This document shows positions 1-57,053 of a stretch of 57,053 nucleotides of DNA, one piece after another. The notes under the pieces were generated by a model. That model was not told where the DNA came from. It did no database searches and saw only the letters and a program-made list of their open reading frames with translations. Position 1 is the first letter of the stretch, and the number at the start of each line of letters is the position of its first letter. The DNA is from a virus (Duplodnaviria > Caudoviricetes), in the IMG/VR virus record IMGVR_UViG_3300035148_000223, positions 1 through 57,053 of that record; one strand, given 5' to 3'. The position numbers and the translations under genes were made by a program.

Positions 1-1170
1 ACCGCCGCGCGGATTGCCACGGTCACGCTGGCTGGACAGGAAGCGGTCCTTGAGCGTGCGGTTGATGCCGCCGCCCGGATCGCCACCGTCACAATCGCGG
101 GGCAGAGCGTCGGGGCCACGCGGGACGTCACGGTCGCCAGCCGGATTGCCACGGTCACGATTCAGGGACAGGCGGTCGGGCTGACGCTCGGCGTGACGGC
201 CGCAGCCCTGACGCCGGGCGTGGCGACGATCACGGGCCAGCCCGTCGAGCTACAGGCGCGGGTGGACACGGCTGGGGTCAACGCGGGCGGCGTGCTGGCG
301 GGACAGCAGGTCGGCCGGTCCTGCGCGGTGGACGTCGCGAGCGTCGTTCCCGGCGGCATCACCATCGCCGGACAGCCCGTGGGCTTGTCGTGTGGCGTCG
401 GGACCTCGCTCCTGCACCGCACACTCGCGGGCCAGTCCGTTGAGGCGCAGCGGGCCGTCCAAACCGCGTCGGTCGTGGCCACCGTCACGGTGCAGGGGTC
501 TGCGCCGTCGGCCGCATTGGCGGTCTCTGCCGCCACGATCCAGCCCTCTGCCACGTTGGCAGGCCAGACGGTCGCGCGCACGCTGGCGGTCTCGGTCGCG
601 ACGCTTCAGCCGGGTGTGGCCACGCTGGCGGGGCAACCCGTCGAGGCCCTGCGCGAGGTCACCACGGCCTCGACCGGGACTGGCGCGGCGACCGTGGCCG
701 GACAGCCCGTCGGAGCCACGCTGGCGGTCGCTCCGGCCGCGATTCAGCCCGGTGCCGTCACGCTGGCGGGCGCGGCGGTCGGTCTCACGCGGGCCGTGTC
801 CGTCGCCACGCTCCAGCCCGGACTCGCCACGGTCGCGGGCCAGCCCACCGGGCTTACGCGTGTAGTCACAGGCGGGCAGATCATCGCGACCGGCGCGCCT
901 CAGACGCTCGATGGCCAGCCCTGCGGACGCACGGCGGCGGTCTCGGTCGCCGAGGTCAAGCCGCACACCTACGTCATCGGCCTGTCAGACCTGTCGCTCA
1001 CGGGCGCTCGCGCGGTCGTGTCGGTCTCGCAGCCGACGGCAACCACGGCAATCACGACGCCGGTTGCACGAAATGTGTCGCTCTCGCAGGTTGGGAGGGA
1101 TGCGATTTCGATAACTGGCGCTACACTGGCAGACGTCTGCGTCATTGGGTCTGATTCGGAGACGACATGA
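1..1170 (+). CDS. Ala/Val/Thr-rich repetitive virion appendage protein (5' truncated)
   Basis: Frame open from base 1; approximately 23-27 aa repeats such as ATLQPGVATLAGQPV; resembles the C-terminal half of 54732-55847. Confidence 0.75.
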   Translation, partial: TAARIATVTLAGQEAVLERAVDAAARIATVTIAGQSVGATRDVTVASRIATVTIQGQAVGLTLGVTAAALTPGVATITGQPVELQARVDTAGVNAGGVLAGQQVGRSCAVDVASVVPGGITIAGQPVGLSCGVGTSLLHRTLAGQSVEAQRAVQTASVVATVTVQGSAPSAALAVSAATIQPSATLAGQTVARTLAVSVATLQPGVATLAGQPVEALREVTTASTGTGAATVAGQPVGATLAVAPAAIQPGAVTLAGAAVGLTRAVSVATLQPGLATVAGQPTGLTRVVTGGQIIATGAPQTLDGQPCGRTAAVSVAEVKPHTYVIGLSDLSLTGARAVVSVSQPTATTAITTPVARNVSLSQVGRDAISITGATLADVCVIGSDSETT

Positions 1171-1568
1171 GCATCTCGATTCAGCTTGAGAAAAGCAGCA
1201 GCCGTGTTCTGGCCCTCCTGACAGACCTTGACGGCGTCACGCCGCTCACCAACTTGACGAGTGTCCTCGCCACCCTGAAGCTCACCCTCACCGAGCAGAA
1301 AAGCGGATCGGTCATCAACAGCCGCTCCGCGCAGGACGTCAAGAACGCCAACGGTTTCACGCTGCACGATGCCGTGCAGACGGACCCGGCCACCGGGACC
1401 ACCTACAACGTCAGCGGGTTTCTCGACCCAGCCGACAACGCGATCACCCAGACCTCTGCCGCGATGGAGGTCCATGTCCTGCTCTTCGAGTGGACGTGGG
1501 GGACGCCCACGCGCACGGGGCGCGGCGATGCCTCCTACGCGGTGCGGAACCTGCGGACGGTCGCCTAG
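1167..1568 (+). CDS. Hypothetical virion/baseplate-associated protein
   Basis: ATGA overlap with the upstream gene; beta-rich 133 aa protein; sits between tail appendage and lysis genes. Confidence 0.6.
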   Translation: MSISIQLEKSSSRVLALLTDLDGVTPLTNLTSVLATLKLTLTEQKSGSVINSRSAQDVKNANGFTLHDAVQTDPATGTTYNVSGFLDPADNAITQTSAAMEVHVLLFEWTWGTPTRTGRGDASYAVRNLRTVA

Positions 1569-1576
1569 AAGGACCT

Positions 1577-2086
1577 ATGCCCGAGAGCGAGTATGTGACT
1601 ATGTCCGAGTTCACGCGCTGGTGGAGCGAGGAGTCGAAGACCCGCGAGCGCCTAGAGCGCCGCATGGAGTCGGGCTTTTCGGACCTGAAGCGCGCTGTGG
1701 ACGAGGTGGCCGGGCTTCAGCGGGCCGCGAACGGCAAGACCGCCGAACACGCGCGCATGATTGCCGTGATGGAGCGGGACGTCGCGGCGATCAAGAGTGC
1801 CGAAGTCGATGTGGCCGAGACCGTTCACAGCATCCAGCAAGAGGGCTGTCACCAATACGAAAGTCACCGTGCCGCCCTCGGCGTGCTGGAGGGGTCCGGA
1901 GCCATGATGCCGACGGAGGGTCCGCCGTCGCGCAGCCTGTTCGTCATGCCTGCGCTGACCGTGCGGCAGAAAGCCGTCGCCGGAGTCGGCGTGACCGCTC
2001 TCTTGCTGCCCGCCGTGGTGGAGCTAGTGAAGCTCGCGACGGCGCTCGCGTCGTGGCTGCAAACGATTCATGCCGTGCCGAGGTAA
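1577..2086 (+). CDS. Coiled-coil protein with C-terminal transmembrane segment (lysis-associated)
   Basis: GAAGGA RBS; coiled-coil N-terminal half; hydrophobic AVAGVGVTALLLPAVVELV; upstream of the endolysin. Confidence 0.6.
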   Translation: MPESEYVTMSEFTRWWSEESKTRERLERRMESGFSDLKRAVDEVAGLQRAANGKTAEHARMIAVMERDVAAIKSAEVDVAETVHSIQQEGCHQYESHRAALGVLEGSGAMMPTEGPPSRSLFVMPALTVRQKAVAGVGVTALLLPAVVELVKLATALASWLQTIHAVPR

Positions 2087-2094
2087 TCCGTTCG

Positions 2095-2361
2095 ATGGCG
2101 ACGCCGACACGTCCGAGACCTTCCCCAACCCCTGAAGAAGAACGCGAGTGGCTGGCCGAGCGCGCGGCCATCCTCGTGTACGCCCTGCGCCATCTGGCCT
2201 CGGCGTGGCATCGGAAGCACGCGACGCCGGACGGGCCGACGTGGGCGCACTGTTCGGAACACTTCTGCAAGATGGCGCATGAAGCCTCGGAAGGGCGGCT
2301 GATGGCCGCGACGAAGACCGAGTACGGCGTGGTCGTCTCGCTGAAGGAAAAGGGGGCGTAG
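2095..2361 (+). CDS. Hypothetical protein
   Basis: MATPTRPRP ORF fills the gap; stop overlaps the endolysin start. Confidence 0.55.
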   Translation: MATPTRPRPSPTPEEEREWLAERAAILVYALRHLASAWHRKHATPDGPTWAHCSEHFCKMAHEASEGRLMAATKTEYGVVVSLKEKGA

Positions 2362-2813
2362 TGGAAGTCCTGCCGGGGAGCCGCTTGCACTGGACGGAAA
2401 TTGCCTGCCGCGACCGGCGCAACACGCCGTATCCGCTCGACTGGCGCACCGATCCGACGCGGCTTCCGGCGCTGGTCTCGGCCTTTCGCGCCGTGCGCGA
2501 TGAGTGTTCGGACGCGGCGGGGATGGATTGCCCGCTCCTGATCCTCGAAGGGTACCGGACAGAGGCCTATCAGGAAGTGCTTCGGCAGAACCCGCGCTAC
2601 AAGGCGGCGAAAAACTCGCAGCACTGTCAGGGCCGCGCGCTGGACGTCGCCTGCCCGCGCCTCTTGACCTTCGACGAGTTCGCGAACGCGGTGCGTCGCG
2701 CGTGCGCGCACGAGGGATCGCCGATTCGCTACGTCGAGCTTCGGCCGTCCATGAACTACATCCACTTCGACGTGCGGCCGACGAAGCGGCTGCTGGAGGA
2801 GACGGTCCCATGA
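2361..2813 (+). CDS. Endolysin, peptidase M15A family
   Basis: Zinc-ligand motifs EGYRT, AKNSQHCQGRALDV and YIHFDVR. Confidence 0.88.
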   Translation: MEVLPGSRLHWTEIACRDRRNTPYPLDWRTDPTRLPALVSAFRAVRDECSDAAGMDCPLLILEGYRTEAYQEVLRQNPRYKAAKNSQHCQGRALDVACPRLLTFDEFANAVRRACAHEGSPIRYVELRPSMNYIHFDVRPTKRLLEETVP

Positions 2814-3889
2814 CCGACAAGATCGTGTCGCCGAGTCGGCGCTACGAACTCAACATTCAAGACGACGGCAACCTCGTCGTCTACCGCTGTGCCGACGGGA
2901 AGCCCATCTGGGCGTCGAACACGGTGGATCTGTCCCCGCTCCCCCCTCCACCGCCCCCGTCTCCGTCGAGCCTGCCGCGCCTGCGCGTGCGCGGACACGT
3001 CTTCGAGACCGAGACGGGGGAGCCGTTCACCGCGATTCAGGCCAGTGATTTCAACCTGCTGTCGCGGTTCCAGTCCGGCGAGAACCTGTCCGAGTTGCTC
3101 GCGCAGCGCGTGGGGTGCGGGTTCAACATGCTCCGGGTGTGGACGCTCTTCAGCATTCCCAACATCGGCCACTACCTCGACATCGACTACGGCGCGGTGC
3201 CGGAGTTCCTCCAGTTGTGCGGCAGCTACGGTCTCTACGTCCAACTCACGGGCTACACCTCAACCGAACGGACAGACCACTGGCCACAGCTTGTGGACGC
3301 GGTTGCGGACGAGCCGAACGTGCTGCTGGAATTGGGCAACGAGTTGGACCTGCCGGTGAACCGCATCGAGATGAGCCGGTACGCGCGCCCGTCTGGCGTG
3401 CTGGCGTCCTCCGGCAGTGCGGGGTCTCAGACCGTGCCGACGTGGACGCCGTGGGACTACCTCGGCTGGCACACCAACGGCGCGAGCGAAGAGCAGCGGA
3501 AGGTGGGCCACAACGCGATGGAAAAGGCCGAGTCGGCAATCGGCTGGCGCGGGCCGGTGTTGACGAACGAGACGAGCCGGTTCCCCGACGTGGGCATGTG
3601 GGTGGGGCGCGATGCCGCGCAGCGGCGCAACCTTGCCTACGATGCGGCGGCGGGTGCGGCCTTGCTGTGCGCCGGGTCCTGTTTCCACTCGGTCGAGGGC
3701 AAGACGTCGGTGCTGTGGTCGCCGGAGACGATTGACGTCGCGTGTTCATGGGCGTGGGGCGCGCGGTCGGTGCCGCTGTCGGCCCAGCACGAAGCCTATC
3801 GCCGCCGAGACGACCTGCTGACAGACGCCTTGCTCCGCGTGTACCAGCGCGGCACGTCGGACGCGAACATCGTAACGATTCGGAAGTAG
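2810..3889 (+). CDS. Bulb-type lectin subdomain, Pro-rich linker and GH-A clan glycoside hydrolase-like domain
   Basis: LNIQDDGNLVVY...IWASNT lectin motif; PPPPPPSP linker; GFNMLRVW, ELGNE, YLGWH and PVLTNE motifs. Confidence 0.7.
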   Translation: MTDKIVSPSRRYELNIQDDGNLVVYRCADGKPIWASNTVDLSPLPPPPPPSPSSLPRLRVRGHVFETETGEPFTAIQASDFNLLSRFQSGENLSELLAQRVGCGFNMLRVWTLFSIPNIGHYLDIDYGAVPEFLQLCGSYGLYVQLTGYTSTERTDHWPQLVDAVADEPNVLLELGNELDLPVNRIEMSRYARPSGVLASSGSAGSQTVPTWTPWDYLGWHTNGASEEQRKVGHNAMEKAESAIGWRGPVLTNETSRFPDVGMWVGRDAAQRRNLAYDAAAGAALLCAGSCFHSVEGKTSVLWSPETIDVACSWAWGARSVPLSAQHEAYRRRDDLLTDALLRVYQRGTSDANIVTIRK

Positions 3890-3907
3890 TCAACCAAGGA
3901 GGGTGCG

Positions 3908-3949
3908 ATGGGAAGCTGCAAGGGCAAGGGCAAGGGACGGAAGAAGTGA
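3908..3949 (+). CDS. 13-aa basic micropeptide MGSCKGKGKGRKK
   Basis: Strong AAGGAGG RBS; TGA stop overlaps the GTG start of the holin-like gene. Confidence 0.5.
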   Translation: MGSCKGKGKGRKK

Positions 3950-4218
3950 ACCCGCTATACGTGACGATGCTCGGGGCGGCGCTCCGCGCGATCCTTTTGG
4001 GTCTGTGCGGGGGCCTCATCGAGAAGGGGATCTGGACGACCGGGCAAGTGGAACAGTTGGCCCTCGGGCTGGCCGGGTTCTTCGCGACCGTCGTCTGGAT
4101 TCTCTGGATCAAGTACAAGGACCGGCTGCATTTCGACGCGGCGCTCCAGACGCCAGCCGGGACGACCGAAAGCGAGATTCGGGCGTTGGTGAAGCGCGGC
4201 GAGTTGCCGCAGAAGTAG
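3946..4218 (+). CDS. Putative holin
   Basis: 90 aa, two hydrophobic helices, charged C-terminus, located in the lysis cluster. Confidence 0.7.
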   Translation: MNPLYVTMLGAALRAILLGLCGGLIEKGIWTTGQVEQLALGLAGFFATVVWILWIKYKDRLHFDAALQTPAGTTESEIRALVKRGELPQK

Positions 4219-4225
4219 AGGTCTT

Positions 4226-4612
4226 ATGGGTTGGCTGAAAAAGGCAGGCGTCATCATCGGACAGGTCACGGCGGCGGTCGTCGGTCTCGGCCCCGTCATC
4301 ACGACCCTCACCCCCACGAAAAAGGACGACGCCGCGCTCGTCGTCGTGCAGGACACCCTGAATCAGCTTGCGGGGATCGTCACGCAGGTTGAGGCGATGG
4401 CGGCGGCGCTCTCCCAGCCGTTGCCGGGGTCCGAGAAGCTGAAAATGGCGACGCCAATGGTCGCACAGGTCATTCTGGCCAGCAGCCTGATGGCCCGGCA
4501 CAAGATTGCGAACCCGGCGCTCTTCCAGCAGGGGTGCGCGAGTATCGGATCGGGCATGGCCGACGTCCTGAACTCCCTGAAGGACGACGTGGACACCATC
4601 GACAAGACGTAG
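4226..4612 (+). CDS. Hypothetical protein (lysis region, N-terminal hydrophobic stretch)
   Basis: GAGG RBS; MGWLKKAGVIIGQVTAAVVGLG; last gene of the + unit. Confidence 0.7.
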   Translation: MGWLKKAGVIIGQVTAAVVGLGPVITTLTPTKKDDAALVVVQDTLNQLAGIVTQVEAMAAALSQPLPGSEKLKMATPMVAQVILASSLMARHKIANPALFQQGCASIGSGMADVLNSLKDDVDTIDKT

Positions 4613-4632
4613 CCGCCCCTCAGAGGCACGAA

Positions 4633-4664
4633 CGCCCCGGATGGCCGTAGGGTCGTCCGGGGCG
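4633..4664. terminator. GC-rich hairpin between convergent transcription units
   Basis: CGCCCCGGATGGCC-GTAG-GGTCGTCCGGGGCG; no clear U-tract. Confidence 0.55.
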
Positions 4665-4710
4665 CAGAAGTCTTGTCCTAGCCAGAATGTGCCAGCCGTC
4701 GTGTCGATTT

Positions 4711-5088
4711 TCACCTTCGGCCGGGTGTCCCCGCTTGGGAGGCGGCAATCCAGCCGTCGGGGAGCGCATCCGGCCGAGGCTCTTCCTTCCGTCCAGCCGC
4801 CCAGCGCATCGCGAGCGTCACAAACTTGACGGCCTGCTCCTCTGAGATGACCGTGAGGACCGGGAACCCGCGCCACTCGTCGTGCCACTTGCGCTGGTCC
4901 GGGGTCAGGGGCTTCTTCCCGTTCTTGATTTCGATGACGTAGGTCCAGCCGCACGCGCCGACCAAGAGGTCTGGACAGCCATCGCCCACGGCCGCGAGAC
5001 TCTGGACCGAGAAGTTGGCCCGCTCGAAGATGCCCACGATGGCCTTCTGGTTGCCGTCCACCTTGCCGCGATGGCCACGTCGGTTCAT
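4711..5088 (-). CDS. VRR-NUC domain nuclease (Holliday junction resolvase-like)
   Basis: KVDGNQKAIV, GCPDLLVG, IEIKNGKKPLTPDQRKW motifs. Confidence 0.85.
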   Translation of the reverse strand: MNRRGHRGKVDGNQKAIVGIFERANFSVQSLAAVGDGCPDLLVGACGWTYVIEIKNGKKPLTPDQRKWHDEWRGFPVLTVISEEQAVKFVTLAMRWAAGRKEEPRPDALPDGWIAASQAGTPGRR

Positions 5089-5471
5089 TACCAGTCCTCC
5101 GGGGGTGGGGCGAAGTCTGTTTTGCGCGGGTGGCGCGTCACTTCGTCCACGATAGCGTCTTTCGTGAGGGTCCGCACGTCGGGCTTCGCCGTTGGGGTGG
5201 GCGGCGCGATGCCACGCCGGGCGAGTTCGGCCTTGACGTGGGCGACGGTGGGATTGGTTCTACGCGGGGTGTCCGAGGGGATGCGCCCGCAGGCGACGCG
5301 CAGGTCAAGTTCCGTCCACGTCTTGCGCGTGCCGTAGCCGTCTACGGTCACGACGCGGGTGTCGCCGTCGTGGTGGTAGACGTCTGTGACCGTGACGTGC
5401 TTCTGAGGGTCCTTCTCGCCGAGGCCGAGAATGTGGACAACCTCACCGATACCAAACGAGGTCGAGGTCAT
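5088..5471 (-). CDS. Hypothetical protein
   Basis: 127 aa ORF tightly coupled to its neighbours. Confidence 0.55.
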   Translation of the reverse strand: MTSTSFGIGEVVHILGLGEKDPQKHVTVTDVYHHDGDTRVVTVDGYGTRKTWTELDLRVACGRIPSDTPRRTNPTVAHVKAELARRGIAPPTPTAKPDVRTLTKDAIVDEVTRHPRKTDFAPPPEDW

Positions 5472-5730
5472 GGTGGGTGATCATCTCATGGTGTTCGGCG
5501 CAGAGGCCGACACAGTTGTCGGGGTCTGTGGGCGAACCGCCAAGCGACCGAGGCTTGACTTCATGCACATGTAGACGGCTGCCCCAGCGGGCGCGGCAGA
5601 CATAGCACCGGCCGTCCTGCCGCGCGATGACGAGACGTCGGCAATCGGCGCGGTCCTGTCGCGCGTGGAGGTCGCGCGCACGCTTCTCAGCCTTGCGCGT
5701 CGTCGGCTTCGGGAAGCGGAGTCCGGTCAT
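5443..5730 (-). CDS. HNH endonuclease
   Basis: CYVC...HVHEVKPRSLGG...NCVGLCAEHH. Confidence 0.8.
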   Translation of the reverse strand: MTGLRFPKPTTRKAEKRARDLHARQDRADCRRLVIARQDGRCYVCRARWGSRLHVHEVKPRSLGGSPTDPDNCVGLCAEHHEMITHHDLDLVWYR

Positions 5731-5739
5731 GGGTACAAC

Positions 5740-5778
5740 AAAAAAGCCCGCCCGGCCCCACGGGGGGCCGAACGGGCT
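5740..5778 (-). terminator. Rho-independent terminator
   Basis: On the minus strand AGCCCGTTCGGCCCC-loop-GGGGCCGGGCGGGCT followed by a T run. Confidence 0.75.
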
Positions 5779-5783
5779 GGTGG

Positions 5784-6377
5784 TCATGTGAGCGACTTCT
5801 GGTCGCGCTCGACGAGCTTGGCCTTGCGGCCCTCGCGCTGAAAGCTCGCCAGCATCTTGTCGGCATCCTCGGGCGAGCGGGCCTCGACGAGGACGTAGTA
5901 GGACAACTGGCCCATGCGCTTCGCCCGGCGAATCTCGGTGCCGAGTTTGCGGACGGGCCACGCCGCGCCGTCGTCGCCCTTCGCCGCCATCTCCAGCCAC
6001 TTGCGCTGCGACGGGGCCGGAAGGTCGGCGACCTCGCGGTGGTGCGAGAACGTCAGGCCGGACGCGGGCGGGTGACGATTCTCGGGCGGCACGTTCCGGC
6101 AGACCCACTTCCACTGCTCGGCGGTCGCGGGTTCGATCTGGAGCGTGTCAAGGATCTGCGAGAGTTCTTCGCTGTAGAGGTCTTCTCCGGCGATGAGCAG
6201 GTCGCCTACCCACCACTGGATTGCGCCGTGAATGGTGCCGCACCAATCGAAGACGGCTCCGAAGTCCGAGAGCGTCGGCTTGCCGGTCACGATGAGGCGG
6301 GTGGCCTCGAAGGTGAACTTCCCCGCATTGGACGGGCGCAGGGTCATCTTCGTGGCGTGCTTGTCGGGCGTGGTCAT
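5784..6377 (-). CDS. LmbU-like DNA-binding protein
   Basis: QWWVGDLL, LTFSHHREVADL, QRKWLEMA and WPVRKL motifs typical of the LmbU family. Confidence 0.7.
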   Translation of the reverse strand: MTTPDKHATKMTLRPSNAGKFTFEATRLIVTGKPTLSDFGAVFDWCGTIHGAIQWWVGDLLIAGEDLYSEELSQILDTLQIEPATAEQWKWVCRNVPPENRHPPASGLTFSHHREVADLPAPSQRKWLEMAAKGDDGAAWPVRKLGTEIRRAKRMGQLSYYVLVEARSPEDADKMLASFQREGRKAKLVERDQKSLT

Positions 6378-6703
6378 GCGGTCGGCTCCGAGACGAGCGT
6401 GTACATCCAGACGCCTTTCGAGACAAGGTCGCGCTCGATGCCGTAGCCTTGCTGCTTCAACTCGAAGATGCGCGCCCCGTAACGGTAGCAGATGCCGTTC
6501 AGCACGACGTTCGTCGCCGGTCCCTCGCGGAGCCTCGCGAGGACGCGGTCCTTGGCGGTCGCGAGTCGCGAGGCTTCGTCGGCTTGCTGCTCGGCATGGG
6601 TCTGCCAGACGGTCTGCCGCTCCGCTGGCGTGGGGAGGTCGGCGGGCCGGGTGACGGTGTAGCCGTCCTCGGCCAGACACGAGAAGAGGTCTGTCTGGTT
6701 CAC
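6374..6703 (-). CDS. Winged-helix DNA-binding protein
   Basis: RVLARL...RYGARIFELKQQGYGI; TAGGAGGACCC RBS, GTG start. Confidence 0.65.
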   Translation of the reverse strand: MNQTDLFSCLAEDGYTVTRPADLPTPAERQTVWQTHAEQQADEASRLATAKDRVLARLREGPATNVVLNGICYRYGARIFELKQQGYGIERDLVSKGVWMYTLVSEPTA

Positions 6704-7533
6704 TTGGGTCCTCCTAGCGCGCGACGCTGACTCGGGCCGGAGAGGGACCACATGCTCGCGCGCTCGCGCAAGCGGTCGTAGACGGCCATCCCGAACGCCG
6801 CCGTCATCGCCTTCGGCACCTCGGACGCCTCGGTCTCGGCCGGGATGTTGAGGACGAAGATGGTTGGGCGGTTGTTCTTCTGGCGCGCATCGAGCAGGGC
6901 GCGGAAGAACTCCTGCTGCTTGTCGGTCGTCGGCGTCTTCGTCAACTCGTCGATCACGAGGACGTCGTAGGTGGCGAGAATGTCGAGCAGTTCGTACTCG
7001 GTCTCGCCGTGGTCGTCGTCGCGGTGGCCGAAGGTCGCATTCCACCGCATCCAGATCACCTTCGCGTCGGTGTAGAGTCCGGTCTCGGTGCCTTTCTCCA
7101 GTGACCCGCGCAGCATGGCGATGGCCAGCCCGGACTTGCCGGTGCCGTTCGGGCCAAACAGCACGACGTCTGGCCGTTTGTCGCGCGGCTTGGCGAGCCA
7201 TTCACCCCCGCGCGCGGCCAGCGTCGGCTTGAGCAGGTCGCTCTTGTACGACGAGAGGGACCATGTGAGGCAGGCTTCCGGCACGCCCGCCTTGCGGAGC
7301 CGCTCGAAGAACACGCCATCGACAGACGGGGGGCCGCTGGGCCAGAGTTCGCGAAGCTGGCTGGCCGAGAGAACCTCGTCGGCCCGCTTGCTGGCGCGTT
7401 TGCGTGCGCCCGCCGGACAGAGGCAGCGCACGACGAGGAAGGTGCCGTTGAAGTCCTGCACGCGCAGCCAGCCGTCTGTGCAGTGCGGACATTCGCGGCC
7501 GACGTGATCGGCCGAGATGGCGGTGTAGCTCAT
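6700..7533 (-). CDS. DnaC/IstB-like helicase loader ATPase
   Basis: N-terminal CPHC...CLC zinc motif; Walker A GPNGTGKS; Walker B VLVIDEL; YDRLRE. Confidence 0.88.
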   Translation of the reverse strand: MSYTAISADHVGRECPHCTDGWLRVQDFNGTFLVVRCLCPAGARKRASKRADEVLSASQLRELWPSGPPSVDGVFFERLRKAGVPEACLTWSLSSYKSDLLKPTLAARGGEWLAKPRDKRPDVVLFGPNGTGKSGLAIAMLRGSLEKGTETGLYTDAKVIWMRWNATFGHRDDDHGETEYELLDILATYDVLVIDELTKTPTTDKQQEFFRALLDARQKNNRPTIFVLNIPAETEASEVPKAMTAAFGMAVYDRLRERASMWSLSGPSQRRALGGPK

Positions 7534-8282
7534 TCGTCCTCCATGAGAATCTGGGGCGGGGGCGCGCTCAGAACGTGCTTCCGATTGCGCGCCTCGGTCT
7601 GCCGCCGCAGGTCGTCGGCGTTCTGGGGCTTCTGCTGGGCGGCGAGTTTGTTCCAGCATGACGCGAGGATGGCCATGTCCTTCCCGCTCTGCTGGATGAA
7701 GCGGTCGTGGCTGTCGAAGAGCCGGGGGAGCATCGCGACGACGGCGTCGTACCCGTGCTGCTGAATCAGCCGCTTGGCGTGGGCGGCGTCCTTGCCGCTG
7801 TAGTGGGGCTTGGTTCCCACTTCTGCCCGGAAGAGCTTTTCGTGTTCCGAGAGCAGGGCCTTGATGGTGTGGGCGTTCCCCGTACGTACTGATGGATCTT
7901 GTGACGGATCTACTGACGGATCGGGTGACACCCGTGTCACCCCAGAGGTGACAGGTACGTCACCCCTAGTGGTCTCCGACGTCACCCCCAGATGTTGTGG
8001 GGTGTCAGATTGGCACCCCAAGAGATGAAGCCGCCAGACGGTCGGGAACCGGCTCGTCGCGGGCTTGTCCACCGCGATATAGCCTGCCGTTTCAAGGTCG
8101 CGCAGGCATCGTTGTACTGACCGCACGCTGATGTCGCAATCGGTCGCGATGGTCTTGACCGACGGATAGGAGCTTCGCCCTTGGTCGTTCGCGCAATCGG
8201 CCAGCTTGAGGAGAACGAGTCGGTGGGACGCCGAGGCGAGGCCCCGGACGTCCCACACGGCGGTCATGTAGCGGATGCTCAC
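7530..8282 (-). CDS. Replication initiator protein (N-terminal winged HTH)
   Basis: LVLLKLADCAND...SYPSVKTIATDCDISVRSVQRCLRDLETAGYI; immediately upstream of the DnaC-like gene. Confidence 0.82.
   Translation of the reverse strand: MSIRYMTAVWDVRGLASASHRLVLLKLADCANDQGRSSYPSVKTIATDCDISVRSVQRCLRDLETAGYIAVDKPATSRFPTVWRLHLLGCQSDTPQHLGVTSETTRGDVPVTSGVTRVSPDPSVDPSQDPSVRTGNAHTIKALLSEHEKLFRAEVGTKPHYSGKDAAHAKRLIQQHGYDAVVAMLPRLFDSHDRFIQQSGKDMAILASCWNKLAAQQKPQNADDLRRQTEARNRKHVLSAPPPQILMEDE
7925..8020. repeat. Iteron-like GTCACCCC/GGTGACA repeats inside the initiator gene (candidate origin)
   Basis: GGTGACACCCGTGTCACCC, GGTGACA, CGTCACCCC (twice), GGGGTGTCA and GGCACCCC cluster in the initiator linker, as in lambdoid origins. 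Confidence 0.5.
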
Positions 8283-9169
8283 TTGGCCCTCGTCACGAAC
8301 GTCGAGTCCTTCATCGCGCGCAGGCCCGTGACGTTGAGGTCCTTCTGCTGGCTCCGGGCCAGCGCGTCGAGGAGCTTGGACACGGGCGCGACCATCTCCA
8401 GCGTCGTGAGGCGCACGTCCGCCTCGGTCGCGAAGCGGGAGAGGTATTTCTGGATGACCTGCCCCGTGGGGTGGGCCTTCAACTGCGGCGACATGGACCG
8501 GAGCATTTCGGCCGCGACGCACGCGAGGATGAAGCTGTTGGGGTCATCGACCACGGCGCTCCACGTCGTACGCGTGTATTCGCCGTCCACCTTGCCGCCC
8601 GCTTCTGGCAGGGCCACGGGCTTGACGTTCAGCGGAGCCTCGGCCACCGACGCGGCCTGCTCTTTCAGTGCCGCCTTGACGGACTTGTCGGTGGTCGCCT
8701 TGGCGGCGGCGGCGAGTGCGGCCAGTTCTACGCGCCGCTTCTCGGCCGCTTCCGCCTCGGCCTTGCGCCGGGCCTCTGCCAACTCCCGCTCGCGCTCCTC
8801 GGCCACGCGCGCGTCGTATGCCGTGATGCTGCGGTTGCAGAGTTCTTTCTCGGACTTCGCGGGGTCAAGGAACGAGTCGCGCGTCTGGCTGATGATGGCG
8901 ACGACGTTCTTCGCCGGGTCCAGCATCTTCTTGAACGTGGCCTCGACGAGCTTGATCATCGACTGCGCGTCGCGGTAGCGCAGGGCCACCGTCTCGCGCA
9001 TCTTGGGCGTGGAGATGGGGTAGTAGACGCGGCCATCGGGTCCGGGGACCAACGCGGGCAGCGCGCTGTCGTGGGTGAACGTCGTGAACGCCTTCACGAG
9101 TTCCTCGGGCGGACGCGTGTCGATGGTGGTGACGGTCGGTGCCGCCGCAGAGCTAGACGTCTTAGCCAT
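8279..9169 (-). CDS. Coiled-coil protein in the recombination module
   Basis: GGAGGACCC RBS; long Glu/Ala/Arg-rich coiled coil. Confidence 0.7.
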   Translation of the reverse strand: MAKTSSSAAAPTVTTIDTRPPEELVKAFTTFTHDSALPALVPGPDGRVYYPISTPKMRETVALRYRDAQSMIKLVEATFKKMLDPAKNVVAIISQTRDSFLDPAKSEKELCNRSITAYDARVAEERERELAEARRKAEAEAAEKRRVELAALAAAAKATTDKSVKAALKEQAASVAEAPLNVKPVALPEAGGKVDGEYTRTTWSAVVDDPNSFILACVAAEMLRSMSPQLKAHPTGQVIQKYLSRFATEADVRLTTLEMVAPVSKLLDALARSQQKDLNVTGLRAMKDSTFVTRAK

Positions 9170-9773
9170 TGTGGGTCCTCCAGTACGATTCGAGCCGAGA
9201 AAGAAACACAGTATAGTCTTCCGGGTCTTCGTATTCACGCACGATGAGTTGGCCGTCGCGCAGATAGACCCCTAGCCGCCTGCGGGGCAGCGAGCCACGG
9301 TAGGGCGCGAGGAGGTCGTAGGCGGCGAGTTGCACGCCGTGATGCTTCGCGGGCGCGCACGTCTTGATGTCCAGCACGACTTCCCCCGCGTAGCGCGAGG
9401 TCGTGAGGATGCCGATGCGGTCCACGATGCCCGCGACACGTAGGTCGTCGCGGTAGAGGGGCGTCTCGATATGCGTGAAGTGCGGGCGGTTGACGGCCTT
9501 CCAGACCGCCCACTGGCGCAGGTAGCGTTGGTCCTCGGCGCTGGCCGAGGCGATGATGCGCCGCTGGTTCTGCTCGCTGGCAAGGTCCATCTTCACGGTC
9601 AGCTTGTGGATGCGCGTGCCGCGCTCGGCGGGACGCCCGTCCGACAGGAACTCCAGTTGGTCCTTGACCGTCTTCGGCACCGAAAGCATGGTGACGTGTG
9701 GGACGCGCACGCCCTCGAAGGTGAAGGCGTGCGCGGTCGCGTCAAAGCACAGGGGAGAGGGTCCGCGTGTCAT
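9162..9773 (-). CDS. PD-(D/E)XK exonuclease (RecB/Cas4-like fold)
   Basis: ERGTRIH, IETPLY, AGIVDRI, VLDIKT and QLAAY motifs. Confidence 0.85.
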   Translation of the reverse strand: MTRGPSPLCFDATAHAFTFEGVRVPHVTMLSVPKTVKDQLEFLSDGRPAERGTRIHKLTVKMDLASEQNQRRIIASASAEDQRYLRQWAVWKAVNRPHFTHIETPLYRDDLRVAGIVDRIGILTTSRYAGEVVLDIKTCAPAKHHGVQLAAYDLLAPYRGSLPRRRLGVYLRDGQLIVREYEDPEDYTVFLSRLESYWRTHNG

Positions 9774-10696
9774 TCGCCGGGCCGTTTCTTCGAGGCGAGC
9801 CACCCCAGCACGTCCTCGAAGTAGATGCTGGGCAGGTCGGCCGAGTGATCGACGTTGTACTTGAGCTTGATGTGTTTCTTCACGTCGTCGGGGTCACGGC
9901 CCGCCTCTTGGAGCTTGACCCACAGGAAATTGCGCTGCTTCTGGCTGATGGGATGCGGAGCCGAGGCGACCGGCTTGTCGCTCTTCCACTTGTCGGCGTT
10001 CGGGCTGTGCGGGGCCACCCGAATCTCCTGCCACTTCGGCGTCACGTCCACGCGCCGCCAGACGGCTTGCTCTTCGTTCTTGACGACGGCGATGACTCGG
10101 ATGCAGTTCGCCTTGATGAAGCGGTCCACGAACCGGCGGTCCCAGCACTCCGAGGCGATGCCGAGGTCCTTGCAGCACCGCATCAGCGCGTTGGACTTGA
10201 TCACTTCGAGCGCGGTCGCCTTCGAGACGCGCTTGTTGCTCGGGTTGTATTCGGCCTCGCCCCACGCGACGGCGCGCACGAGGTCATGCACGAGCAGCGC
10301 CCACTGCTGCATCAGCGTGGTGCCGTTGTCGTCCATGATGGGCAGGTTCAGGTTCTTCAGCGACCAGCCGCCGCTGCCGAAGACCGCTGTCAGTCTGCGG
10401 CGATACTCGACCTGCGGGAAGTAGATTTCCCCCGTGGGCAGGATGTCGATCAGGTCCGGGTCCACCGGGGCCGTGAGCGCCTTGTGCTGCTTCTCGGTGA
10501 ACGGTTCCTTGCCCCACGGGTAGCCGATGTAGGGCGCGGACGTGAGGGCAATCGGCTCGCTCGGGGTGGGCGGCGGCGGCGCACTGATGACCGTGATGAC
10601 GCCGTGGTCGCCGTGTGGCGCGCCGACGAGCGCGCGGGGTTCTACGCGCCGGGCGAGAGCGGTGGTGCGCGCAGGGGTCTTTTTCTTCGTCTTCAT
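9770..10696 (-). CDS. Mgm101/Rad52-family single-strand annealing protein
   Basis: IDILPTGEIYFPQVEYRRRLTAVFGSGGW...SNALMRCCKDLGIASECWD matches the Mgm101 core. Confidence 0.85.
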   Translation of the reverse strand: MKTKKKTPARTTALARRVEPRALVGAPHGDHGVITVISAPPPPTPSEPIALTSAPYIGYPWGKEPFTEKQHKALTAPVDPDLIDILPTGEIYFPQVEYRRRLTAVFGSGGWSLKNLNLPIMDDNGTTLMQQWALLVHDLVRAVAWGEAEYNPSNKRVSKATALEVIKSNALMRCCKDLGIASECWDRRFVDRFIKANCIRVIAVVKNEEQAVWRRVDVTPKWQEIRVAPHSPNADKWKSDKPVASAPHPISQKQRNFLWVKLQEAGRDPDDVKKHIKLKYNVDHSADLPSIYFEDVLGWLASKKRPGE

Positions 10697-10832
10697 GGGT
10701 CCTCCGTTTGCGTTTCGGGAAAAGAGCGGGTAGGATGGCCGTGGGTGCGGGTCCTCCAACTCTTACCCACTTCGGGCCTGACCACTGAACCTCCTGCCGG
10801 AGACCCAGCGTCAGGCCCGTTGCTTGTACGGG

Positions 10833-11057
10833 CTACCTCGGCGCGTGGTCGGTCGCCTCGCGCAGCGCCCACTCCATCGTATCGGCGACAGAGACGACGG
10901 CGTCCGGGTTGGCCTTGGCCAGCCGTCGGCGCAGCGTCGTCAGCAGTTCGTGACCGCTCGGCGTCAGCAGCACCGTCAGTTGCCGCGAGCGGTCTTTGCC
11001 CCGGAACAGCGAGCGCGGCCCGCCAACTCCCGGCGCAGAGGTCTTGAGCGTTGCCAT
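10833..11057 (-). CDS. Small DNA-binding protein (ribbon-helix-helix-like)
   Basis: GAAGGAG RBS; own promoter; LTVLLT...SVADTMEWALRE pattern. Confidence 0.55.
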   Translation of the reverse strand: MATLKTSAPGVGGPRSLFRGKDRSRQLTVLLTPSGHELLTTLRRRLAKANPDAVVSVADTMEWALREATDHAPR

Positions 11058-11079
11058 GTGAATGACTCCTTCTATGTCC

Positions 11080-11108
11080 AGTATATCTGCGCGCACGGGC
11101 GGTCTCAA
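11080..11108 (-). promoter_or_regulatory. Sigma70-like promoter
   Basis: TTGAGA-17 bp-TATACT on the minus strand upstream of the ATG at 11057. Confidence 0.7.
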
Positions 11109-11132
11109 GCGTTGCCCGTGCGCGCAGGGGTC

Positions 11133-11480
11133 TTACAGGTCATCCGTCGCGAAGCTCACGGCGCGAGGCGCGCGGATGTTGAACGTGACGCCGTTGACGC
11201 GCACGGCGGTTGTGGTGGAAGGCGGCTGCGTACGCGTGGGCGTGACGACGGGCGCACGCGCGAGCCGCACGGTGTCCTCGCGGTTCATGCGCTGGCTCGC
11301 GCGCCATGCGTCGATATGGCGGCAGGTCTTGTCGCCTTTCTTGAAGCGGTAGCTCGGGCAGGAACACCCGATGGTGCCTGTCGAGACGTGCCGCTTGAGT
11401 TCCCATTCCCGTCCGGGGTCTGAGTCGCTGTCGATGTAGGCGACGTGATCCCAGAGCATGCTACGGCGTCTTGGTCGCAC
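11133..11480 (-). CDS. SWIM zinc-finger protein
   Basis: CSCPSYRFKKGDKTCRHI (CxCx(n)CxH). Confidence 0.75.
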   Translation of the reverse strand: MRPRRRSMLWDHVAYIDSDSDPGREWELKRHVSTGTIGCSCPSYRFKKGDKTCRHIDAWRASQRMNREDTVRLARAPVVTPTRTQPPSTTTAVRVNGVTFNIRAPRAVSFATDDL

Positions 11481-11670
11481 GGGTCCTCCCTTCTGGGGCG
11501 GCGACAAGGATGACGCGCTTGATGTCGCGCGCGTTCGCCTCGGCCACGCGCCGGGCGTCGGTCTCGTCCGTGTACACTTCGACGGTCGTTCCCAAGAGAC
11601 CGAAGGTCCCTACGGGCTTGTGCGTGGTGCGCGAGACGAGAATCCAGCCGGGTCCGAATACCTTGGGCAT
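11461..11670 (-). CDS. Hypothetical protein
   Basis: TAGGAGGACCCATG start cassette. Confidence 0.6.
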   Translation of the reverse strand: MPKVFGPGWILVSRTTHKPVGTFGLLGTTVEVYTDETDARRVAEANARDIKRVILVAAPEGRTRATKTP

Positions 11671-11678
11671 GGGTCCTC

Positions 11679-12203
11679 CTACTCGATGTCCCACGACACG
11701 GCGTCAATGGCGTCCGCCATCTCGTCGCGGCGCGCCTGCTCCGTGTCCTCGGCGCTCTCCTCGGCGTCCTCGTCCGGCTCCTCTTCGTCCGGCTCCTCGA
11801 TGCCTTCGAGTTCATCCGCGATGCTCTCGCAGGCGTCGTAGCGGGTCTGGAGCAACTCGCCGGACGGCGCGTCCTGCAAGCTCTCCGGCATGTTGTCGCG
11901 GTTGTCGGACTGCTCCTGTCCGAGGTCTCGCACGTCGCTGGCAATCGACTCCAGCTCGCTCTTCGCCGTCGCGAAGTCCATCTCTCCCGCGCGCACGGCC
12001 TTGGCGACGTCCTCGGCGCGCTCCTGTAGGTCGTACATCTGGCCCTTGTAGGCCGAGTTCGTCAACTGCGACGCGCGGGGTTGCGTCTTGCTGACCTGCT
12101 TCGGGCCGTAGCGGTGCTTCCACCACCAGTACGAATCCCCCTTCTTCACGTCGGTTCCGGGGATGTCCTTCTGGGCCTTCTTCACGAATGTCGCTCGCGC
12201 CAT
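11679..12203 (-). CDS. Hypothetical protein with basic N-terminus and acidic C-terminus
   Basis: AGGAGGACCC RBS; MARATFVKKAQKD...YWWWKHRYG; very acidic tail. Confidence 0.75.
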   Translation of the reverse strand: MARATFVKKAQKDIPGTDVKKGDSYWWWKHRYGPKQVSKTQPRASQLTNSAYKGQMYDLQERAEDVAKAVRAGEMDFATAKSELESIASDVRDLGQEQSDNRDNMPESLQDAPSGELLQTRYDACESIADELEGIEEPDEEEPDEDAEESAEDTEQARRDEMADAIDAVSWDIE

Positions 12204-12223
12204 GTCCGGGTCCTCCTGTCGGG

Positions 12224-12691
12224 CTATAGGTCTTGCGGGTTGAACGTGATGTCGCGGACGCGTTCTACCCCCGGCTCCGAGAGCTTGGGGGTGATGCGGT
12301 TGATGGCGCGCTCGGTGCGGTCGATAGCGGCCGTGGCACGCTTGACGGTGTAGAGACTGCCCTCCTCCGCGCCCGTGCGGAGCTTGCGCCACGCCGCTTC
12401 GAGGCGCTTTTCGAGGCGGGCCTTCTGCGCCAGCAGCATGCTGGCGCGGTAGAGGTCTGTCCGCTTGAAGGCGGCGAGGGCCGCGCGCCGCTCGGCCTTC
12501 GTCTGGGCCTTGCGCGCCTCGGCTCGCCGCTTCCGAAGCTGGTCGTAGCCCCAGCGGATGTTGCGCCTGCACAGGCGGCAGGCATAGGCGCGGGACGCCA
12601 ACTTCGAGGTCTGGTTGGTCGTCCCGCACCACGGGCAATCGACGTAGGCCGCGCGCAGTTCACGAGGCTGAGTCGGCACAGTACACCTCAT
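12224..12691 (-). CDS. Zinc-ribbon plus coiled-coil protein
   Basis: CPWC...CRLC motif; basic coiled coil. Confidence 0.6.
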   Translation of the reverse strand: MRCTVPTQPRELRAAYVDCPWCGTTNQTSKLASRAYACRLCRRNIRWGYDQLRKRRAEARKAQTKAERRAALAAFKRTDLYRASMLLAQKARLEKRLEAAWRKLRTGAEEGSLYTVKRATAAIDRTERAINRITPKLSEPGVERVRDITFNPQDL

Positions 12692-13124
12692 GGCTCACGG
12701 TGGGCGGCTCGACGTCGTCTTCGCGCAAGAGTTCGAGCGCGAGGTCGCGGAGGTGGCTGTCGGGCCACAGCACGCCGCCAAAGAGGTCTGGCACCGTGAA
12801 GGTCCCGGTCTGCCACTTGTCGTCGAACATCATGTCGATGCCGCCGACGGATTGCGTGACGTGCCACTGCTTGCAGGTCGGGCAGCGGCGCTCCAGCAGC
12901 ATGACGAGGCCGACGTGCTGGTCGGGGTTGCCGTAGTAGCGGAGGTATTCCTCGTACGGGATGGGGATGTCGTGATTCATGTACGGCCCCTTCTCGTAGC
13001 TCTCCCGCGACTCGGGGAGCGGCTGGCCGTCGCTCCCCTCCGGCACGAAGGTCTCGTCGTACTCGATGCGGAACCGGCAGGTGGTCAGCACCGGGTTCGT
13101 CAGGCGATAGACCGGCACCTTCAT
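12660..13124 (-). CDS. Hypothetical protein
   Basis: MKVPVYRL; ATGA coupling; CPTC motif. Confidence 0.6.
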   Translation of the reverse strand: MKVPVYRLTNPVLTTCRFRIEYDETFVPEGSDGQPLPESRESYEKGPYMNHDIPIPYEEYLRYYGNPDQHVGLVMLLERRCPTCKQWHVTQSVGGIDMMFDDKWQTGTFTVPDLFGGVLWPDSHLRDLALELLREDDVEPPTVSHEVYCADSAS

Positions 13125-13507
13125 TTCCCTTCTCCCTTCATGGCGATGCGAACGCTGATGTTGCGGTCCTTCCAGAAGCGGTCCATGACGTGCCGCTTGA
13201 ACTTGGCGGCGGTCATCTCCGAGGCGTTGGTGGACAGGCCAACGTGGCGCTTCACGTCGTCGGCCGTGATGTAGAGGTCTTTCACGGTGCTGTCCACCTC
13301 CACCGTCGCGCGGAAGGCCCCGAAGAGGCGCTCGTAGACGTCCGCGCGGGTGGCAAACTCCTCGACGTTCGCCTCGGTGATGCGGGGCATGCCGACGAAC
13401 ATCGTCACCCAGATGAGGGTGTCGGTCGTCGGGTTGAGCTTGCCGTCCTTCGTCTTGCAGACGGTCTCGCGGTTCGCGATCTTCGAGATGTCCCAACTGA
13501 GTCCCAT
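13121..13507 (-). CDS. Hypothetical protein
   Basis: TAGGAGGACC RBS; 128 aa. Confidence 0.7.
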   Translation of the reverse strand: MGLSWDISKIANRETVCKTKDGKLNPTTDTLIWVTMFVGMPRITEANVEEFATRADVYERLFGAFRATVEVDSTVKDLYITADDVKRHVGLSTNASEMTAAKFKRHVMDRFWKDRNISVRIAMKGEGK

Positions 13508-13515
13508 TGGTCCTC

Positions 13516-14016
13516 CTACTGAAGCTCTTTCACGCCCAGTTCGCGGGCGATGAGGGCGATGAGGTTGCGGGTCTGGACGTTCGCGTTGACGATGTCTTGT
13601 AGGCCGAGGGCGAGCGCCGTGAGCCGCTCCTCGATGTGGGTGATGCGCTGCGCGACGGCGAGCAGCGTGTCGGTGTTCTGCTTGAGGGCTTTCCGGACGC
13701 CGTGTTCCCCGTTGGTCGGGAAGGGCAGCGCCGGTTCTACGGGCTGCGCCGAGGCAGCGGTCTTGTGGCGCTTGGCCTCGCGCGCCGCGCGCCGCGCCTC
13801 ACGCTTGGCGGCAGCGTCCGCCAGTCGGGCTTTCCTCGCGTCGAGGCCCGCCTTGTAGGCGGCGACGTTCTCGCGCGTGGCGAGCCGGTGGATGCGCTGT
13901 CGCCCCTCGCCCACGGCCACGCTCGGGATGCGGCCAACCTGCAAGAGGTGATTCACGGTGGTCGTCGTGTAGCCGAGGAAGTCAGCGATCTGGATCGGGG
14001 TCATCAGGTCAGACAT
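13516..14016 (-). CDS. Excisionase/MerR-like HTH protein with coiled-coil tail
   Basis: LMTPIQIADFLGYTTTTVNHLLQVGRIPSV. Confidence 0.7.
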   Translation of the reverse strand: MSDLMTPIQIADFLGYTTTTVNHLLQVGRIPSVAVGEGRQRIHRLATRENVAAYKAGLDARKARLADAAAKREARRAAREAKRHKTAASAQPVEPALPFPTNGEHGVRKALKQNTDTLLAVAQRITHIEERLTALALGLQDIVNANVQTRNLIALIARELGVKELQ

Positions 14017-14035
14017 GGGGTCCTCCGGGTGAAGG

Positions 14036-14070
14036 GGGCGTTTACACGGGTACTACCCATGTAAACGCCC
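14036..14070. promoter_or_regulatory. 35-bp near-perfect palindrome upstream of the HTH gene (operator or terminator)
   Basis: GGGCGTTTACACGGGTA-C-TACCCATGTAAACGCCC, 17-bp arms with one mismatch. Confidence 0.6.
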
Positions 14071-14086
14071 GATTGGTGCGAATCGA

Positions 14087-15166
14087 CTAGAGGTCTGTCG
14101 CCGAGAACGAGATGGCGCGGGTCCGCTCGACGACCATCGCGTCCACGGCGGTCTTGATCTGCGAGATGCTCTTGGCCACCTTCGCGCGCACGCCGCCGTC
14201 GGCATCGCGGAGGTCGTCCGGGGTGATGCCCGCCATCACCGCCTTGGCCTTCTGGACGAGCGCCGTGAGGCCCTCGTCGTTCGTGACGTTGCGGAGCGGG
14301 AAGTCCTCGAAGAACTCCGTCAGGTTGGTGACGAGCGAGTCGCGGAAGACCTTCGGCTTGCCGTCCGGGCCGGTCTGGAGCCGTTCCGCCATGTGGGCGA
14401 TGACCTCGCTGAACGCCTCGCTCATGCCGAGGCGGATGTCGGACACGACCTGCGCCAGCTTGGCCTCGGTCTTCTTCACGGCCTCGCCGTAGATGGCCGC
14501 GTCAATCGACTTCAACTGGTCCGGCACCTCGTCGATGTCCATGAAGAAGTACTCGAACTTGAACTTGCTGGCGACGACCTCCAGCTTCGGGTAGTCGGCC
14601 GGGTCGTACTGGTCGGCCAGCAGGGCGGCGGCTTCCTGCTTCAGGGCCGCGTAGCGGTCAAGGAACGCCTCGACCAACTGCTTGCGCTGGGTCTCGCGCT
14701 CGACGAGACCGTCGTAGATGGCCCGGACCTTCGCGATGGGGATGCGGTAGAGGCCCGCCATCAGGTAGGACGGCAGCGCGGCGGACGAGAGCCATATCTG
14801 GCAGGCGAGGTCGAATGCCGAGATGGCCTTGAGTTCCGGGGAGTCGAGCAGGCTCTTCTCCATCTTCAGCATCTTCTTCTCGGCAGCGGTCTGCACCTTC
14901 GAGAGGTCCGCCTTCTTCTCGTTGTTGAACCGGCGGGTGACGAGGCGCATGCCGATGGTCGCGCCCTTGACGACGGCCACGTCCGGGGTCTTGGTCTTGG
15001 CCGCGAGGATTTCCTTCGTGCGCGTGTCCGCCGTGTCCTTCGTCATCGGCGGCACCTTCGGCGCGGTTCTACGCGCGAACCGAGTGACGGTCTCGGTCTT
15101 CCGCATGGTGAACTTGCGGGCAGTGGTCTTGCGGGACGTGGTCTTGCGAGCAGTGGTCTTTTTCAC
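14087..15166 (-). CDS. DUF3150-like protein
   Basis: GLYRIP, YDPADYP and KPKVFRDSLVTNLTEFFEDFPLRNV motifs; last gene of the AAA operon. Confidence 0.6.
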   Translation of the reverse strand: MKKTTARKTTSRKTTARKFTMRKTETVTRFARRTAPKVPPMTKDTADTRTKEILAAKTKTPDVAVVKGATIGMRLVTRRFNNEKKADLSKVQTAAEKKMLKMEKSLLDSPELKAISAFDLACQIWLSSAALPSYLMAGLYRIPIAKVRAIYDGLVERETQRKQLVEAFLDRYAALKQEAAALLADQYDPADYPKLEVVASKFKFEYFFMDIDEVPDQLKSIDAAIYGEAVKKTEAKLAQVVSDIRLGMSEAFSEVIAHMAERLQTGPDGKPKVFRDSLVTNLTEFFEDFPLRNVTNDEGLTALVQKAKAVMAGITPDDLRDADGGVRAKVAKSISQIKTAVDAMVVERTRAISFSATDL

Positions 15167-15192
15167 GGTCGGGTCCTCCAGTTAGCAGCCGT

Positions 15193-15396
15193 CTAGTGCG
15201 AGTGGTGGTCGTGGGTGGTGCCGTCCGCGTGCGTGTGGACGTGGCCCGCGCGGGCCTTGACGGTGGTCTCGCCGCCGAGGTCCAAGCTGATCGTCTTCAG
15301 CAGGGCATCGGCATTCAGGTGGTTCGGCCCGGAGATGCGGCCGGTGGTGATCTTCACGTCGCCGTCCTCGGTGATTTCGATGCGGATGTCGTCCAC
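15193..15396 (-). CDS. DUF2997-like small protein with His-rich tail
   Basis: IRIEITEDGDVKITT...G..H...LGG pattern; canonical position next to DUF1257-like and AAA genes. Confidence 0.65.
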   Translation of the reverse strand: MDDIRIEITEDGDVKITTGRISGPNHLNADALLKTISLDLGGETTVKARAGHVHTHADGTTHDHHSH

Positions 15397-15400
15397 GGGG

Positions 15401-15727
15401 CTACCTCTTCGTGACCGCGTAGGTGTTCTTGCCGGTGGCCTTCAGCGACCAACCGAACTGCTTCGCGCGCTTCGCCACGACCTGATGCGCGTAGGCCCGC
15501 TTCGCGACGGGCGCGAACTCAGCGGCGTCCATGCTGGAGCCGCGCATCGTCACGCGTCCGTTCTCGAAGGAGCCGGACACGTAGCGGCCCTCGACCTCCC
15601 CGCTGAACGCGAGGTAGGCCGAGGATTCGGACACGCGCAGGCCAAGGGCCTTGAGGCCCTTGGCGAGGAGCGCGATGTCCGCGACGTCCAAGTTCACAGA
15701 GGTCTGGCGGACAGAATCACACGGCAT
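15401..15727 (-). CDS. DUF1257 (Ycf35)-like protein
   Basis: DIALLAKGLKALG...AYAHQVVAKRAKQFGW; follows the AAA ATPase. Confidence 0.6.
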   Translation of the reverse strand: MPCDSVRQTSVNLDVADIALLAKGLKALGLRVSESSAYLAFSGEVEGRYVSGSFENGRVTMRGSSMDAAEFAPVAKRAYAHQVVAKRAKQFGWSLKATGKNTYAVTKR

Positions 15728-15729
15728 GG

Positions 15730-17271
15730 TTACGACTCCTTCATGTCGGCGGTCTTGGCGATGAACGCCATCTCCGGCAGGGAGATAGCGCGCCCGCCGG
15801 ACGGGGGAAGAGCTTCCTGCCCCTGCGCCATGTAGACGCCGGGGACGTTGGCCGACAGGTAGCGCCCGTTGCACTCCTGCCGCAGCCGTTCGATCCGATC
15901 CGCCGCCGACCGCGCGAGCGGCACGACGTACGCCGCCGCGTCGAGCAGGCTGATGTCCAGCATCGACGCGAGGTAGCACAACTGCTTGATCTCGGCTCCG
16001 GTCCAGCCCTTGATGTTCGGGAGGGGCTGTTTCTTCAGGCCGTATTTCTTGAGGAAGATGGGGACGATCTTCGCCTGCTCGGCCTCGCTCGGCAGGTCGA
16101 AGAAGAAGGTGCCAAGCGTGAACCGGCGGCGGAACTCCGGCGGCAGCACGCCAATCGAATTGCAGGTCGCGATCCACAGGGCCTTGCCGCCGCTGATGGC
16201 CTGAATGACGTCGTTCGCATTCAGGATGTTGGCCTCGCTCTGGCCGACGAGCGAGTTCTTCATCGCGCCGAGGTCGTAGAGGATCGTCGGGACCTTGGCC
16301 TCGTTGCCCGCCGCCTTCGCGACGAGCGACTTCGCGGAGCCGGGGTGACCGATGAACATGAGGCCGCGCGCCTCGGTGTTCTGGAGGTAGGTGAGCAGTG
16401 CGCCAAGCTGGAATTGCGAGGTGCCGCTCGAATCGCCCGTGCCGTTGGTGCCGCTGCCCGCGAGCGCCTTTTCAATCTCGTCCATCCAGATGACGGCCGA
16501 GTAGGGGTCTTTCCCGGTGCGGATGCTCGTGATGAAGTTCTTCGCGACGTCGCAGCCACCGATGTCCTCGAAGGTCTCGGTGCCACGGTAGACGGACAGG
16601 CCCGCGACCTGTTCGATGGCCGCGTACTTCTGCTGCCAGAGCGACGGCACGTCCAGTCCATTCTCGTTGAGGCAGAGTGAGACGGCGGTCTCGGCCGAGA
16701 ATGCGGCCAACCCGGAGAGGGCATCGGCCACGCGACGTTCTACGTCGCCCGCGAGTGGGGGCAGGTTCGCGCCCACCATGAGTTTGTTCGCGATGCCGAC
16801 GAGCGCCGCGCGGTCGGGGCGGGTTTCGTCCAGCACGATGATGTCGCCCTGAAGCTCGGGCGGGGTCTTCTCTCCCGGCGGGGTGACGAGGACGAGCGTG
16901 CGCCGGTTCTGCTTGTAGAGGTCGCGCAGGTTCCAGATCCCCTGAAGCACGCCGGGGTCTGTCCAGAGCTTGTGGGCGTTGAGGACGAAGACGATGACGC
17001 GCTCCGGGGCCTTCGTCAGCTTGCGGAGCATGTCCACGGGGTTGCCGGTCGCGATGGCCGGGTCCTCGCCGCCGTTCAACTCGGTCGCGACGGGCGAACC
17101 GGCCGGGTTGAGCGGCATGATGCCGCGCACGATGTCGTGAACGAGCGCCGGGCTGGACTTGCCCAGCGTGTCGAGCAGGATGCCCACCAGCGAGGCGGGG
17201 TCCGGCGTCCGGGCCACCAGCAAGGGGGCCGAGGTGCGCCGGGCGGCGATGAAGAGGTCTTTCAGAGTCAT
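15730..17271 (-). CDS. Ycf46-like AAA+ ATPase
   Basis: Degenerate N-terminal AAA domain (IWNLRD...PPELQ); FEDIGG; WMDEIEKALAG; Walker A GHPGSAKS; ATCN...LPPEFRRRF; GWTGAEI. Confidence 0.85.
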   Translation of the reverse strand: MTLKDLFIAARRTSAPLLVARTPDPASLVGILLDTLGKSSPALVHDIVRGIMPLNPAGSPVATELNGGEDPAIATGNPVDMLRKLTKAPERVIVFVLNAHKLWTDPGVLQGIWNLRDLYKQNRRTLVLVTPPGEKTPPELQGDIIVLDETRPDRAALVGIANKLMVGANLPPLAGDVERRVADALSGLAAFSAETAVSLCLNENGLDVPSLWQQKYAAIEQVAGLSVYRGTETFEDIGGCDVAKNFITSIRTGKDPYSAVIWMDEIEKALAGSGTNGTGDSSGTSQFQLGALLTYLQNTEARGLMFIGHPGSAKSLVAKAAGNEAKVPTILYDLGAMKNSLVGQSEANILNANDVIQAISGGKALWIATCNSIGVLPPEFRRRFTLGTFFFDLPSEAEQAKIVPIFLKKYGLKKQPLPNIKGWTGAEIKQLCYLASMLDISLLDAAAYVVPLARSAADRIERLRQECNGRYLSANVPGVYMAQGQEALPPSGGRAISLPEMAFIAKTADMKES

Positions 17272-17295
17272 TGTGCGGTCCTCCATACAACGGGC

Positions 17296-17324
17296 ATTAT
17301 ATCACAGGCAGAAAACGTCAGCAA
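17296..17324 (-). promoter_or_regulatory. Strong sigma70-like promoter for the AAA operon
   Basis: TTGCTG-17 bp-TATAAT with extended -10 TG. Confidence 0.8.
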
Positions 17325-17345
17325 ATCCGGGGGCCGAGAAGGGTT

Positions 17346-17591
17346 CTACGCGCGGTCGGGCCGGAAGTCGAAGTAGATGCGCGGGTTGTGCTTGAAGAGC
17401 AGTGTGCCACGCACGCCGTCGGCCTTGCGGACGACGATGACGAACGGGGCCATGAAGCCCTCGACGTCGAAGTCCTCTTGCAGCGTGGTCGTGGTCCACG
17501 TCTGCGGCTCGCCCTCCACGATGGCGTCGGCGTCGGTGTGGGCGATGATGGTTCCCAAGATGAGTCGCCGGAGTTCGGTGGGGTCGTCCAC
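17346..17591 (-). CDS. Conserved hypothetical phage protein
   Basis: WTT..LQEDFDVEGFMAPFVIVVRKADGVRGTLLFKHNPRIYFDF. Confidence 0.7.
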   Translation of the reverse strand: MDDPTELRRLILGTIIAHTDADAIVEGEPQTWTTTTLQEDFDVEGFMAPFVIVVRKADGVRGTLLFKHNPRIYFDFRPDRA

Positions 17592-17593
17592 GT

Positions 17594-17797
17594 CTAGACC
17601 TCTTGCTGCGCGTCGGGCAGCGGTGTGGAGCGCACCGAGGGGCAACGGTCGCGCTCCGGGTTGTAGCGGGTCTGGATGCGGGACCGTGTCCCACAGTGGT
17701 CGCATACACGCGTAACGATGATCGTGCCGGGTAGCACGGGAACGGGCGGGCGCACGATGCGCCCGCACTTGTGGCAGAGGGGTTGAATCGGGTTCAT
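17594..17797 (-). CDS. Zinc-ribbon protein
   Basis: CHKC...CDHC; ATGA coupling. Confidence 0.55.
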   Translation of the reverse strand: MNPIQPLCHKCGRIVRPPVPVLPGTIIVTRVCDHCGTRSRIQTRYNPERDRCPSVRSTPLPDAQQEV

Positions 17798-18216
17798 CGC
17801 CGCCCACCGCGCTCGTCGTCTTCGTCCACGCGCGGGCCGCGAATGATGCAGCCGTCGCATAGCCGTTGTCCGCCAATGGACGTGAAGGCCAGCACGATCC
17901 GGCCGCAGTCGTCGCAGGTCACGCCGAGGTTCGGGTTCGGCATGAGCAGGTCGAGAATCTCCTGCGCGGCGGCGCGGTCGCGCTCGACCTGTGCGAGGTC
18001 CGTGCGCGGGGCCTCGTTGGTCTCGGACTCCATGCGGCGCGCGACGCGGACTTGGTCGAGCAAGTCCTCTACCCAGAAGCGCCACGGCCGCAGTTCCTTC
18101 TCGCGGTCGGGATTGGGCATCGGCAGCGTCGTGTCGGTGTCGGTCGCGGTGGCGTAGTCGTCGGTGAAGACGCAGACGACTTCGCCGTCGTTCGTGGTCA
18201 CGCTCACCTTAGCCAT
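17794..18216 (-). CDS. Hypothetical protein with C-terminal zinc finger
   Basis: AAAGGAG RBS; CDDC...CDGC. Confidence 0.6.
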   Translation of the reverse strand: MAKVSVTTNDGEVVCVFTDDYATATDTDTTLPMPNPDREKELRPWRFWVEDLLDQVRVARRMESETNEAPRTDLAQVERDRAAAQEILDLLMPNPNLGVTCDDCGRIVLAFTSIGGQRLCDGCIIRGPRVDEDDERGGRR

Positions 18217-18406
18217 TGACGGTCTCCTTTCGCTCGGCCCGAATCGTGAGCCACTCGTCGCGGCAGACGGGGTGGCAGGCCAGCCAGATGCAGGCTGGCG
18301 GTTCCGGGTGGGTGCGCGCGTAAGCGCGGAACTCGGCTTCCTCTTCGTCTGTGAGCGCGCGGAACAGGCGCTCGAATCCGTCGCGTGCGGTCGGTGGTCC
18401 GTACAT
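18209..18406 (-). CDS. Hypothetical protein
   Basis: GGAGG RBS; LFRALTDEEEAEFR...HPVCRDEW. Confidence 0.55.
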   Translation of the reverse strand: MYGPPTARDGFERLFRALTDEEEAEFRAYARTHPEPPACIWLACHPVCRDEWLTIRAERKETVNG

Positions 18407-18407
18407 C

Positions 18408-18953
18408 TCAGCAGCCCTCCATGATGTCGATGTTCTCTTCCGGCACGCGCATGCGGCGCGCGTAGTCCTCGCTGTCGTCGAACCGTGTCGTGCCGTCGTC
18501 GCAGTCGCCGTCGAAGCCCGGCGTGTGGTAGCCGTCGCAGGACGCGCACTTCCACAACGTGACGCGGGCGCTCGCGGCGACTACCCACTTGCGGCCACGC
18601 TTGATGAGCAGGGGCGCGTCGAGCGGCTCGCCGTCCTCGGTGATTCGCATGGGGCTACCGAAGTCGTAGCGGCTGTCCCAATGCGGTCCCATGAGGAACC
18701 ACGCGCCCCGGTCGCTGTAGAGGCGCGCCCGCGAGTATTCGTTGATGCGCGCCTTCGTGGTGTAGGAGTACCACCCGCCCGTCCGGAGCGTGATCCGGCC
18801 GTCCGGGTGGTACGTGACGACGTCCGTCCAGTGGTAGGTCACCGCGATGTCGCCGTCGAGGGTTCTACGCAGGCGCGTCGAGCGGCCCGGTAGCGGGCGG
18901 CTGTCCTTGCGGCCCAGATAGGCGTTTGCCTGTGCGAAGGTGCGAATGATCAT
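18408..18953 (-). CDS. Conserved hypothetical phage protein
   Basis: IAVTYHWTDVVTYHPDGRITLRTGGWYSYTTKARINEY plus C-terminal CxxC...HxxxFxGDC. Confidence 0.65.
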   Translation of the reverse strand: MIIRTFAQANAYLGRKDSRPLPGRSTRLRRTLDGDIAVTYHWTDVVTYHPDGRITLRTGGWYSYTTKARINEYSRARLYSDRGAWFLMGPHWDSRYDFGSPMRITEDGEPLDAPLLIKRGRKWVVAASARVTLWKCASCDGYHTPGFDGDCDDGTTRFDDSEDYARRMRVPEENIDIMEGC

Positions 18954-19303
18954 CACCACCCCCCGTGCGGCGGGCCGTAGTCGATGGGGGTGATGTCCAC
19001 CTCGCCCGACAAGACCGCTTCCATCTCGGCGATTTCGGTCTTCCAGCGCGGGCTGCGGTCGCTGATGTCGTCCACGCGGTAGCGCCCACGGCGTTCGTTG
19101 AGGATGGCCCACGCCTCGTCGAGGCAGCGGGCGTCCACTTCGAGGATCGGGGCGTGGAACGAGTGGCCGTTGCGGCGGTGCGCGATGCGCTTGATGTCGA
19201 GCCGAAGCTCCAGCCAGCGGAGCTTCGGATCGTCGGTGCGCTTCGTGAAGAGAACGTACGTGATGGGCCGAGGGGGCGTCGGCCAGCGCGCGGGCTTCGG
19301 CAT
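18953..19303 (-). CDS. Hypothetical protein
   Basis: TAGGAGGACCC RBS. Confidence 0.65.
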   Translation of the reverse strand: MPKPARWPTPPRPITYVLFTKRTDDPKLRWLELRLDIKRIAHRRNGHSFHAPILEVDARCLDEAWAILNERRGRYRVDDISDRSPRWKTEIAEMEAVLSGEVDITPIDYGPPHGGW

Positions 19304-19315
19304 TGATGGGTCCTC

Positions 19316-19588
19316 CTACTGGACGGTGGTGAACTTGGCCGACGCGAAGCGGATGCGCGTCGCCATCTGGGCTTCCATGTTGGCCTTCGCCGAGGTCGCC
19401 TCGTCGAGGGAGCGGAAGCTCGCGATCACGTCCCACTCGCTCGGGTCATGCTTGTGGTAGCCGATGAGGTGGTAGACGGTCGCGCTCTCGCCCTGCTGCG
19501 CGGTCACGGTCAACTGGCAGCACAGGGTTCCGATGATGTCGGCGTCCGTCATGGTGAGGCAGGGGTCAATCGCGCTCGTATTCTTCAC
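19316..19588 (-). CDS. Hypothetical protein (start uncertain)
   Basis: ORF fills the gap; its TAG stop is part of the next RBS cassette. Confidence 0.5.
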   Translation of the reverse strand: MKNTSAIDPCLTMTDADIIGTLCCQLTVTAQQGESATVYHLIGYHKHDPSEWDVIASFRSLDEATSAKANMEAQMATRIRFASAKFTTVQ

Positions 19589-19916
19589 GGTTCAGGTCCT
19601 CCATGTTGAAGTCTTCGAGTTGCGCCTCGGCCAGCGCCCGCACATCGGCCAAGACGTCTGGGGAGTTGGGAGTCGGCAGCACGATGTCGCCGCCGTCCTC
19701 GTCGGTGTAGACGGTGTAGTCGGTCACGGTGAAGTCGCTCATCTCGCAACCGTAGTCGCCGGGGTCCGACCACGTCTGCGGGTAGTTCCACCATGTGCCG
19801 CACACGGTGACCGCGATGTCGCCGATGACGCGCCCGGAGAGCGCGCCCACCCACGGCCCCTCAAACTTCGTGGAGCCGAGGGTGCCGGTGCCTTCGTACT
19901 TGCTTCCCCTCGCCAT
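19566..19916 (-). CDS. Acidic hypothetical protein
   Basis: MARGSKYEG...PQTWSDPGD; Asp/Glu-rich. Confidence 0.6.
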   Translation of the reverse strand: MARGSKYEGTGTLGSTKFEGPWVGALSGRVIGDIAVTVCGTWWNYPQTWSDPGDYGCEMSDFTVTDYTVYTDEDGGDIVLPTPNSPDVLADVRALAEAQLEDFNMEDLNREEYERD

Positions 19917-20173
19917 CACGCCCTCGCTCGCATGACGCGGCGGGCCAACCGCTCGTCGATGGTGTACCAGCACTTGCCGAAGAGCCTGCGCTGGCGGTGG
20001 AACTTGATGACGCCCGCCTTCTCCAGCCGCTCGCGCGCGGCCCAGATGGCGTGCGGGTGCCACGTAGACGTCGAGTCGTCCGGGTTGCGGCGGATGATGC
20101 GGATGACCTCGCGCTCGTTCGCGCGCATCGCCCGCTTGATGCGGATGTTCGCCGGGACGGCCTTGCGCTTCAT
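19916..20173 (-). CDS. Basic hypothetical protein (possible winged helix)
   Basis: TAGGAGGACCCATG cassette. Confidence 0.6.
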   Translation of the reverse strand: MKRKAVPANIRIKRAMRANEREVIRIIRRNPDDSTSTWHPHAIWAARERLEKAGVIKFHRQRRLFGKCWYTIDERLARRVMRARA

Positions 20174-20181
20174 GGGTCCTC

Positions 20182-20607
20182 CTAGATGTCCAAGCCACCG
20201 AACTGCGACCACACCTCGCAGGTCACGCCGCACTTGCGCGCGTTCGGCAAGCGGTAGGCCTCGCGGGTGAACGGCTGTCCGGGTCCGCCGTAGTGGGCCG
20301 GTAACAGCAGCCCGTCGCGCACGGCGTCGCGTTCTACGCGCGAGCCGAGGCGCAGGGGGATGAACACCTTGCGGTGCCACGAACCGGCGTCGTCGGTCGC
20401 GTCCACGACGACGATGCCATCGCGGAAGACCTCTTCCACAATGCGCCTCGTGACGTAGTGGTCGGGGCTGGACAGGATGTCGCGCGCGGTGCGCGGGGCG
20501 CACGCCGACTTGCCCCGGAGGTGCGAGCCGGGCGGCACGGGCATGGCGTTGAGCAGGTCCAGCAGGCGTTTGCAGTCGGCTTCGGACGTGGCGATGATGC
20601 TCTTCAT
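20182..20607 (-). CDS. Hypothetical protein
   Basis: TAGGAGGACCCATG cassette; HYGGPGQPF motif. Confidence 0.65.
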   Translation of the reverse strand: MKSIIATSEADCKRLLDLLNAMPVPPGSHLRGKSACAPRTARDILSSPDHYVTRRIVEEVFRDGIVVVDATDDAGSWHRKVFIPLRLGSRVERDAVRDGLLLPAHYGGPGQPFTREAYRLPNARKCGVTCEVWSQFGGLDI

Positions 20608-20615
20608 GGGTCCTC

Positions 20616-20918
20616 CTAGCGGCGGGGCTTCTCGGCGTTGGCATCCACCGACACCACGAGGGCGGCGTAGGCGTCTTCGGCGACGACGCGGTGCTGGATG
20701 GCGTAGGTGACCGCCAGCGCGGCCTCGCCGAGTTTGGCGTAGGCGGCATCGACGACCAGCGTGACCTCGCAGCGGTCGGTCTTGCGGTTCACGGCTCCGA
20801 ACATCACGTCCAGCGTGCGCGTGCCGCCGTCGCGGTAGCGGCTGACGCGGTCCTCGGCTTCGCGCAGGGCGTCGGCAATCGGGGTGGCGAACATCTGGAC
20901 GACAACGGTGACTTTCAT
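20616..20918 (-). CDS. Hypothetical protein
   Basis: TAGGAGAGACCATG RBS. Confidence 0.6.
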   Translation of the reverse strand: MKVTVVVQMFATPIADALREAEDRVSRYRDGGTRTLDVMFGAVNRKTDRCEVTLVVDAAYAKLGEAALAVTYAIQHRVVAEDAYAALVVSVDANAEKPRR

Positions 20919-20967
20919 GGTCTCTCCTAGAGGTCTGTCGGTGTGGGCGGGTTGGGGGCCGTGGGTT

Positions 20968-21180
20968 CTACGCGCGCGAGTCCGAGGAGATGCGGCGGAC
21001 GTGGGTCACTCGGCGGTCTCCGCAGAGGTCGCCGTTCGGGGCCTCGGTGCGGCACGCGTAGGTGCCGTACGGGGTCACGATGCGGACAGGCACGTCCGCG
21101 CTACGCGGATACCACTCTTCGGCAGAGAGGCGGATGCGGGTGCCGACGACGGGCGACCAATCCATACGACGGTGAATCAT
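20968..21180 (-). CDS. Hypothetical protein
   Basis: TAGGAGGACCCATG cassette. Confidence 0.55.
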   Translation of the reverse strand: MIHRRMDWSPVVGTRIRLSAEEWYPRSADVPVRIVTPYGTYACRTEAPNGDLCGDRRVTHVRRISSDSRA

Positions 21181-21188
21181 GGGTCCTC

Positions 21189-21755
21189 CTAGACGACTTC
21201 CCACTCGATGAGGAAGCGGTTGCCGACGCGGCGGTAGAGCGAGATGTTGCCGTGGTCGTTCAGGTAGTGGAAGTACTCGGCCTTCTGCGCCTTCGCCCAC
21301 CGCTCGCGGATGTGGACGCCGACGTTGGTGTGGCGGCTGTCGGGGTTCCGGTCCAGCACGCGCGCGAAGTCGCGCATCTCGCTCGGCGAGAGGTCTGAGG
21401 CGACGACGTCGCCGTCAAGGACGGCGGCGCGCAGGCCCTCGACGTCAATCCAGACGCCGATGTCGGCCCCGTCGCCCTCGTGCGCGCCGAAGTAGCAGAA
21501 GGCGGGGCAGTGGAAGTCGGCGATTTCGCAGAGGGCCGCGAAGTCCTCGTCGGTGTCGGTGCGGTCGTCCGGGCCGTCGTCCAGCGCGCCCATCGCGTAG
21601 TCGCCACGCGTGGCCAGCGCCCGAATCGTGCGGACGGTCGCGCGGTCCTTGCGGGACAGGCGCAGGGGTTCCAGCACGTCCAAGACGGCGGGGATGAGGT
21701 CTTCCAAGCGCAGGGTGCCAGTGGACACGGAGCCGATTCGCAGGGTGTTCTTCAC
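21189..21755 (-). CDS. Conserved phage early protein
   Basis: GSVSTGTLRLEDLIP...YFGAHEGDGADIGVW; AGGAG RBS, GTG start. Confidence 0.7.
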   Translation of the reverse strand: MKNTLRIGSVSTGTLRLEDLIPAVLDVLEPLRLSRKDRATVRTIRALATRGDYAMGALDDGPDDRTDTDEDFAALCEIADFHCPAFCYFGAHEGDGADIGVWIDVEGLRAAVLDGDVVASDLSPSEMRDFARVLDRNPDSRHTNVGVHIRERWAKAQKAEYFHYLNDHGNISLYRRVGNRFLIEWEVV

Positions 21756-21809
21756 GGTGCTTCTCCTGTGGACGTTCGTTGACGTGGAAGGTTCTACGCG
21801 GGAGCCGAG

Positions 21810-22106
21810 TTACGCGGCCAGTTGCTTCAAGGGCTGCGGGATGCTGGCGTAGCAGACGTAGACGGCGAAGCGGGGCGCGCGTCCGGCCTCGGCGCGGGTC
21901 AGGGTCTCGACGTGGACGATAGCGGGGCGGCGGTCGCGGCGGGTGACGCGCTCCACCATGAGGTTGACCTCGACGGCTTGTGTGCAGACGCCTTGCAGGA
22001 TGGCGTACGCGCCACGCGGCAGGCCCCGAAAGCGGCGCTTCGCGGGGAAGACCTTGCGGGCGGATGCGGGAATCTTCGAGCCGTTGAACGTGAAGCCGAA
22101 TACCAT
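21810..22106 (-). CDS. Hypothetical protein
   Basis: TAGGAGGACCC RBS. Confidence 0.6.
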   Translation of the reverse strand: MVFGFTFNGSKIPASARKVFPAKRRFRGLPRGAYAILQGVCTQAVEVNLMVERVTRRDRRPAIVHVETLTRAEAGRAPRFAVYVCYASIPQPLKQLAA

Positions 22107-22115
22107 TGGGTCCTC

Positions 22116-22319
22116 CTACCGCTTGCGAGCCGGGGTGAACTCATCGGCGATGGCGACGCCCGCGTCAGCCAGCGCCTTCACGAGCGCGTCGCGCAAGCCG
22201 CGCGCTTTGTCGTCGTCCCCGAGAATCTTGACGGGGACGAGGATGTCGCCCTTGCCGGGCAGGGCGAACTCGATGCAGCGGTTGAAGCAGGGCATAGCGA
22301 TGAGCGACGTCTTCTTCAT
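22116..22319 (-). CDS. First gene of the leftward early operon, hypothetical
   Basis: AAGGAGG RBS. Confidence 0.6.
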   Translation of the reverse strand: MKKTSLIAMPCFNRCIEFALPGKGDILVPVKILGDDDKARGLRDALVKALADAGVAIADEFTPARKR

Positions 22320-22329
22320 GGCGATTCCT

Positions 22330-22775
22330 CCTTGGCCTGATGGTCACAGCGCGGTAGGCCATGCCGCGTGACGCTCGGTGCGTTTCACTGTCTGGAGGGG
22401 AAAAGGGTTCTACGCGGGGGCCGACGACATGCGGTATGTGGCCAGCCCCCTGCGTAGCAAAGTGGGGTGCCGCGCGAGCCTTGCGGGTCGCACCCGAGAG
22501 AGAGGCACGCTGCCTGACCCTCAGTCACGGCTATGAAGAATAACGCTGGGGTTCCGAGTTCCCTTCGCCAACCCTGCCCTTCCGTCTCCCGCGCTCGCTC
22601 ACCTCATCGCCAGTGTGGCTACCCGACTCTGGGTGGTTGCTGCGCTTTCAACTCTTCTGCGTCCTCCGCGACGCCTTCCGAGTTGGCTACCCTTGGGCGG
22701 GCCGCTCTGCGCGGCCCCGATGTCCGCCTTCACTGATGCGGTGCATCAGCTACTCACGTCATCCCCGATGTCCCA
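22330..22775 (-). ncRNA. Candidate large structured RNA or 5' leader
   Basis: No credible ORF; many stems, e.g. TACGCGGGGG/CCCCCTGCGTA, GGGTGC/GCACCC, CAACTC/GAGTTG, GGGCCGC/GCGGCCC, CTGATGC/GCATCAG. Confidence 0.45.
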
Positions 22776-22804
22776 TGCGTTATTCAGTTGTCAAGTAGGT
22801 GTCC

Positions 22805-22834
22805 AGTATACCCTTGTCAAGGATATGAAGGCAA
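22805..22834 (-). promoter_or_regulatory. Leftward sigma70-like early promoter with an internal palindrome
   Basis: TTGCCT-18 bp-TATACT; CCTTGTCAAGG palindrome in the spacer; a second TTGACA lies just downstream. Confidence 0.6.
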
Positions 22835-22847
22835 ATCAGGGGGTCTG

Positions 22848-22932
22848 GTAAGTCCTTTAGAATCAACAGGTTACAGGCATTCTCAGGATGCCCAGAAAAG
22901 CTAAGTCCTTTAGAATCAACAACTTACAGGCA
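22848..22932 (+). repeat. Two ~31-bp direct repeats, each containing an IHF consensus site
   Basis: TAAGTCCTTTAGAATCAACAGGTTACAGGCA and TAAGTCCTTTAGAATCAACAACTTACAGGCA; both contain WATCAANNNNTTR. Confidence 0.8.
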
Positions 22933-23166
22933 CCCCTATTTCAGGCCCCAGAACAGGCCTGAAAAGCCCTCTGCCCAGATGGCCGATGCGCGGGCTGGTC
23001 GCGGAGGGTTCTACGCGCCTTCCGAGTGGGCTGGGGCAGGGGTCTGTCTACATGTGTAGAGAATTGGGGCCGGTCGCGCGGCAGCTATGCGATACTGCGC
23101 TTCGACACGCCGGGCTGGTCGCGTGTCGCGTTCGCGGGGGAGGCCCGGCCACGACAGGAGCGATTC

Positions 23167-23358
23167 ATGGCGAAGAAGACACCGAAGAAGGCGAAGAAGC
23201 CTGCTCGGGCCAAGGTCGTCGGGACCTTCAGCGGCTCCGGCAAGGCCAAGGGCGCACGGGGCGTCGTGTCCACCAAGGGCAAGCGCACCTACATCAAGAT
23301 CAACCCGAAGGGGAAGGGCGCGCCCACGCCCGGCGGCACCTCGCGCGACTCGGGCTGA
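23167..23358 (+). CDS. Small Lys/Gly-rich basic protein
   Basis: AGGAG RBS; MAKKTPKKAKKPARAK...; 63 aa. Confidence 0.7.
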   Translation: MAKKTPKKAKKPARAKVVGTFSGSGKAKGARGVVSTKGKRTYIKINPKGKGAPTPGGTSRDSG

Positions 23359-23380
23359 GTCCCAGCCTCGGCCCGCATGC

Positions 23381-23416
23381 GGCGCGGTCGTTCCCAGACG
23401 GCCGCGCCATCTTTTC
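23381..23416 (+). terminator. Hairpin with short T-tract after the basic protein gene
   Basis: GGCGCGGTCGT-TCCCAG-ACGGCCGCGCC followed by ATCTTTTC. Confidence 0.5.
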
Positions 23417-23422
23417 TGCCAC

Positions 23423-24085
23423 ATGGACAAGCTGTCCGAATCCCTCGCCATCCTCGAACGGTCAGCCCGCCAGTTCCCCACGGCGCTCGTCGCGTATAGC
23501 GGCGGCAAAGACTCGCGCGTCGTGCTGGACCTCTGCACGCGTGTCTTCGCGAAGGTCGAGGCCATGCACATGTACTTCGTGCCGGGCCTGCGCGTCATCG
23601 AAGAGCAGATGGTGTTCGCCCGCCAGACGTGGGGCGTCGAGTGTCGGCAGTACCCGTCCCACACGCTGCATCAGTCGCTCAAGTCGGGAGCCTACACGGC
23701 GAGCGATGCACTCTTGCGTGCGGTGCCGCCGTGGACCCGCATGGACGTCTACGAGTTGGCGCGCCGGGAAGCGCGGACGCGGATGGTCGTCACGGGCATG
23801 AAGGCGTCCGATTCCAACTCGCGCAAGCGGTGGCTCGGCTGGCAGAAGGACGACGAGGAGATGATCCACCCGATAGCCGCGTGGAACAAGTTCGACGTCC
23901 TGCAATACCTCAAGGCACGCGGCATCCCGCTCCCGGCTGCGGCCGATGGGCAGACCACGGGCGTCTCGGTCCAGCGGGACAACCTCCTGTGGCTGTACGA
24001 CACCTACCCGGATGACTTTGACCGCCTCGGTCGGCTCTTCCCGTTCATCGAGGCCGTGGTCTGGCAGCGGAAGTGGTATGGCTAA
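23423..24085 (+). CDS. PAPS-reductase-family (PP-loop) protein
   Basis: VAYSGGKDS PP-loop; TGMKASDS..R; HPIAAW. Confidence 0.85.
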   Translation: MDKLSESLAILERSARQFPTALVAYSGGKDSRVVLDLCTRVFAKVEAMHMYFVPGLRVIEEQMVFARQTWGVECRQYPSHTLHQSLKSGAYTASDALLRAVPPWTRMDVYELARREARTRMVVTGMKASDSNSRKRWLGWQKDDEEMIHPIAAWNKFDVLQYLKARGIPLPAAADGQTTGVSVQRDNLLWLYDTYPDDFDRLGRLFPFIEAVVWQRKWYG

Positions 24086-24851
24086 GAAGACCTCTGACCC
24101 GGTGAAGAAGCAGCGCGTCGTGAAGGCCCCGGTGGACCCGCCGGAGAAGCCGCCCACCCGCTCGCTCGCGGAATTGGGCATCGAGCGGTTCGTCTCGGCC
24201 ACGGTGCATCGCGACGTCCTGAAGAACGCGCCCTACAACCCGCGCGTCATCAACGAGGACGAGCGTCGTCGCCTGAAGAAGGGCATCGAAAAGGTCGGCG
24301 TGGTCGCCCCGGTGACGTGGAATCTCCGCACGGGCAATCTGGTCGGGGGCCATCAGCGCGTCAGCATCCTCGATACGCTCGCCGGGACGAAGGACTACAC
24401 GCTCACGGTGTCGCAGATTGACGTGGACGAGAAGCGCGAGAAGGAAATCAACCTGCTCCTGAACAACGTCGCCGCGCAAGGCCAGTGGGACGCGGCGGGG
24501 CTGGAAGACCTCTTGCGGACGCCGGACTTGGACATCGAGGCCACGGGGTTCAACGCGGCAGACGTCTTTCGGATGTTCGGCGCGGAGAGCCTGTCGCCGG
24601 AAGCCCTGAAGGACATGTCGGAGCGCCTCGACAAGATCAAAGAGGCCTTCGACGGTGCGCCCGAGAAGCGGGGCAACGCCTTCCCAGACGACTTCTACTT
24701 TGTGGTGGTGTTTCGGGACTATGAAGCGCGGGCCGAGTTCGCCGCCAAACTCGGCCTCGACGACAACCGCTATCAGGACGGCCGGTTGCTGCTGGCGTTG
24801 CTCACCGAGAAGGCTCCGGCACCACCCGCACCCCCGCCTGACGTCCTTTGA
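24078..24851 (+). CDS. ParB/Srx N-terminal domain protein
   Basis: APYNPRVI...LKKGIEKVGVVAPVTWN..TGNLVGGHQRV...EKEINLLLN. Confidence 0.85.
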   Translation: MAKKTSDPVKKQRVVKAPVDPPEKPPTRSLAELGIERFVSATVHRDVLKNAPYNPRVINEDERRRLKKGIEKVGVVAPVTWNLRTGNLVGGHQRVSILDTLAGTKDYTLTVSQIDVDEKREKEINLLLNNVAAQGQWDAAGLEDLLRTPDLDIEATGFNAADVFRMFGAESLSPEALKDMSERLDKIKEAFDGAPEKRGNAFPDDFYFVVVFRDYEARAEFAAKLGLDDNRYQDGRLLLALLTEKAPAPPAPPPDVL

Positions 24852-25119
24852 CCGGGAACGTGGTCGGCGACGGATTCGCGAAGTCGAGGAAGTAGGCCAG
24901 CTTGCGCTCGCCCTCCACGACCGCCCACCGCTTCCGCACCTTCGTCACGATGACCGAGACCGCCTCTGGGGAGCCGAGCTTGTAGAGAATCAGCTCATCC
25001 CCCGGCGTCACTCGCTCCAGCACGGGGTCCGGCCGTTGCCGATACCGCCGTTCACTGACCTTCACCCCGTCCAGAATCCGCTCGAAGTAATACGCGTGTA
25101 AGCCTGCGGCGACTCTCAT
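24802..25119 (-). CDS. ASCH/PUA-like domain protein
   Basis: LHAYYFERILDGVKVSERR...GDELILY; AGGAGG RBS; the only minus-strand gene I call in the late arm. Confidence 0.65.
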   Translation of the reverse strand: MRVAAGLHAYYFERILDGVKVSERRYRQRPDPVLERVTPGDELILYKLGSPEAVSVIVTKVRKRWAVVEGERKLAYFLDFANPSPTTFPVKGRQAGVRVVPEPSR

Positions 25120-25261
25120 CTGTCCAGACCTCCTATGTCTTGGATGTGCCTTATGCACAGGACATCCTACCTGCCCCTCTGGGGTCCAGTCCAGTAAATT
25201 GACCTGCCCTGTCCTCTGCCCAGACCCATCCTGCCAGCCCTCTTCTGTGTAGACTGCCTGC

Positions 25262-25789
25262 ATGCCCGAGACCGCAGACACCACGCCCGTCCCGCGCGCC
25301 ACCTACGGCCGCAAGTCCAAGCTCACCCCTGACGTCCTGAAGCGCATCACCGATGCCCTCAAGTCAGGGAACTACCGCGATACCGCCGCCGCCTACGCAG
25401 GCATCGGCGTCTCCACCCTCGCCCTCTGGATGCAGAAGGGCCGTGCCGCCATCGACCGCATCAACACCGAAAAGACCCGCACCATCGGCAAAGGCAAGAA
25501 CGGCCGCACGATTGAACCCAAGCCCACCGCGCAGGAACAACCCTACGTGGACCTCGTGGACGCCGTAAAAGGGGCTGAGTCGGAGGCGGAAGCGCGCATG
25601 GTCATGGTCGTCCAGAAGGCGGCTATCGGCGGGGAATGGACCGCCGCGATGACCTATCTGGAGCGGAAGTTCCCCGAGAAGTGGGGACGCAAGGATCGGC
25701 TCGCGCTCGACGTGGATCTGAAGAAACTCTCGACCGAAGAGTTGGAAACCATCGAGGCGATCATGGCGAAGGCGCGGACAGAGGCCTAG
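25262..25789 (+). CDS. terS: Terminase small subunit
   Basis: GRKSKLTP...AAAYAGIGVSTL HTH; WTAAMTYLERKFPEKWGR; DLKKLSTEEL. Confidence 0.8.
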   Translation: MPETADTTPVPRATYGRKSKLTPDVLKRITDALKSGNYRDTAAAYAGIGVSTLALWMQKGRAAIDRINTEKTRTIGKGKNGRTIEPKPTAQEQPYVDLVDAVKGAESEAEARMVMVVQKAAIGGEWTAAMTYLERKFPEKWGRKDRLALDVDLKKLSTEELETIEAIMAKARTEA

Positions 25790-25924
25790 CCCGGCAGTTC
25801 CCGCTCGACATGGACAAGGCAGAAAAAGTAGACTGGCCCAGCCGGTGAGGCGGGGTGTGCCTGTCCTCTCTCCTACCCGTCGGTCCCGAACGGGGAGCAA
25901 TTCGGGACGCGCTCTGGAGGACCC

Positions 25925-26041
25925 ATGTGGACCGGCTTCAATTCCCTGACAGACCTCTTTGCCGCGATGGCCGTGGCGTTCTTCGTGGGCGCGCTGCTGG
26001 GCGCATGGCTGGCCAGCCGTGAAGAGTCGGAGGACCGCTGA
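25925..26041 (+). CDS. Small membrane peptide (38 aa)
   Basis: GGAGG RBS; LFAAMAVAFFVGALLGAWL; TGATG coupling. Confidence 0.5.
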   Translation: MWTGFNSLTDLFAAMAVAFFVGALLGAWLASREESEDR

Positions 26042-26664
26042 TGGCCAGAGACATGCTGCTGTACGGGTTCAACGCCGCCGACGACATGGCGGACTTCGAC
26101 GCGTGGCTGAACGAGAACCCGGACCTGCACAAGTTCGTGCCGGACTACCACCGGCTCCAGATTGAGAAGTGGCTCTTCGACAAGCGCGCGACAATGGGGC
26201 CACGCATTATGGACGTGGGCGTAGACAATCCCCGGCGGTGGCTGGGGCCTGACTACTTCACGTTCGGGGAAGGGGGCGAAGACGTCCGGGGGGATCTCGT
26301 CTCCTTCCCCTTCACCGAGAACGACCTCGACACCATCATCTGCACAGAGGTCTTGGAGCATTGTGCGGACCCGTTCACGGCGTGCCGCAACATGCACCGC
26401 GCCCTCAAGCCCGGCGGGCGGCTCTTCGTCACGTCGCCGTTCTTCTGGCCGTGGCACGGGACGCCCCAGTACGCAGACTACTGGCGGTTCACCGCGCAAG
26501 GCTGGGAGGCGCTCCTGAAGCCGTTTGCACGAGTAGACATCTGGGCGTGCGCGTGGACGCCCGAGGGCCGGGTGTTCTACGACTTCATGCGGCGGTTCGA
26601 GTGCATGGGCATGAACGCCCTGACGGTCGCGACCACGGGCTACTGCTGCGAGGCCGTGAAGTGA
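26041..26664 (+). CDS. Class I SAM-dependent methyltransferase (small-molecule/glycan type)
   Basis: IMDVG, DTIICTEVLEH, RALKPGG, PFFWPWH and DYWRFT motifs. Confidence 0.85.
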   Translation: MARDMLLYGFNAADDMADFDAWLNENPDLHKFVPDYHRLQIEKWLFDKRATMGPRIMDVGVDNPRRWLGPDYFTFGEGGEDVRGDLVSFPFTENDLDTIICTEVLEHCADPFTACRNMHRALKPGGRLFVTSPFFWPWHGTPQYADYWRFTAQGWEALLKPFARVDIWACAWTPEGRVFYDFMRRFECMGMNALTVATTGYCCEAVK

Positions 26665-27182
26665 CGGTGGGCAAGCACACCTACGGCGCGGAACACGTCC
26701 GCATCGACTGGCCACAAGCCGAGGTGAGTATCGGGGCCTTCTGCTCTATCGCCTCGCCCGTCTCGATCATGGCGGGCGGGAATCACTATCTGGATCGCGG
26801 GACCACGTTCCCCTTCGGCCACCGGGCGCAAGAGGTCTTCCCGTTCCCCAAGGACGACCAGCCGACCACGCGCGGCCCTGTCCGCATCGGGAATGACGTC
26901 TGGATCGGCGCGCACGCCAGCATCATGTCCGGCGTCACGATTGGCGACGGGGCGGTGATCGCGGCCTACGCGCATGTGGCGTCCCATGTGAAGCCCTATG
27001 CCGTCGTGGGCGGCAATCCGGCAGCGGTCTTGTTCTTTCGCCATCCGCCCGAGACGGTGCGACGCCTGCTCGACATGCGGTGGTGGGACTTGCCGGACGC
27101 TGTGATCGCGGACATCGTGCCGTGGCTGATGGCCCGAGACCTCACGCCCTTGTTCGAGTGGTGGAAGGAGCGCACCGCATGA
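26661..27182 (+). CDS. Hexapeptide-repeat O-acetyltransferase (CatB/Vat-like)
   Basis: IGAFCSIA, GNH, IGNDVWIG, GVTIGDGAVIAA, PYAVVGGNPA and WWD motifs. Confidence 0.9.
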   Translation: MTVGKHTYGAEHVRIDWPQAEVSIGAFCSIASPVSIMAGGNHYLDRGTTFPFGHRAQEVFPFPKDDQPTTRGPVRIGNDVWIGAHASIMSGVTIGDGAVIAAYAHVASHVKPYAVVGGNPAAVLFFRHPPETVRRLLDMRWWDLPDAVIADIVPWLMARDLTPLFEWWKERTA

Positions 27183-27391
27183 CCGCGCAGGAGAAGGCCA
27201 ACGCCCTACGGGCAGGCATGGAACAGACGATGCTGCCCATCGTGATTCCCGGCGCGTCCGACGTGGCCCTGCTGCGCCCGACGCGGTTCGACTTCGGCCG
27301 ACACAAGGACCCCGAGGACACGCGCGTCTACGTGCGCGTCATGCTCGAAGTCGTCTTGGTCGATGACCCCCTGATCGTCACGCCCAACTAG
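27179..27391 (+). CDS. Hypothetical protein
   Basis: AAGGAG RBS; ATGA coupling. Confidence 0.55.
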   Translation: MTAQEKANALRAGMEQTMLPIVIPGASDVALLRPTRFDFGRHKDPEDTRVYVRVMLEVVLVDDPLIVTPN

Positions 27392-27400
27392 AGGTCTGCC

Positions 27401-27835
27401 ATGAACCGACGCGACTTCCTGTCGTCGATTGCCGCCGCCTACGGCATCACGCTCGTTCCGCTCACGGTCTTGCCCGATGGCCACGCCGACTACGTCGCGG
27501 TCGCGGAGCAGATCAACGAGGCCGCGAAGCCCACGCGCACGCTGACCCTGCCGATCTCCCTGCTCGACGCCGAGGACGCCGTGGTCGTCACGGCCCCCGT
27601 GGCGTTCACCGTCTACGAGGAGCCGGGCGACGTCCTGCGCTTGGTCGGCAAGGAACGCGGTGGGGTGACATGGGAAGCCGTGCCGCCCGGCCGCGCGATT
27701 CACCAGATCGTGTGCGACATCCATCTGCCGGAGCGGCAGATCGTCAAGCGACTCCGCTTCCCGTGGTACGGCGGGCCGATCTACACGAACGGCGGCAACA
27801 TCACCGTGCAAGACCTCAAGGTGACCCTCGCATGA
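27401..27835 (+). CDS. Protein with twin-arginine (Tat)-like N-terminus
   Basis: MNRRDFLSSIAAAYG; C-terminal TNGGNITV resembles the protein at 54282-54698. Confidence 0.6.
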   Translation: MNRRDFLSSIAAAYGITLVPLTVLPDGHADYVAVAEQINEAAKPTRTLTLPISLLDAEDAVVVTAPVAFTVYEEPGDVLRLVGKERGGVTWEAVPPGRAIHQIVCDIHLPERQIVKRLRFPWYGGPIYTNGGNITVQDLKVTLA

Positions 27836-27969
27836 ACGACGACACCACGCCGGGCCTGACGGCCCTGACCGGACTGTTCTTCAGGGCAGCGGTCTTCACC
27901 GTGTCCGTCGCCTCATTCGTCTCGGCCATCGTGTTCCTGCGGTGGGCCGTGCGGGCGCTGCTGCGCTAG
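27832..27969 (+). CDS. Small membrane protein
   Basis: One long hydrophobic helix; ATGA coupling. Confidence 0.5.
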   Translation: MNDDTTPGLTALTGLFFRAAVFTVSVASFVSAIVFLRWAVRALLR

Positions 27970-27973
27970 GGCC

Positions 27974-28558
27974 ATGCTGCGCTTCCGCGTGGTCGGGCCG
28001 AGGAAGACCCCTCGGATTGAGCTACGGGCGGACGATGACGTGCTGTTTACCGTCCCCGGCACGGCCCTGATCGACTTCAGCATCGAGCTTCGGCAGGACA
28101 CGCAAGAGGTCTGGTCCATGGGGGCGCGCGTTCCGCAGACCGTGAAGACGGGCCTGCAATCGGCCCTGCTCAGGATGACCCTGTTTGGCCCGGCCCTCGA
28201 CGAGGACCGGGCGCTCGCGCGCTGCATCGACCTGCTGTTTCAGAAGTATGGGCAGGAGATGACGCGGCGCGCCGGGGCGCGCGAGTCCGACGTGGTCTGC
28301 CTGACCGTGTTCGGCATGTACGACGACGAGGCGATTGCGCCCGTGGTCGGGGTGGCCCAGAACGACGCCAAGCCCGGAGAGACCGTGCGGGTGCAACTCG
28401 CCAGCATCACGCCGGGGACGCTCGCAGAGGTCTTTGCGCGCGAATCCACCGCCTACCCGTGGCCTGCGTCCACGCGGCCACCGGCCCGCGCCCCGAAGTC
28501 TCCCGTGACCACCTTCGGCGGGACACGCCCGCCACTGGCAGACCCGAATGACCTCTGA
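27974..28558 (+). CDS. Hypothetical protein with tail-tube-like and capsid-cement-like segments
   Basis: FSIELRQDTQEVWSMG versus tail tube YSIELDADIQDASALG; VVGVAQNDAKPGE versus cement VLGVLQNKPLAGE. Confidence 0.6.
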   Translation: MLRFRVVGPRKTPRIELRADDDVLFTVPGTALIDFSIELRQDTQEVWSMGARVPQTVKTGLQSALLRMTLFGPALDEDRALARCIDLLFQKYGQEMTRRAGARESDVVCLTVFGMYDDEAIAPVVGVAQNDAKPGETVRVQLASITPGTLAEVFARESTAYPWPASTRPPARAPKSPVTTFGGTRPPLADPNDL

Positions 28559-28793
28559 CCGTTCCTGCTGGACCTGCGCCTATCAGCGCAAGGGCGGGCA
28601 TCTGACGTTCCTCGGCATCTGCGGCTGGTTCGCCGCGAACGGCCGCGAGCCGAAAGAGATTACCCCCGCTATCGTGGACGTCGGCTGCAAGTTCCATGAG
28701 CCACGCGCCCAGCGGTCTGCCCACAAGGACGAGGTCTTCGTGGAGGGGCAACCCGTGGGTGAGTACTTTACGGAGGGGATGAGCGATGTCTGA
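28548..28793 (+). CDS. Cys-rich hypothetical protein
   Basis: CWTC...C...C motif. Confidence 0.5.
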   Translation: MTSDRSCWTCAYQRKGGHLTFLGICGWFAANGREPKEITPAIVDVGCKFHEPRAQRSAHKDEVFVEGQPVGEYFTEGMSDV

Positions 28794-29064
28794 CGACCTC
28801 CTCGACGCGGTGAAGGCGTTTGTTGAAACCTCGCGGGCGGCTGGCACGCTCACAAGCTGCGTGTACGCCAAGAACGGCACCAACACGAGACTGCTGTCGC
28901 ACGCGGAGATTGCGGGCCTCGTGTCCGAAGTGGAGCGGTTGCGCCAGCGCCACGCGGAGGCGGTGGAGGCGGCGTGGAGAGAGGGCTTCAACTGCTGGCC
29001 GCTACACGGGTCTGATGGGCAGGCCGCATGGCTGGCGTCCGAGGCGAGGAAGGGGCTGACATGA
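28786..29064 (+). CDS. Hypothetical protein
   Basis: GGAGG RBS; LVSEVERLR motif common in phage ORFs. Confidence 0.55.
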   Translation: MSDDLLDAVKAFVETSRAAGTLTSCVYAKNGTNTRLLSHAEIAGLVSEVERLRQRHAEAVEAAWREGFNCWPLHGSDGQAAWLASEARKGLT

Positions 29065-29351
29065 ACTTCTCAAGGCCCTGCGCGACGCCCGGCTGCGTGT
29101 CGCTCGCCCAGCCCGGACAGACCCACTGCCCCGTGCATCGCCCCGTGCTTGCGCCCGACCTGCCCCGCTACTGCAAGGGGTTCCGCCGCTGGCTGCATCG
29201 CCCGACGCGGCGCGTCATCGTGGTGCCGTCCGCATGGTCGCGGTTCACGTATCAGGGGCAGACCTATGTCCACGAACCCCGCGCCCTGCTCTCGGCCCCG
29301 ATGCTCGACGACGGGTATCGCTACCCCTCGAAGAATTGGGAGCGCGCGTGA
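29061..29351 (+). CDS. Zinc-binding protein resembling an HNH N-terminus
   Basis: RPCATPGC...HCPVH. Confidence 0.5.
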   Translation: MNFSRPCATPGCVSLAQPGQTHCPVHRPVLAPDLPRYCKGFRRWLHRPTRRVIVVPSAWSRFTYQGQTYVHEPRALLSAPMLDDGYRYPSKNWERA

Positions 29352-29566
29352 TCTGTCCGCACTGCGGGAAGACGCTGCCCTCGCGGCAGGCCCAATGGAT
29401 GCGCGAGCGTGTCGCCCAAGGGTTCTGCGCGCGGTGCAACGAGCCGCGTGGCGAAGGGCGGGAAGGCTGGTATTGTCTGCGGTGTGGGATTTTTCGCGCG
29501 GCGCATGCGAAGACGGTCTACAAACGCAAGCGGAGGAAACCCCATGTCCACCATCGACCGCGTTGA
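29348..29566 (+). CDS. Basic zinc-finger protein
   Basis: CPHC, CARC and CLRC motifs; GTGA coupling. Confidence 0.5.
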   Translation: MICPHCGKTLPSRQAQWMRERVAQGFCARCNEPRGEGREGWYCLRCGIFRAAHAKTVYKRKRRKPHVHHRPR

Positions 29567-29744
29567 CGTCTTTCGTCGGCTGCAAGCTCTCCCGCCGGAG
29601 TGTCCGCACGATGCCAAAGTGGGCCACCGCCTGAAGCAGGCCGGACGGCCAGACCGCTTCGAGACGGTCCTGCCGACGCTGCTCGCGAAATACTCCGCGA
29701 TCCGTCTGCACGAGTATGACGAAACGCACGCCCGATCCGTCTGA
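29544..29744 (+). CDS. Hypothetical protein
   Basis: GGAGGA RBS. Confidence 0.5.
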   Translation: MSTIDRVDVFRRLQALPPECPHDAKVGHRLKQAGRPDRFETVLPTLLAKYSAIRLHEYDETHARSV

Positions 29745-29916
29745 CCCGCGTGTCACCTTTCGCGAGTTCTGGGACTGGACCCAGCAGAGCAGCCTGCGCG
29801 ACCTCGCGCGCTTGGTGCCGCGCCCCTGCGGCGGGCGCGCTATCCTGTTCAACATTCCCGGTCGCCCGGTCACGGTCTGCTTCGACCGGCACGGTTACAT
29901 CGTAGGCCATGAATAA
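29716..29916 (+). CDS. Hypothetical protein
   Basis: 66 aa ORF immediately before terL. Confidence 0.45.
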   Translation: MTKRTPDPSDPRVTFREFWDWTQQSSLRDLARLVPRPCGGRAILFNIPGRPVTVCFDRHGYIVGHE

Positions 29917-29922
29917 CCCGAC

Positions 29923-31464
29923 ATGCTGCGCGTGAACTACGACGACATCGTCGCGGAACTGCGCGCCCGTGGGCGACGGCCCACCGTGGAGCCAGACGCG
30001 AAGTTCGCCAAGTATCGCGGCAAGCCCGTGGAGTTCGTGCAAGAGGTCTTGGGGTACTCGCTCTGGAGCAAGCAGCAAGCCGTCTTGCTCTCCACGACGA
30101 GCAACCGCCGGACGGCCGTACATTCCTGCCACGACTCCGGCAAGTCCTTCATCCTCGCCGCGACCGTCGCCTACTGGCTGTCCGTCTATCCCCCCGGCGA
30201 AGCGTTCGTCGTGACGACAGCCCCGACGTTCAATCAGGTGCGCGCGATTCTCTGGCGCGAAATCAACTCCATGCACGCCGCCGGGCATCTGCCCGGCACC
30301 TGCTCACAGGTGGAGTGGAGCATCGACGGCAAGCTCGTCGCGATGGGCCGCAAGCCGGACGACTACTCCCCCGGCGCGTTTCAGGGCATCCACGCCTTGC
30401 GCGTGCTGGTCGTCATCGACGAGGCCTGCGCGGTGGCCGCGTCCATCTGGGACGCCGCCGAAACGCTCATCACCAACGACGAGTCGGCCATTGTCGCCAT
30501 CGGCAACCCGGACGATCCCGACTCCCGCTTCCGCACGGTCTGTGACCCCGGCTCCGGCTGGCACGTCATCCATATCGACGGCATGGAGACGCCGAACTTC
30601 ACCGACGAACCCGTGCCGGATCTCTTGCGGAAAGTCCTCTTGTCACGCATCTGGGCCGAGGAGCGCGCGAAGGCATGGGGCGAGGACAGCCCGATCTACA
30701 TCTCGAAGGTGCGCGGGCGCTTCCCCGACCAAGCCGAGTCCGGCCTGATTCCCGTGCGCTGGATCATGGCGGCGTTCAACCGCTACCGCGACACCCCCGG
30801 CAAGCCCGGCCTGCGCGTCTTGGGCGTGGACGTGGGCGGCGGCACGGGCAACGATAAGACCGTCATCTACCTGCGCGACGGCGACACGGCGCGCCTCGTC
30901 CATGAGGACAATACCGCCGACACGATGCTGACCGCCTCGCGCATCGCCTTCCTCCTGCGCGAACACCGGGCGTCGCTCGCCGTCATCGACTCGGCCGGGC
31001 TGGGGAAGGGCGTCTACGACCGCTGCCGCCAACTCGGTGTCCCGTCCCACCCCGTCAACGTGGGAGAGGGCTGCGACGATGACACCGCTCGCGCCCAATT
31101 CGAGAACAAGCGCGCCCACTTCTACTGGAGCCTGCGCGACCGCTTCGAGAAAGGCGAGTTGCGGCTGGACCCGACCGACGACATCGTGGAAGGCCAACTG
31201 CGCGCCACGCGCTACAAGCTCACCCCGCGCGGGCGCATCGCGATTGAATCGAAAGACGACATGGCCAAACGCGGCCTGCGCTCGCCCGATCACGCCGACG
31301 CACTCATGCTATGCTTTGCTCCGTCGGTGAACGCGGCTGCGCCCTTGTCCGGGGCGTTCGGGGGGCTATCGTTGGGGTCACGCGTGAGCGCGTGGGTGGA
31401 CCCGGCCAATGAGGACATCGACCCGGATGACCTCGACGCCGAGTCCTCCCGAGACCCATTCTAG
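29923..31464 (+). CDS. terL: Terminase large subunit
   Basis: Walker A SCHDSGKS; VVIDEA; IGNP; nuclease motifs LGVDVG, IDSAGLG and SPDHADALML. Confidence 0.95.
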   Translation: MLRVNYDDIVAELRARGRRPTVEPDAKFAKYRGKPVEFVQEVLGYSLWSKQQAVLLSTTSNRRTAVHSCHDSGKSFILAATVAYWLSVYPPGEAFVVTTAPTFNQVRAILWREINSMHAAGHLPGTCSQVEWSIDGKLVAMGRKPDDYSPGAFQGIHALRVLVVIDEACAVAASIWDAAETLITNDESAIVAIGNPDDPDSRFRTVCDPGSGWHVIHIDGMETPNFTDEPVPDLLRKVLLSRIWAEERAKAWGEDSPIYISKVRGRFPDQAESGLIPVRWIMAAFNRYRDTPGKPGLRVLGVDVGGGTGNDKTVIYLRDGDTARLVHEDNTADTMLTASRIAFLLREHRASLAVIDSAGLGKGVYDRCRQLGVPSHPVNVGEGCDDDTARAQFENKRAHFYWSLRDRFEKGELRLDPTDDIVEGQLRATRYKLTPRGRIAIESKDDMAKRGLRSPDHADALMLCFAPSVNAAAPLSGAFGGLSLGSRVSAWVDPANEDIDPDDLDAESSRDPF

Positions 31465-31487
31465 GCGGGGGAGAGGGGACCGAAACC

Positions 31488-32882
31488 GTGGCCGAACCGA
31501 TCACACCCGGCAGTGGCGACATCTTTGGTGAGCTAGGCGATTCCGGACTCATTCGTTCCGCAGGGGTGGTGCAAGAGGAATGGCTGCGCGAACTGCGCGG
31601 CCTCGACGGCGTCAAGCGCCTGCGCGAGATGATCGACAACTGTCCGATCACCGGGGCCATCCTCTTCGCCATCAAACACCTCGCGCGCGGCGTCACATGG
31701 GACGTCGAACCCGCCGGGCAGACCAACGAGGAACTGGCGCAAGCCGAGTTCATCAAGGAATGCCTCTTCACCGACCAGTCCTCAACGTGGCAGGACACCC
31801 TCTCCGAAATCCTGACGTTCCTGCCCTACGGCTGGGCCTACCATGAGGTCGTCTACAAGCGCCGCCAAGGGCCGGGAGACGATCCGACCACGCGGAGCCG
31901 CTACACCGACGGCCGCATCGCCCTCCGCAAGATGCCGCTCCGGCCACAGGAAAGCCTCTGGCGCTGGGAGTTCGACGAGACCGGCGGCGTGCAGGCGATG
32001 ACGCAGTGGGCCGACGGGAAGATCGCGACCATCCCGATTCAGAAGTCCCTGCTCTTCCGGACAGAGGTCTTGAAGGGCAATCCCGAGGGCCGGTCCATCC
32101 TCCGCAACGCCTACATCACCTACGTTCGCCGCAAGCGCATCGAGAACCAAGAGGGCATCGGCATCGAGCGCGACCTCGCGGGCTACCCGGTCTTCACGGT
32201 CGAGAAAGACGGCCCGGACATCTGGAACCCGAACGACGAGGCGGCGCGTACGTGGCTGGCCAACATCCGCAAGCTCTACAAGAGCATCCGCCGCGACGAG
32301 CAAGAGGGCATGGTCAAGCCGTGGTGGCTGCGCTTCGAGTTGATGAGCGGGGCCTCGCGCCGCGTCTTCGACACGACCGCCATCATCGAGCGCATGGACC
32401 GCCGCATCGCGATGACCGTCCTCTGGGACTTCCTGCTCATCGGCCACGGGCAGACCGGGTCCTTCTCGCTGGTCTCCTCGCGCGCCTCGCTCGCGGCCGT
32501 CTCCCTCGAAGGCTTCCTCCAGACCATCTGCGACACGATCAACCGCTTCCTCATCCCGAACCTGCTCGACCTCAACGGCATGCGCTACGAGAAGCCGCCG
32601 ACGCTGAAGCACGGGGCCGTGGAAGCCGTGAGCCTGACGGAACTCGGCGCGTTCCTGACCACCCTGACGCAGTCCGGGTTCAAGGTCGCCACGCTGCCCG
32701 GCATGCTGCAATACCTCTTCTCGGCCGCGAAGATTCCCGTGGCCATCCCCGACGACTACGAGGAAACGCTCTCGGCCGAGCAGGAAGCGGAAACCGAGCG
32801 GATGATCAGCGAGCAACTCCGCGCCGCCCAACCGCCCGAGCAGCCGGAGGAGGCGTCCCCCGAACCCCCGGAAGCGGAGTAG
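31488..32882 (+). CDS. Portal protein (DUF935/Mu gp29-like)
   Basis: Follows terL; GNPEGRSILRNAY, GIERDLAG and GSFSL motifs. Confidence 0.9.
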   Translation: MAEPITPGSGDIFGELGDSGLIRSAGVVQEEWLRELRGLDGVKRLREMIDNCPITGAILFAIKHLARGVTWDVEPAGQTNEELAQAEFIKECLFTDQSSTWQDTLSEILTFLPYGWAYHEVVYKRRQGPGDDPTTRSRYTDGRIALRKMPLRPQESLWRWEFDETGGVQAMTQWADGKIATIPIQKSLLFRTEVLKGNPEGRSILRNAYITYVRRKRIENQEGIGIERDLAGYPVFTVEKDGPDIWNPNDEAARTWLANIRKLYKSIRRDEQEGMVKPWWLRFELMSGASRRVFDTTAIIERMDRRIAMTVLWDFLLIGHGQTGSFSLVSSRASLAAVSLEGFLQTICDTINRFLIPNLLDLNGMRYEKPPTLKHGAVEAVSLTELGAFLTTLTQSGFKVATLPGMLQYLFSAAKIPVAIPDDYEETLSAEQEAETERMISEQLRAAQPPEQPEEASPEPPEAE

Positions 32883-32885
32883 CCC

Positions 32886-35360
32886 ATGCTCCGCACGGGA
32901 CCGACCTCCACCGGCATCGAGAAATCCGGCGACGGGCCGTGGTCCGGATTCATCCCGGCCTTCCGTCGCGCCCTGACCGACCTCTGGGACGCCGTGTCGT
33001 GGCGCATCACCGACGCCCGCGCGGTCGCTATCCAGCGCGACTTCCGCCAGATCGGCAAGCTCGTCATCGAGGCGATTGCCGAGGACAGCACCGTGGGCGA
33101 CACGGCGGCATCCATCATCCAGCGGTCTTTCCAGACCACGGCGAAAGCCATCGGGCTGCGCGGGGCCACGCTCAATGAGGGCTGGGTCGCCGAGCGCGCC
33201 TCGGTCTGGGCCGACCTCCACGCGCAGAGCATGGTCAACGGCATGCGGGAAGCCGCCGGGTTCGCGCGGCAGTGGAAGCTCGCGCCCGCAGACGCCGGGG
33301 AATGGCTCCGGCAGACCTCTGGCCTGACACAGTCGCAGGTCCGGCGCATGGCCGTGGCCAAGGCCAAGGGAGCCGACCTCACCAAGTTCGGCGCGCTGCT
33401 CCGACAGGACCGCGCCCGCGTGATTGCCGAGCATCAGGCGCAATTCAGCTATCAGCAGGGCCAGCGCGCCGCCTACGCCGAGGTGGTCTCGCGCGGCGGG
33501 CGCGTGTCGCGACGGTGGGTCATCGCGTCCAGCGCATGCGACAAGCTCTGCCGACCAATGGCGGGACGGACGGTGTCGCCCGACGGCCTCTGGACCCTGC
33601 CCGACGGGCGTCAGGTCGAGACCCCCGTCGAGTCGCACCCGCACTGCCGCTGCCATGAGGTCTACACCGTGGCAGGGGTCTGGAAGCGTGAAGGTCCGGT
33701 CATACAGGACGGCCCGTCTGCGCCCGCCGCGCTCGCATGGTGGGTCCTTCAGAAGTACTCGCCCGGCCAAGCGCGCGTGCCTGCGGGCCAGCGCAAGGGC
33801 GGACAGTGGGTCAAGATCGCCGGGCCGAAAGGGAGCTTCAAGGTGCGGGCGCTGCCGGGCCTGCCGGTCAAGATCCTGTCGCATCGCATCTTCGACCACG
33901 TCAAAAAGACGCCGCAGAACGACAGCATCCAGTTGCTCAAGCAGGCGGACATGGGCGCACTCGGCGAGCGCCTCGTGCAGGGCTTCCTCACGAAGACCAA
34001 GCCGCCACTCCGCGTGGGATCGCTCAACAACAGCCGCAACAACGAAGCGGCCGACCTCGTCTACGATCACCGCATCATCGAGGTGAAGGGCGGCAACGCC
34101 GCGAACACCAAAGGCGCGCAGCAGTGGCGCGTCACACACGACCAAAAGCTCTCCGCGCGAGAAGAGGCGTACGTCGCCCGGTTCCCCAAGGCGCAGCAGC
34201 CACGCGTGAAGGCCGACCTGCGGCGGAAGAAGCAGGTTGATGCGATCCAGCGCAAGTACGAACTCGCCGACAAGCTGACGAAGCGGTATGGCGTCCAGTT
34301 CAAGACCGAGACGTGGACGCTCATCGTCAACACCAAGACCAAGCGCGCAGACCTCTTCAGCTTCGCGGGCATCTGCGAGACGATCAAGTGGAACAAGGCC
34401 AACCTGAAGAACAACTACCGAGGGAGCCTCGCCTTCAGCGGGTGGACGGCCGGGATTGATGCGCCCGTGCGCGCCGACCAAGCCCACAAGCTGAGAGGCG
34501 TCCGCAAGGCCGAGGACGAGGACGTCGAGAAGTACTCCCCGTCACAGCCGCGCGACCGACGCGGACGCTTTGCTGGTGGTATCGGGATTCCGATGACGGG
34601 CGGTGCTGGCTCGCGTCTGGATTCATCCGTTGGTGCCGGGAAAGGCACGCCCGCAAGCGCCTGCGCGGCCGTCAGTGCAAAGGCGCGTGGAGACCTGAAG
34701 AAGCAGGGCATCTCCACCGAAAACGCGAACGTCGTCGTCAAGAAGATGGAAGGCCGCACGGGTGGGTGGTACGACCGCGAGCGCGGGGAGATCGTCCTGC
34801 GCGCCGACATCGAAGCGGGCCTGAAGTCGAAGGACCCAGAGCTTCGCAAAGTGTGCGAGTCGGCCGTCGTCCACGAGACCATTCACTCCGGCACATGGGC
34901 CACGCAAGAGAAGTTCGAGATGACGACGCGCGATCCCATTCTCCAGACGGCGTCCGCGCAACTCGACGAGGCGATCACCGAACACAAGGCCCGGCGCATG
35001 GTGCATGGCGAGAAGGCCGACGTGGTGAAGATCGCGGCCGACTGGCACGCCAAGGCGAAGGCGACCAAGTCGCTCATCAGCTACGGCTATGAGGATCAGG
35101 TCGCCATCCTCGACGCCGTGGGGAAGAGCGGCGGGGCCAAGTGGCAGCAGGCCCTCTTCAAGGCCAGTCCGACCGCGCGCGTCCTGATGTTCGGCAAGGC
35201 GTTGCAGCAGGACTTCCTCCGCGATCCCGCCGTCCCGAAGTCGCTCAAGGCCGACCTGAAGGGCGACCTGAAAAACGTCAAGTACTGGGCCGACCAAGGC
35301 CTTGAGTTCGCCGACCTCTACCGGAAGAGCAAGGCCGCGTGGGCGAAGAAGGTGTTCTGA
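32886..35360 (+). CDS. MuF head morphogenesis protein fused to a PD-(D/E)XK nuclease-like domain and a HExxH metallopeptidase-like domain
   Basis: ACDKLC...HPHCRC (MuF); GALGE...ADL...IEVK; HETIH...LDEAITE; two KYSP..Q.R linkers. Confidence 0.8.
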   Translation: MLRTGPTSTGIEKSGDGPWSGFIPAFRRALTDLWDAVSWRITDARAVAIQRDFRQIGKLVIEAIAEDSTVGDTAASIIQRSFQTTAKAIGLRGATLNEGWVAERASVWADLHAQSMVNGMREAAGFARQWKLAPADAGEWLRQTSGLTQSQVRRMAVAKAKGADLTKFGALLRQDRARVIAEHQAQFSYQQGQRAAYAEVVSRGGRVSRRWVIASSACDKLCRPMAGRTVSPDGLWTLPDGRQVETPVESHPHCRCHEVYTVAGVWKREGPVIQDGPSAPAALAWWVLQKYSPGQARVPAGQRKGGQWVKIAGPKGSFKVRALPGLPVKILSHRIFDHVKKTPQNDSIQLLKQADMGALGERLVQGFLTKTKPPLRVGSLNNSRNNEAADLVYDHRIIEVKGGNAANTKGAQQWRVTHDQKLSAREEAYVARFPKAQQPRVKADLRRKKQVDAIQRKYELADKLTKRYGVQFKTETWTLIVNTKTKRADLFSFAGICETIKWNKANLKNNYRGSLAFSGWTAGIDAPVRADQAHKLRGVRKAEDEDVEKYSPSQPRDRRGRFAGGIGIPMTGGAGSRLDSSVGAGKGTPASACAAVSAKARGDLKKQGISTENANVVVKKMEGRTGGWYDRERGEIVLRADIEAGLKSKDPELRKVCESAVVHETIHSGTWATQEKFEMTTRDPILQTASAQLDEAITEHKARRMVHGEKADVVKIAADWHAKAKATKSLISYGYEDQVAILDAVGKSGGAKWQQALFKASPTARVLMFGKALQQDFLRDPAVPKSLKADLKGDLKNVKYWADQGLEFADLYRKSKAAWAKKVF

Positions 35361-35560
35361 TGTTGAAGCCGTCCGCCCTGTCTGCGCTGATGCAGCGCAT
35401 CATTCATCACGATGGCGAGGACCTCGACGCCCTGAAGCGCGACGTCTTGGCCTACCCGGACGAGCATCAGCAGAAGCCGCTGATCGACTGTGCCGCCCGG
35501 CATGGACTGGCAGAACTCTTCCTCCGCGAGGACGCCGATGGCGAAGAAGCCGACGCCTGA
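35360..35560 (+). CDS. Small acidic protein (candidate immunity)
   Basis: TGATG coupling to the MuF fusion. Confidence 0.5.
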   Translation: MLKPSALSALMQRIIHHDGEDLDALKRDVLAYPDEHQQKPLIDCAARHGLAELFLREDADGEEADA

Positions 35561-35849
35561 CCCGACCGACGACGAGATGGACGACCTCGTCGCCGAGGAC
35601 CGCGATCTGGTCCCGCCCGTCATCGGGCGCGACGCCCCCGTGGTTCCCCCGCCCCCGCGCGAGCGGTGGTTCACGCACGACGATCCCAACCTCCAAGCCG
35701 AAGCCGATGCCATTCAGCGCGAGGCCGAGGACGAGAACGAGCGCCGCGCGCAGGAGTTCGCCGCGAACCTCCTCGACTGGCTGCGCGAAATGCCGACCAA
35801 CGAACCCGAACCGCCAGCGTCGCTGCCGCCGACCCGAGGGACGGACTGA
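35538..35849 (+). CDS. Acidic Pro-rich protein (candidate immunity)
   Basis: GAGGA RBS; MAKKPTPDPTDDEMDDL. Confidence 0.55.
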   Translation: MAKKPTPDPTDDEMDDLVAEDRDLVPPVIGRDAPVVPPPPRERWFTHDDPNLQAEADAIQREAEDENERRAQEFAANLLDWLREMPTNEPEPPASLPPTRGTD

Positions 35850-36049
35850 TGATTCACGACCTGACGAAGGAAACGCGGGCCTTTGTGACCGTGCAGGAAG
35901 CCGCCGAATACCTCAACGTCGCGGAGCGCACGCTGCGCTACCAGATCCAGAAGGGCGCGCTGCCCGCGCATCGCGTCGGCACCCTCATCCGCATCCCGGT
36001 GCGCGAGTTGCGCGTCTATATCGGCATGGTGGTGCAGCCAGACGTCTAG
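35849..36049 (+). CDS. Excisionase-like HTH protein
   Basis: VTVQEAAEYLNVAERTLRYQIQKGALPAHRVGTLIRIP. Confidence 0.85.
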   Translation: MIHDLTKETRAFVTVQEAAEYLNVAERTLRYQIQKGALPAHRVGTLIRIPVRELRVYIGMVVQPDV

Positions 36050-36143
36050 CCGTATGCGGCAATCGCGACAACATCCCGCTTGACCTCTGCCCACGCGTTG
36101 CGGCACTCTGTCCCGTGAGCGCGACCCGCTCAAGGCAGGGTCA

Positions 36144-36647
36144 ATGGCCGAAACCGACGTCATCCTCCTGAAAAACGAGCCACTTCGCTACACCCTCGGT
36201 GTCGTGTACGAACCGAACACCGTGGACGCACACGAGGATTGGGCCAAGGAAGAGACGATTCGACAGGCCGCGTGGGACTTCGCCCGCAAGATGCAGGGCC
36301 GTCTCCCCATCCTCAAGACCGCCGTGGAGTTCATCGAGGCCATCTGCGCCCCGCAGGCTCCGCAGGTCCGCATCGACATCACCGACCTGCTGGCGGAAGC
36401 CGAGACCGTCCGCAAGGGCCGTCTCGGCGACATGCACGGCCAGTGGGACGACTCCCTCGGCGACATCGTCGAAACCTACCTCGCCCCGTGCGACCTGCTC
36501 ATCAACGGGCAGGCCGTCAAGGCGGGGTCATGGATGCTCGGCGTGGTCTGGTCGCCCGAATACTTCGAGAAGATTCTCGCCGGGGAGCGCGTCGGCTTCT
36601 CCCTCGGCGGACTGGCCCAGCGCGCCTACGGAGGGACGAATGCCTGA
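36144..36647 (+). CDS. XkdF-like prohead serine protease
   Basis: GVVYEP..VDAH.D, DMH, IVETYLAP, GSWMLGV and GFSLGG motifs. Confidence 0.85.
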   Translation: MAETDVILLKNEPLRYTLGVVYEPNTVDAHEDWAKEETIRQAAWDFARKMQGRLPILKTAVEFIEAICAPQAPQVRIDITDLLAEAETVRKGRLGDMHGQWDDSLGDIVETYLAPCDLLINGQAVKAGSWMLGVVWSPEYFEKILAGERVGFSLGGLAQRAYGGTNA

Positions 36648-37653
36648 GTTGCGGAATCTACGCGTGCATGAAGTCTCCGGCGTGGATCGCCCAGCCAACA
36701 AACGCGTCTTTCTCGTGGTGAAGTCCGAGGATGGCAACGTCAGCGAAGTGGAGGTGGAGCGCATGGGCGAAATGCCGATGGAAGCGCCCATGCGTGGCCC
36801 CTCCGATGACTTCACCGAAAACCTCATCAAGCGCCGCCTCTACCTCGTCGCCGGAACCATCGGCGAACTCTACGGCGCGCTCATGGAGACGCTGGAAGGC
36901 GTCGCGCACACTGCCGGAGATGGCCTCGCCGAAATCGAAGCGGCCCTCCGCGACTACTCGACGGCGATAGACAACGCGGTGCCAGACCTCATGGCCCGCA
37001 TGGGCACTGCGCTGGAAGACGCGCAGAAACGCGGCGCGAAGATCAGCGCCGACAGGATGCGTCGTCTGACGACGATCCAGCGCATCCTCAACGAAGTCCT
37101 CGATGAAGGAGGCAGCAAGCCGATGGCAACCGAGAAGAGCGAAACGCCGCCCGCGCCGCAGCCGGACGTGGAAGTCCAGAAGCGGCTCGCGGACCTCGAA
37201 GCTCTCGTCAAGTCGCAGAACGAGAAGCTCGAAACCGCGAACAAGCGCGCCGAAGACGCCGAGGCCGTGGCCAAGGCGGAACGGGAAGCGCGCGAACTCG
37301 TCACGAAGGGCGAGTTCATCAAGACCACCCTCCCCGCCCTCGGGCTGGCCGACACCGACGCCGCGATCCTGCTGGCCGTCGAGAAGGCCCTCCCGGTCGA
37401 GGTGGGCAACCGTCTCATCGACATCCTGAAGGCCGCGAACGAGCAGGTCGCCAAGGGCAAGCTCTTCGAGGAATCCGGCCTGTCCGGCGGGAAAGCCGCC
37501 ATCGCCTCCGACGACCCGGTCGTCAAGTTCACGGCGGAAGTCGCGGTGCGTGTCGAGAAGGGCATGACCCGCGAAGCGGCCGTGGAAGACATCACCAAGG
37601 CCGACCCCACGCTCTACGACCGCTACCGCGCGGCCGTGTCGCTGAAGGTCTAG
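36640..37653 (+). CDS. Scaffold protein (N-terminal EVSxVDxPAN strand; probable internal start at 37123)
   Basis: LRVHEVSGVDRPAN; coiled coil; AAGGAGG before internal MATEK; C-terminal PTLYDRY. Confidence 0.8.
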   Translation: MPELRNLRVHEVSGVDRPANKRVFLVVKSEDGNVSEVEVERMGEMPMEAPMRGPSDDFTENLIKRRLYLVAGTIGELYGALMETLEGVAHTAGDGLAEIEAALRDYSTAIDNAVPDLMARMGTALEDAQKRGAKISADRMRRLTTIQRILNEVLDEGGSKPMATEKSETPPAPQPDVEVQKRLADLEALVKSQNEKLETANKRAEDAEAVAKAEREARELVTKGEFIKTTLPALGLADTDAAILLAVEKALPVEVGNRLIDILKAANEQVAKGKLFEESGLSGGKAAIASDDPVVKFTAEVAVRVEKGMTREAAVEDITKADPTLYDRYRAAVSLKV

Positions 37654-37683
37654 CCCTCTTTCCAGTCACGAGGACACAGACAC

Positions 37684-38070
37684 ATGGCAACCGAAATCGC
37701 CCTGTTTCAGGACAGCTTCAAGGCCGAGAACGACCTCTCGTCCAATCAGTTCAAGTGCGTCGAGCTGTCCGCCGAAGATCAGGTGGATACCTGCGACGGC
37801 ACGACCGACTTCGTCCTCGGCGTGCTTCAGAACAAGCCGCTCGCGGGCGAGGCCGCCGAGGTGATGATCTACGGCGTCACCAAGGCCGTCTCCGACGGCA
37901 CCACGCCCATCTCCGTCGGCGATCCCCTCGGCGTGGACACCTCGGGCCGCGTGGTGAAGATCACCGCTGCCGCCGGGGCCAAGTCGCTCGGCCGTGCGCT
38001 TCAGGCGTCGTCGGCCGCTGGCACCATCATCAGCGTCCTGCTCACGCCGGGCGTCTACACCTCGGCGTAA
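37684..38070 (+). CDS. Capsid cement/decoration protein (DUF2190-like)
   Basis: GVLQNKP.AGE, ISVGD...GR and LGRALQA motifs; directly upstream of the major capsid gene. Confidence 0.8.
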   Translation: MATEIALFQDSFKAENDLSSNQFKCVELSAEDQVDTCDGTTDFVLGVLQNKPLAGEAAEVMIYGVTKAVSDGTTPISVGDPLGVDTSGRVVKITAAAGAKSLGRALQASSAAGTIISVLLTPGVYTSA

Positions 38071-38103
38071 GCCGACTTCACCTGAGACAAGGAGCATCCT
38101 TCC

Positions 38104-39060
38104 ATGCCGCAGCCAACCAGCCGCGACCTCCATGTCGATACGCTGTTGACGGACATCAGCATCGCGTATCGCAATCCGGCGTACATCGCCGATGCGATCT
38201 TCCCGGTGCTGCCCGTCAACAAGCGCAGCGACAAGATCCCCGCCTACAACCAGAGCTTCTGGTACCGTGACGACGCGCGCCTGCGCGCACCCGGCACCAA
38301 GAGCCGAGGCGGTGGGTTCACGGTGGACACGTCGGCCACCTACTACTGCGACCGCTTCTCGCGGCGCTTCGAGATCCCCGACGAGGTCCGCGACAACGCG
38401 GACGCGCCGTTCAACCTCGACGCCGACGCCACCCGGTTCGTGACGGACAAGGCGCTCATGCGCCGCGAGGTCGCGTTCGCGACCGACTTCTTCACGACCG
38501 GCAAGTGGACGACCGACAAGACCGGCGGGACCGACTTCACGAAGTGGTCCACGTACGGCACGTCCACCCCGATTCAGGACATGGACGCGTACAAGGACGT
38601 CGTCGAGGGCCTCATCGGCGTCGAGCCGAACAAGCTCATCTTCGGCAAGGCCGTGTACCTCCAGTTGAAGAATCACCCGGACCTCATCGACCGGATCAAG
38701 TACACCCAGCGCGCACAGGTCACCGAGGAACTGATCGCGTCGCTGATGGAGTTCCCGCAGTTGCTCGTGGGCCGCTCCATCTACACGACGACGGTCGAGG
38801 GGACGGCGGAAGCGTCGGTCTCCTACTCGCGCATCTGGGGCAAGAACGCCCTGATGGTGTACGTCCCGGCGTCGCCGTCGCTGCTCACCCCCGCCGCTGG
38901 CTACACCTTCCTCTGGAAGGCCGTCGGCAACGCGCCGCAGTACATCAAGCGGATGCGGGACGAGGAGCGCGAGATCGACATCGTCGAGGTCAACTCGTTC
39001 TTCGACCAGAAGATCACGGCCGCTCGCGCAGGGCTGTTCCTGTCCGCCGCCGTGGCGTAA
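38104..39060 (+). CDS. Major capsid protein
   Basis: HVDTLLTDISIAYRN..YIADAIFP; PNKL; LKNHP; IWG; strong RBS; position in the head module. Confidence 0.9.
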   Translation: MPQPTSRDLHVDTLLTDISIAYRNPAYIADAIFPVLPVNKRSDKIPAYNQSFWYRDDARLRAPGTKSRGGGFTVDTSATYYCDRFSRRFEIPDEVRDNADAPFNLDADATRFVTDKALMRREVAFATDFFTTGKWTTDKTGGTDFTKWSTYGTSTPIQDMDAYKDVVEGLIGVEPNKLIFGKAVYLQLKNHPDLIDRIKYTQRAQVTEELIASLMEFPQLLVGRSIYTTTVEGTAEASVSYSRIWGKNALMVYVPASPSLLTPAAGYTFLWKAVGNAPQYIKRMRDEEREIDIVEVNSFFDQKITAARAGLFLSAAVA

Positions 39061-39085
39061 CCAGCCAGACGTCTAGGGGGGAAAC

Positions 39086-39547
39086 ATGGCCGGTTCCAAA
39101 CGTGCTGAAGAGGCTGTGCCGGGCGACTACTGCGTCGCCCGGCGCACCTTCGCTTACACCGACGACCTGCCGCTCGACCGGGGGCAGGTCTTTCGGCTCA
39201 CCGGACAACTGAACGACGAAAAGCTCATCCGACTCGGCTACGTGGACCCTGTCGGACAGAAGCCCAAGACCACCTACCCGTGCCGCGTGTGCGGGAAGGA
39301 GTTCGTGGAGATGGGGCTACGGGACGGCCACGGCAAGGCCCGCCACGAAGACGAGACGGCCCTCCAGCGCGTTCTCGTCGCCCCGGAGCGTGACCCGGCC
39401 GAGAGCGATGACGAGTTCCAGAATCGCCTCGACGACCACGCCCGCGAGGCAGGCCTACTGGCGGATGCGGCGGAAGCCGACCGCATCGCGCAGGAAGACC
39501 GCGTCGCCCCGCTCTACATGGACAAGACTTCAGCCTCGCGCACGTAG
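39086..39547 (+). CDS. Head-associated protein with C2H2-like zinc finger
   Basis: CRVCGKEF...HGKARH; directly follows the major capsid gene. Confidence 0.6.
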   Translation: MAGSKRAEEAVPGDYCVARRTFAYTDDLPLDRGQVFRLTGQLNDEKLIRLGYVDPVGQKPKTTYPCRVCGKEFVEMGLRDGHGKARHEDETALQRVLVAPERDPAESDDEFQNRLDDHAREAGLLADAAEADRIAQEDRVAPLYMDKTSASRT

Positions 39548-39572
39548 CGCCAGACCTCTGTGAGGTAGTGAC

Positions 39573-40061
39573 ATGGGCATGGACAAACTCTCCGGTGCGG
39601 CCAACATCACGGGCGGCATCGTCTTCACCACGGGCGGCGAGATTCGCAGCGTCGAGGTCGCCCTGACCTCCGCGCAGGTCAAGGCGCTCCGCGCCACGCC
39701 GATCACCATCGTTCCGGCTCCCGGCGCGGGCAAGGCCGTCGTGCCGCTCGGCGGCGCGGCCTTCCTCGACTACGGCTCCAACGTCTTCACGGAGTCCACC
39801 GACAACCTCGCGCTTCGCTACGAGAACGGCTCGGGCGCGATCTGCTCTGGCACGATCACGTCGTCCGGCTTCATCACGGCGTCGGCCGACACGATGACGA
39901 GCATCGTGCCGAAGACCGATGCCATCGTGGCGAAGACCGTCTGCGAGAACAAGGCCATCGTCATCCACAACACGGGTGACGGCGAAATCGCGGGCAACGC
40001 GGGCGCGGACAACGTCGTGCGGATCAAGCTCACGTATCTCGTTCTGACGACGGGCTGGTAA
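39573..40061 (+). CDS. Putative virion structural protein
   Basis: LTSAQVKALRATPITIVPAPGAGK; beta-rich. Confidence 0.65.
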   Translation: MGMDKLSGAANITGGIVFTTGGEIRSVEVALTSAQVKALRATPITIVPAPGAGKAVVPLGGAAFLDYGSNVFTESTDNLALRYENGSGAICSGTITSSGFITASADTMTSIVPKTDAIVAKTVCENKAIVIHNTGDGEIAGNAGADNVVRIKLTYLVLTTGW

Positions 40062-40068
40062 GGTCGGG

Positions 40069-40092
40069 GCGGCTAGGCGTCGGCCTAGCCGC
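40069..40092 (+). terminator. Hairpin after the head genes
   Basis: GCGGCTAGG-CGTCGG-CCTAGCCGC. Confidence 0.45.
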
Positions 40093-40112
40093 TCTCGCCG
40101 CGAGGAGGCACG

Positions 40113-40919
40113 ATGCGCCAGTTTGACTCACGCGACTTCTGGGCAGCGGGTATCGGCGAGGCGCGGTCGGCCGTCGCGGCGGGCGGTCTCGCCTGCTCGG
40201 TCACGGCGGCACGCGCCGTGTTCCCGCACGGCACCGCGCATGTGCGGCTCTTCCCGCGCAACTTCTCGACCGCGACGCTCGTCAAGTTCGGCCTCGTCCC
40301 GTATCTGGCCGCGTTCTTCACGAACGATGGCCTCTCCACGGTGACGAACATCTCCCGCGCGGCGCAGGACGGCAGCACGGCGACGACCATCGACCTGTCC
40401 GGGCTGAAGACGCTCGGCAACGGCGGGGCCATCTATCTCGGCTGCCCGTGGATGATTCGTGGCCTCGACATCGACGTGCAGAACACGAACAGCAACGCCG
40501 CCACGTTGGCCGCGCACTACTGGAAAGGCTCGTGGACCTCGCTGTCGCCGACGGACGGCACGTTCCTCACGACCGCCACGCTCGCGCAGGATGGTCTCGT
40601 CACATGGACGCCGCCCACCGATGCGACGAAAGAGGCGCTGTCGTCCATCCTTGGGGCCGTGCCACTGCCCTTCGGCAGCGAGTCCTTGTACTGGTTCCGC
40701 CTGTCGGTCTCAGCCGTGCTGGACGCGTCCGTCACGCTGAACTCGATACTGGCGCTCCCTCGCTCGACGGCCTACGCCGAGTTGCTGTCGGGCATGGCGC
40801 AGGAGTTTCGGACAGAGGTGGCGCTCGGCGGACACGCGGGCGTCGAGGCGCTGACCGATGCCGGGACGGCGAACCTCGTCGTCGATTGCTGGACGGACTC
40901 GGGCAACGCCTTCGAGTAG
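40113..40919 (+). CDS. Putative virion structural protein
   Basis: GAGGAGG RBS; YW.GSW...DGT...G.VTW..P...LYWFRL motif. Confidence 0.65.
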   Translation: MRQFDSRDFWAAGIGEARSAVAAGGLACSVTAARAVFPHGTAHVRLFPRNFSTATLVKFGLVPYLAAFFTNDGLSTVTNISRAAQDGSTATTIDLSGLKTLGNGGAIYLGCPWMIRGLDIDVQNTNSNAATLAAHYWKGSWTSLSPTDGTFLTTATLAQDGLVTWTPPTDATKEALSSILGAVPLPFGSESLYWFRLSVSAVLDASVTLNSILALPRSTAYAELLSGMAQEFRTEVALGGHAGVEALTDAGTANLVVDCWTDSGNAFE

Positions 40920-40933
40920 AGACGTGAGGACGC

Positions 40934-41380
40934 ATGGAAGCCGTCTACAGCTACAGCGGCGATCCGTCTGTTTCGACGAAGGACATGGTGCGCTTCCTCA
41001 TCGGGGACACCTGCGACCCGTGGCTCCTGTCCGACATTGAGATTGAGTTCGTCGCCAGCAAGGAAGCCAACGCCTACCGCGCCGGGGCCGAATGCGTGCG
41101 CCGTATCCTCGCCTTCTACGCGCGTAAGCCGAACAAGAGCGTGGGCGGGTTGACGGTCAACTACGAGTCGATCACGCGCCAGTATCGCGACCTGCTCGAA
41201 GACCTTGAGCGGCGCGGGCGCGCCTCGCAGATTCCCGAAGCCGGGGGCATCTCCATCGACGACAAGAAGACCCTGCAACTCGACACCGATTGGCCGCAGC
41301 CGGACTTCCGGAAGGGCCAGTTCGACCGTGACGACGTGCCGAGTCAGGACCCCTACACCTCGCCCGAGGAACTCGCATGA
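40934..41380 (+). CDS. Head-tail adaptor
   Basis: YSYSGDP...DMVRFLIGDT...LLSD.EI. Confidence 0.8.
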   Translation: MEAVYSYSGDPSVSTKDMVRFLIGDTCDPWLLSDIEIEFVASKEANAYRAGAECVRRILAFYARKPNKSVGGLTVNYESITRQYRDLLEDLERRGRASQIPEAGGISIDDKKTLQLDTDWPQPDFRKGQFDRDDVPSQDPYTSPEELA

Positions 41381-41715
41381 CGACGCGGTGTCAGCAGACG
41401 TTCCTCGGCGACATCGAAGACCTCTTGCCGGATACCATCACGGTTCAGAGCGTCACCGGGCGGGACGTCCACAATCAACTGACGTTCGGCACGGCGCGCA
41501 CCGTCGCCTGCCTCGTCGAGGGCAAGACCCAGATTGTCCGCGACGTCAACGGCGACGACGTGACGAGCGCGGTCACGATCTACGGTACGAGCGGGCTGTC
41601 GGTATACGACAAGATCACGTTGCCGTCCCGGTTCGATCCGCGCTCCCCTCGCATCCTCACCATCGAGCGGAACGTGGACGAACTCGGCAACGGCTTCGAC
41701 GTGGTGTACGCATGA
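41377..41715 (+). CDS. Head closure (stopper) protein
   Basis: Position in the neck module; beta-rich; DKITLP. Confidence 0.7.
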   Translation: MTTRCQQTFLGDIEDLLPDTITVQSVTGRDVHNQLTFGTARTVACLVEGKTQIVRDVNGDDVTSAVTIYGTSGLSVYDKITLPSRFDPRSPRILTIERNVDELGNGFDVVYA

Positions 41716-42101
41716 TCAGCGTGACCGTGACCGGCAACGCGGACGCCTTCCGGCGGCGCGCGGAAGCACTGGCCGACACGGCGCTGTCGGCAGCGGCCGA
41801 GGCGGCGTACGAGTTCGCGCAGGAGGTCATGGAGGACTCGAAGGCCAACTACTGCCCGGTGGACACGGGGCGGTTGCGCGACAGCGGCTTCGTCGAGCGG
41901 CCGATGGTCGCGCGCATGGGCAACGGCGGCGGGTTCGCGATTCAGATGGGCTACCGGGCCGAGTACGCGGTGTACGTGCATGAAATCCCGGCGCGGCACC
42001 TCCACGGCTCATGGAAGTACCTGTCGATTCCGTTCCGCAAGCACGCGGGGCGGTACGCCGACCGCGTGAGGGCCGCGTGGTTCCGGTACAAGGGGCGCTG
42101 A
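41712..42101 (+). CDS. HK97 gp10-like neck/tail completion protein
   Basis: CPVDTGRLRDS, YAVYVHE and KYL..P motifs. Confidence 0.85.
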   Translation: MISVTVTGNADAFRRRAEALADTALSAAAEAAYEFAQEVMEDSKANYCPVDTGRLRDSGFVERPMVARMGNGGGFAIQMGYRAEYAVYVHEIPARHLHGSWKYLSIPFRKHAGRYADRVRAAWFRYKGR

Positions 42102-42102
42102 C

Positions 42103-42495
42103 ATGGTTCTCGACGCCATCGCGACGCTCCTACAGACCGCTGGCTACGGCACCATCGGGACAGACCTCTTCTACCCGGAGATGCCCGACCAGCCGGACGA
42201 TTGCTTGGCGCTGGCGGACTTCCCGGCTGGCGCGCCGGAGATGCAGCTTGGGTATGGCCGGGTGGGTCTGGAAATCCTCCGGGTACAGGTCACGGTGCGC
42301 GCCGCCCTGTATGACACCGGGCGGACGCGCATCGAGGGCATTGTGACCGAGTTGGCCAAGGTGCTGAATCAGAGCGTGAGTGGCGTGCGCTACCTCGCGA
42401 CGGTCCCGAACCGCACCCCGTCCAGCATCGGGCGCGATCCCAACGGGCAATACCTCTTCACCGTGGACTTCGACGTGATGAAGGAACCGGGATGA
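42103..42495 (+). CDS. Tail terminator (minor capsid-like) protein
   Basis: GTDLF...MPDQPD; VQVTVR; IGRD.NG. Confidence 0.8.
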   Translation: MVLDAIATLLQTAGYGTIGTDLFYPEMPDQPDDCLALADFPAGAPEMQLGYGRVGLEILRVQVTVRAALYDTGRTRIEGIVTELAKVLNQSVSGVRYLATVPNRTPSSIGRDPNGQYLFTVDFDVMKEPG

Positions 42496-42607
42496 TGACG
42501 GTCGTCTGTCGTCTCAACTGTGGGCGCGTGGCGCGTTCAGAAGGCTCAACGATCCCCCCCGAAGAGCTTGTCCAGCCCGCGCCCACTCTTTTCCAAAGGG
42601 GGGTGTC

Positions 42608-43666
42608 GTGAGGATCTTGTTCTGTAAGCCAGCCGCCGAGTTCAGCGTGTCCGACGTCGCCCGAGGGCTGCGCGCGGCCCTCGTCCGTCAAGGCCACGAC
42701 CTGCGCGACTACGACATGGGCAAGCGGCTGGCCTACCACTCGCGCGCGATGGGCGAGCTGTACGTCGAGCAGGTCTCGGCCGTGAGCAAGCAGGCCAGCG
42801 AGAACATCTTGATCGAGGCCATGTACCATCACGCCGACCTCGTCATCATCGTGTCCGCGCTGATTTACCACCCCGCCGCGCTCGTGCTGCTGCGAATGGC
42901 CCGTGTGCCGACCGTCGTCCTCCACACCGAATCGCCGTACTGCGACGACGATCAGGTCGAATGGGCAGCGGCCAACCCGGATGCGCTGCACTGCACGCAT
43001 GACGCCGCGAGCGCGCGGAAGCTCGGCTGGGCCTACGTCCCGCACTCCTACGATCCGAATATCCACAAGCCCTGCCGGGAAGAGATGGTGCTGGGCAGCG
43101 ACGGCACGCCGCGCATCGAGTGGGACAACGAGGCAGACCTCCAGTCCGACAAGGCCTGCGACGTCTGCTTCATCGGCACGGGCTGGCCGGAGCGCATCGC
43201 GTTCTTGGAGCAGGTCGATTGGACCGGCATCGACCTGCGGCTCTACGGTCTGTGGACGGCCCTGCGCGAGGACAGCCCCCTGCGGAAGTTCTATCGCGAA
43301 GGCTTGGTCCCGAACGAAGAGGCGGTGTCGTACTACCGTGCCGCGAAGATCAACATCAACGTGCATCGGGCCGATCCCACGGCGGAAAGCCTCAACCCGC
43401 GTGGCTTCGAGCTTCCGGCGTGCGGGGCGTTCACGCTGACCGACTATCGCAAGGAAGGCGTGGAGCTATTCGGGGACTCGATGCCGGTCTTCGAGACCCC
43501 GGCCGATCTGGAGCGATTGGTCAGGCACTATCTGGCCAACCCCGAAGAGCGGATGCGGTTGGCGCGGGCCGCATTCGACCGTGTCCGACCGTGCTTGTTC
43601 GACAACCGTGCCGTCTCGCTTATGAGCGCGGCGCAGGGCCGCTTTACGGCCACCAAAGGAGACTGA
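42608..43666 (+). CDS. CgeB-like GT-B glycosyltransferase
   Basis: TESPY, DVCFIGT...ER, YRAAKININVHR, LNPRGFELPACG and TDYR motifs. Confidence 0.85.
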   Translation: MRILFCKPAAEFSVSDVARGLRAALVRQGHDLRDYDMGKRLAYHSRAMGELYVEQVSAVSKQASENILIEAMYHHADLVIIVSALIYHPAALVLLRMARVPTVVLHTESPYCDDDQVEWAAANPDALHCTHDAASARKLGWAYVPHSYDPNIHKPCREEMVLGSDGTPRIEWDNEADLQSDKACDVCFIGTGWPERIAFLEQVDWTGIDLRLYGLWTALREDSPLRKFYREGLVPNEEAVSYYRAAKININVHRADPTAESLNPRGFELPACGAFTLTDYRKEGVELFGDSMPVFETPADLERLVRHYLANPEERMRLARAAFDRVRPCLFDNRAVSLMSAAQGRFTATKGD

Positions 43667-43667
43667 C

Positions 43668-44075
43668 ATGGGAACGCCGATTCATGGAGCAGGGGCGGTC
43701 ATCTATCTGTCCGCTGACTCCGGCAGTGCTGCCATCCCGCTCGCGGAGCAGGTCAACTACAGCATCGAACTCGATGCGGACATTCAGGACGCCTCGGCGC
43801 TGGGGTCCGTCTGGGGGTCCAGCGTCAAGGGCATGAACAAGTGGTCCGGGTCGTGCGACGGCAACTTCGACACGGGCAGCAAGACGCTGTGGACCGCCGG
43901 GACCTCCGCGACGGCCGTGAAGATGTACCTCTACCCGCTGGCGACCAGCCCGACCCTGTACTACTACGGGTCGTGCTTCGTGAAGCTCGGGAAGGTCATC
44001 TCGGGCGGCGTGGCCGCGAAGTCCACGTCGGGCTTCTCGTTCACGGGTCAGGGCGAACTGGCCGTCAAGCCGTAA
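43668..44075 (+). CDS. Major tail tube protein
   Basis: AAAGGAG RBS; HG.G, GMNKWSGS, LYP and FSFTGQGEL motifs. Confidence 0.85.
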   Translation: MGTPIHGAGAVIYLSADSGSAAIPLAEQVNYSIELDADIQDASALGSVWGSSVKGMNKWSGSCDGNFDTGSKTLWTAGTSATAVKMYLYPLATSPTLYYYGSCFVKLGKVISGGVAAKSTSGFSFTGQGELAVKP

Positions 44076-44084
44076 CGTCGAGCG

Positions 44085-44423
44085 ATGTTCGAGGCGCGCG
44101 GTACGTCTGGCGTCGTGCGATGCGGCTACCAGACGGCCGCGCGCCTCGGGTCGTGGCGTGTGGTCACGGTCAACGCCACGCTGGGCGGGCCGACCAGCAC
44201 ACTCACGGCTCGCGTATCTGGCCAGCCCTCATGGTGGTTGACGCAACGCCCGCTTGAAGTAGACCTGCAACTGGATACGTCTGTGTGGACGTGGCCGGTG
44301 CAGGTCGTCCGCGTGAGCGAGGGCACGCTCACGGCGACGCTGCCGGGAATGCCCGTGGTGAAACAGGGGGGAACGTGGGAAAGAACCGATTCGTCATGCC
44401 GCAGTTGGTCACGCTCGACCTGA
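44085..44423 (+). CDS. Hypothetical tail-associated protein
   Basis: Lies between the tail tube and chaperone genes. Confidence 0.5.
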   Translation: MFEARGTSGVVRCGYQTAARLGSWRVVTVNATLGGPTSTLTARVSGQPSWWLTQRPLEVDLQLDTSVWTWPVQVVRVSEGTLTATLPGMPVVKQGGTWERTDSSCRSWSRST

Positions 44424-44782
44424 CAGACGGTGACTGGCTGCGCGTGAAGCGCGAACTCAACGTCGGGGAGAAGCGGGCGCTGCAAGGCGCGGGCTTCCGC
44501 GAAGTCAAGGGCGTGGTCGGGTCCGATGACATCAAGGCCGACGCGGTCTTGCAGGTGAATTGGGGCGAGGCCGAGATTGCGCGCGTCTGCATGTGGGTGA
44601 AGGAGTGGTCGTTCCGCGACGCGCAGAACAACCCGGTTCCCGTGAACCGCGAGAGCGTCTCGGCGCTGCACAGCGACTCCTTCGACGAGATCGTGAAGGC
44701 CCTCGACAAGCATGTGGAGGCGATTGAGGCCGAACGAAAAAACGAGTCTGGAGCGACGGGGTCCGCTCCGACCTCATCCTGA
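44375..44782 (+). CDS. Tail assembly chaperone (G-like)
   Basis: Upstream of the tape measure; KEWSFRD...PV motif; ends just after a slippery site. Confidence 0.8.
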   Translation: MGKNRFVMPQLVTLDLTDGDWLRVKRELNVGEKRALQGAGFREVKGVVGSDDIKADAVLQVNWGEAEIARVCMWVKEWSFRDAQNNPVPVNRESVSALHSDSFDEIVKALDKHVEAIEAERKNESGATGSAPTSS

Positions 44783-44883
44783 TGCGCTTCATGGGGTGGA
44801 GCTACCGCGACCTGTGCGACATGCCCGCGTCGTGGTGGCCCATCCTGATAGACCTCTTCGAGGAAGCCAATCGCGAGGACTAA
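44737..44883 (+). other. -1 programmed frameshift (A AAA AAC) producing the GT-like chaperone extension
   Basis: Heptamer at 44737-44743; the -1 frame reads RVWSDGVRSDLILMRFMGWSYRDLCDMPASWWPILIDLFEEANRED to the TAA at 44883. Confidence 0.8.
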
Positions 44884-44886
44884 CCC

Positions 44887-47800
44887 GTGACCGCTGACGA
44901 AGTCACCGCCATCCTGAAGGCCCGCGACGAGGCCAGCGGCGTCATTCGCGGGATGCTGAGTAACGTCGAGTCGGGCATGAAGGGCCTCGCGGGGACAGGC
45001 GAGGGCGTCACCTCCATTCTCAAGACGATGGTCGGCACCTTCGGCGGGTTCGCGGCGGCGAACGCCGTGATGGGCGCGGTCAGTAACTCGTTCAGCATGG
45101 CGAAGTCGGCGATCATCGACATGAACGCCAACCTCGAAACCTCCACGCTGAAGTTCACGACGCTGATGGGCGATGCGGGCAAGGCCCGCGAGCATGTGCA
45201 GGGGTTGTTCGAGTTCGCGAAGAAAACCCCGTTCGAGAGCGGGCCGATTCTCGAAGCCTCGAAACTGCTGCGGACCTTCGGTGGCGACGCGCTCGACAAC
45301 ACGAAGAACCTCACGCTCATCGGCGACGCTGCCGCCGCCTCGGGGGCGGGCATCCAAGACCTCGGCTTCTGGGTCGGACGCATGTACTCGTCCATGCAGG
45401 CCGGTCGTCCGTTCGGCGAAGCCGCGATGCGCTTGCAGGAGTTGGCCATCCTCACGCCGGAAGCCCGCAACCAACTGGAGCAGATGCAGAAGAGCGGGGC
45501 CAAAGGCGCGGAAATGTTCGACGTCTTCACGAAGAGCATCGAGCGGTTCAGCGGATCGATGGCGCTTCAGGAGAAGTCGTGGACCGGCGTGACCTCGACG
45601 TTCGCGGACGTGGTCAAAATGGCCTCGGCAGACCTCTTCCGGCCGCTCTTCGAGGCCGTGCGGGACACCATCTACAAGATCAATCAGTTCCTCGGCAGCG
45701 ACCTCGTGCAGGAGGGCATCAAGCGCCTCGCCGAGAAGATGGAGGTGTTCTTCAACTTCATCGTGCAGTGGGGCGACGTGGCCGTGCAGGGGCTTGTGGA
45801 GGTGTTCGGGACCATCTCCAAGCACACCGAGACGGTTCTACGCGGTGTGGACCAGCTCGCCGAGGCGTTTACGAGCAACCTCGCGCCCGGCATCGAGGCC
45901 GTGAAAGACCTCTTTTCGACCATGATCGACCTCGACACGCAATTCGTGTCGGGCATCCTGTCGGCGCTGGACGCGATGGCTCCCTCGGTCTGGCAGGCGA
46001 TTGTGGACGTGGTCGAGGCGCTCTCGGCTGGCTTCTCCTATGCCGCCGAATGGCTGGCGGTGCTGTACGAGTCCGCCCAGCCCGCGCTGGAAGCCTTCGG
46101 CGACGCGATCTGGTCCGCCATCGTGGAGACCGTCAAGACGCTGGCGTCGGCCTTCTCGCTCGTCGCGGGCGTGCTGGAGACGGTCTGGAATATCGGGGCA
46201 GAGGTCTTGGCGTGGATTCGCCAGAGCGAGACCGCGATGGCCGTCCTCGGGGCGGTCTGGAGCGCCGTCGTCGCGCCGATGAAAGCGGTCGCGGACGCCA
46301 TCTCGATCACCATGTGGGCGATCCGGAAGTTCATCGACACGGTGCGCGAGGCGCTGGAGCTTGTCGGCCTGCTGAAGACGCGCCTACCAGAGGTCGCCGG
46401 AGACTCCGGGTTCAAGGCCTTGACCGACCGGGGCCTGAAGCCCGCAGGGGAAGCCTCGCAAGTGCTGGCCGCGCAACTCGGGAAAGCCAATGACGCGCTC
46501 GGGGTCATCTCCGGAGGAGGGTTGCCGAAGGCGACCGCCGCCACGAAGGCCCTCGGCGACGAGGCCGACAAGACCGGGAAGAAGATCAAGGACGCGCTGG
46601 GAGACCTCTTCAAGGGCGGCTACGACAAGATGCTCGTCGAGAACGAGAAGAAGCTCCGCGACGCCGCGAAGGTCACCGACGACCAATTCGGCGCGGCGAT
46701 GCAGAACATTTACAAGCCGTGGCAAAAACCCACGACGCCCATCATCGAAGAAGGCGAGGGCTTCGGGGTGGTTCCAGAAATGCTTCGCAAGCCCGGAGAG
46801 CAGGCCGCGCAAAGCTGGCTCGAAGGCTTCAAGTCGATTCAGCAGGGCGCTCCCGCGCTCATCGTGCAAGCCCTCGCGGGCGGTGGCGGCATGTCTGGAG
46901 CGTTTCAGGCGCTCGGGACTCAGTACGGCAACATGATCGGCGCGAACCTGTCGAAGTCGATCAGCGCCAAGTTTGCGAACAACGCGACGCTGTCGAAGAT
47001 GGGGGAGTCGCTCGGTGGGCTGATGGGACCGCTGGTGGGCGCGGGCATGCAGAAGCTCGACCAATGGTCTGCCAGCGCAGAGCAGTCGGCCAGCAAGACG
47101 AAGGCGGCGTTCGCGGGCGCGGCCTCATGGGCCGCGAAGGGCATGATGATTGCCGGGCCGTGGGGAGCCGCGATTGGCGGCGTCGCCGGGGCCATCAAGG
47201 GCGTCTTCGCCGCGACCGCCGAGGGCAAGAAGGTCAACGACCTCCGCGATCAGTTCATCAGCGCCGCTGGCGGACTGGCCGCGCTGAACGAGAAGGCGCA
47301 CAAGGCGGGGGCCACGCTCGACCAACTGCTGAAAGCGAAGAATACCAAGGAGTTCGAGGCAGCGGTCACGGCCCTCAACGGGAAGCTCGCGGTCACCGCG
47401 AAGTTGGAAGCCGACCTGCTGGGCCTGCGCGGAGAGTTGGCAAGTCGTCAGGCGATGGACTGGAAGACGGCCGAGGAACTCATCACCAAGTACGGCGGCT
47501 CGCTCGCGAACCTCGGCAAGCAGTTCACCGATGCGAAGACGCAGGCGAATTGGTCCGACATCTGGGCCGATTGGGACCGCCTCACGACGATGGGCGCGGA
47601 CGTCGGCGGCGTGCTGTCGTCTATGAGCGACGAAATCAGCAAGCTCGTGCAGGAGTCGGTGGCCTTCGGGACCACGATTCCGGAGAACTTCCGCGCGCTC
47701 ATCGACGAACTCGCGCGCACCGGGCAACTCCTCGACGAGAACGGGCAGGCGATCAAGGACACGTCCAATCTGAACTACGGCGAGAAGATGTTGAGCGACA

Positions 47801-48192
47801 CCGACAAGCTCATCGCGAAGATCGACGAGTTGATCAAGACGCTCTCGACCGGGCTGGTCGCCGCTGCCGAATCGGGCGTGCAGGGCATGGCGAATGCCTT
47901 CCGGAGCGCCGACCTTCGCATCTCGCCACGCGTGGACTGGCCGCGCGACGGCATGGAGGAGACGCCGTCGTTCGCCTCGGGCGGCTGGGGCAACTTCGGC
48001 CGTGGCACGTTGGCGATGCTGCACGGGCGCGAGGCTATCGTCCCGCTGGACAAGCCGTCGGCGATTGGGCGCGCCCTGTCCTCGCAGACCTCTGGCGGCG
48101 GACGCGCCAACATCTATCTCGACGGGCGCATGGTCGCCGAATTGCTCGTGCCGCACCTTCCCGGTGTCGTGCGCGACTACGCGCTGGGGTAG
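44887..48192 (+). CDS. Tape measure protein
   Basis: 1101 aa, Ala/Gly-rich helical; FAKKTPFE; FASGG...LAMLHGREAIVP C-terminus. Confidence 0.95.
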   Translation: MTADEVTAILKARDEASGVIRGMLSNVESGMKGLAGTGEGVTSILKTMVGTFGGFAAANAVMGAVSNSFSMAKSAIIDMNANLETSTLKFTTLMGDAGKAREHVQGLFEFAKKTPFESGPILEASKLLRTFGGDALDNTKNLTLIGDAAAASGAGIQDLGFWVGRMYSSMQAGRPFGEAAMRLQELAILTPEARNQLEQMQKSGAKGAEMFDVFTKSIERFSGSMALQEKSWTGVTSTFADVVKMASADLFRPLFEAVRDTIYKINQFLGSDLVQEGIKRLAEKMEVFFNFIVQWGDVAVQGLVEVFGTISKHTETVLRGVDQLAEAFTSNLAPGIEAVKDLFSTMIDLDTQFVSGILSALDAMAPSVWQAIVDVVEALSAGFSYAAEWLAVLYESAQPALEAFGDAIWSAIVETVKTLASAFSLVAGVLETVWNIGAEVLAWIRQSETAMAVLGAVWSAVVAPMKAVADAISITMWAIRKFIDTVREALELVGLLKTRLPEVAGDSGFKALTDRGLKPAGEASQVLAAQLGKANDALGVISGGGLPKATAATKALGDEADKTGKKIKDALGDLFKGGYDKMLVENEKKLRDAAKVTDDQFGAAMQNIYKPWQKPTTPIIEEGEGFGVVPEMLRKPGEQAAQSWLEGFKSIQQGAPALIVQALAGGGGMSGAFQALGTQYGNMIGANLSKSISAKFANNATLSKMGESLGGLMGPLVGAGMQKLDQWSASAEQSASKTKAAFAGAASWAAKGMMIAGPWGAAIGGVAGAIKGVFAATAEGKKVNDLRDQFISAAGGLAALNEKAHKAGATLDQLLKAKNTKEFEAAVTALNGKLAVTAKLEADLLGLRGELASRQAMDWKTAEELITKYGGSLANLGKQFTDAKTQANWSDIWADWDRLTTMGADVGGVLSSMSDEISKLVQESVAFGTTIPENFRALIDELARTGQLLDENGQAIKDTSNLNYGEKMLSDTDKLIAKIDELIKTLSTGLVAAAESGVQGMANAFRSADLRISPRVDWPRDGMEETPSFASGGWGNFGRGTLAMLHGREAIVPLDKPSAIGRALSSQTSGGGRANIYLDGRMVAELLVPHLPGVVRDYALG

Positions 48193-48195
48193 CCG

Positions 48196-50010
48196 ATGGC
48201 GCTCACCGTCACCATCGGCGGCGTGACGAAGACGCCAGTCGCGATGACGCTCTCGTCGGCGCAGAACGAACGCGACCGCCTGACGCTCACGCTCGTCTCG
48301 GACACCGGGGCCAACATCCGCCCGAACATCGACGACGAAGTGCTGGTGGTCGAGGACAGCGTGACCATCTTCGGCGGCTCCGTCAAGACACCGGAACTGT
48401 CGGGCCTCGGCACCTCACCCACGGCCGTCTCCGCGCGGGCGTCCTGCCTCGACTACAACGAACTCGGCGACCGCATCGTCGTCGTCGGCCTGACCATCCC
48501 CACGGGGACGCTGAAGGCGGCGGCGACCGCGCTCTTGCCCTACCTGCCGGGCGTGTCGATTGACTCGTCGTGGACGTCCGACGGGCCGACACTGCCGGAG
48601 TTGGTCTATGACGGGCTGTACGCCGACGCGGCGCTGGAAGACCTCTCGACGCGCACCGGCTGGGTCCGCAACATCAACGCCACGAAAAAGCTCAAGTTCT
48701 GGACCCCCGGCACCATCGCGGCCCCGTGGAACGTCACCGATGGCGACGGCAACGTCGTCGGCGACCTCACGTCGGTTATCACGCGCAAGGACTACGCCAA
48801 CCGCATCATCGTGAAGTTCCTCGACGCGGCGATTTCCGCGTGGGGGTTCTTCGGCCCGAAGCAGGGCATGTCGTCCCTGCCCTCGGCCGGAGAGACCGTC
48901 ACGGTGGGCAGCAAGACCTACACATGGCGCGCGACGCTCGGCGCGCCTGCGAACGAGGTCCTGATCGGCGCGGACGTCAGTGCGTGCATCAGCAATCTGG
49001 CCTGCGCCATCGTGGAAGGCGACGGCAAAGGCCCGACCTACTCGACCGCCACCACGGCCAACACGCAGGTCATCGCGTGGCAAGCCGCGCCAGACCGCAT
49101 GACGGTCAAGGCCCAGACAGCGGGAGCCGCCGGAAACAATCTCGCGCTGACGACGAACTGCGCGAACTGGCGCTGCTACCACGAAGGCAACATCGAGTGG
49201 GGGCATCTGCAAGGGGGAGCCGACGAGGCCTTCCGGAACTCGGTGCAGGTCGATGCCGTGGCGCTCCAGCCGCCCGTCTACACGCGTATTGTCGAAGCCG
49301 CCAACGTCTACAACGTCACCGATGCGACGGCCATCGGCGAAGCCATCCTGACCGAGGCCACGGTCGTCATGGAGACCGTCCGGTACAAGACGCGCCGGTC
49401 GGGGCTGACCGTCGGGATGTCGCAGACGATTGCCTCGGCCAAGCGGCATGTGACGAGTGCGACGTTCCTCATCACGGCCATTGAGACGACATGGTCGCCC
49501 GGCGGGCTGGCGTGGCGCGACGTGACGGCCATCAAGGGCACCACGTATAGAAATACCTCTTGGCGTGAGCTGTACAAACAGTGGTCTGGCGCGAGCGGGA
49601 CCGCGCAGTCGGTCACGTACGGGGGCGTGGGCGGTGGTGGGTCTTCCCCGACCGCGCGCGTCTACACGCTGGGCGGGTCACGGTCGCTCTACGTTGCGCC
49701 GAACCCGAAGGCATGGACGCCAGTGCCGGAGTGGATACCGTTCAAGGCCCCGGCGGGCTTCTCCGCGCGGGTGCGCGTGTGGATGTGGGCGCGAAACGCG
49801 GGCATCACGGTCTCGGCCCGCGTGACGAGTGGGACGGATGGCATCACGTTCGGCACGGTGTCCGCATCGCTCGCGGACGTGACCGGGCAGACCGTGACAG
49901 AGCGCACGGCCGACTTCGTCGTCGAGGCCGACAAGTACTATCGGCTAGAGGTCTATCCAAGCTCTAACGGGGAGGGCGTCGGATGTCTCGGATATGTCGA
50001 GTCGCTGTAG
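48196..50010 (+). CDS. Tail tip/hub protein
   Basis: Follows the tape measure; IFGG.V and DYANRI motifs. Confidence 0.75.
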   Translation: MALTVTIGGVTKTPVAMTLSSAQNERDRLTLTLVSDTGANIRPNIDDEVLVVEDSVTIFGGSVKTPELSGLGTSPTAVSARASCLDYNELGDRIVVVGLTIPTGTLKAAATALLPYLPGVSIDSSWTSDGPTLPELVYDGLYADAALEDLSTRTGWVRNINATKKLKFWTPGTIAAPWNVTDGDGNVVGDLTSVITRKDYANRIIVKFLDAAISAWGFFGPKQGMSSLPSAGETVTVGSKTYTWRATLGAPANEVLIGADVSACISNLACAIVEGDGKGPTYSTATTANTQVIAWQAAPDRMTVKAQTAGAAGNNLALTTNCANWRCYHEGNIEWGHLQGGADEAFRNSVQVDAVALQPPVYTRIVEAANVYNVTDATAIGEAILTEATVVMETVRYKTRRSGLTVGMSQTIASAKRHVTSATFLITAIETTWSPGGLAWRDVTAIKGTTYRNTSWRELYKQWSGASGTAQSVTYGGVGGGGSSPTARVYTLGGSRSLYVAPNPKAWTPVPEWIPFKAPAGFSARVRVWMWARNAGITVSARVTSGTDGITFGTVSASLADVTGQTVTERTADFVVEADKYYRLEVYPSSNGEGVGCLGYVESL

Positions 50011-53000
50011 GGCTGTGGTTCCTGTCGGCTGTCGCCGCGAGCGCACAGGTCGAGCTTGACGTCAGCAAGATCCGCCTCGGGTCTGCGCCGTGCGTCATCC
50101 TGACGGGCAGCGGCACACCTGAAGGCGCGGTAGTCGGGAACGTCTGCGACATGTACCTGCGGACGAACGGCACGACCTTCGCGACCATCGTCTACGTCAA
50201 GACCGACAACGGCGACAATACCGGCTGGGTGTCCGCTGGCGGCGTGACCGGCAGCGGCACGCTGAACTACCTGCCGAAGTGGACTTCGACGAGCGCCATC
50301 GGGGATAGCGTCATCTACGAGAGCGGGACCAACCTCGGCCTCGGCACGACGACGACGACCTACAAGGTGACGACGGGCGGCACCGTGGCTCCGGCCACGG
50401 CCTATGCCTACGACCTCGGCGCGTTCACGAAGAAGTGGCTGACGCTCTTCGCCGCCGAACTTCGCGTGGAAACCCTCGTCGCGGCCGAAGTGCAATCGAC
50501 CATCGGGGGCCGCGTCGTGGTCGCGCCAACGACGCAACTGACGGCGGATCTTGCCGCTGCCGCGACCAGCATCTCCGTCAAGCACAACAATCTGGAGAAC
50601 GGCGACTTCGTGCGGCTGGAGTCGAATGGCAACGTCGAGTGGATCAAGATCACGCAGGCTCCGCAGGGCAGCGGCCCCTACACCCACACCGTCACCCGTG
50701 GACTGGATTCGGGCGGCACCGGACACGATTGGTCGGCTGGCGATGCGCTCGTGACGACGGGCAAGGCCGCTGGCGAAGGCTACATCGACCTCTTCAGCGA
50801 CCGCTCGGCAGCGTCCTCCAGCGTGTACGGCCCGACGATTCTCGGGGTGGCCCGCACGAACACGACGAGCTATCTCGACGTTGCGCCGCGATGGGCCATT
50901 GGCAATCTGCGCGGGACGTACGGCTACGCGGCCGATACCTACGGGGCCGCGTTCGGAGATGCCTCGAAGTCGTGGCTGACGCTGGACGACACGAACGGCC
51001 TCCGCATGGGGAACGGTGCGAACGTCAAGGTGTCGATCACCCCGCTTGGCTCCGCGACGTTCGTGGGCGATGGCGACGGCATCACGAACATCGACGGCGG
51101 CAACATCCAGACGAGCAGCATCACCGCGAACAAGATCCTGCTGAATCCCGGCTACTCAGGCGCGGCCCTGAACGCCGATCCGAACTTCCTCGACTCGACG
51201 GCGTGGGGCGCTGGCATCAACATCGTGACGGGCATCACCGACGGCAAGGTCGGCTCGAACGCGATGGCGAACACCGCGAACAACTACCTGTGGGGCTACA
51301 GCGGCAACATCCCGGTGGACCCCTCGAAGATGTATCGCGTGAGAGCATGGATTCGGAAGACGGCCGGAAGCGGGGTCGATAACACCTACCTGTGGATGTC
51401 GTTCTGGCAGGGCGACGGCACGACGGCCGCATCTCCGAACGACATGTACGTGTCGAATTGCAGTCCGATCTCTACGACACCCGGAACGTGGACGGAGTGC
51501 GTCGGAGACTTCGGCTATGGAGACGCTACGCATCCGACCCCATCGAATGCGAAGTTCATGCGCGTCGGCTATGGCCTGAACAACTCGGCCACGTCGAGTG
51601 TCATCCAGATGCAAGACCTTCGCCTCGAAGAGATGGCACCGGCCAGCCTCATCGTGAACGGGGCCATCACCGCCGACAAGATTGCCGCGAACACGATCAC
51701 GGCAAGCAAGATGGTCGTCGGCCAAAGCGGTCAGTACATCAACATCGATCCCATGCTCAAGGACACGAGCGTCTGGGGGAGCGCCGGGGCAGGGACGTTC
51801 ACGATCAATACGCTGAGTGGCGTTCCAGCGGGGAACGAGGTCATTCGCTCGAACGCGAACGCCACGGCCTACGTGGAGGATAAGAACTACTACGCCATCG
51901 ACGAAACGAAGACCTACCGTTTTCGCTTCTGGGCGAGAGGCGTGGGCGAGAATGGCATCCTCTACGCAGACCTCCGGCAGTACGCCGACATGAGCGGGAC
52001 CACCTGTGGCACCAACGGGGGGCGCAACCCCTACGACCCCAACGCCGTGAGCGTGCCGGATGCGTGGACGGAATACTCGGGGACGTTCGGGCCGGGTCAA
52101 TGGATCTCCGGCTGCACGAAGTTCGTGAAGCTCGACTGGCTGCTGAACTACGGCGGAACGGCAGGCTACATGGAGATCGCCTACCCACGCATGGAAGAAA
52201 TGGTCACGGGCGAGTTGGTCGTCAACGGGTCGATCACCGCCACCGACATGAATGTCTCGACGCTCTCGGCCATCACCGCCAACATGGGTAGCCTGACCTC
52301 TGGCAGCATCGTGGTCGGGTCGTCGGACAAACTCTGGCTGAACGACTCGTCGGACGGCGCACTCAACATCGGCGGCAGCACGAAGGCGTCGGCCCCGTTC
52401 CGCGTCACCGCAGCCGGGGCGCTCACGGCGACGAGCGGCACCATCGGCGGCTGGACGCTCAATACGCAAACGCTCTACTCCGGCACCGGATCGAACTCCG
52501 CTGGCATCCATTCGGGCGGCACGTCCACGGTGCGGTTCTTCGCGGGGAGCGCGACTCTGGACTCGGCCCCGTTCCGCGTGACGCAAGACGGATCGCTGAC
52601 GGCAACCAACGCCAGTATCAGCGGTAGCGTAAGTGCCGCGAGTGGGGCCGTGACCATCGACGGAAGCGGGATCACCATCGACAACGGGTCGAGCGGGTAC
52701 AACCAAGTGAAGTGGGACGATGGCTCGACCATCGGCTCCGGGTCGGACGTGCTGAACATCTCGGCCGATTCGCAGATTTCGCTCAACGTCGTGAGCGGCA
52801 ATCTGAAGATCGATAGCGGTGGCATCTTCACCAACTACCAGCGCGACCTTGGCACGAACAGCTACCGTTGGCATGACCTCTATATGGTCGGAGACATCTG
52901 GTGGGATTCGCCGCCCTCTACGACCGCTGATGACTGGCCGATGGTCTGGTCGCCCTCGATCAAGGCGCTGTACTACAAGAGCGATGCGGCGTCCTGCTCC

Positions 53001-53141
53001 TACGCGGGGGCGTCGGAGGCCGGGATCGTGACGAGTTGCGCCGAACCCGTCCAGCCTCAGATTGACGCGCTGAAGCAGGAAGTCGCAGACCTGAAGGCAC
53101 AGGTCGCGGCCCTCATCGCACTACTCGGGGGGAGACAATGA
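49983..53141 (+). CDS. Tail fibre/receptor-binding protein with two CBM-like repeats, C-terminal coiled coil and N-terminal signal peptide
   Basis: GGGGAGG RBS; MSRICRVAVGLWFLSAVAASA|Q; ITA.KI repeats; QIDALKQEVADLKAQV. Confidence 0.8.
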   Translation: MSRICRVAVGLWFLSAVAASAQVELDVSKIRLGSAPCVILTGSGTPEGAVVGNVCDMYLRTNGTTFATIVYVKTDNGDNTGWVSAGGVTGSGTLNYLPKWTSTSAIGDSVIYESGTNLGLGTTTTTYKVTTGGTVAPATAYAYDLGAFTKKWLTLFAAELRVETLVAAEVQSTIGGRVVVAPTTQLTADLAAAATSISVKHNNLENGDFVRLESNGNVEWIKITQAPQGSGPYTHTVTRGLDSGGTGHDWSAGDALVTTGKAAGEGYIDLFSDRSAASSSVYGPTILGVARTNTTSYLDVAPRWAIGNLRGTYGYAADTYGAAFGDASKSWLTLDDTNGLRMGNGANVKVSITPLGSATFVGDGDGITNIDGGNIQTSSITANKILLNPGYSGAALNADPNFLDSTAWGAGINIVTGITDGKVGSNAMANTANNYLWGYSGNIPVDPSKMYRVRAWIRKTAGSGVDNTYLWMSFWQGDGTTAASPNDMYVSNCSPISTTPGTWTECVGDFGYGDATHPTPSNAKFMRVGYGLNNSATSSVIQMQDLRLEEMAPASLIVNGAITADKIAANTITASKMVVGQSGQYINIDPMLKDTSVWGSAGAGTFTINTLSGVPAGNEVIRSNANATAYVEDKNYYAIDETKTYRFRFWARGVGENGILYADLRQYADMSGTTCGTNGGRNPYDPNAVSVPDAWTEYSGTFGPGQWISGCTKFVKLDWLLNYGGTAGYMEIAYPRMEEMVTGELVVNGSITATDMNVSTLSAITANMGSLTSGSIVVGSSDKLWLNDSSDGALNIGGSTKASAPFRVTAAGALTATSGTIGGWTLNTQTLYSGTGSNSAGIHSGGTSTVRFFAGSATLDSAPFRVTQDGSLTATNASISGSVSAASGAVTIDGSGITIDNGSSGYNQVKWDDGSTIGSGSDVLNISADSQISLNVVSGNLKIDSGGIFTNYQRDLGTNSYRWHDLYMVGDIWWDSPPSTTADDWPMVWSPSIKALYYKSDAASCSYAGASEAGIVTSCAEPVQPQIDALKQEVADLKAQVAALIALLGGRQ

Positions 53142-53470
53142 AACGGATCTCTGTCGGCCTTGTCGTCGCCGTCTTGTTCGGCGCTGCGGTCCTGTTCGCG
53201 CAGGCCAGCATGGAAATCACGTTCACGGTTCCGGCTGATACGGTGGCGGTCGTCAAGCAGGTTCTCGCCAAGCGGCAGCGCGTAGATCCGACGACGATCA
53301 CCGACCTCCAAGCACGCAACGGCATCTTGGCCTTCTGTCGCGATGCGGTACAGGCCGAAGTGCGCGTGTGGCGTCGTTCGGAGGACAAGGCTGCGCTGGA
53401 CGTGCTGTTCAACGACCTCACGGAAGAAAAGCGAGCGCAGGTTCGCGCCTACATTCTCAGTCTCAAGTGA
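53138..53470 (+). CDS. Signal-peptide-bearing small protein
   Basis: MKRISVGLVVAVLFGAAVLFA|Q. Confidence 0.7.
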   Translation: MKRISVGLVVAVLFGAAVLFAQASMEITFTVPADTVAVVKQVLAKRQRVDPTTITDLQARNGILAFCRDAVQAEVRVWRRSEDKAALDVLFNDLTEEKRAQVRAYILSLK

Positions 53471-53477
53471 GGCCGCG

Positions 53478-54266
53478 ATGATCGTCGGACTGCAATCGGG
53501 TTTCGGCTCCCTGCTCGGCCCCGCGCTGACGGCAGACCTCCGCGCCCTCGGGTTCGGGATGCTGCGGCTGGACTGCCAGCAGGTCGTTTCGGCAGACGTC
53601 TTCCGGGGCCTTGTGCGCGAAGTGCAGGACGCCGGGATGACGCCGCTGTGCATCGTGTCGCCGGAGAACATCCTCGCGATCCCGAACGACTGCTCCGGTC
53701 TCGACCTCGAAGTGATCAACGAGGCAGACCTCCGGGGAATGAGTCCGGCCAGCTATCTGTCGGCCGTGCTGACCGTCTACGAGCATGTCGAAGGGCGGCA
53801 TCGCATCTGGGCTGGAGGGGTCTCGAATACGACGGCCAGCAAGCTCCGCTGGCTGCGCTCGGTGGTCGTGGCGCTGCCGTCTGACGTGGGCGTGACGCTG
53901 CACCGCTACCCGAAGAACGGGGAAGGGCCAGCCGCGCCACAGGACGGCTTCCGGGCGCGGGCGGACGAGTTCCGCGCGATTCGCAGTCTCGTCGGCCAGC
54001 GCCCGTGGGGCTGTAGCGAGCATGGGCATCACACCGGGCCGCAGTCGAAGGGCTGGTGGCTGTGGCGGCGCACTTGGCGATGGACGGACGGACAGGTGGC
54101 GGACTTCGGGCGGCAGGAAATGAAGCTCTGGCGCGATGCCGGGGCGTCCTTCGCCGTCTGGTATCAACTCAACGACGGGGTAGGTGCCGACCCCTTGGAT
54201 CGGTTCGGCATCAGACGGCTCGACGGTAGCTGGAAGCCCGTCGCGCACACATTGACGGCTCAGTAA
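53478..54266 (+). CDS. GH-A clan glycoside hydrolase-like protein
   Basis: LRLD, EVINE, TLHRYP, CSEHG, WYQLND and FGI motifs. Confidence 0.65.
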   Translation: MIVGLQSGFGSLLGPALTADLRALGFGMLRLDCQQVVSADVFRGLVREVQDAGMTPLCIVSPENILAIPNDCSGLDLEVINEADLRGMSPASYLSAVLTVYEHVEGRHRIWAGGVSNTTASKLRWLRSVVVALPSDVGVTLHRYPKNGEGPAAPQDGFRARADEFRAIRSLVGQRPWGCSEHGHHTGPQSKGWWLWRRTWRWTDGQVADFGRQEMKLWRDAGASFAVWYQLNDGVGADPLDRFGIRRLDGSWKPVAHTLTAQ

Positions 54267-54281
54267 CGAAGGAGACGAACG

Positions 54282-54698
54282 ATGGCGAGCTATTGGTTCA
54301 ATCACGGGGCGAACAAGGTGGGCGACGGCACGGTGGTCTGGACCTCGGCCACCATCAAGGCGCGGCTGGTCAACGCCGTTCCGGCCCGCACGATCACGTC
54401 CATGACCGGGCAGACGGCTATCGGGACGGACCCGACGCTCGGCACGAAGAGCATCAGCAAGGACGACACGAACAACCAGATCAAGTATCTGGCCGCGAAC
54501 CCGACGTGGACCGCCGTGGCCGGTGGCTCGACGGTGGCCGCGTGCATCGTGTACGCGTTCATCACCGACGACGCGAACAGCATCCCGCTGTGCGTGCATG
54601 ACGTGACGGACACGGCGACGAACGGTGGCGACATCACGATTGACTGGCCGACCGTGAACTCGACCGACAACTGCGTGATGTACACGACGCAGACGTAG
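54282..54698 (+). CDS. Minor tail protein
   Basis: AAGGAG RBS; IKARLV, ANPTWT and TNGGDITIDW motifs. Confidence 0.75.
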   Translation: MASYWFNHGANKVGDGTVVWTSATIKARLVNAVPARTITSMTGQTAIGTDPTLGTKSISKDDTNNQIKYLAANPTWTAVAGGSTVAACIVYAFITDDANSIPLCVHDVTDTATNGGDITIDWPTVNSTDNCVMYTTQT

Positions 54699-54731
54699 GG
54701 CTGAGTCCGCGATGAACGGTGGGGGCGAGTC

Positions 54732-55847
54732 ATGGCTGTAGCACACGACGCCGCGACGGGCAGCGTCTACACGGCTGCGACCTCGCCCCACACGTTCAAT
54801 CACACGCCGACCGGGACGCCGAAGGGCGTTCTGCTGTTCTGCATCAACTACGATTCCTCGACGAAGCGCGTCACCGCCGCCAGCTATGGTGGTCAGGCGA
54901 TGACGGAGGTCGGGGATGCGTCCGACACCGCTGGCGAAGCCACGAACGTCGCGGTCTGGTTCCTTGGCTCGGGCATCCCGACCGGCCAGCAACAGGTCAG
55001 CATCGACGTCGGCACCGCCGGGGACGACCACTACTTCGTCTGTGTGACCGTCACGGCTTCGACCGCCTCCACGGCCATCCAGAACACCCAAGAGATCAAC
55101 GGCGACACGGCCAACCCGCAAGTCACGCTTCAGTACGGGGGAATCTCTTGCCTTGGCTACGTGGGGCTGGCCGGTGGAGCCTCGACGGTCGCGTCGTACT
55201 CGCTCCTCTCGGGCATGTCCACCGGCCTGTCCAACGACTCTGGGCAGGAGATTCAGCGCGTGGACCGGCAGACCTCTGCCGGGACAAGCAACTTCACCAT
55301 CGGCTACAGCTACGCCACGTCCGACGACGTGGCGCTGTTCGCGGTCGCCGTGCGCGAGGAAACGGCGCAGACGATCACCGGACAGTCGGTTGGGCTGAAT
55401 GCCGCCATCTCGGTCGCCAGCGTCCTACCGGGAGCCGTGACGGTCAACGGCGCGACCATCAACGCGAACCTCGCCGTCACCGCCGCGACCCTTCAGGCGA
55501 CTATCACGCGAGCCGGAGCGTCGATTGGCCGCGACTTGTCTGTCGTCGATGGCATATCAGGCAAACCGGCCGAAGTCATCGTCGGCCCCGTGACGGTCGC
55601 GGGAGCCGCTGTCGAGCGAGCGATGACCGTCACCGCTGCGGCGGCGGTGCCGGGGCATGTGAGTATCTACGCGCAAGATGCCGTCGCGCTGGCATCTACC
55701 GTGGCCGCTGGCACCGTGCAGCCGGGGGCCGTCACGATCAACGGGGTGGATTCGTTCTTCTCGACAATGAGTGTGACTGCCGCCGACATCTCCGTGCCGG
55801 AGCAAGCCTCGTCGGTGGTATTCTTCCGCCGCGTTCGCGTGGCATGA
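54732..55847 (+). CDS. Virion appendage protein (beta-sandwich plus Ala/Val/Thr repeats)
   Basis: SYGGQAMT motif; C-terminal repeats resemble 1-1170. Confidence 0.7.
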   Translation: MAVAHDAATGSVYTAATSPHTFNHTPTGTPKGVLLFCINYDSSTKRVTAASYGGQAMTEVGDASDTAGEATNVAVWFLGSGIPTGQQQVSIDVGTAGDDHYFVCVTVTASTASTAIQNTQEINGDTANPQVTLQYGGISCLGYVGLAGGASTVASYSLLSGMSTGLSNDSGQEIQRVDRQTSAGTSNFTIGYSYATSDDVALFAVAVREETAQTITGQSVGLNAAISVASVLPGAVTVNGATINANLAVTAATLQATITRAGASIGRDLSVVDGISGKPAEVIVGPVTVAGAAVERAMTVTAAAAVPGHVSIYAQDAVALASTVAAGTVQPGAVTINGVDSFFSTMSVTAADISVPEQASSVVFFRRVRVA

Positions 55848-55855
55848 GGTCTTCC

Positions 55856-56227
55856 ATGAAGAGAGTCTGGGTCGCCGTCCTGTTCCTCTTGGTCGCCAGC
55901 GTTGCCGTCGCACAGCAGACGAAGCCGACGAATCCCCGCGAAGGCACGTTCTCGGCCAGCCCCGATCACGCGCAACTGGACAGGTACGTTCTCGGGTTCT
56001 TCCTGCCCGGTGCGGCCAGTCCGGTGCAGACGCAAGACATCGGGAAGCCGACGCCGGACGGGTCTGGGGTCTGCACGTTCACGTTCAACTCGCAGCCGTT
56101 GACGTTCGGCGTGGACTACGTGGCAAAGGTCAAGTCGGTAGCCGGAGCCGCCGAAAGCGGCTGGAGCGAGGCGTCCAACCCTTTCGACCGGGTGCCGGGA
56201 AGCCCCGGCAAGCCTGTGATTCGGTGA
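55856..56227 (+). CDS. Signal-peptide-bearing fibronectin type III-like protein
   Basis: MKRVWVAVLFLLVASVAVA|Q; YVAKVKSV...ESGWSEASN. Confidence 0.7.
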   Translation: MKRVWVAVLFLLVASVAVAQQTKPTNPREGTFSASPDHAQLDRYVLGFFLPGAASPVQTQDIGKPTPDGSGVCTFTFNSQPLTFGVDYVAKVKSVAGAAESGWSEASNPFDRVPGSPGKPVIR

Positions 56228-56285
56228 ACTGGCTGTGGCGCTGGCTGTGGCGGGTCTTCGGATGGTGTGAATGAAAAGAGGGCGT

Positions 56286-56732
56286 ATGACGAAGTGGATC
56301 GCCGGAGCAGTGGTCGTGTTGCTGTTGCTGTCGGGACAGGCGTTCGCGCAGGGAACGACGACGCCCACCGTCCTGCCCACGGGCGCGGTCGGACTGGCGC
56401 AGAAGCTCTTGCTCACGCTACGCGGCGTGGATGCCGTCGATCATACGATGATGCTGCCGACCGGCTGTACCGTGGCGTGGGCGGTCCATGACGAGAAGGG
56501 CGCGGTGGTCGAGGGCGTGGCCGATTTCGTCGAGCAAGCCGCGTCCGCAGAGTCTCCGGGCGGCTGGTGGTTCGTGCCGAAGGGCAAGATGGGAACCTAC
56601 ATCGTGAAGGCCACCGTCACGCTCCCGGCGCAGCAGTCGCCGCTCGCGGCTCCAGCCGAAGCGAAGATGATCGTGCAGGGCGACATCGTGAAGGTCATCA
56701 TCGGGTTCACCGGCTCGGCGGTTCCCAAGTAG
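56286..56732 (+). CDS. Signal-peptide-bearing Ig-like protein
   Basis: MTKWIAGAVVVLLLLSGQAFA|Q; GTYIVKATV. Confidence 0.65.
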   Translation: MTKWIAGAVVVLLLLSGQAFAQGTTTPTVLPTGAVGLAQKLLLTLRGVDAVDHTMMLPTGCTVAWAVHDEKGAVVEGVADFVEQAASAESPGGWWFVPKGKMGTYIVKATVTLPAQQSPLAAPAEAKMIVQGDIVKVIIGFTGSAVPK

Positions 56733-56740
56733 AGGTCTGC

Positions 56741-56989
56741 ATGGCAGTTACGCTGGCGGCGACTCACAGCGGAGCGCAGTACCCGTGGGGCTACGAGCTT
56801 CGCATCGACCTGACAGACGGCACGCGCCTGTACCATCGCGCCGCCGTGTGGCCAACGGAGCCGTCATCGGCGCAGATCGACGAGGCCGTGGCCACCGTCA
56901 TCGTGCAGCTTGAGGCGTTGCTGAATCCACCCGAACCGGAGCGCCACTACCGGATCATCTGCGAGGACGATGCGGAGGTGCTGCTGTGA
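56741..56989 (+). CDS. Hypothetical protein
   Basis: GAGG RBS supplied by the AGAGGTCT motif. Confidence 0.55.
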   Translation: MAVTLAATHSGAQYPWGYELRIDLTDGTRLYHRAAVWPTEPSSAQIDEAVATVIVQLEALLNPPEPERHYRIICEDDAEVLL

Positions 56990-57053
56990 TCGACATCGAC
57001 CTGCGCGTGACGCTCACGACGCAAGAGCGCCAAGCATGGCAGATCATCCGGCC
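56986..57053 (+). CDS. Hypothetical protein, 3' truncated
   Basis: GGAGG RBS; GTGA coupling; open to the window end. Confidence 0.45.
   Translation, partial: MIDIDLRVTLTTQERQAWQIIR

What the first reader, a model, noticed from the sequence alone, without database searches (positions are those of the whole stretch)
1450..56738. Genome-wide hyper-iterated quasi-palindrome AGA-SS-TCT (AGAGGTCT/AGACCTCT)
Seen: at least 41 exact copies by manual scan, at 1450, 4217, 4965, 6176, 6685, 11037, 12451, 12782, 13273, 14089, 15698, 17253, 17596, 20427, 20929, 21389, 24088, 24506, 25951, 26346, 26831, 27390, 28105, 28426, 30042, 32063, 33313, 34349, 39552, 41418, 42162, 44850, 45630, 45906, 46200, 46602, 48086, 48639, 49947, 55270 and 56731. 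A rough base-composition estimate predicts only about 1-2 copies. It occurs in both orientations, both arms, inside genes (often forcing unusual codons such as ACA/GCA/TTG) and at stop/RBS junctions (TAGAGGTCT). Relaxed variants such as GGGGTCT are also frequent. Inference: a selected protein-binding or modification site spread over the whole genome. It could be a loading site for the ParB-like protein, the target of the PAPS-reductase/ParB pair, a genome-coating or packaging signal, or mimicry of a host protective motif.
Basis: partly seen in the sequence, partly recalled or inferred. Interest (0 to 1): 0.85.

Follow-up and report, generated by a model that had tools for sequence, protein, structure and literature searches.

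The report
Selected 8-base word saturating a phage
One 8-base DNA word is written into this phage genome about 25 times more often than chance or protein coding can explain, most likely as a recognition signal for a DNA-processing protein that is still unidentified.

Summary
AGAGGTCT/AGACCTCT occurs 41 times in this 57,053-bp, 66% GC phage genome, at every listed coordinate. Composition predicts 1.1-1.5 copies. [quoted passage not shown]

The enrichment survives shuffles that keep amino acids and codon usage: 33 coding copies against 2.5 +/- 1.5. Between 40% and 64% of the synonymous opportunities in the usable frames are realised. The codon upstream of the in-frame 7-mer ends in rare A in 28 of 40 cases, against 8% elsewhere.

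The word is asymmetric, AG(A/c/g)(G/c)GTCT, not a palindrome. Both orientations are used equally once coding opportunity is counted, and copies are spread evenly.

It is absent from head-module relatives and from 68 phage loci with ParB-like homologs. None of 425 bacterial genomes from two phyla is enriched.

Best reading (about 0.37): a Chi-type signal for a DNA-tracking helicase-nuclease that works by density, as in Chi-rich phage P1. Against this: the phage has its own recombination module, the word is costly to encode, and the host is unknown. A phage-encoded reader such as the ParB-like protein is nearly as likely.

The parts
1450..1457 (-). motif copy (AGACCTCT on + strand); in gene 1167-1568(+), frame CAG ACC TCT (Q-T-S)
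4217..4224 (+). motif copy overlapping the TAG stop of 3946-4218; its AGAGG serves as Shine-Dalgarno for 4226-4612
4965..4972 (+). motif copy; gene 4711-5061(-), CCA GAC CTC TTG (P-D-L-L)
6176..6183 (+). motif copy; gene 5784-6377(-), GAA GAC CTC TAC
6685..6692 (+). motif copy; gene 6374-6703(-), ACA GAC CTC TTC
11037..11044 (+). motif copy; gene 10833-11096(-), AAG ACC TCT (K-T-S)
12451..12458 (+). motif copy; gene 12224-12679(-), ACA GAC CTC TAC
12782..12789 (+). motif copy; gene 12660-13124(-), CCA GAC CTC TTT
13273..13280 (+). motif copy; gene 13121-13507(-), AAA GAC CTC TAC
14089..14096 (+). motif copy; end of gene 14087-15166(-), ACA GAC CTC TAG (overlaps the stop codon)
15698..15705 (+). 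motif copy, intergenic, directly upstream of the GTG start of 15401-15697(-)
17253..17260 (+). motif copy; gene 15730-17286(-), AAA GAC CTC TTC
17596..17603 (-). motif copy, intergenic; reads AGAGGTCT-agac-GTG on the - strand and acts as Shine-Dalgarno for 17346-17591(-)
20427..20434 (-). motif copy; gene 20182-20607(-), GAA GAG GTC TTC (E-E-V-F)
20929..20936 (+). motif copy, intergenic, just upstream of the RBS of 20616-20918(-)
21389..21396 (+). motif copy; gene 21189-21755(-), TCA GAC CTC TCG
24088..24095 (-). motif copy at codons 4-6 of the ParB-like gene (AAG ACC TCT)
24506..24513 (-). motif copy; ParB-like gene, GAA GAC CTC TTG
25951..25958 (-). motif copy; small ORF 25925-26041(+), ACA GAC CTC TTT
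26346..26353 (+). motif copy; methyltransferase-like gene, ACA GAG GTC TTG
26831..26838 (+). motif copy; hexapeptide-transferase gene, CAA GAG GTC TTC
27390..27397 (+). motif copy overlapping the TAG stop of 27158-27391; acts as Shine-Dalgarno for 27401-27835
28105..28112 (+). motif copy; gene 27974-28558(+), CAA GAG GTC TGG
28426..28433 (+). motif copy; gene 27974-28558(+), GCA GAG GTC TTT
30042..30049 (+). motif copy; large terminase gene, CAA GAG GTC TTG
32063..32070 (+). motif copy; portal-like gene 31488-32882, ACA GAG GTC TTG. None of 25 aligned relatives has E-V-L here
33313..33320 (-). motif copy; gene 32886-35360(+), CAG ACC TCT
34349..34356 (-). motif copy; gene 32886-35360(+), GCA GAC CTC TTC
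39552..39559 (-). motif copy, intergenic, upstream of the RBS of 39573-40061
41418..41425 (-). motif copy; gene 41377-41715(+), GAA GAC CTC TTG
42162..42169 (-). motif copy; gene 42103-42495(+), ACA GAC CTC TTC. 16 of 20 aligned relatives have D-I-F here, 4 have D-L-F
44850..44857 (-). motif copy; ORF 44782-44883(+), ATA GAC CTC TTC
45630..45637 (-). motif copy; 1101-aa tail gene 44887-48192, GCA GAC CTC TTC
45906..45913 (-). motif copy; same gene, AAA GAC CTC TTT
46200..46207 (+). motif copy; same gene, GCA GAG GTC TTG
46602..46609 (-). motif copy; same gene, GGA GAC CTC TTC
48086..48093 (-). motif copy; same gene, CAG ACC TCT
48639..48646 (-). motif copy; gene 48196-50010(+), GAA GAC CTC TCG
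49947..49954 (+). motif copy; gene 48196-50010(+), CTA GAG GTC TAT
55270..55277 (-). motif copy; gene 54732-55847(+), CAG ACC TCT
56731..56738 (+). motif copy overlapping the TAG stop of 56286-56732; acts as Shine-Dalgarno for 56741-56989
23423..24085 (+). PAPS-reductase-domain protein (candidate DNA-modification enzyme; a link to the motif is not shown)
   Evidence: Pfam PF01507, E = 4.7e-11
24078..24851 (+). ParB-like protein (candidate phage-encoded reader; a link to the motif is not shown)
   Evidence: PHROG 9353/620/723; model pLDDT 85.6; Foldseek hits to ParB, Noc and KorB, E down to 6e-7
8279..10696 (-). phage recombination module: exonuclease-like gene 8279-9169, PD-(D/E)XK nuclease 9162-9773, Mgm101/Rad52-type annealase 9770-10696. 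It holds 0 copies of the core word and lies inside the motif-free gap 6693-11036

Best explanation
The 8-mer 5'-AG(A/c/g)(G/c)GTCT-3' is a positively selected DNA-level recognition word that works by density. The phage has written it wherever the proteins allow, mostly by silent changes and sometimes by conservative amino-acid changes. It appears in both orientations and evenly along the genome.

The mechanism I commit to is Chi-type logic. A DNA-tracking helicase-nuclease enters at double-strand ends and recognises the word with some probability each time it passes a copy. The enzyme would most likely be the unknown host's RecBCD/AddAB-class enzyme, or less likely the phage's own RecB-family nuclease. 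On recognition it switches from degrading DNA to protecting or recombining it. Every added copy, in either orientation, then shortens the stretch of phage DNA lost from any end. This suits a circularly permuted, headful-packaged genome whose ends fall anywhere.

Shown: the enrichment, selection at the DNA level, the asymmetry of the word, the lack of orientation preference, the even spread, and its restriction to this phage.

For: (1) The only documented class of phages whose most frequent octamer is a selected word at about one copy per 1.4-1.9 kb is the Chi-rich class. LLS has 23 Chi sites (1 per 1.86 kb), P1 has 50 (1 per 1.9 kb) and MD8 has 32; in each, Chi is the top octamer (PMC12315714, sections 6, 15 and 18 read). 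Here the word ranks 1 of 16,239 octamers at 1 per 1.39 kb.

(2) Selection acts on count and is close to saturation: 18 of 40, 6 of 15 and 9 of 14 synonymous opportunities are realised, against expectations of 0.76, 0.30 and 0.34. That fits a reader for which each extra copy still helps, as with a probabilistic tracking enzyme.

(3) The word is an asymmetric 8-mer whose one-mismatch variants are partly enriched: AGCGGTCT 11 vs 1.5, AGGGGTCT 9 vs 2.7, AGACGTCT 8 vs 2.1.

(4) Balanced orientation (23:18), with similar realised fractions in both orientations (17 of 36 and 16 of 37), matches what I measured in headful-packaging P1. Its Chi sites split 31 forward and 19 reverse and are intermixed.

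(5) An open frame runs across the end-to-start junction, which is compatible with a circular or permuted genome.

(6) The rare Chi-rich phages that also carry a Rec module lack Chi near that module (PMC12315714, section 16). Here the Rec module has 0 copies and sits inside a 4.35-kb motif-free gap (P = 0.044 for a gap of that size at a fixed place).
Against: (1) The phage encodes its own recombination toolkit: an Mgm101/Rad52-type annealase (E = 1e-38), a PD-(D/E)XK nuclease, an exonuclease-like protein and a resolvase-like endonuclease. In lambdoid phages, abundant Chi goes with having no Rec module; only 13-14 of 314 combine the two.

(2) No host is known. None of 425 bacterial genomes shows enrichment: 4 that hold related prophages, 300 more from the phylum of G001, and 120 more from the phylum of G004, with G001 and G004 each counted once in the total of 425. 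The highest density is about 0.8 per 10 kb, against 7.2 in the phage, and most genomes are at or below the reversed-word control.

(3) Known Chi words are built from the host's commonest codons. This word is 50% GC in a 66% GC genome and needs rare A-ending codons, so it would be costly to keep abundant in a similar host chromosome.

(4) There is no terminal clustering and no strand bias like those of the cos-type Chi-rich phages (KS p = 0.89).

(5) Two other motif-free gaps of about 5.2-5.3 kb exist, so the gap over the Rec module may be chance.
Confidence: 0.37

Rival explanations
1. Loading or targeting site for a phage-encoded DNA-binding protein, with the ParB-like protein (24078-24851) as prime candidate. 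The protein would load at the word and spread or slide. It would then coat phage DNA or recruit and activate the neighbouring PAPS-reductase-type enzyme on phage DNA only. On this reading the word is a phage-private 'self' mark, chosen because it is rare in GC-rich bacterial DNA.
For: The ParB-family fold is confirmed and extends beyond the N-domain. The gene sits next to a PAPS-reductase, the small terminase, a methyltransferase and an acyltransferase. This layout resembles the phage post-replicative DNA-modification clusters in which a ParB-like protein activates its partner enzyme on dsDNA (PMC13229309, abstract and sections 8 and 12 read).

ParB relatives with many dispersed sites exist: Noc and KorB are among the fold hits. 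Their site numbers are recalled, not taken from a call.

The word is 10-70 times rarer in the surveyed bacterial genomes than in the phage, which would make it a good discriminator. It is compositionally costly, which is expected for a private mark and unexpected for a word borrowed from the host. One copy lies at codons 4-6 of the ParB-like gene itself.
Against: 0 of 68 loci of at least 8 kb encoding ParB-like homologs (34-52% identical) carry the word. Their top-word scores (median 5.0) equal those of controls (5.3), against 11-14 for pieces of the window.

Known ParB-family sites are 13-16-bp palindromes (recalled). This word is 8 bp, asymmetric, and has no information in its flanks.

Spreading proteins should not need 41 sites at near-saturation density.
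Confidence: 0.22
2. Target of a sequence-specific covalent DNA modification or a strand nick made by a phage enzyme, such as the PAPS-reductase-type enzyme. More sites would give more protected or processed positions.
For: The PAPS-reductase domain belongs to the enzyme class that makes DNA phosphorothioates in Dnd/Ssp/BREX-4 systems (PMC12914056, passages read). One reported consensus there, CCTC, lies inside AGACCTCT. Nick-associated motifs of 9 bp enriched about 13-fold exist in tf-like Pseudomonas phages (PMC11780129, passages read).
Against: Known phosphorothioate consensus sites are 3-4 nt, only 0.2-17% modified, and not reported as over-represented. Nick motifs lie on one strand only (13 of 13), whereas here the split is 23:18. 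No DNA methyltransferase was found among the 50 of 90 proteins scanned with Pfam or the 30 scanned with PHROGs. There is no obvious reason why a modification should select for near-saturating site density.
Confidence: 0.13
3. A neutral drive, HIP1-like in origin. A biased repair or conversion process in the host or phage keeps regenerating the word, and the word itself has no function.
For: Cyanobacterial HIP1 shows comparable over-representation (15-300-fold), occurs in several frames and in non-coding DNA, and has enriched one-mismatch variants. Biased repair has been discussed as its source (PMC5861425, abstract and passages read). PMC4390886 was seen only in a search listing.
Against: The changes needed to create the word differ by site and fall at both ends of it: A at position 1 in one orientation and T at position 8 in the other. 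Some are amino-acid replacements. A single very-short-patch-type correction would not produce this pattern. No methyltransferase or Vsr-type enzyme was found among the proteins scanned. For HIP1 itself the cited study concluded selection, not drive. A host-based drive should also enrich the host genome, and no enriched genome was found among the 425 surveyed.
Confidence: 0.08
4. A by-product of protein sequence and codon bias, such as a recurring peptide.
For: 28 of the 34 fully intragenic copies share one frame and encode D-L or E-V. A word of this kind does exist in a distant relative: in L031, TCTCCAAG is N-TC TCC AAG in one frame, one orientation and preferred codons in all 10 scorable copies.
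Against: Shuffles that keep amino acids and codon usage give 2.5 +/- 1.5 copies against 33 observed. The word uses two frames and both strands. 8 copies touch non-coding DNA or gene boundaries. The word depends on rare A-ending codons upstream (28 of 40 vs 8%).
Confidence: 0.01

Closest known systems
Chi-rich phages (E. coli phages LLS and P1, P. aeruginosa phage MD8; Zheng et al. 2025, PMC12315714)
   Same: An asymmetric octamer is the most frequent 8-mer of the genome. Density is about one copy per 1.4-1.9 kb. Copies sit mostly inside genes and exceed what codon usage predicts. One-off variants are also frequent. In P1 both orientations are intermixed (31:19), as they are here (23:18).
   Different: The word is not enriched in any of the 425 bacterial genomes surveyed. 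This phage has its own annealase/exonuclease module. There is no end clustering or strand bias as in LLS (20:3) and MD8 (32:0). The word is compositionally costly rather than built from common codons.
HIP1 (GCGATCGC) of cyanobacteria (PMC5861425; PMC4390886)
   Same: A hyper-iterated octamer occurs in coding and non-coding DNA with weaker enrichment of one-mismatch variants. There is evidence of selection, and the function is unknown.
   Different: HIP1 is a true palindrome, belongs to cellular genomes and is linked to orphan methyltransferases. This word is asymmetric, confined to one phage, and no methyltransferase was found.
ParB-family proteins with dispersed sites (Noc-NBS, KorB-OB, ParB-parS)
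   Same: A ParB-family protein is encoded, and the word has inverted outer arms (AGA..TCT).
   Different: Known sites are 13-16-bp palindromes present in a few to some tens of copies (recalled). This word is 8 bp, is read asymmetrically, has no flanking information and has 41 copies.
Nick-associated motifs of tf-like Pseudomonas phages (WACTRTGAC; PMC11780129)
   Same: A short word is enriched about 13-fold over chance, lies mostly inside genes, and is specific to one phage group.
   Different: Those motifs lie on one strand only, cluster toward one genome end, and are conserved across 61 related phages. This word is on both strands, spread evenly, and seen in one phage.
Stoperators of Cluster A mycobacteriophages (recalled, no call)
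   Same: Tens of copies of a short asymmetric word are spread over a phage genome.
   Different: As recalled, stoperators are 13 bp, mostly intergenic, oriented with transcription and bound by the phage repressor. This word is 8 bp, mostly intragenic, and its orientation follows coding opportunity only.

Membership tests
Chi-type octamer enrichment in phages | The word is the most frequent octamer of the phage genome, at about one copy per 1.4-2 kb | tested here: met
   Rank 1 of 16,239 octamers; 41 copies in 57,053 bp
Chi-type octamer enrichment in phages | The enrichment is not explained by codon usage | tested here: met
   33 observed vs 2.5 +/- 1.5 in 1000 synonymous shuffles
Chi-type octamer enrichment in phages | The same word is abundant in the host chromosome and is recognised by the host's RecBCD/AddAB | tested here: inconclusive
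   The host is unknown. 0 of 425 genomes from two phyla are enriched. Enzyme recognition cannot be tested with these tools
Chi-type octamer enrichment in phages | The phage lacks its own recombination module | tested here: not met
   Mgm101/Rad52-type annealase, PD-(D/E)XK nuclease and exonuclease-like protein are present. The module itself has 0 copies
Chi-type octamer enrichment in phages | Strand bias and clustering toward one end (cos-type members) | tested here: not met
   23:18 orientation and an even spread, KS p = 0.89. Headful-packaging P1 is also unbiased at 31:19, so this feature does not define the whole class
HIP1-like highly iterated palindromes | The word is a perfect palindrome | tested here: not met
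   The word is AGAGGTCT. The palindromic sister AGACGTCT is the weaker form (8 copies; 6:1 disadvantage at shared T-S sites) and AGAGCTCT has 0 copies
HIP1-like highly iterated palindromes | An associated DNA methyltransferase recognises the core | tested here: not met
   None was found in the 50 of 90 proteins scanned with Pfam or the 30 scanned with PHROGs. 40 mostly structural or very small ORFs were not scanned
ParB-parS / Noc-NBS / KorB-OB systems | A ParB-family protein is encoded | tested here: met
   PHROG 620/723/9353; Foldseek hits to ParB, Noc and KorB
ParB-parS / Noc-NBS / KorB-OB systems | The site is a 13-16-bp palindrome | tested here: not met
   There is no information outside the 8 bases except weak preferences at -1 and +1, and mismatch tolerance is asymmetric
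ParB-parS / Noc-NBS / KorB-OB systems | The site co-occurs with the protein across genomes | tested here: inconclusive
   0 of 68 loci with homologs carry the word, but the homologs are only 34-52% identical and could have other specificities
Nick-associated phage motifs (tf-like) | All copies lie on one strand and nicks occur at the motif | tested here: not met
   Both strands carry the word, 23:18. Nicks cannot be tested here
Phosphorothioate (Dnd/Ssp/BREX-4) modification consensus | A 3-4-nt consensus that is only partly modified | not testable with these tools
   A PAPS-reductase domain is present. The word is 8 nt. No modification data are available

The most novel reading that the evidence does not exclude
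The word is a phage-private analogue of Chi, a 'self' mark. It is deliberately rare in GC-rich bacterial DNA (about 0.1-0.8 copies per 10 kb) and saturates the phage genome (7.2 per 10 kb). A phage-encoded factor would read it to tell phage DNA from host DNA. Candidates are the ParB-like CTPase-fold protein with its PAPS-reductase partner, or the phage's RecB-family nuclease. Reading it would direct protection, modification, recombination or packaging to phage DNA only.
Probability: 0.25. Interest if true: 0.85.

Novelty: new variant of a known kind. Interest (0 to 1): 0.72.

Why it matters
Few short DNA words are known to be selected for sheer number across a genome. Chi, KOPS, DNA-uptake sequences and HIP1 are the main examples, and each one opened a piece of DNA-transaction biology.

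This case is unusually clean. About half of all silent opportunities in the usable frames have been converted, at a cost in rare codons, in an uncultivated phage lineage.

Either outcome can be tested with 41 defined sites and a handful of candidate proteins.

Tried and rejected
Host-wide motif. I counted the word in 4 genomes that hold related prophages, in 300 further genomes of the phylum of G001, and in 120 further genomes of the phylum of G004. None is enriched. The true host remains unknown, so this does not exclude host mimicry. The counts include unpublished genomes G156, G028 and G053 and G429, G310, G357, G327, G391 and G397. Only their motif counts enter the 'none enriched' statement.

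Closer relatives. I scanned for the capsid in IMG/VR, metagenome contigs and genome contigs, and for the terminase and the AAA-ATPase in IMG/VR. A megablast of 24.9 kb against 50,697 phage records found no match, and the best tblastn hit for the terminase was 45% identical. Nothing closer than 76% capsid identity turned up, and the relatives share only the head module. Gene-motif co-occurrence and site conservation therefore could not be tested.

Co-occurrence with ParB/PAPS. The pair is absent from five complete relatives, except for one ParB-domain ORF in G308. I rejected this as evidence once one search showed that these genomes share only the head module.

L031 (CTTGGAGA, 11 copies vs 0.58 expected) looked like a parallel case. 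I rejected it: one frame, one orientation, preferred codons. The count in its genome bin therefore says nothing about this finding.

Polar functions (lagging-strand priming, KOPS-like guidance, an RNA signal). Runs of like orientation looked non-random by my hand count (12 runs, about 21 expected). They are fully explained by gene strand and amino-acid opportunity.

Sequencing runs. Only metagenomes hold parts of the stretch, and only at small shares. The laid contigs were fragmentary and the table of differences was cut (40 of 1131 shown), so motif sites could not be scored. A relative of about 85-93% identity seems to be present in run X3, but its sequence could not be extracted.

Literature. 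No microbial paper holds either spelling of the 8-mer (the single hit concerns a human promoter). A search for other hyper-iterated phage words found nothing relevant.

The maximal-order Markov model under-states the enrichment, because the 7-mers contained in the word are themselves enriched. I did not use it as a null.

Full report
WHAT THE WINDOW IS. The window is the whole assembly: one 57,053-bp contig with 66% GC. I called genes with a codon-usage likelihood model. This gave 90 genes covering 92% of the sequence: + strand at 1-4612, - strand at 4711-22319, and + strand from 23167 to the end.

Family searches identify it as a tailed phage. It has a large terminase and a small terminase (PHROG 4102). 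It has a capsid with many viral relatives, an M15 peptidase and a Pam3-type holin. It has a DnaC/IstB-like loader, a PD-(D/E)XK nuclease and an Mgm101/Rad52-type annealase, and an exonuclease-like protein. No integrase, polymerase or DNA methyltransferase appeared among the 50 of 90 proteins scanned with Pfam or the 30 scanned with PHROGs.

There is no terminal repeat, but an open frame crosses the end-to-start junction. This suggests a circular or permuted genome.

THE OBSERVATION. All 41 coordinates hold the word: 23 as AGAGGTCT and 18 as AGACCTCT on the + strand. Composition predicts 1.1-1.5 copies. It is the most frequent octamer of the genome in absolute terms, rank 1 of 16,239, although it is 50% GC in a 66% GC genome. 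Flanks carry almost no information, apart from a weak 'not G' before the word and G/T after it.

IS IT CODING BIAS? No. 34 copies lie wholly inside genes. 28 of them share the frame NNA-GAS-STC-TNN (Asp-Leu or Glu-Val) and 6 share the frame xAG-ACC-TCT. Shuffling synonymous codons within each gene keeps all proteins and each gene's codon usage. It leaves 2.5 +/- 1.5 copies in the shuffled codons, against 33 observed (maximum 8 in 1000). A stricter null that also keeps the base after each codon gives the same result.

Of all places where the word could be written silently, the following fractions are realised:
- 18 of 40 for the Asp-Leu frame (0.76 expected)
- 6 of 15 for the Thr-Ser frame (0.30 expected)
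- 9 of 14 for the Glu-Val frame (0.34 expected)

The codon before the in-frame 7-mer ends in A in 28 of 40 cases, against 126 of 1578 for other GAC/GAG codons (p = 5e-21). Third-position A is 5.9% genome-wide.

Seven copies touch the 4,560 non-coding bases. Four of these serve as ribosome-binding sites in sense orientation (4217, 17596, 27390, 56731).

At two sites with alignable orthologs the word also seems to have cost an amino-acid change. At 32063 the window has T-E-V-L, and none of 25 relatives has E-V-L. At 42162 the window has D-L-F, where 16 of 20 relatives have D-I-F.

WHAT EXACTLY IS SELECTED. Against 200 synonymous shuffles the word is the top 8-mer (41 vs 9.6, where about 7 of the 9.6 are unshuffled copies). 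Among the 24 one-mismatch neighbours, five exceed every shuffle. Three do so with sizeable counts: AGCGGTCT (11 vs 1.5), AGGGGTCT (9 vs 2.7) and AGACGTCT (8 vs 2.1). Two do so with small counts: AGAGTTCT (3 vs 0.5) and AGAGGTAT (4 vs 0.5). The mirror-image changes at positions 5 and 6 are not comparably enriched, and AGAGCTCT is absent.

At Thr-Ser sites, where both AGACCTCT and the palindrome AGACGTCT are silent options, the asymmetric word wins 6 to 1. The palindrome-like look (AGA..TCT) is real in the letters but does not describe how the word is recognised.

ORIENTATION AND PLACEMENT. Blocks of like orientation exist along the map. They disappear as a signal once opportunity is counted. 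Realised fractions are 17 of 36 for one orientation and 16 of 37 for the other, and they are similar in every region.

Copies are spread evenly (KS p = 0.89; gap CV 0.89). This argues against a polar function such as priming or KOPS-like guidance, and against an RNA-level signal.

There are three long gaps: 5.3 kb, 5.2 kb and 4.35 kb. The last one contains the whole recombination module.

WHO ELSE HAS IT. No one found so far.
- 29 IMG/VR contigs, 28 metagenome contigs and 4 bacterial contigs with a related capsid (32-78% identical) have 0-1 copies each in every locus counted.
- Five complete relatives have top-word scores of at most 13, against 36.6 for the window. These genomes share only the head module at 31.5-44.8 kb. 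The head genes of the window still carry the word, so the pressure acts on the whole genome whatever the origin of a module.
- 80 IMG/VR loci encode homologs of the ParB-like protein (34-52% identical). I scored the 68 of them that are at least 8 kb long. None has more than one copy of the word. Their top-word scores (median 5.0) match controls (5.3), and the high scorers are mostly simple repeats.
- None of 425 bacterial genomes from two phyla is enriched.
- One apparent parallel, L031, proved to be a peptide and codon-bias artefact. It serves as a useful negative control for the method.

MECHANISM. The data demand a reader of DNA that gains from every extra copy, in either orientation, anywhere in the genome.

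The documented precedent is Chi in phages. In LLS, P1 and MD8, Chi is the top octamer at about 1 copy per 1.9 kb, and it is selected so that the host's RecBCD helps rather than destroys the phage (PMC12315714). Those cos-type phages show strand bias and clustering toward one end. I counted Chi in headful-packaging P1 and found 31 forward and 19 reverse, intermixed. That is the pattern seen here.

Chi sequences are unknown for most bacteria (PMC8022716, abstract). I therefore commit to Chi-type logic as the most likely mechanism, at about 0.37.

The weaknesses of this reading are serious:
- The phage has its own recombination toolkit.
- The word is costly to encode.
- No enriched host genome was found.

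A phage-encoded reader is nearly as likely. The ParB-like protein has a true ParB/Noc/KorB-type fold. It sits beside a PAPS-reductase in a cluster that resembles phage DNA-modification modules, where ParB-like proteins act as activators (PMC13229309). However, nothing links it to this word, and known sites or specificities in those families look different: 13-16-bp palindromes for ParB-family binding, and 2-4 nt for the modifications.

A neutral repair drive fits the site-by-site diversity of the changes poorly. A coding artefact is excluded.

VERDICT. The feature is real, strongly selected and unusual. It is a new variant of the known kind 'genome-wide word selected for density'. Its reader is unidentified, and there are clear experiments to find it.

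Noticed in passing
window, 32 copies (e.g. 369, 699, 2556, 4258, 16593, 39040, 55379): A second, weaker over-represented word, CGGACAG/CTGTCCG: 32 copies vs 11.5 in synonymous shuffles. It occurs in several frames and on both strands, and only 3 copies lie next to the main word. It may be a second selected word.
   Followed up: partly
window, early operon on the - strand (e.g. stops of 11679-12185, 13516-14016, 19316-19588, 20182-20607, 20616-20918, 21189-21755, 22116-22319): 7 of 33 TAG stops are followed directly by GAGGAC, giving TAGGAGGAC stop/ribosome-binding-site overlaps. The 9-mer GGAGGACCC occurs 15 times against 1 expected. This looks like a conserved start-associated sequence.
   Followed up: no
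window, whole genome: TAG is used as the stop codon in 33 of 90 called genes, with TGA in 41 and TAA in 15. That is high for a 66% GC genome.
   Followed up: no
window 22320-23166: An 847-bp non-coding region lies between the divergent - and + strand gene blocks. Its GC is lower (61.5%) and it has no core motif copy. It is probably a regulatory or origin region.
   Followed up: no
window 23423-27182: A cluster of PAPS-reductase, ParB-like protein, small terminase, a class I SAM methyltransferase and a hexapeptide acyltransferase lies just upstream of the packaging genes. It resembles the phage post-replicative DNA-modification neighbourhoods described in PMC13229309.
   Followed up: partly
window 31488-44883 vs G305-G309, L030, L035: The genome is a mosaic. 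Only the head/neck module has relatives (28-75% identical) and everything else is unique in the collections searched. The closest prophage copy of the capsid (64%) is in a Blastocatellia MAG.
   Followed up: yes
window 57036-57053 joined to 1-1170: An open frame of 432 codons spans the end-to-start junction. The contig is probably a circular or permuted genome cut inside a gene.
   Followed up: partly
L031 (1752-15446): TCTCCAAG occurs 11 times in 21 kb, all in one orientation. The 10 scorable copies all read N-TC TCC AAG ([F/V/I]-S-K). This is a peptide and codon-bias word that mimics a hyper-iterated motif under Markov tests.
   Followed up: yes
L126 and L135: Two phage loci encoding ParB-like homologs show mild word enrichments that are not simple repeats: AACGTTAG 17 vs 2.3, and CGTTTAAA 11 vs 0.9.
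   Followed up: no

Follow-up and report, generated by a model that had tools for sequence, protein, structure and literature searches.

C-Terminal Tails of Unrelated Genes

The viral DNA of 57,053 nucleotides analyzed here (the window) raises the question why three unrelated genes, coding for a DUF3150-like, a small SWIM-type and a zinc-ribbon protein, have the same C-terminus, R-x-[IV]-[ST]-F-x3-D-L. The preliminary description had reported this decapeptide for three early proteins at the same distance from the stop, and the coordinates, the translations and a pattern count agree with it. The spacing from Arg to stop is exactly 10 residues in all three cases (Table 1), and the pattern R.[IVL][ST]F...DL$ fits no other of the 938 stop-to-stop segments of 30 aa or more. 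The genes have a GC3 of 0.82–0.95 and each carries a GGAGGACCC-type ribosome-binding site; the start of the SWIM gene with its ribosome-binding site is GTG 11480.

Table 1. Genes of the window that carry the tail motif or belong to the AAA+ module
Feature	Position	Strand	Length	Tail and remarks
Cdc48/Ycf46-like tandem AAA+ ATPase	15730..17286	-	513-518 aa	RAISL, 15778-15792
DUF1257 (Ycf35)-like small protein	15401..15727	-	108 aa	module member without tail; directly after AAA; hhalign
DUF2997-like small protein	15193..15396	-	67 aa	module member, His-rich end; hhalign
DUF3150-family protein	14087..15166	-	359 aa	last ten residues RAISFSATDL, codons 14090-14119
Zinc-ribbon/coiled-coil protein	12224..12691	-	151-155 aa	RDITFNPQDL, 12227-12256
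Small SWIM-type zinc-finger protein	11133..11480 (alternative bound 11507)	-	115 aa from GTG 11480	RAVSFATDDL, 11136-11165
Glycosyltransferase-like protein	42617..43666	+	349 aa	RAVSL, 43607-43621, 19 residues before the end; tail-gene block

In pairwise comparison 18–21 of the 30 bases that encode the tails are identical (60–70%). Each pair of tails has 4–6 residues in common, 1–2 of them encoded by different codons (Ser AGC/TCG; Leu CTG/CTA/CTC), and the DNA 3′ of the stop is dissimilar among all three genes. The codon differences fit the earlier view that conservation is at the protein level, but with a GC3 of about 0.9 the codons alone are not proof.

Chance is excluded as the source of the shared tails by a composition model, by 10-mer trials and by the position of the core. 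With the amino acid composition of the phage, the probability that a single random C-terminus fits the pattern is 1.7e-7, corresponding to 1e-5 expected matches among 59 genes. When the last ten residues were compared all-against-all, the three decapeptide pairs scored 32, 23 and 20; in 500 random draws of internal 10-mers, the third-highest pair score never came up to the observed third-highest value, 23. The 79 predicted proteins (15,165 positions) contain five copies of the core R.[IV][ST][FL], all of them in the last 20 residues (5/5) and none internal.

Two of the five occurrences lie outside the decapeptide trio. One is in the Cdc48-like AAA+ ATPase, where RAISL had already been noted near the C-terminus and is indeed located 20 residues from the end. 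The other is in a glycosyltransferase-like protein (PF13524, E = 1.4e-24, residues 195–324), in which the domain stops at residue 324 and the motif starts at 331, placing it in an extension that is absent from the sole homologue found (31% identity). Based on the within-genome position statistic, this protein is a probable fifth tail carrier. Both motifs are about 20 residues away from the end and lack the final DL, and may thus differ in kind from the decapeptides. The ORF 27974–28558(+), which ends RPPLADPNDL and had been listed as ending alike, shares just the final DL; it was not counted, because chance alone would give about 0.4 such endings in 79 genes.

Conservation of the Tails in Homologues

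Homologues of all three decapeptide proteins keep the tail, and the motif residues are retained while the x positions drift. The DUF3150-family protein of the window does not match the Pfam model PF11348, even at E ≤ 5. It has 74 homologues, many of them with PF11348 (P0004–P0021 and others, E = 1e-56 to 1e-48), and in the nearest Atlas clusters 13–29% of the members have this domain. Its orthologues end RAISFSSTDL (89% identity) and RAISFSSEDL (57% identity), and the tail Arg is at least 90% conserved in the alignment. The AF2 model has an overall pLDDT of 83, which is approximately 40 for residues 350–359.

For the SWIM protein 162 homologues were found, with an invariant C-x-C...C-x-H and the C-terminal consensus (G)ETFTV-RRAISFG. 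Without exception, 31 homologues have C39, C41, C53 and H55, and the tail Arg is likewise invariant in the alignment; the closest homologue (43% identity) ends RSISFDTADL. The match to PF04434 is below the cut-off (E = 0.15; E = 0.015 for a relative in locus L138). Pfam gives just weak Zn-ribbon matches for the zinc-ribbon protein, whose single homologue, P0346 (86% identity), ends RDISFTDKDL.

Tails with R-x-hydrophobic are found on the DUF3150, AAA+ and small SWIM families across metagenomes, phages and plasmids. We counted them in the last 20 aa and, as a control, in the segment 30–50 aa from the end. R-x-h-x-h is present in 54 of 74 DUF3150 homologues (control 2/74) and in 121 of 150 SWIM homologues (control 15/149); R-x-h is present in 120/120 AAA homologues (control 22/120).

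The AAA+ Module

The AAA+ ATPase matches PF00004 (E = 1.5e-9, residues 309–357), and the P-loop GPPG.AKS is conserved in the family consensus. Its AF2 model has a pLDDT of 92, with about 50 for the tail (490–518). Top Foldseek matches are Rix7, NVL and p97/Cdc48 (E ~4e-14 to 1e-13, 560–620 aligned columns), and the protein is predicted from the model to consist of two stacked AAA-like domains (D1–D2 fold), as in these unfoldases. Arg499 in the tail is invariant in 60/60 aligned homologues.

The two small proteins encoded next to the ATPase are probable remote relatives of their families. The DUF1257-like protein has no direct Pfam match, and searching the entire record with PF06868 gave no match; comparison with Pfam-verified DUF1257 by hhalign yields a probability of 86.7% (E = 4e-6, 83 columns). 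A search with PF06868 does match in the Synechococcus elongatus control genome. The DUF2997-like protein does not match the Pfam model PF11211, and hhalign against a DUF2997 set, which includes L138:13079–13273 (PF11211, E = 1e-15), gives 92.8% (E = 4e-7, 47 columns); the invariant Cys of this set is a His in the window. Of the family names proposed earlier, DUF3150, Ycf46-like and, probably, SWIM are right; DUF1257 and DUF2997 are reached by profile-profile comparison only.

The window shares the gene order AAA, DUF1257, DUF2997, DUF3150 with 55 GTDB loci and the cultured phage Tunturi_3; exactly this order is annotated on the Manganitrophus plasmid CP114559.1. Relatives of the DUF1257-like and the DUF2997-like protein were detected by blastp in 16 and 17, respectively, of 80 AAA loci. 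The expected co-occurrence of the tail with the AAA module was observed: DUF3150 is present in 69 of the 80 IMG/VR loci retrieved with AAA, and AAA in 45 of the 57 loci retrieved with DUF3150. The module adjoins phage recombination genes, coding for an Mgm101-type annealase and a PD-(D/E)XK exonuclease.

Element-Specific Spelling

Each phage or plasmid has its own spelling of the motif, which is common to its AAA+ ATPase, its DUF3150 protein and sometimes other orphan proteins. In the window it reads RAIS[FL], RAVS[FL] and RDITF, with RAISL on the ATPase and RAISF on DUF3150. The Bryobacteraceae loci have [KR]R.FR[DE] on AAA and GRKFRF[DE] on DUF3150. Locus L061 has RRGISFGG on DUF3150 and RRAITFGS on the SWIM protein, and L063 has RKIRIL and RKIRLS. 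Five proteins each carry R[AK]I.[ILV] in L085 and RR.I.[FLP] in L138; three of the latter, one of them SWIM-like, have PRR.I.

The core score for AAA versus DUF3150 of the same locus is 3.88, compared to 1.76 ± 0.45 after shuffling, and 0 of 10,000 shuffles reach 3.88; the shuffle ignores the kinship of the loci, and part of this signal is therefore shared ancestry. Among 2,042 ORFs, 15 further ones carry the core of their own locus, compared to 3.5 ± 1.7 (maximum 7) with the cores of other loci. A generic regular expression applied to proteins besides AAA and DUF3150 gave 61 matches in the bin 6–10 residues from the end, compared to about 43 per internal bin. Given this modest enrichment, additional carriers occur now and then but not universally.

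A Putative Address Tag

The explanation to which we give somewhat better than even chances is that the decapeptide is this lineage's spelling of a disordered C-terminal linear motif that would serve as an address tag for the AAA+/DUF1257/DUF2997/DUF3150 module. The motif core has an invariant Arg in the first position, a hydrophobic residue in the third and usually another in the fifth, with any residue in between. Its best reading is that it belongs to a conserved mobile-element module of a Cdc48/Ycf46-like tandem AAA+ ATPase, DUF1257, DUF2997 and DUF3150; ATPase and DUF3150 bear it almost everywhere, and the other, otherwise unrelated carriers vary by element. The tails are disordered extensions outside the folds, as judged from AF2 for AAA and DUF3150 and from the Pfam domain boundary for the glycosyltransferase-like protein. 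Since the hydrophobic residues alternate, the tail would become a beta-strand upon binding. All carriers might plug into one site encoded by the element itself, for which the putative AAA+ hexamer or the DUF1257/DUF2997 pair is the most likely candidate. This would allow the ATP-driven machine to recruit, remodel or assemble them in early infection. The short linear docking tag or degron of the preliminary description, with AAA/DUF1257/DUF2997 or a host factor as its hub, is supported by the homologues, the exclusion of chance and the co-occurrence with the module.

More tentatively, and with chances well below even, the tail may be part of a programmable protein addressing system in phages and plasmids. 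The tail of a Cdc48-like motor would be a private "postcode" that is re-spelled in each lineage, and any gene could join by acquiring an ending of 5–10 residues. The orphan plastid and cyanobacterial ycf46 and ycf35 would then join the same kind of tag-reading machine. The invariant Arg may also act in trans on the ATPase, so that clients would switch the motor on and not merely bind; the tail arginine of p97 is an analogue for such an action.

An unlikely alternative is that the tail is not a stable docking peptide but a substrate tag, a degron or unfolding-initiation site on proteins that the Cdc48-like ATPase would thread and unfold or pass on to a protease. The fold of the ATPase is that of substrate-threading unfoldases, small early proteins such as the carriers might have to be removed at a set time, and the tags are disordered termini, which is where such motors start threading (ssrA/ClpX, Cdc48). 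However, the ATPase and its constant partner DUF3150 bear the tag themselves in nearly every locus, which would be odd for a destruction signal, the motif of the ATPase is 20 residues from the end, and in the Bryobacteraceae loci and the Manganitrophus plasmid the module contained no protease gene.

Even less probable is that the tails pair with each other, with homotypic beta-strands between the six tails of the ATPase and those of the clients, and the motif being tag and receptor without a separate pocket. The alternation in R-x-h-x-h fits one beta-strand, and pairing would explain why all partners in an element have one spelling. It would also resemble bacterial and fungal amyloid signaling, in which NLR-type ATPases and adjacent effectors share short motifs. 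Known amyloid signaling motifs are far longer, however, than the core of 5–6 residues found here, and an Arg that never varies points to a specific contact, acidic or phosphate-binding.

We consider it similarly improbable that the tail docks on a host hub (sliding clamp, SSB, RNA polymerase or a host protease) and not on the element's own module. Terminal peptides commonly bring proteins to SSB or the clamp, the carriers adjoin recombination and replication genes, and the DUF3150 homologue P0062 has the SSB-tail-like end DNDIPF. But the spelling varies by element and goes with that of the element's AAA and DUF3150 rather than with an evident host group, the tail has neither the Gln of the clamp motif nor the acidic-Pro-Phe of the SSB tail, and the Bryobacteraceae loci bear QLSLF (SNF2 helicase) and D..VPF (SSB) as separate ends. 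A tail with no function, produced by chance, by a signal in the DNA of gene ends or by a recent recombination in which three genes received copies of one 3′ end, would agree with the similarity of the tail-coding DNA but is extremely improbable given the composition, 10-mer and core-position statistics, the unlike DNA past each stop, orthologues (43–89% identity) that keep the motif residues while x positions change, and SWIM and DUF3150 families that carry the motif over hundreds of divergent sequences.

Relation to Known Systems

The set of Ycf46, Ycf35 and DUF2997 in cyanobacteria and plastids, together with DUF3150 on mobile elements, is the nearest counterpart in gene order, which in the window is the same as in CP114559.1. 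The AAA protein has the PF00004 domain and the DUF3150 homology is strong, whereas the two small proteins are putative remote relatives only. No function or partner for the Ycf46, DUF1257, DUF2997 or DUF3150 members was found in the literature searched, which included PMC4284462 and 10.1101/2025.10.13.678797, and no description of the shared tail motif was found there.

The tandem AAA fold and the flexible C-terminal tail of the ATPase are like those of the type II unfoldases p97/Cdc48 and Rix7/NVL, but the identity is 13–16%, a p97-type N domain is missing and the N half is itself AAA-like. p97-type unfoldases recruit many unrelated partners via short linear motifs (SHP, VIM, VBM) on the N domain, and the p97 tail is bound by PUB/PUL domains. 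Here, unlike in p97, the motor and the clients bear the same motif.

The closest logical analogue of the shared tails is the HbYX/GQYL docking of proteasomal activators, in which an ATPase and unrelated non-ATPase proteins share a short C-terminal peptide and dock on one partner. HbYX is defined by a penultimate Tyr after a hydrophobic residue; the penultimate residue of the window tails is Asp, and they are therefore not HbYX motifs. In addition, the module has no proteasome-like partner gene in the Bryobacteraceae loci and the Manganitrophus plasmid, and its motif is re-spelled per element.

The SSB tail and the beta-clamp motif are likewise short terminal peptides and gather DNA-metabolism proteins on one hub. 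The beta-clamp motif is QL[SD]LF, with Gln followed by Leu-x-Leu/Phe, and the SSB tail is D-D-D-I-P-F, with an acidic run and a Pro-Phe end. The tails of the window consist of Arg and alternating hydrophobic residues, and in the Bryobacteraceae loci both classical motifs are separate from them. As stated in the preliminary description, the tail is neither of the two: it begins with Arg and has no Gln-Leu, and it ends with D-L without Pro-Phe. A genuine QLSLF end is present on another protein of locus L010.

A decapeptide at the end of unrelated proteins

The DUF3150, small SWIM and zinc-ribbon proteins of the window all end in the decapeptide R-x-[IV]-[ST]-F-x3-D-L, and the identical distance to the stop that had been claimed for them is correct, with the arginine located exactly ten residues before the stop in each. 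Among 938 stop-to-stop segments these three are the only ones that fit the pattern. The three genes have coding-type GC3 values (0.82-0.95) and GGAGGACCC ribosome-binding sites. A random C-terminus drawn with the phage's own amino-acid frequencies fits the decapeptide with P = 1.7e-7. The pairwise scores between the three tails are 32, 23 and 20. When random internal 10-mers were drawn instead, the third-best pair attained 23, the observed third-highest score, in 0 of 500 trials.

The core R-x-[IV]-[ST]-[FL] occurs five times in the 79 predicted proteins (15,165 positions), always within the last 20 residues and never internally. Besides the three decapeptides, it is found in the AAA ATPase, as reported earlier, where RAISL lies 20 residues from the end, and as RAVSL from residue 331 of a glycosyltransferase-like protein. 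An ORF previously listed with the carriers (27974-28558) was excluded, because it shares only the final DL, which can be explained by chance. The preliminary description had also stated that the DNA of the tails differs and that conservation appears to be at the protein level. The codons fit this without proving it: some shared residues are encoded by different codons, and 18-21 of the 30 tail bases are identical in each pair. Downstream of the stop, the sequence is different in each of the three genes.

Features of the window discussed in the text. Columns: feature; position; strand; C-terminus, match or remark.
Feature	Position	Strand	C-terminus, match or remark
Protein with second shared tail	5088-5471	-	...KTDFAPPPEDW
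IstB/DnaC-like ATPase	6700-7659	-	
'Exonuclease'	8279-9169	-	PHROG
PD-(D/E)XK exonuclease	9162-9803	-	
Mgm101/Rad52-type annealase	9770-10759	-	PF06420, E = 1e-38
GC-rich inverted repeat	11090-11130		after the stop of the SWIM gene
Small SWIM protein	11133-11480	-	RAVSFATDDL
Zinc-ribbon protein	12224-12691	-	RDITFNPQDL
DUF3150 protein	14087-15166	-	RAISFSATDL
DUF2997-like protein	15193-15396	-	67 aa
DUF1257-like protein	15401-15727	-	108 aa
AAA ATPase	15730-17286	-	
TATAAT hexamer	within 17287-17311		7 bases 5′ of ATG 17286
Protein with second shared tail	18953-19303	-	...TPIDYGPPHGGW
Tail terminator	42103-42495		PF12691
Glycosyltransferase-like protein	42617-43666	+	PF13524, E = 1.4e-24, residues 195-324

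Conservation in orthologues and families

Homologues retain the motif residues of the tail while the x positions drift. The DUF3150-like homologues P0002 (89% identity) and P0003 (57%) end in RAISFSSTDL and RAISFSSEDL, the only zinc-ribbon homologue found (P0346, 86%) in RDISFTDKDL and the closest SWIM homologue (P0195, 43%) in RSISFDTADL. For P0346 and P0002 the longest contig has an identical length, 3,835 bp. For whole families, motifs were counted in the 20 C-terminal residues, with the stretch 30-50 residues from the end as control. R-x-h-x-h, with h a hydrophobic residue, is present at the end of 54 of the 74 DUF3150 homologues, many of which match PF11348, and in 2/74 control windows; typical ends are GGRKFRFDEEES, RQISFDDEA and RAIDLED. 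Among the AAA matches listed (120 of 981 homologues, 45-51% identity) R-x-h is found in 120/120 ends and 22/120 controls, and Arg499 is invariant in an alignment of 60 sequences. A search of 1.84 billion representatives yielded 162 relatives of the small SWIM protein, and R-x-h-x-h is located at the end of 121/150 of the matches listed compared with 15/149 controls; the family consensus, (G)ETFTV-RRAISFG, lies 3′ of the invariant C-x-C...C-x-H. The motif is common to three unrelated families (DUF3150, AAA and SWIM) far beyond this phage.

No match was obtained with the SWIM family profile in five Bryobacteraceae-type genomes that hold the module, with the single DUF3150 query, the SWIM alignment or the zinc-ribbon protein in IMG/VR, or with alignment A2 in metagenome contigs.

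One DUF3150 homologue, P0062, ends in ...VDNDIPF, which is SSB-like, where the R-x-h motif is expected. Here the docking peptide seems to have been swapped for the tag of another hub.

Structural models

The AlphaFold2 model of the AAA protein (pLDDT 92) has the fold of the tandem-ring unfoldases Rix7, NVL and p97/Cdc48, and confidence drops to about 50 in residues 490-518. In the DUF3150 model (pLDDT 83) a terminal helix precedes the decapeptide, which is disordered (pLDDT about 40). Since the tails are disordered in both models, they are predicted to behave as free linear motifs. The remainder of the DUF3150 model has no clear structural relative: Foldseek gave no match in the PDB at E <= 0.001, VIA-align returned generic helical bundles only (Z <= 8.1) and a profile search of PDB sequences found nothing meaningful. 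A complex prediction of AAA residues 1-488 with the DUF1257-like and DUF2997-like proteins and DUF3150 residues 305-359 scored 0.00; it was run without controls and speaks neither for nor against binding.

The tail travels with the AAA module

In the window the AAA gene is followed by the genes for the 108-aa protein, the 67-aa protein and DUF3150. The same order is found in GTDB loci, mostly from Bryobacteraceae MAGs. AAA was detected in 45 of the 57 loci examined and DUF3150 in 51; the first small protein after AAA is in these loci a DUF1257 protein according to Pfam. On the Manganitrophus plasmid CP114559.1 the annotation reads exactly AAA, DUF1257, DUF2997, DUF3150. Co-occurrence of the tail with the module was borne out in IMG/VR, where DUF3150 was detected by blastp in 69 of the 80 loci retrieved with AAA.

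The 108-aa and 67-aa proteins of the window do not directly match the Pfam models of DUF1257 and DUF2997. Profile-profile comparison of their families with verified sets gave 86.7% probability (E = 4e-6) for DUF1257 and 92.8% (E = 4e-7) for DUF2997. The DUF1257 profile retrieved only designed repeat proteins from the PDB, which we read as compositional. A His-rich end (H-x-H-x-H ... H-x-H) is conserved in the DUF2997-like protein and the 12 relatives aligned with it, and all have an invariant Asn-His in place of the Gly-Cys of canonical DUF2997. This may indicate that they bind metal and that a ligand has been exchanged. The sequence KKREF[HY]V in Bryobacteraceae DUF2997-like proteins was considered as an internal copy of the tail and dropped, because the aligned stretch is not basic in verified DUF2997 proteins of other lineages.

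A cultured phage also has the module. In the Tunturiibacter phage Tunturi_3 (PP885686.1) the ATPase gp103 is followed by two small ORFs, four more small ORFs and the DUF3150 homologue gp96 (E = 3e-25 in tblastn, over 79% of the query). The annotation of gp96 as 'HNH endonuclease' looks wrong, given this homology and the position downstream of gp103 and the two small ORFs. The ends of gp96 (DRKFHLEGEEF), gp63 (VRPFTFEV), gp131 (VRKIRLDNE), gp117 (IRRFWPSLK) and the AAA protein gp103 (APRFEEDG) are suggestive as candidate shared tails.

In an Acidobacteria MAG from GTDB (L010, 3602-14334) the module lies inside a larger mobile-element block, as in the Bryobacteraceae-type loci. There, an SNF2-type helicase ending in QLSLF and a Gp157-like protein are encoded upstream of the module, a radical-SAM/Fer4_12 protein between DUF2997 and DUF3150, and an SSB ending in ...VPF, PRTRC_E, a prokaryotic ubiquitin and an E2-like protein downstream.

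Each element has its own spelling of the tail

AAA, DUF3150 and other proteins of one element use one variant of the tail.

Variants of the tail in individual elements. L numbers denote loci on other records; L063 is plasmid CP114559.1.
Element	Carriers and tails
Window	RAIS[FL], RAVS[FL], RDITF
L061	DUF3150 RRGISFGGLTAA; adjacent SWIM RRAITFGSMTGGR
Bryobacteraceae loci	AAA G[KR]R.FR[DE]; DUF3150 GGRKFRF[DE]
L063	DUF3150 KRKIRIL; 847-aa protein KRKIRLS
L085	R[AK]I.[ILV] at the end of five proteins
L138	RR.I.[FLP] in five proteins, as PRR.I in three; a SWIM-like protein adjoining AAA is among the five

Within loci, the cores of AAA and DUF3150 score 3.88, compared with 1.76 +/- 0.45 after shuffling, and none of 10,000 shuffles scored as high (57 non-redundant pairs, shared ancestry still included). 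When the ends of other ORFs were scored with the cores of their own locus, 15 of 2,042 matched, compared with 3.5 +/- 1.7 (maximum 7) with the cores of other loci; a generic regular expression gave only modest enrichment (61 vs about 43 per bin). Extra carriers are occasional, not universal. A Pfam search with ten of them identified a WGR domain in one; the other nine are orphans. On plasmid CP114559.1 an 847-aa hypothetical protein (10480-13023) ends in AKRKIRLSPGS, a copy of the DUF3150 tail KRKIRILPEAQEAVA encoded 1.8 kb upstream.

Proposed function of the tail

A conserved, disordered and element-specific terminal peptide is common to the motor, a constant partner and variable clients. Of the earlier proposal, a docking tag or degron for a common hub, plausibly the AAA module or a host factor, the module-linked tag is supported by the conservation and by the spelling shared with AAA and DUF3150. 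We infer that the peptide would be an address tag for a site that the element itself encodes. The putative site would be on the AAA+ ring or the DUF1257/DUF2997 pair, as no other genes accompany the tag throughout and the spelling changes with the element, with no discernible tie to the host. Binding could lead to recruitment, remodelling or destruction; that the tail is specifically a substrate or degron tag seems unlikely to us. We consider it improbable that the tails pair with one another, and docking on a host hub has a similarly small chance of being correct, given the change of spelling from element to element. Chance is contradicted by the low probability per C-terminus, the confinement of the core to protein ends and the drift of only the x positions in orthologues. 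The likeness to the eukaryotic PP1 docking motif 'RVxF' and to the MuA/ClpX tag was set aside, as nothing ties either to the module.

It is a known principle that a short terminal peptide can bring many proteins to a common hub, and the proteasomal HbYX/GQYL tails, the cofactor motifs of p97 and the tails of the SSB and clamp type follow the same logic. The tails of the window contain none of the defining residues of these motifs, and the earlier statement that they are neither beta-clamp nor SSB motifs is correct. The evidence supports assigning the tag to the kind in which short linear motifs recruit proteins to an AAA+ machine. In full-text searches of the literature we found no description of the tag, of the mechanism of an AAA+/DUF1257/DUF2997/DUF3150 machine or of lineage-specific re-spelling. 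The tail common to the family of small SWIM proteins is new, as are the glycosyltransferase-like protein as a probable carrier and the finding of the module in two named records, phage Tunturi_3 and plasmid CP114559.1.

Through the tag, a module that many phages, plasmids and prophage-like regions contain becomes directly accessible to experiment, and a 10-residue peptide could be used as bait for the docking site. The tagged proteins of each phage would tell which processes the motor serves, here those of a glycosyltransferase and of proteins from the recombination region. The genes ycf46 and ycf35, long unexplained, may also become approachable by way of the tag, which could in addition yield orthogonal peptide-receptor pairs for engineering.

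Genomic context of the carriers

The window is an entire virus record of 57,053 bp, a single contig of the linear class with a CheckV completeness of ~70% and a GC content of 66%. Early genes form a leftward block (~4.7-22.3 kb), and a rightward block from ~23 kb encodes a ParB-like protein, a methyltransferase, the portal, the major capsid protein, the tail terminator and the tape measure. A blastn search with 11000-17400 found no similar DNA in 50,697 phage records. A recombination/replication block (6700-10759, leftward) adjoins the tagged genes.

The glycosyltransferase-like gene has an unusual location between the tail terminator and the genes preceding the tape measure, which suggests glycosylation of virion proteins. 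The sole homologue available for a check of its tail (L146, 31% identity) has none; no AAA is seen on its 22-kb contig, which at an estimated completeness of 42% tells little.

The TATAAT hexamer is located upstream of one of the candidate AAA starts, ATG 17286, which has no preceding Shine-Dalgarno sequence; the start favoured by a ribosome-binding site is 17271. Together with the GC-rich inverted repeat after the SWIM gene, the hexamer may constitute the promoter and terminator of an early operon.

A second C-terminal tail, [TI]-D-[FY]-[AG]-P-P-x3-W-stop, is shared by two further leftward genes. Their tails score 28 as a pair, second only to one other pair in the comparison of 59 genes. BLASTP detects no similarity between the two proteins (E = 0.89), and neither matches Pfam or PHROG. 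This tail, too, may serve as a docking peptide, with a partner of its own.

Follow-up and report, generated by a model that had tools for sequence, protein, structure and literature searches.

Introduction

Few protein folds have been studied as closely as that of the AAA+ motors, and apart from the proteins described below the order of their core elements is regarded as fixed. Type II classical AAA+ proteins such as Cdc48/p97 combine two nucleotide-binding AAA domains with an N-terminal adaptor-binding domain. A second point of comparison is the Ycf46/Ycf35/DUF2997 set of cyanobacteria and plastids, for which no DUF3150 partner is known to us. The small partners of that set belong to the same Pfam families as those of the locus analysed here. 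The DUF2997 gene and ycf35 adjoin in cyanobacteria (PMC4284462), and Ycf46 is described as a stress-induced, KaiC-interacting ATPase (PMC13683863), which is a cellular role, unlike that of a mobile-element module. The link to Ycf46 itself consists only of the JGI label for relatives of our ATPase with a normal core order, 'SpoVK/Ycf46/Vps4 family', and of the DUF1257/DUF2997 neighbours.

Such normal-order relatives are found in modules on the Candidatus Manganitrophus plasmid CP114554 (MPW17_22100-22120) and in Aeromonas phage HJ05 (H10PHJ05_65-68), which share families on one strand with our locus. The partners on CP114554 are named DUF1257, DUF2997 and DUF3150 by NCBI itself; in HJ05 no DUF3150-like gene was detected within the 9.3 kb read. 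In the ATPases of these modules Walker A comes first and Walker B second, with sensor 1 behind them, whereas in the group studied here the two Walker blocks are exchanged. We found no paper describing the module or the block swap. Here we analyse a 57,053-nucleotide stretch of Caudoviricetes DNA (IMG/VR record IMGVR_UViG_3300035148_000223), referred to as the window.

A four-gene cluster is conserved across phage and plasmid loci

Four genes lie on the minus strand of the window in the order AAA+ ATPase (15730-17286), DUF1257-like (15401-15727), DUF2997-like (15193-15396) and DUF3150-like (14087-15166), separated by gaps of 2, 4 and 26 nt, in agreement with the tight linkage reported in a preliminary description of this DNA. 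The set is flanked by the window's sole TGnTATAAT and by a 35-nt hairpin. Upstream, a promoter-like site on the minus strand (17296-17324) consists of TTGCTG (17324-17319), a 17 nt spacer and TATAAT (17301-17296), with TG at 17304-17303 completing the extended -10 TGATATAAT (17304-17296). TGNTATAAT occurs once in the 57 kb window, with 0.05 occurrences expected. The site had been called near-consensus; the TATAAT, extended -10 and spacer stand, but the term overstates a -35 that agrees with TTGACA at only three of six positions, and a consensus promoter scan listed no promoter here. The palindrome seen earlier is present at 14036-14070 (minus strand), between the DUF3150-like gene and the Shine-Dalgarno sequence of the next gene. 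It has a 16-bp stem, a 3-nt loop and no U-tract, is single-copy within the window, and with its surroundings (76 nt) has a predicted folding energy of -36.6 kcal/mol (z -6.5). Further downstream the same strand encodes an Mgm101-type annealing protein, a PD-(D/E)XK nuclease and an IstB/DnaC-like ATPase.

None of the three partner proteins gave a direct Pfam match, and the two small ones had no PHROG, NCBIfam or PADLOC match either, but their relatives place them. The 108-aa product of the second gene did not match PF06868 even at E ≤ 10, nor did a six-frame search; 30 of its 63 aligned relatives do match, and the window's DUF1257-like sub-type aligns with the other one in hhalign at 97% probability (E 1e-10). 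By profile-level homology and gene position it is a remote DUF1257 (Ycf35-like) protein of a short sub-type. Similarly, the 67-aa protein does not match PF11211, which 33 of 62 aligned relatives match, and hhalign joins the two DUF2997-like sub-types at 96% probability (E 2.4e-9), making it a remote DUF2997 protein through Pfam-positive members. It lacks the family cysteine, the G..G..C motif being found in 0/30 members of its sub-type versus 35/36 of the other, and it has the expected His-rich tail (15196-15246), with seven His among the last 20 residues. The 359-aa protein is predicted to have a disordered basic N-terminus and an alpha/beta-plus-helical core (model pLDDT 86.4). In BFVD the model is best matched by a 'DUF3150 domain-containing protein' (E 2.8e-14, TM 0.60/0.72), a fold-level match to a named member, and PF11348 is matched by 26 of 63 relatives and found on 13-29% of members in the nearest Atlas clusters. 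A search for PDB relatives of this model that could hint at its role found none. Family alignments, hhalign and the fold match thus uphold, at family level, the assignments first guessed from the letters for all four genes, with the two small proteins as remote members.

To what extent the linkage is conserved was assessed by a gene-neighborhood survey, in which most of the 82 related loci carried all four genes on one strand, as had been anticipated. Across 83 loci the ATPase is present in 82, the DUF1257-like gene in 68, the DUF2997-like gene in 66 and the DUF3150-like gene in 75. The module genes occur in at least 11 orders, invariably on the same strand, and the DUF1257-like gene precedes the DUF2997-like gene, as its immediate upstream neighbor, in 62/62 loci carrying both. 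Two sub-types are apparent. The window belongs to the first, which has the His tail, no DUF2997 cysteine and no fifth protein, designated RASHVEP (30/30 loci); in the second the DUF2997 cysteine is found in 35/36 loci and the RASHVEP protein in 29 of those 36. Clustering of the genes at these loci identified no protease, IetS-type or otherwise, and no other effector in the conserved set.

The second AAA domain of the ATPase has two blocks exchanged

The ATPase is 518 aa long from its first ATG and matches phrog_8638 at 8.7e-42. Translation probably begins at the second ATG (17271), which the Shine-Dalgarno sequence GGAGGA (17284-17279) precedes by 7 nt, giving 513 aa, as in the database gene call P0002. 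Pfam AAA (PF00004) scores 38.8 bits (cut-off 21.2), the match being confined to the first 49 of 131 profile positions; domain models match only a fragment of these ATPases because their core order is rewired. The N-terminal region (aa 1-225; 16612-17286) is a D1-like degenerate AAA domain with TPDPA at the P-loop site and NAH at the Walker B site. In the D2 domain that follows, the Walker B strand and following helix (aa 264-304; 16375-16497) are encoded ahead of the Walker A block (aa 306-365; 16192-16371), which contains strand 1, the P-loop GHPGSAKS, helix 1, strand 2, the pore-loop SLVG and helix 2. The sensor-1 strand, Arg fingers, strand 5 and lid come next (aa 369-476; 15859-16182), with N376 in ATCN and R387/R388 in RRRF. 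As the preliminary description had noticed, and as alignment and segment BLAST confirm, VIWMDEIEK (aa 264-273) stands before GHPGSAKS (aa 313-320) and no second Walker B follows the P-loop block, where the sensor-1 strand ALWIATCN is found instead.

Each block has a clear counterpart in normal-order relatives from our loci (segment BLAST). The Walker B block aligns to residues 304-340 of L084 (7e-6), 348-385 of L003 (5e-9) and 353-390 of L002 (1e-4), and the Walker A block to residues 242-301 (2e-11), 288-346 (8e-16) and 290-350 (8e-10) of the same proteins, respectively, while the sensor-1/lid segment aligns to L084 348-458 at 8e-23. The Walker A block is also the part that matches Pfam AAA positions 1-49, and aa 310-365 align with p97 D2. 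Homology between the normal-order ATPases and the window's extends across the D1-like domain, the two core blocks and the lid, and these alignments indicate that D2 really does differ from its relatives by a clean exchange of two adjacent blocks. An earlier suggestion of a permuted or composite AAA domain holds for the permutation, in the form of this swap; rather than composite, the ATPase is a tandem in which a presumably dead D1-like domain precedes a presumably active D2, the swap being local to D2.

The arrangement is widespread. Walker B precedes Walker A in 79 of the 82 locus ATPases (76 by regular expression, with L032, L057 and L082 added by inspection); the exceptions are the normal-order L002 and L003 together with L055, whose order is unclear. 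In a tree the swapped and normal-order groups are sister sets separated by one branch (SH-aLRT 100), a split that persists without the swapped columns (22 and 19 chosen rows). Among 8000 candidates scored, the swapped group comprises 981 clusters at E ≤ 1e-5, and relatives are encoded on 257 viral contigs.

Despite the exchange, the motifs of classical AAA+ proteins are present: VIWMDE fits the Walker B pattern hhhhDE, and the sensor-1 Asn and double Arg finger are found in ATCN and RRRF, although the classical chain order (Walker A, strand 2, Walker B, sensor 1) is not followed. D269, K319, N376 and R388 are invariant and E270 nearly so in alignment A5 (70 rows, ~45% identity); in alignment A1 (11 rows) D269 and E270 are both invariant. 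S320, R387 and R499 are nearly invariant. The P-loop has Ala for the Gly before K319, as in most swapped members, among which GPPGAAKS is the commonest form.

The predicted model of the ATPase (pLDDT 92.4, pTM 0.87) shows the alpha/beta core and helical lid of classical AAA+ proteins. Residues 5-498 superpose on p97 209-775, spanning D1 and D2 (Z 18.3, rmsd 5.0, 402 aligned), residues 226-476 on the p97 D2 chain 3cf0_A (Z 16.1, rmsd 2.6, 203 aligned), and Vps4 chain 6bmf_B is matched at Z 16.7. As judged only by aligned length and rmsd, the three-dimensional core of the swapped D2 is probably unchanged. Like Cdc48/p97/VCP, Rix7 and NVL, the ATPase is predicted to stack two AAA-fold domains with a lid (Foldseek E 1e-13). 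Compared with p97, it has no N-terminal double-psi-barrel domain, the model alignment beginning at p97 residue 209, and no P-loop in D1, so that it is not a type II protein in the strict sense. In addition to the swapped D2 order, pore-loop 1 is aliphatic, with Leu-Val aligned to the Trp-Phe of p97 D2, and therefore substrate threading is not assured. The module partners are unrelated to the UBX or Ufd1-Npl4 adaptors of Cdc48/p97.

It could be argued that the rewiring broke the fold and left an ATPase that has lost catalysis or serves purely as a scaffold, its residues being conserved for structural reasons only. An AAA+ core order otherwise fixed, the Gly-to-Ala change in the P-loop and a Pfam match to the first 49 profile positions alone would all fit. 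However, the invariance of the Walker A Lys, Walker B Asp, sensor-1 Asn and Arg finger in 70 sequences, the near invariance of the Walker B Glu, a confident model with its D2 half on p97 D2 at 2.6 Å and the size of the swapped group make this explanation very unlikely. We instead favor an active D2: a large natural family that keeps its catalytic residues yet encodes the Walker B strand (strand 3) ahead of the Walker A strand (strand 1) suggests that the AAA+ fold tolerates internal rewiring.

We also compared the ATPase with the anti-phage IetAS/IteA system and rejected that identity. The PADLOC IetA match is limited to aa 306-356 (E 2.6e-6), within the P-loop block, the NCBIfam IteA match, at 21.4 bits, falls far short of the cut-off (510), and no protease belongs to the conserved set. 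A broader form of the idea is that the module, instead of promoting infection, serves mobile elements in defense or exclusion of other phages and plasmids, or brings about abortive infection or addiction. That plasmids such as CP114554 carry normal-order versions together with these partners would be in keeping with such a role, as would the local IetA/IteA similarity, weak as it is at ~21 bits. We consider it unlikely, given that the similarity stops at the P-loop block, that the conserved set lacks an IetS-type protease and other effectors, that the partners have no PADLOC match, and that relatives are found on so many viral contigs.

A C-terminal peptide links the cluster to two putative zinc proteins beyond the hairpin

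Four proteins of the window share a tail of the form R-x-[IV]-[ST]-[FL]. The DUF3150-like protein ends in RAISFSATDL (14090-14119), and the ATPase carries RAISL (aa 499-503; 15778-15792), which is non-terminal in this phage, with 15 more residues after it. The other two proteins are encoded 1.4-3 kb further along the same strand, past the hairpin. One, of 155 aa (12224-12691, minus strand), a putative zinc-ribbon/coiled-coil protein, has a CxxC...CxxC pattern, a coiled region and the tail RDITFNPQDL; it has no Pfam match, and none of the 83 loci encodes a homologue. The other, of 124 aa (11133-11507, minus strand), ends in RAVSFATDDL and has a SWIM-like CxCx12CxH pattern, CSCPSYRFKKGDKTCRH; we take CxCxnCxH to be the signature of the SWIM zinc finger, although Pfam gave no match at E ≤ 0.01. 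Homologues of this protein occur in 10 loci, with the CxC..CxH pattern in 10/10 and a tail-like end in 7/10. Since the ATPase, the DUF3150-like protein and these two downstream proteins all bear the tail, the system extends beyond positions 14087-17324 and is not the self-contained operon that it had been taken for. Tagged proteins do exist, as proposed at that stage, with a different spacing: the tail reads R-x-[IV]-[ST]-F-x3-D-L and not R..F...DL.

Within the window, R.[IV][ST]F matches five times among 837 six-frame ORFs, and three of the five are gene ends with x3-DL after the motif. Across loci, the strict tail is found in 54/75 DUF3150-like proteins and 18/82 ATPases, and in none of the 68 DUF1257-like or 66 DUF2997-like proteins. 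Among other ORFs on the same strand, 27 of 2161 have it, most of these adjoining the module. Paired by locus, the ATPase and DUF3150-like tails share 62 identities versus 38.2 ± 4.6 when shuffled (0/5000 reach this value), a comparison confounded by the loci's shared descent. The tail regions of both proteins have a pLDDT of ~50 in the models.

Disordered C-terminal peptides are classic recognition tags for AAA+ unfoldases. The tail could then be a degradation or unfolding tag, with the DUF3150-like, SWIM-like and zinc-ribbon proteins as substrates that the ATPase unfolds, by itself or by passing them to a host protease, so as to time their activity, and with the ATPase regulating itself through its own tail. 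The predicted disorder agrees with this, and so does the way in which tail-bearing proteins differ between loci while the ATPase is constant. Against it, the DUF3150-like gene is conserved and linked like the ATPase, in 75 of 82 loci, as would be expected of a subunit more than of a substrate to be disposed of; the conserved set has no protease gene, and the ATPase itself bears the motif. A tag of this kind is improbable in our view.

Proposed function of the module

We think that the module most plausibly forms a tail-docked machine for protein remodelling that acts in early infection, a view to which we assign roughly even chances. In this machine the nucleotide-dead D1-like domain would probably act as scaffold and docking surface, and the active D2, with its Walker B strand-helix unit encoded before the Walker A unit, would supply the ATPase activity. 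We speculate that the R-x-[IV]-[ST]-[FL] peptide, followed by acidic residues or DL, is a docking address to one common receptor, which may be the D1-like domain, itself conserved, or the pair formed by DUF1257 and DUF2997, which is never tail-bearing. DUF2997 is probably metal-binding, through the His tail here and, in the sister sub-type, through the cysteine together with the additional RASHVEP protein. The module lies in the replication/recombination arm of the phage and would probably act early, on a protein or nucleoprotein target.

The window carries one copy of a gene module that is widespread on phages and plasmids and that most likely encodes a Cdc48/p97-like ring ATPase, presumably a hexamer, that would remodel or unfold proteins with dedicated partners. 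The module also occurs on plasmids, and therefore a phage-specific takeover role is not required. A more elaborate and rather doubtful version holds that the module is a mobile-element machine of a class not described before, in which the rewired p97-like ring uses the tail as a portable address to gather zinc-finger and helical adaptors, which would be interchangeable, on a small metal-binding hub of DUF1257 and DUF2997, and that the complex pulls a protein of the host, or of a rival, off DNA early in infection. If such a hub-and-adaptor arrangement were true, ycf46 and ycf35, two orphan genes of plastids and cyanobacteria, would gain their first mechanistic model. The gene set, common on phages and plasmids, joins three domains of unknown function and these two orphan chloroplast/cyanobacterial genes in one probable machine.

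The shared tail peptide, the two sub-types (His tail versus cysteine plus RASHVEP) and a cultured carrier provide an experimental handle. The nearest such carrier is Tunturiibacter phage Tunturi_3 (PP885686, gp103-gp96), which has a swapped-core ATPase as well, 38% identical over 93% of the query. After it come Pfam-positive DUF1257 and DUF2997 genes, a RASHVEP-type ORF and a DUF3150-like gene (2e-94, iterated search), the last of these labelled 'HNH endonuclease' in the record. Unlike the window, Tunturi_3 is of the cysteine/RASHVEP sub-type.

Gene layout of the module

The module, which spans 17,324 to 14,036 with its flanking signals, comprises four head-to-tail minus-strand genes that in the window gene reading encode an ATPase of 518 aa (15730-17286), a DUF1257-like protein of 108 aa (15401-15727), a DUF2997-like protein of 67 aa (15193-15396) and a DUF3150-like protein of 359 aa (14087-15166), separated by gaps of 2, 4 and 26 nt. 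The second ATG of the ATPase gene (17271) is preceded at a distance of 7 nt by a GGAGGA (17284-17279), and the database gene call (P0002) is 513 aa long; this spacing and the database call together make the ATG at 17271 the likelier start.

The ATPase has its Walker B block ahead of its Walker A block

The preliminary description took the motif order of the ATPase to be permuted, and alignment against its relatives upholds this: a Walker B block (residues 264-304) precedes the Walker A block (residues 306-365). In the ATPase of Aeromonas phage HJ05, which has the normal order with Walker A first, the block aligned after helix 2 is VALVDEVDK...GDSGVGARVLGTMLTFMQE, and in the window ATPase the corresponding block, VIWMDEIEK...GDSSGTSQFQLGALLTYLQN, precedes the P-loop block. 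Because of this order Pfam sees only an AAA fragment, matching residues 309-357 to profile positions 1-49 of 131. We compared segments by BLAST with three normal-order ATPases, those of comparison loci L002 and L003 and of the Candidatus Manganitrophus plasmid CP114554 (L084). Window residues 264-304 correspond to L084 304-340 (7e-6), L003 348-385 (5e-9) and L002 353-390 (1e-4), residues 306-365 to L084 242-301 (2e-11), L003 288-346 (8e-16) and L002 290-350 (8e-10), and residues 372-481 to L084 348-458 (8e-23). It follows from these coordinates that two adjacent blocks, A then B, have been turned into B then A. The same out-of-order pattern was returned by phmmer against p97, where the two flanking stretches are each insignificant alone.

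The block swap is a family trait. Walker B comes first in 79 of 82 locus ATPases, 76 recognized by regular expression and three more (L032, L057 and L082) once a spurious downstream DEIE was discounted; L002 and L003 have the normal order and L055 is unclear. A 70-row alignment at roughly 45% identity shows no variation at D269, K319, N376 or R388 and almost none at E270, which does not vary in a smaller, 11-row alignment (A1). For a sample of 22 swapped-order and 19 normal-order sequences that we picked ourselves, one branch of an unrooted tree (SH-aLRT 100) splits the two orders, and the split persists with the swapped columns (392-560) left out, a topology that is compatible with a single origin of the swap.

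The AlphaFold model of the ATPase (pLDDT 92.4, pTM 0.87) finds its closest solved folds among type II AAA+ proteins (Rix7, p97, NVL and Cdc48; Foldseek E ~1e-13). Model residues 5-498 align with p97 209-775 (Z 18.3, 402 aligned) and residues 226-476 with p97 D2 (Z 16.1, rmsd 2.6, 203 aligned), and from this superposition residues 1-225 would form a D1-like AAA fold, a reading taken from the aligned length and rmsd of the predicted model. The D1-like domain has TPDPA where a P-loop is expected, along with many nearly invariant polar residues. In the P-loop of the ATPase an Ala replaces the Gly ahead of the Lys, and pore-loop 1 is Leu-Val where the equivalent in p97 D2 is Trp-Phe. A rival explanation, which we hold to be unlikely, makes the ATPase a dead scaffold; the Gly-to-Ala change in the P-loop favors it, and the invariance of the core residues speaks against it. 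From sequence and model, we instead predict that the second half is an active, rewired D2 domain.

The partner families are linked to the ATPase across phages

The partners had been guessed to be DUF1257-, DUF2997- and DUF3150-like, and direct searches of the three window proteins with Pfam, PHROGs, NCBIfam and PADLOC gave no usable match; rows for RlmL_1st (E 0.012) and T3SS_TC (E 0.027) were weak and judged to be chance. Megablast of the module region against phages found no match, and pairwise BLASTP found no alignment between the small window proteins and gp102 and gp101 of Tunturiibacter phage Tunturi_3 (PP885686). A single-sequence scan of viral contigs recovered one relative only and an alignment-based scan was required, which found ATPase relatives encoded on 257 viral contigs. 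Eighty viral loci were fetched by ATPase alignment, and all ORFs of 83 loci in all were searched with the four window proteins by iterated HMM search.

The gene linkage is conserved in this set. The ATPase family is present in 82 loci, the 108-aa family in 68, the 67-aa family in 66 and the 359-aa family in 75, and each partner family has a single match per locus, invariably on the ATPase strand. There are at least 11 gene orders: that of the window is found in 27 loci, and in 24 the ATPase is followed by the 359-aa, 108-aa and 67-aa families. It is through these relatives that the family guesses stand, as remote homology only. Pfam matches DUF1257 in 30 of 63 aligned members of the 108-aa family, DUF2997 in 33 of 62 of the 67-aa family and DUF3150 in 26 of 63 of the 359-aa family, the silent members being the window-type halves. 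With hhalign, the silent half of the 108-aa family matched its other half (97% probability, E 1e-10), and so did that of the 67-aa family (96%, E 2.4e-9). Pfam-positive DUF1257 and DUF2997 proteins adjoin the ATPase as gp102 and gp101 in Tunturi_3 and as genes 67 and 68 in HJ05, and the AAA, DUF1257, DUF2997 and DUF3150 proteins of the Manganitrophus plasmid are all named so by NCBI. On that plasmid, JAB-domain and HNH-motif proteins (L084 3855-4280) lie just 5′ of the normal-order module and a Fic protein lies downstream.

The model of the 359-aa protein (pLDDT 86.4) matches a BFVD "DUF3150 domain-containing protein" (E 2.8e-14). The protein is without an informative solved relative: its profile found PDB sequences at chance level (E at least 0.2), and its model gave a best Foldseek E of 0.29 and a best VIA Z of 9.0 on generic helical bundles. 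Its first ~35 residues (15062-15166, minus strand) form a basic Thr/Arg/Lys repeat, TTARKTTSRKTTARK..., which is disordered in the model (pLDDT ~45) and could bind nucleic acid. In Tunturi_3, gp96 (L001 8699-9658) is recorded as an "HNH endonuclease", a name that is probably wrong because the protein is clearly homologous to the DUF3150-like family (2e-94, iterated search). The names of neighboring Tunturi_3 proteins, a 92-aa "ATP-dependent DNA ligase" and a 198-aa "portal protein", are doubtful by size.

The modules fall into two sub-types

The loci split cleanly into 30 of the window type and 36 of another. A G..G..C motif in DUF2997 is found in 0/30 of the former and 35/36 of the latter, whereas at least four His residues occupy the last 20 positions in 30/30 window-type proteins and few do so in the other type. 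Median DUF1257 length is 110 aa in the window type and 153 aa in the other, which in 29/36 loci (0/30 for the window type) has a fifth protein of ~90 aa, RASHVEP, a family detected by clustering. A RASHVEP HMM found nothing under E 1 among all window ORFs and the phage fragment therefore lacks it, although a copy elsewhere is possible since the single IMG/VR virus record (57,053 bases, ~66% G+C) is ~70% complete by CheckV. Loss of the Cys and of RASHVEP alongside gain of the His tail suggests, we infer, one metal-binding role met in two ways.

A C-terminal tail is shared by module and neighboring proteins

Tail-tagged proteins, as the preliminary description had them, do exist: R-x-[IV]-[ST]-F-x3-D-L terminates three window genes, those for the DUF3150-like protein (RAISFSATDL), for a protein of 124 aa whose CxCx12CxH pattern is SWIM-like (11133-11507, minus strand; RAVSFATDDL) and for a 155-aa CxxC...CxxC coiled protein (12224-12691, minus strand; RDITFNPQDL). 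R.[IV][ST]F has 5 matches in 837 six-frame window ORFs, three being these gene ends, and the window ATPase has RAISL at residues 499-503 with 15 residues beyond. Tail-bearing genes thus continue on the same strand as far as 11133, and the operon is not self-contained as had been claimed.

Defined strictly, as R-x-[IVF]-x-hydrophobic with at most five further residues and at least one acidic, the tail is found across loci on 54/75 DUF3150-like proteins and 18/82 ATPases, on 0/68 DUF1257-like and 0/66 DUF2997-like proteins, and on 27/2161 other same-strand ORFs, which mostly adjoin the module; 7 of the 10 SWIM-like homologues are among them. A more relaxed motif ends 64/70 ATPases and 64/70 DUF3150-like proteins against a background of 297/991 ORFs. 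Tails of the ATPase and DUF3150-like protein from the same locus share 62 identities versus 38.2 ± 4.6 when shuffled (0/5000 shuffles as high), an excess that kinship of the loci inflates. In both models the tails have low confidence and are therefore probably disordered. This disorder and the variation of tail-bearing proteins among loci favor a rival explanation, rated less likely, in which the tails are degrons, and the motif on the ATPase itself speaks against it; our own reading of the sequences is that the tail may be a docking address, with the never-tailed DUF1257 and DUF2997 families or the conserved dead D1 as candidate receptors. Complex prediction of the ATPase with the DUF3150-like protein gave no answer (score 0.00, run without controls) and is evidence neither way.

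Flanking signals and genomic neighborhood

Of the near-consensus promoter described 5′ of the ATPase (TTGCTG, a 17-nt spacer and TGATATAAT), the extended -10 holds, since TGNTATAAT occurs once in the window with 0.05 expected; the -35 does not, agreeing with TTGACA at 3/6 positions, and a consensus scan of the window reported no promoter. The closing palindrome is confirmed as a hairpin 3′ of the DUF3150-like gene (14036-14070; 16-bp stem, 3-nt loop), the surrounding 76 nt having a folding energy of -36.6 kcal/mol (z -6.5). It has no U-tract and the next gene's SD follows immediately, and it may terminate or stabilize the transcript; the end of the operon is not proven by it. A role as a repeated operator was rejected on its single copy in the window.

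Directly past the hairpin is a 166-aa protein (13516-14016, minus strand) that has an HTH at its N-terminus, a coiled region at its C-terminus, weak PHROG matches to excisionase/regulator and small-terminase families (1.7e-5 and 5.9e-5) and no homologue in the 83 loci. Farther downstream on the module's strand, a recombination/replication set (6700-10759) comprises an Mgm101/Rad52-type single-strand annealing protein (9770-10759; 1.4e-38), a PD-(D/E)XK nuclease (9162-9803) and an IstB/DnaC-like ATPase (6700-7659). The window from ~23 kb onward is occupied by large plus-strand ORFs running in one direction (513, 464, 824 and up to 1101 aa), and we read these unannotated ORFs as the structural arm. 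Gene content on both sides thus places the module in the replication/recombination arm, a position that suggests early or middle expression.

A rival explanation, rated less likely, gives the module a role in defense or exclusion. We give about an even chance to a remodeling function, in which the ATPase would form a p97-like ring whose target is a protein or a nucleoprotein, adaptors would dock on the ring through their tails, and DUF1257 and DUF2997 would be its small metal-binding cofactor pair.

Comparison with known systems

In a literature search over the main texts of largely open-access papers, we found no account of the phage module or of a swapped AAA core. The wordings "permuted AAA" and "Walker B precedes" were not found, AAA+/permuted/Walker-motif papers held nothing relevant by title or abstract, and phage modules were absent among the matches listed for DUF2997, DUF1257 and DUF3150. 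The nearest known systems are of two kinds: plasmid and phage modules with the normal order, and the cyanobacterial genes for Ycf46, Ycf35 and DUF2997. A passage of PMC4284462 has DUF2997 and ycf35 as gene neighbors in cyanobacteria, and part of a regulatory study (PMC13683863) presents Ycf46 as a stress-induced, KaiC-interacting ATPase. We rate the module as a machine of the classical AAA+ kind whose core is rewired and whose dedicated partners are uncharacterized.

Pseudomonas phage vB_PaeP_GZMU_A1002 is a possible parallel by its entry in Table 1 of PMC12870095, to which we liken the swapped-core ATPases in that a domain model matches their P-loop block only.
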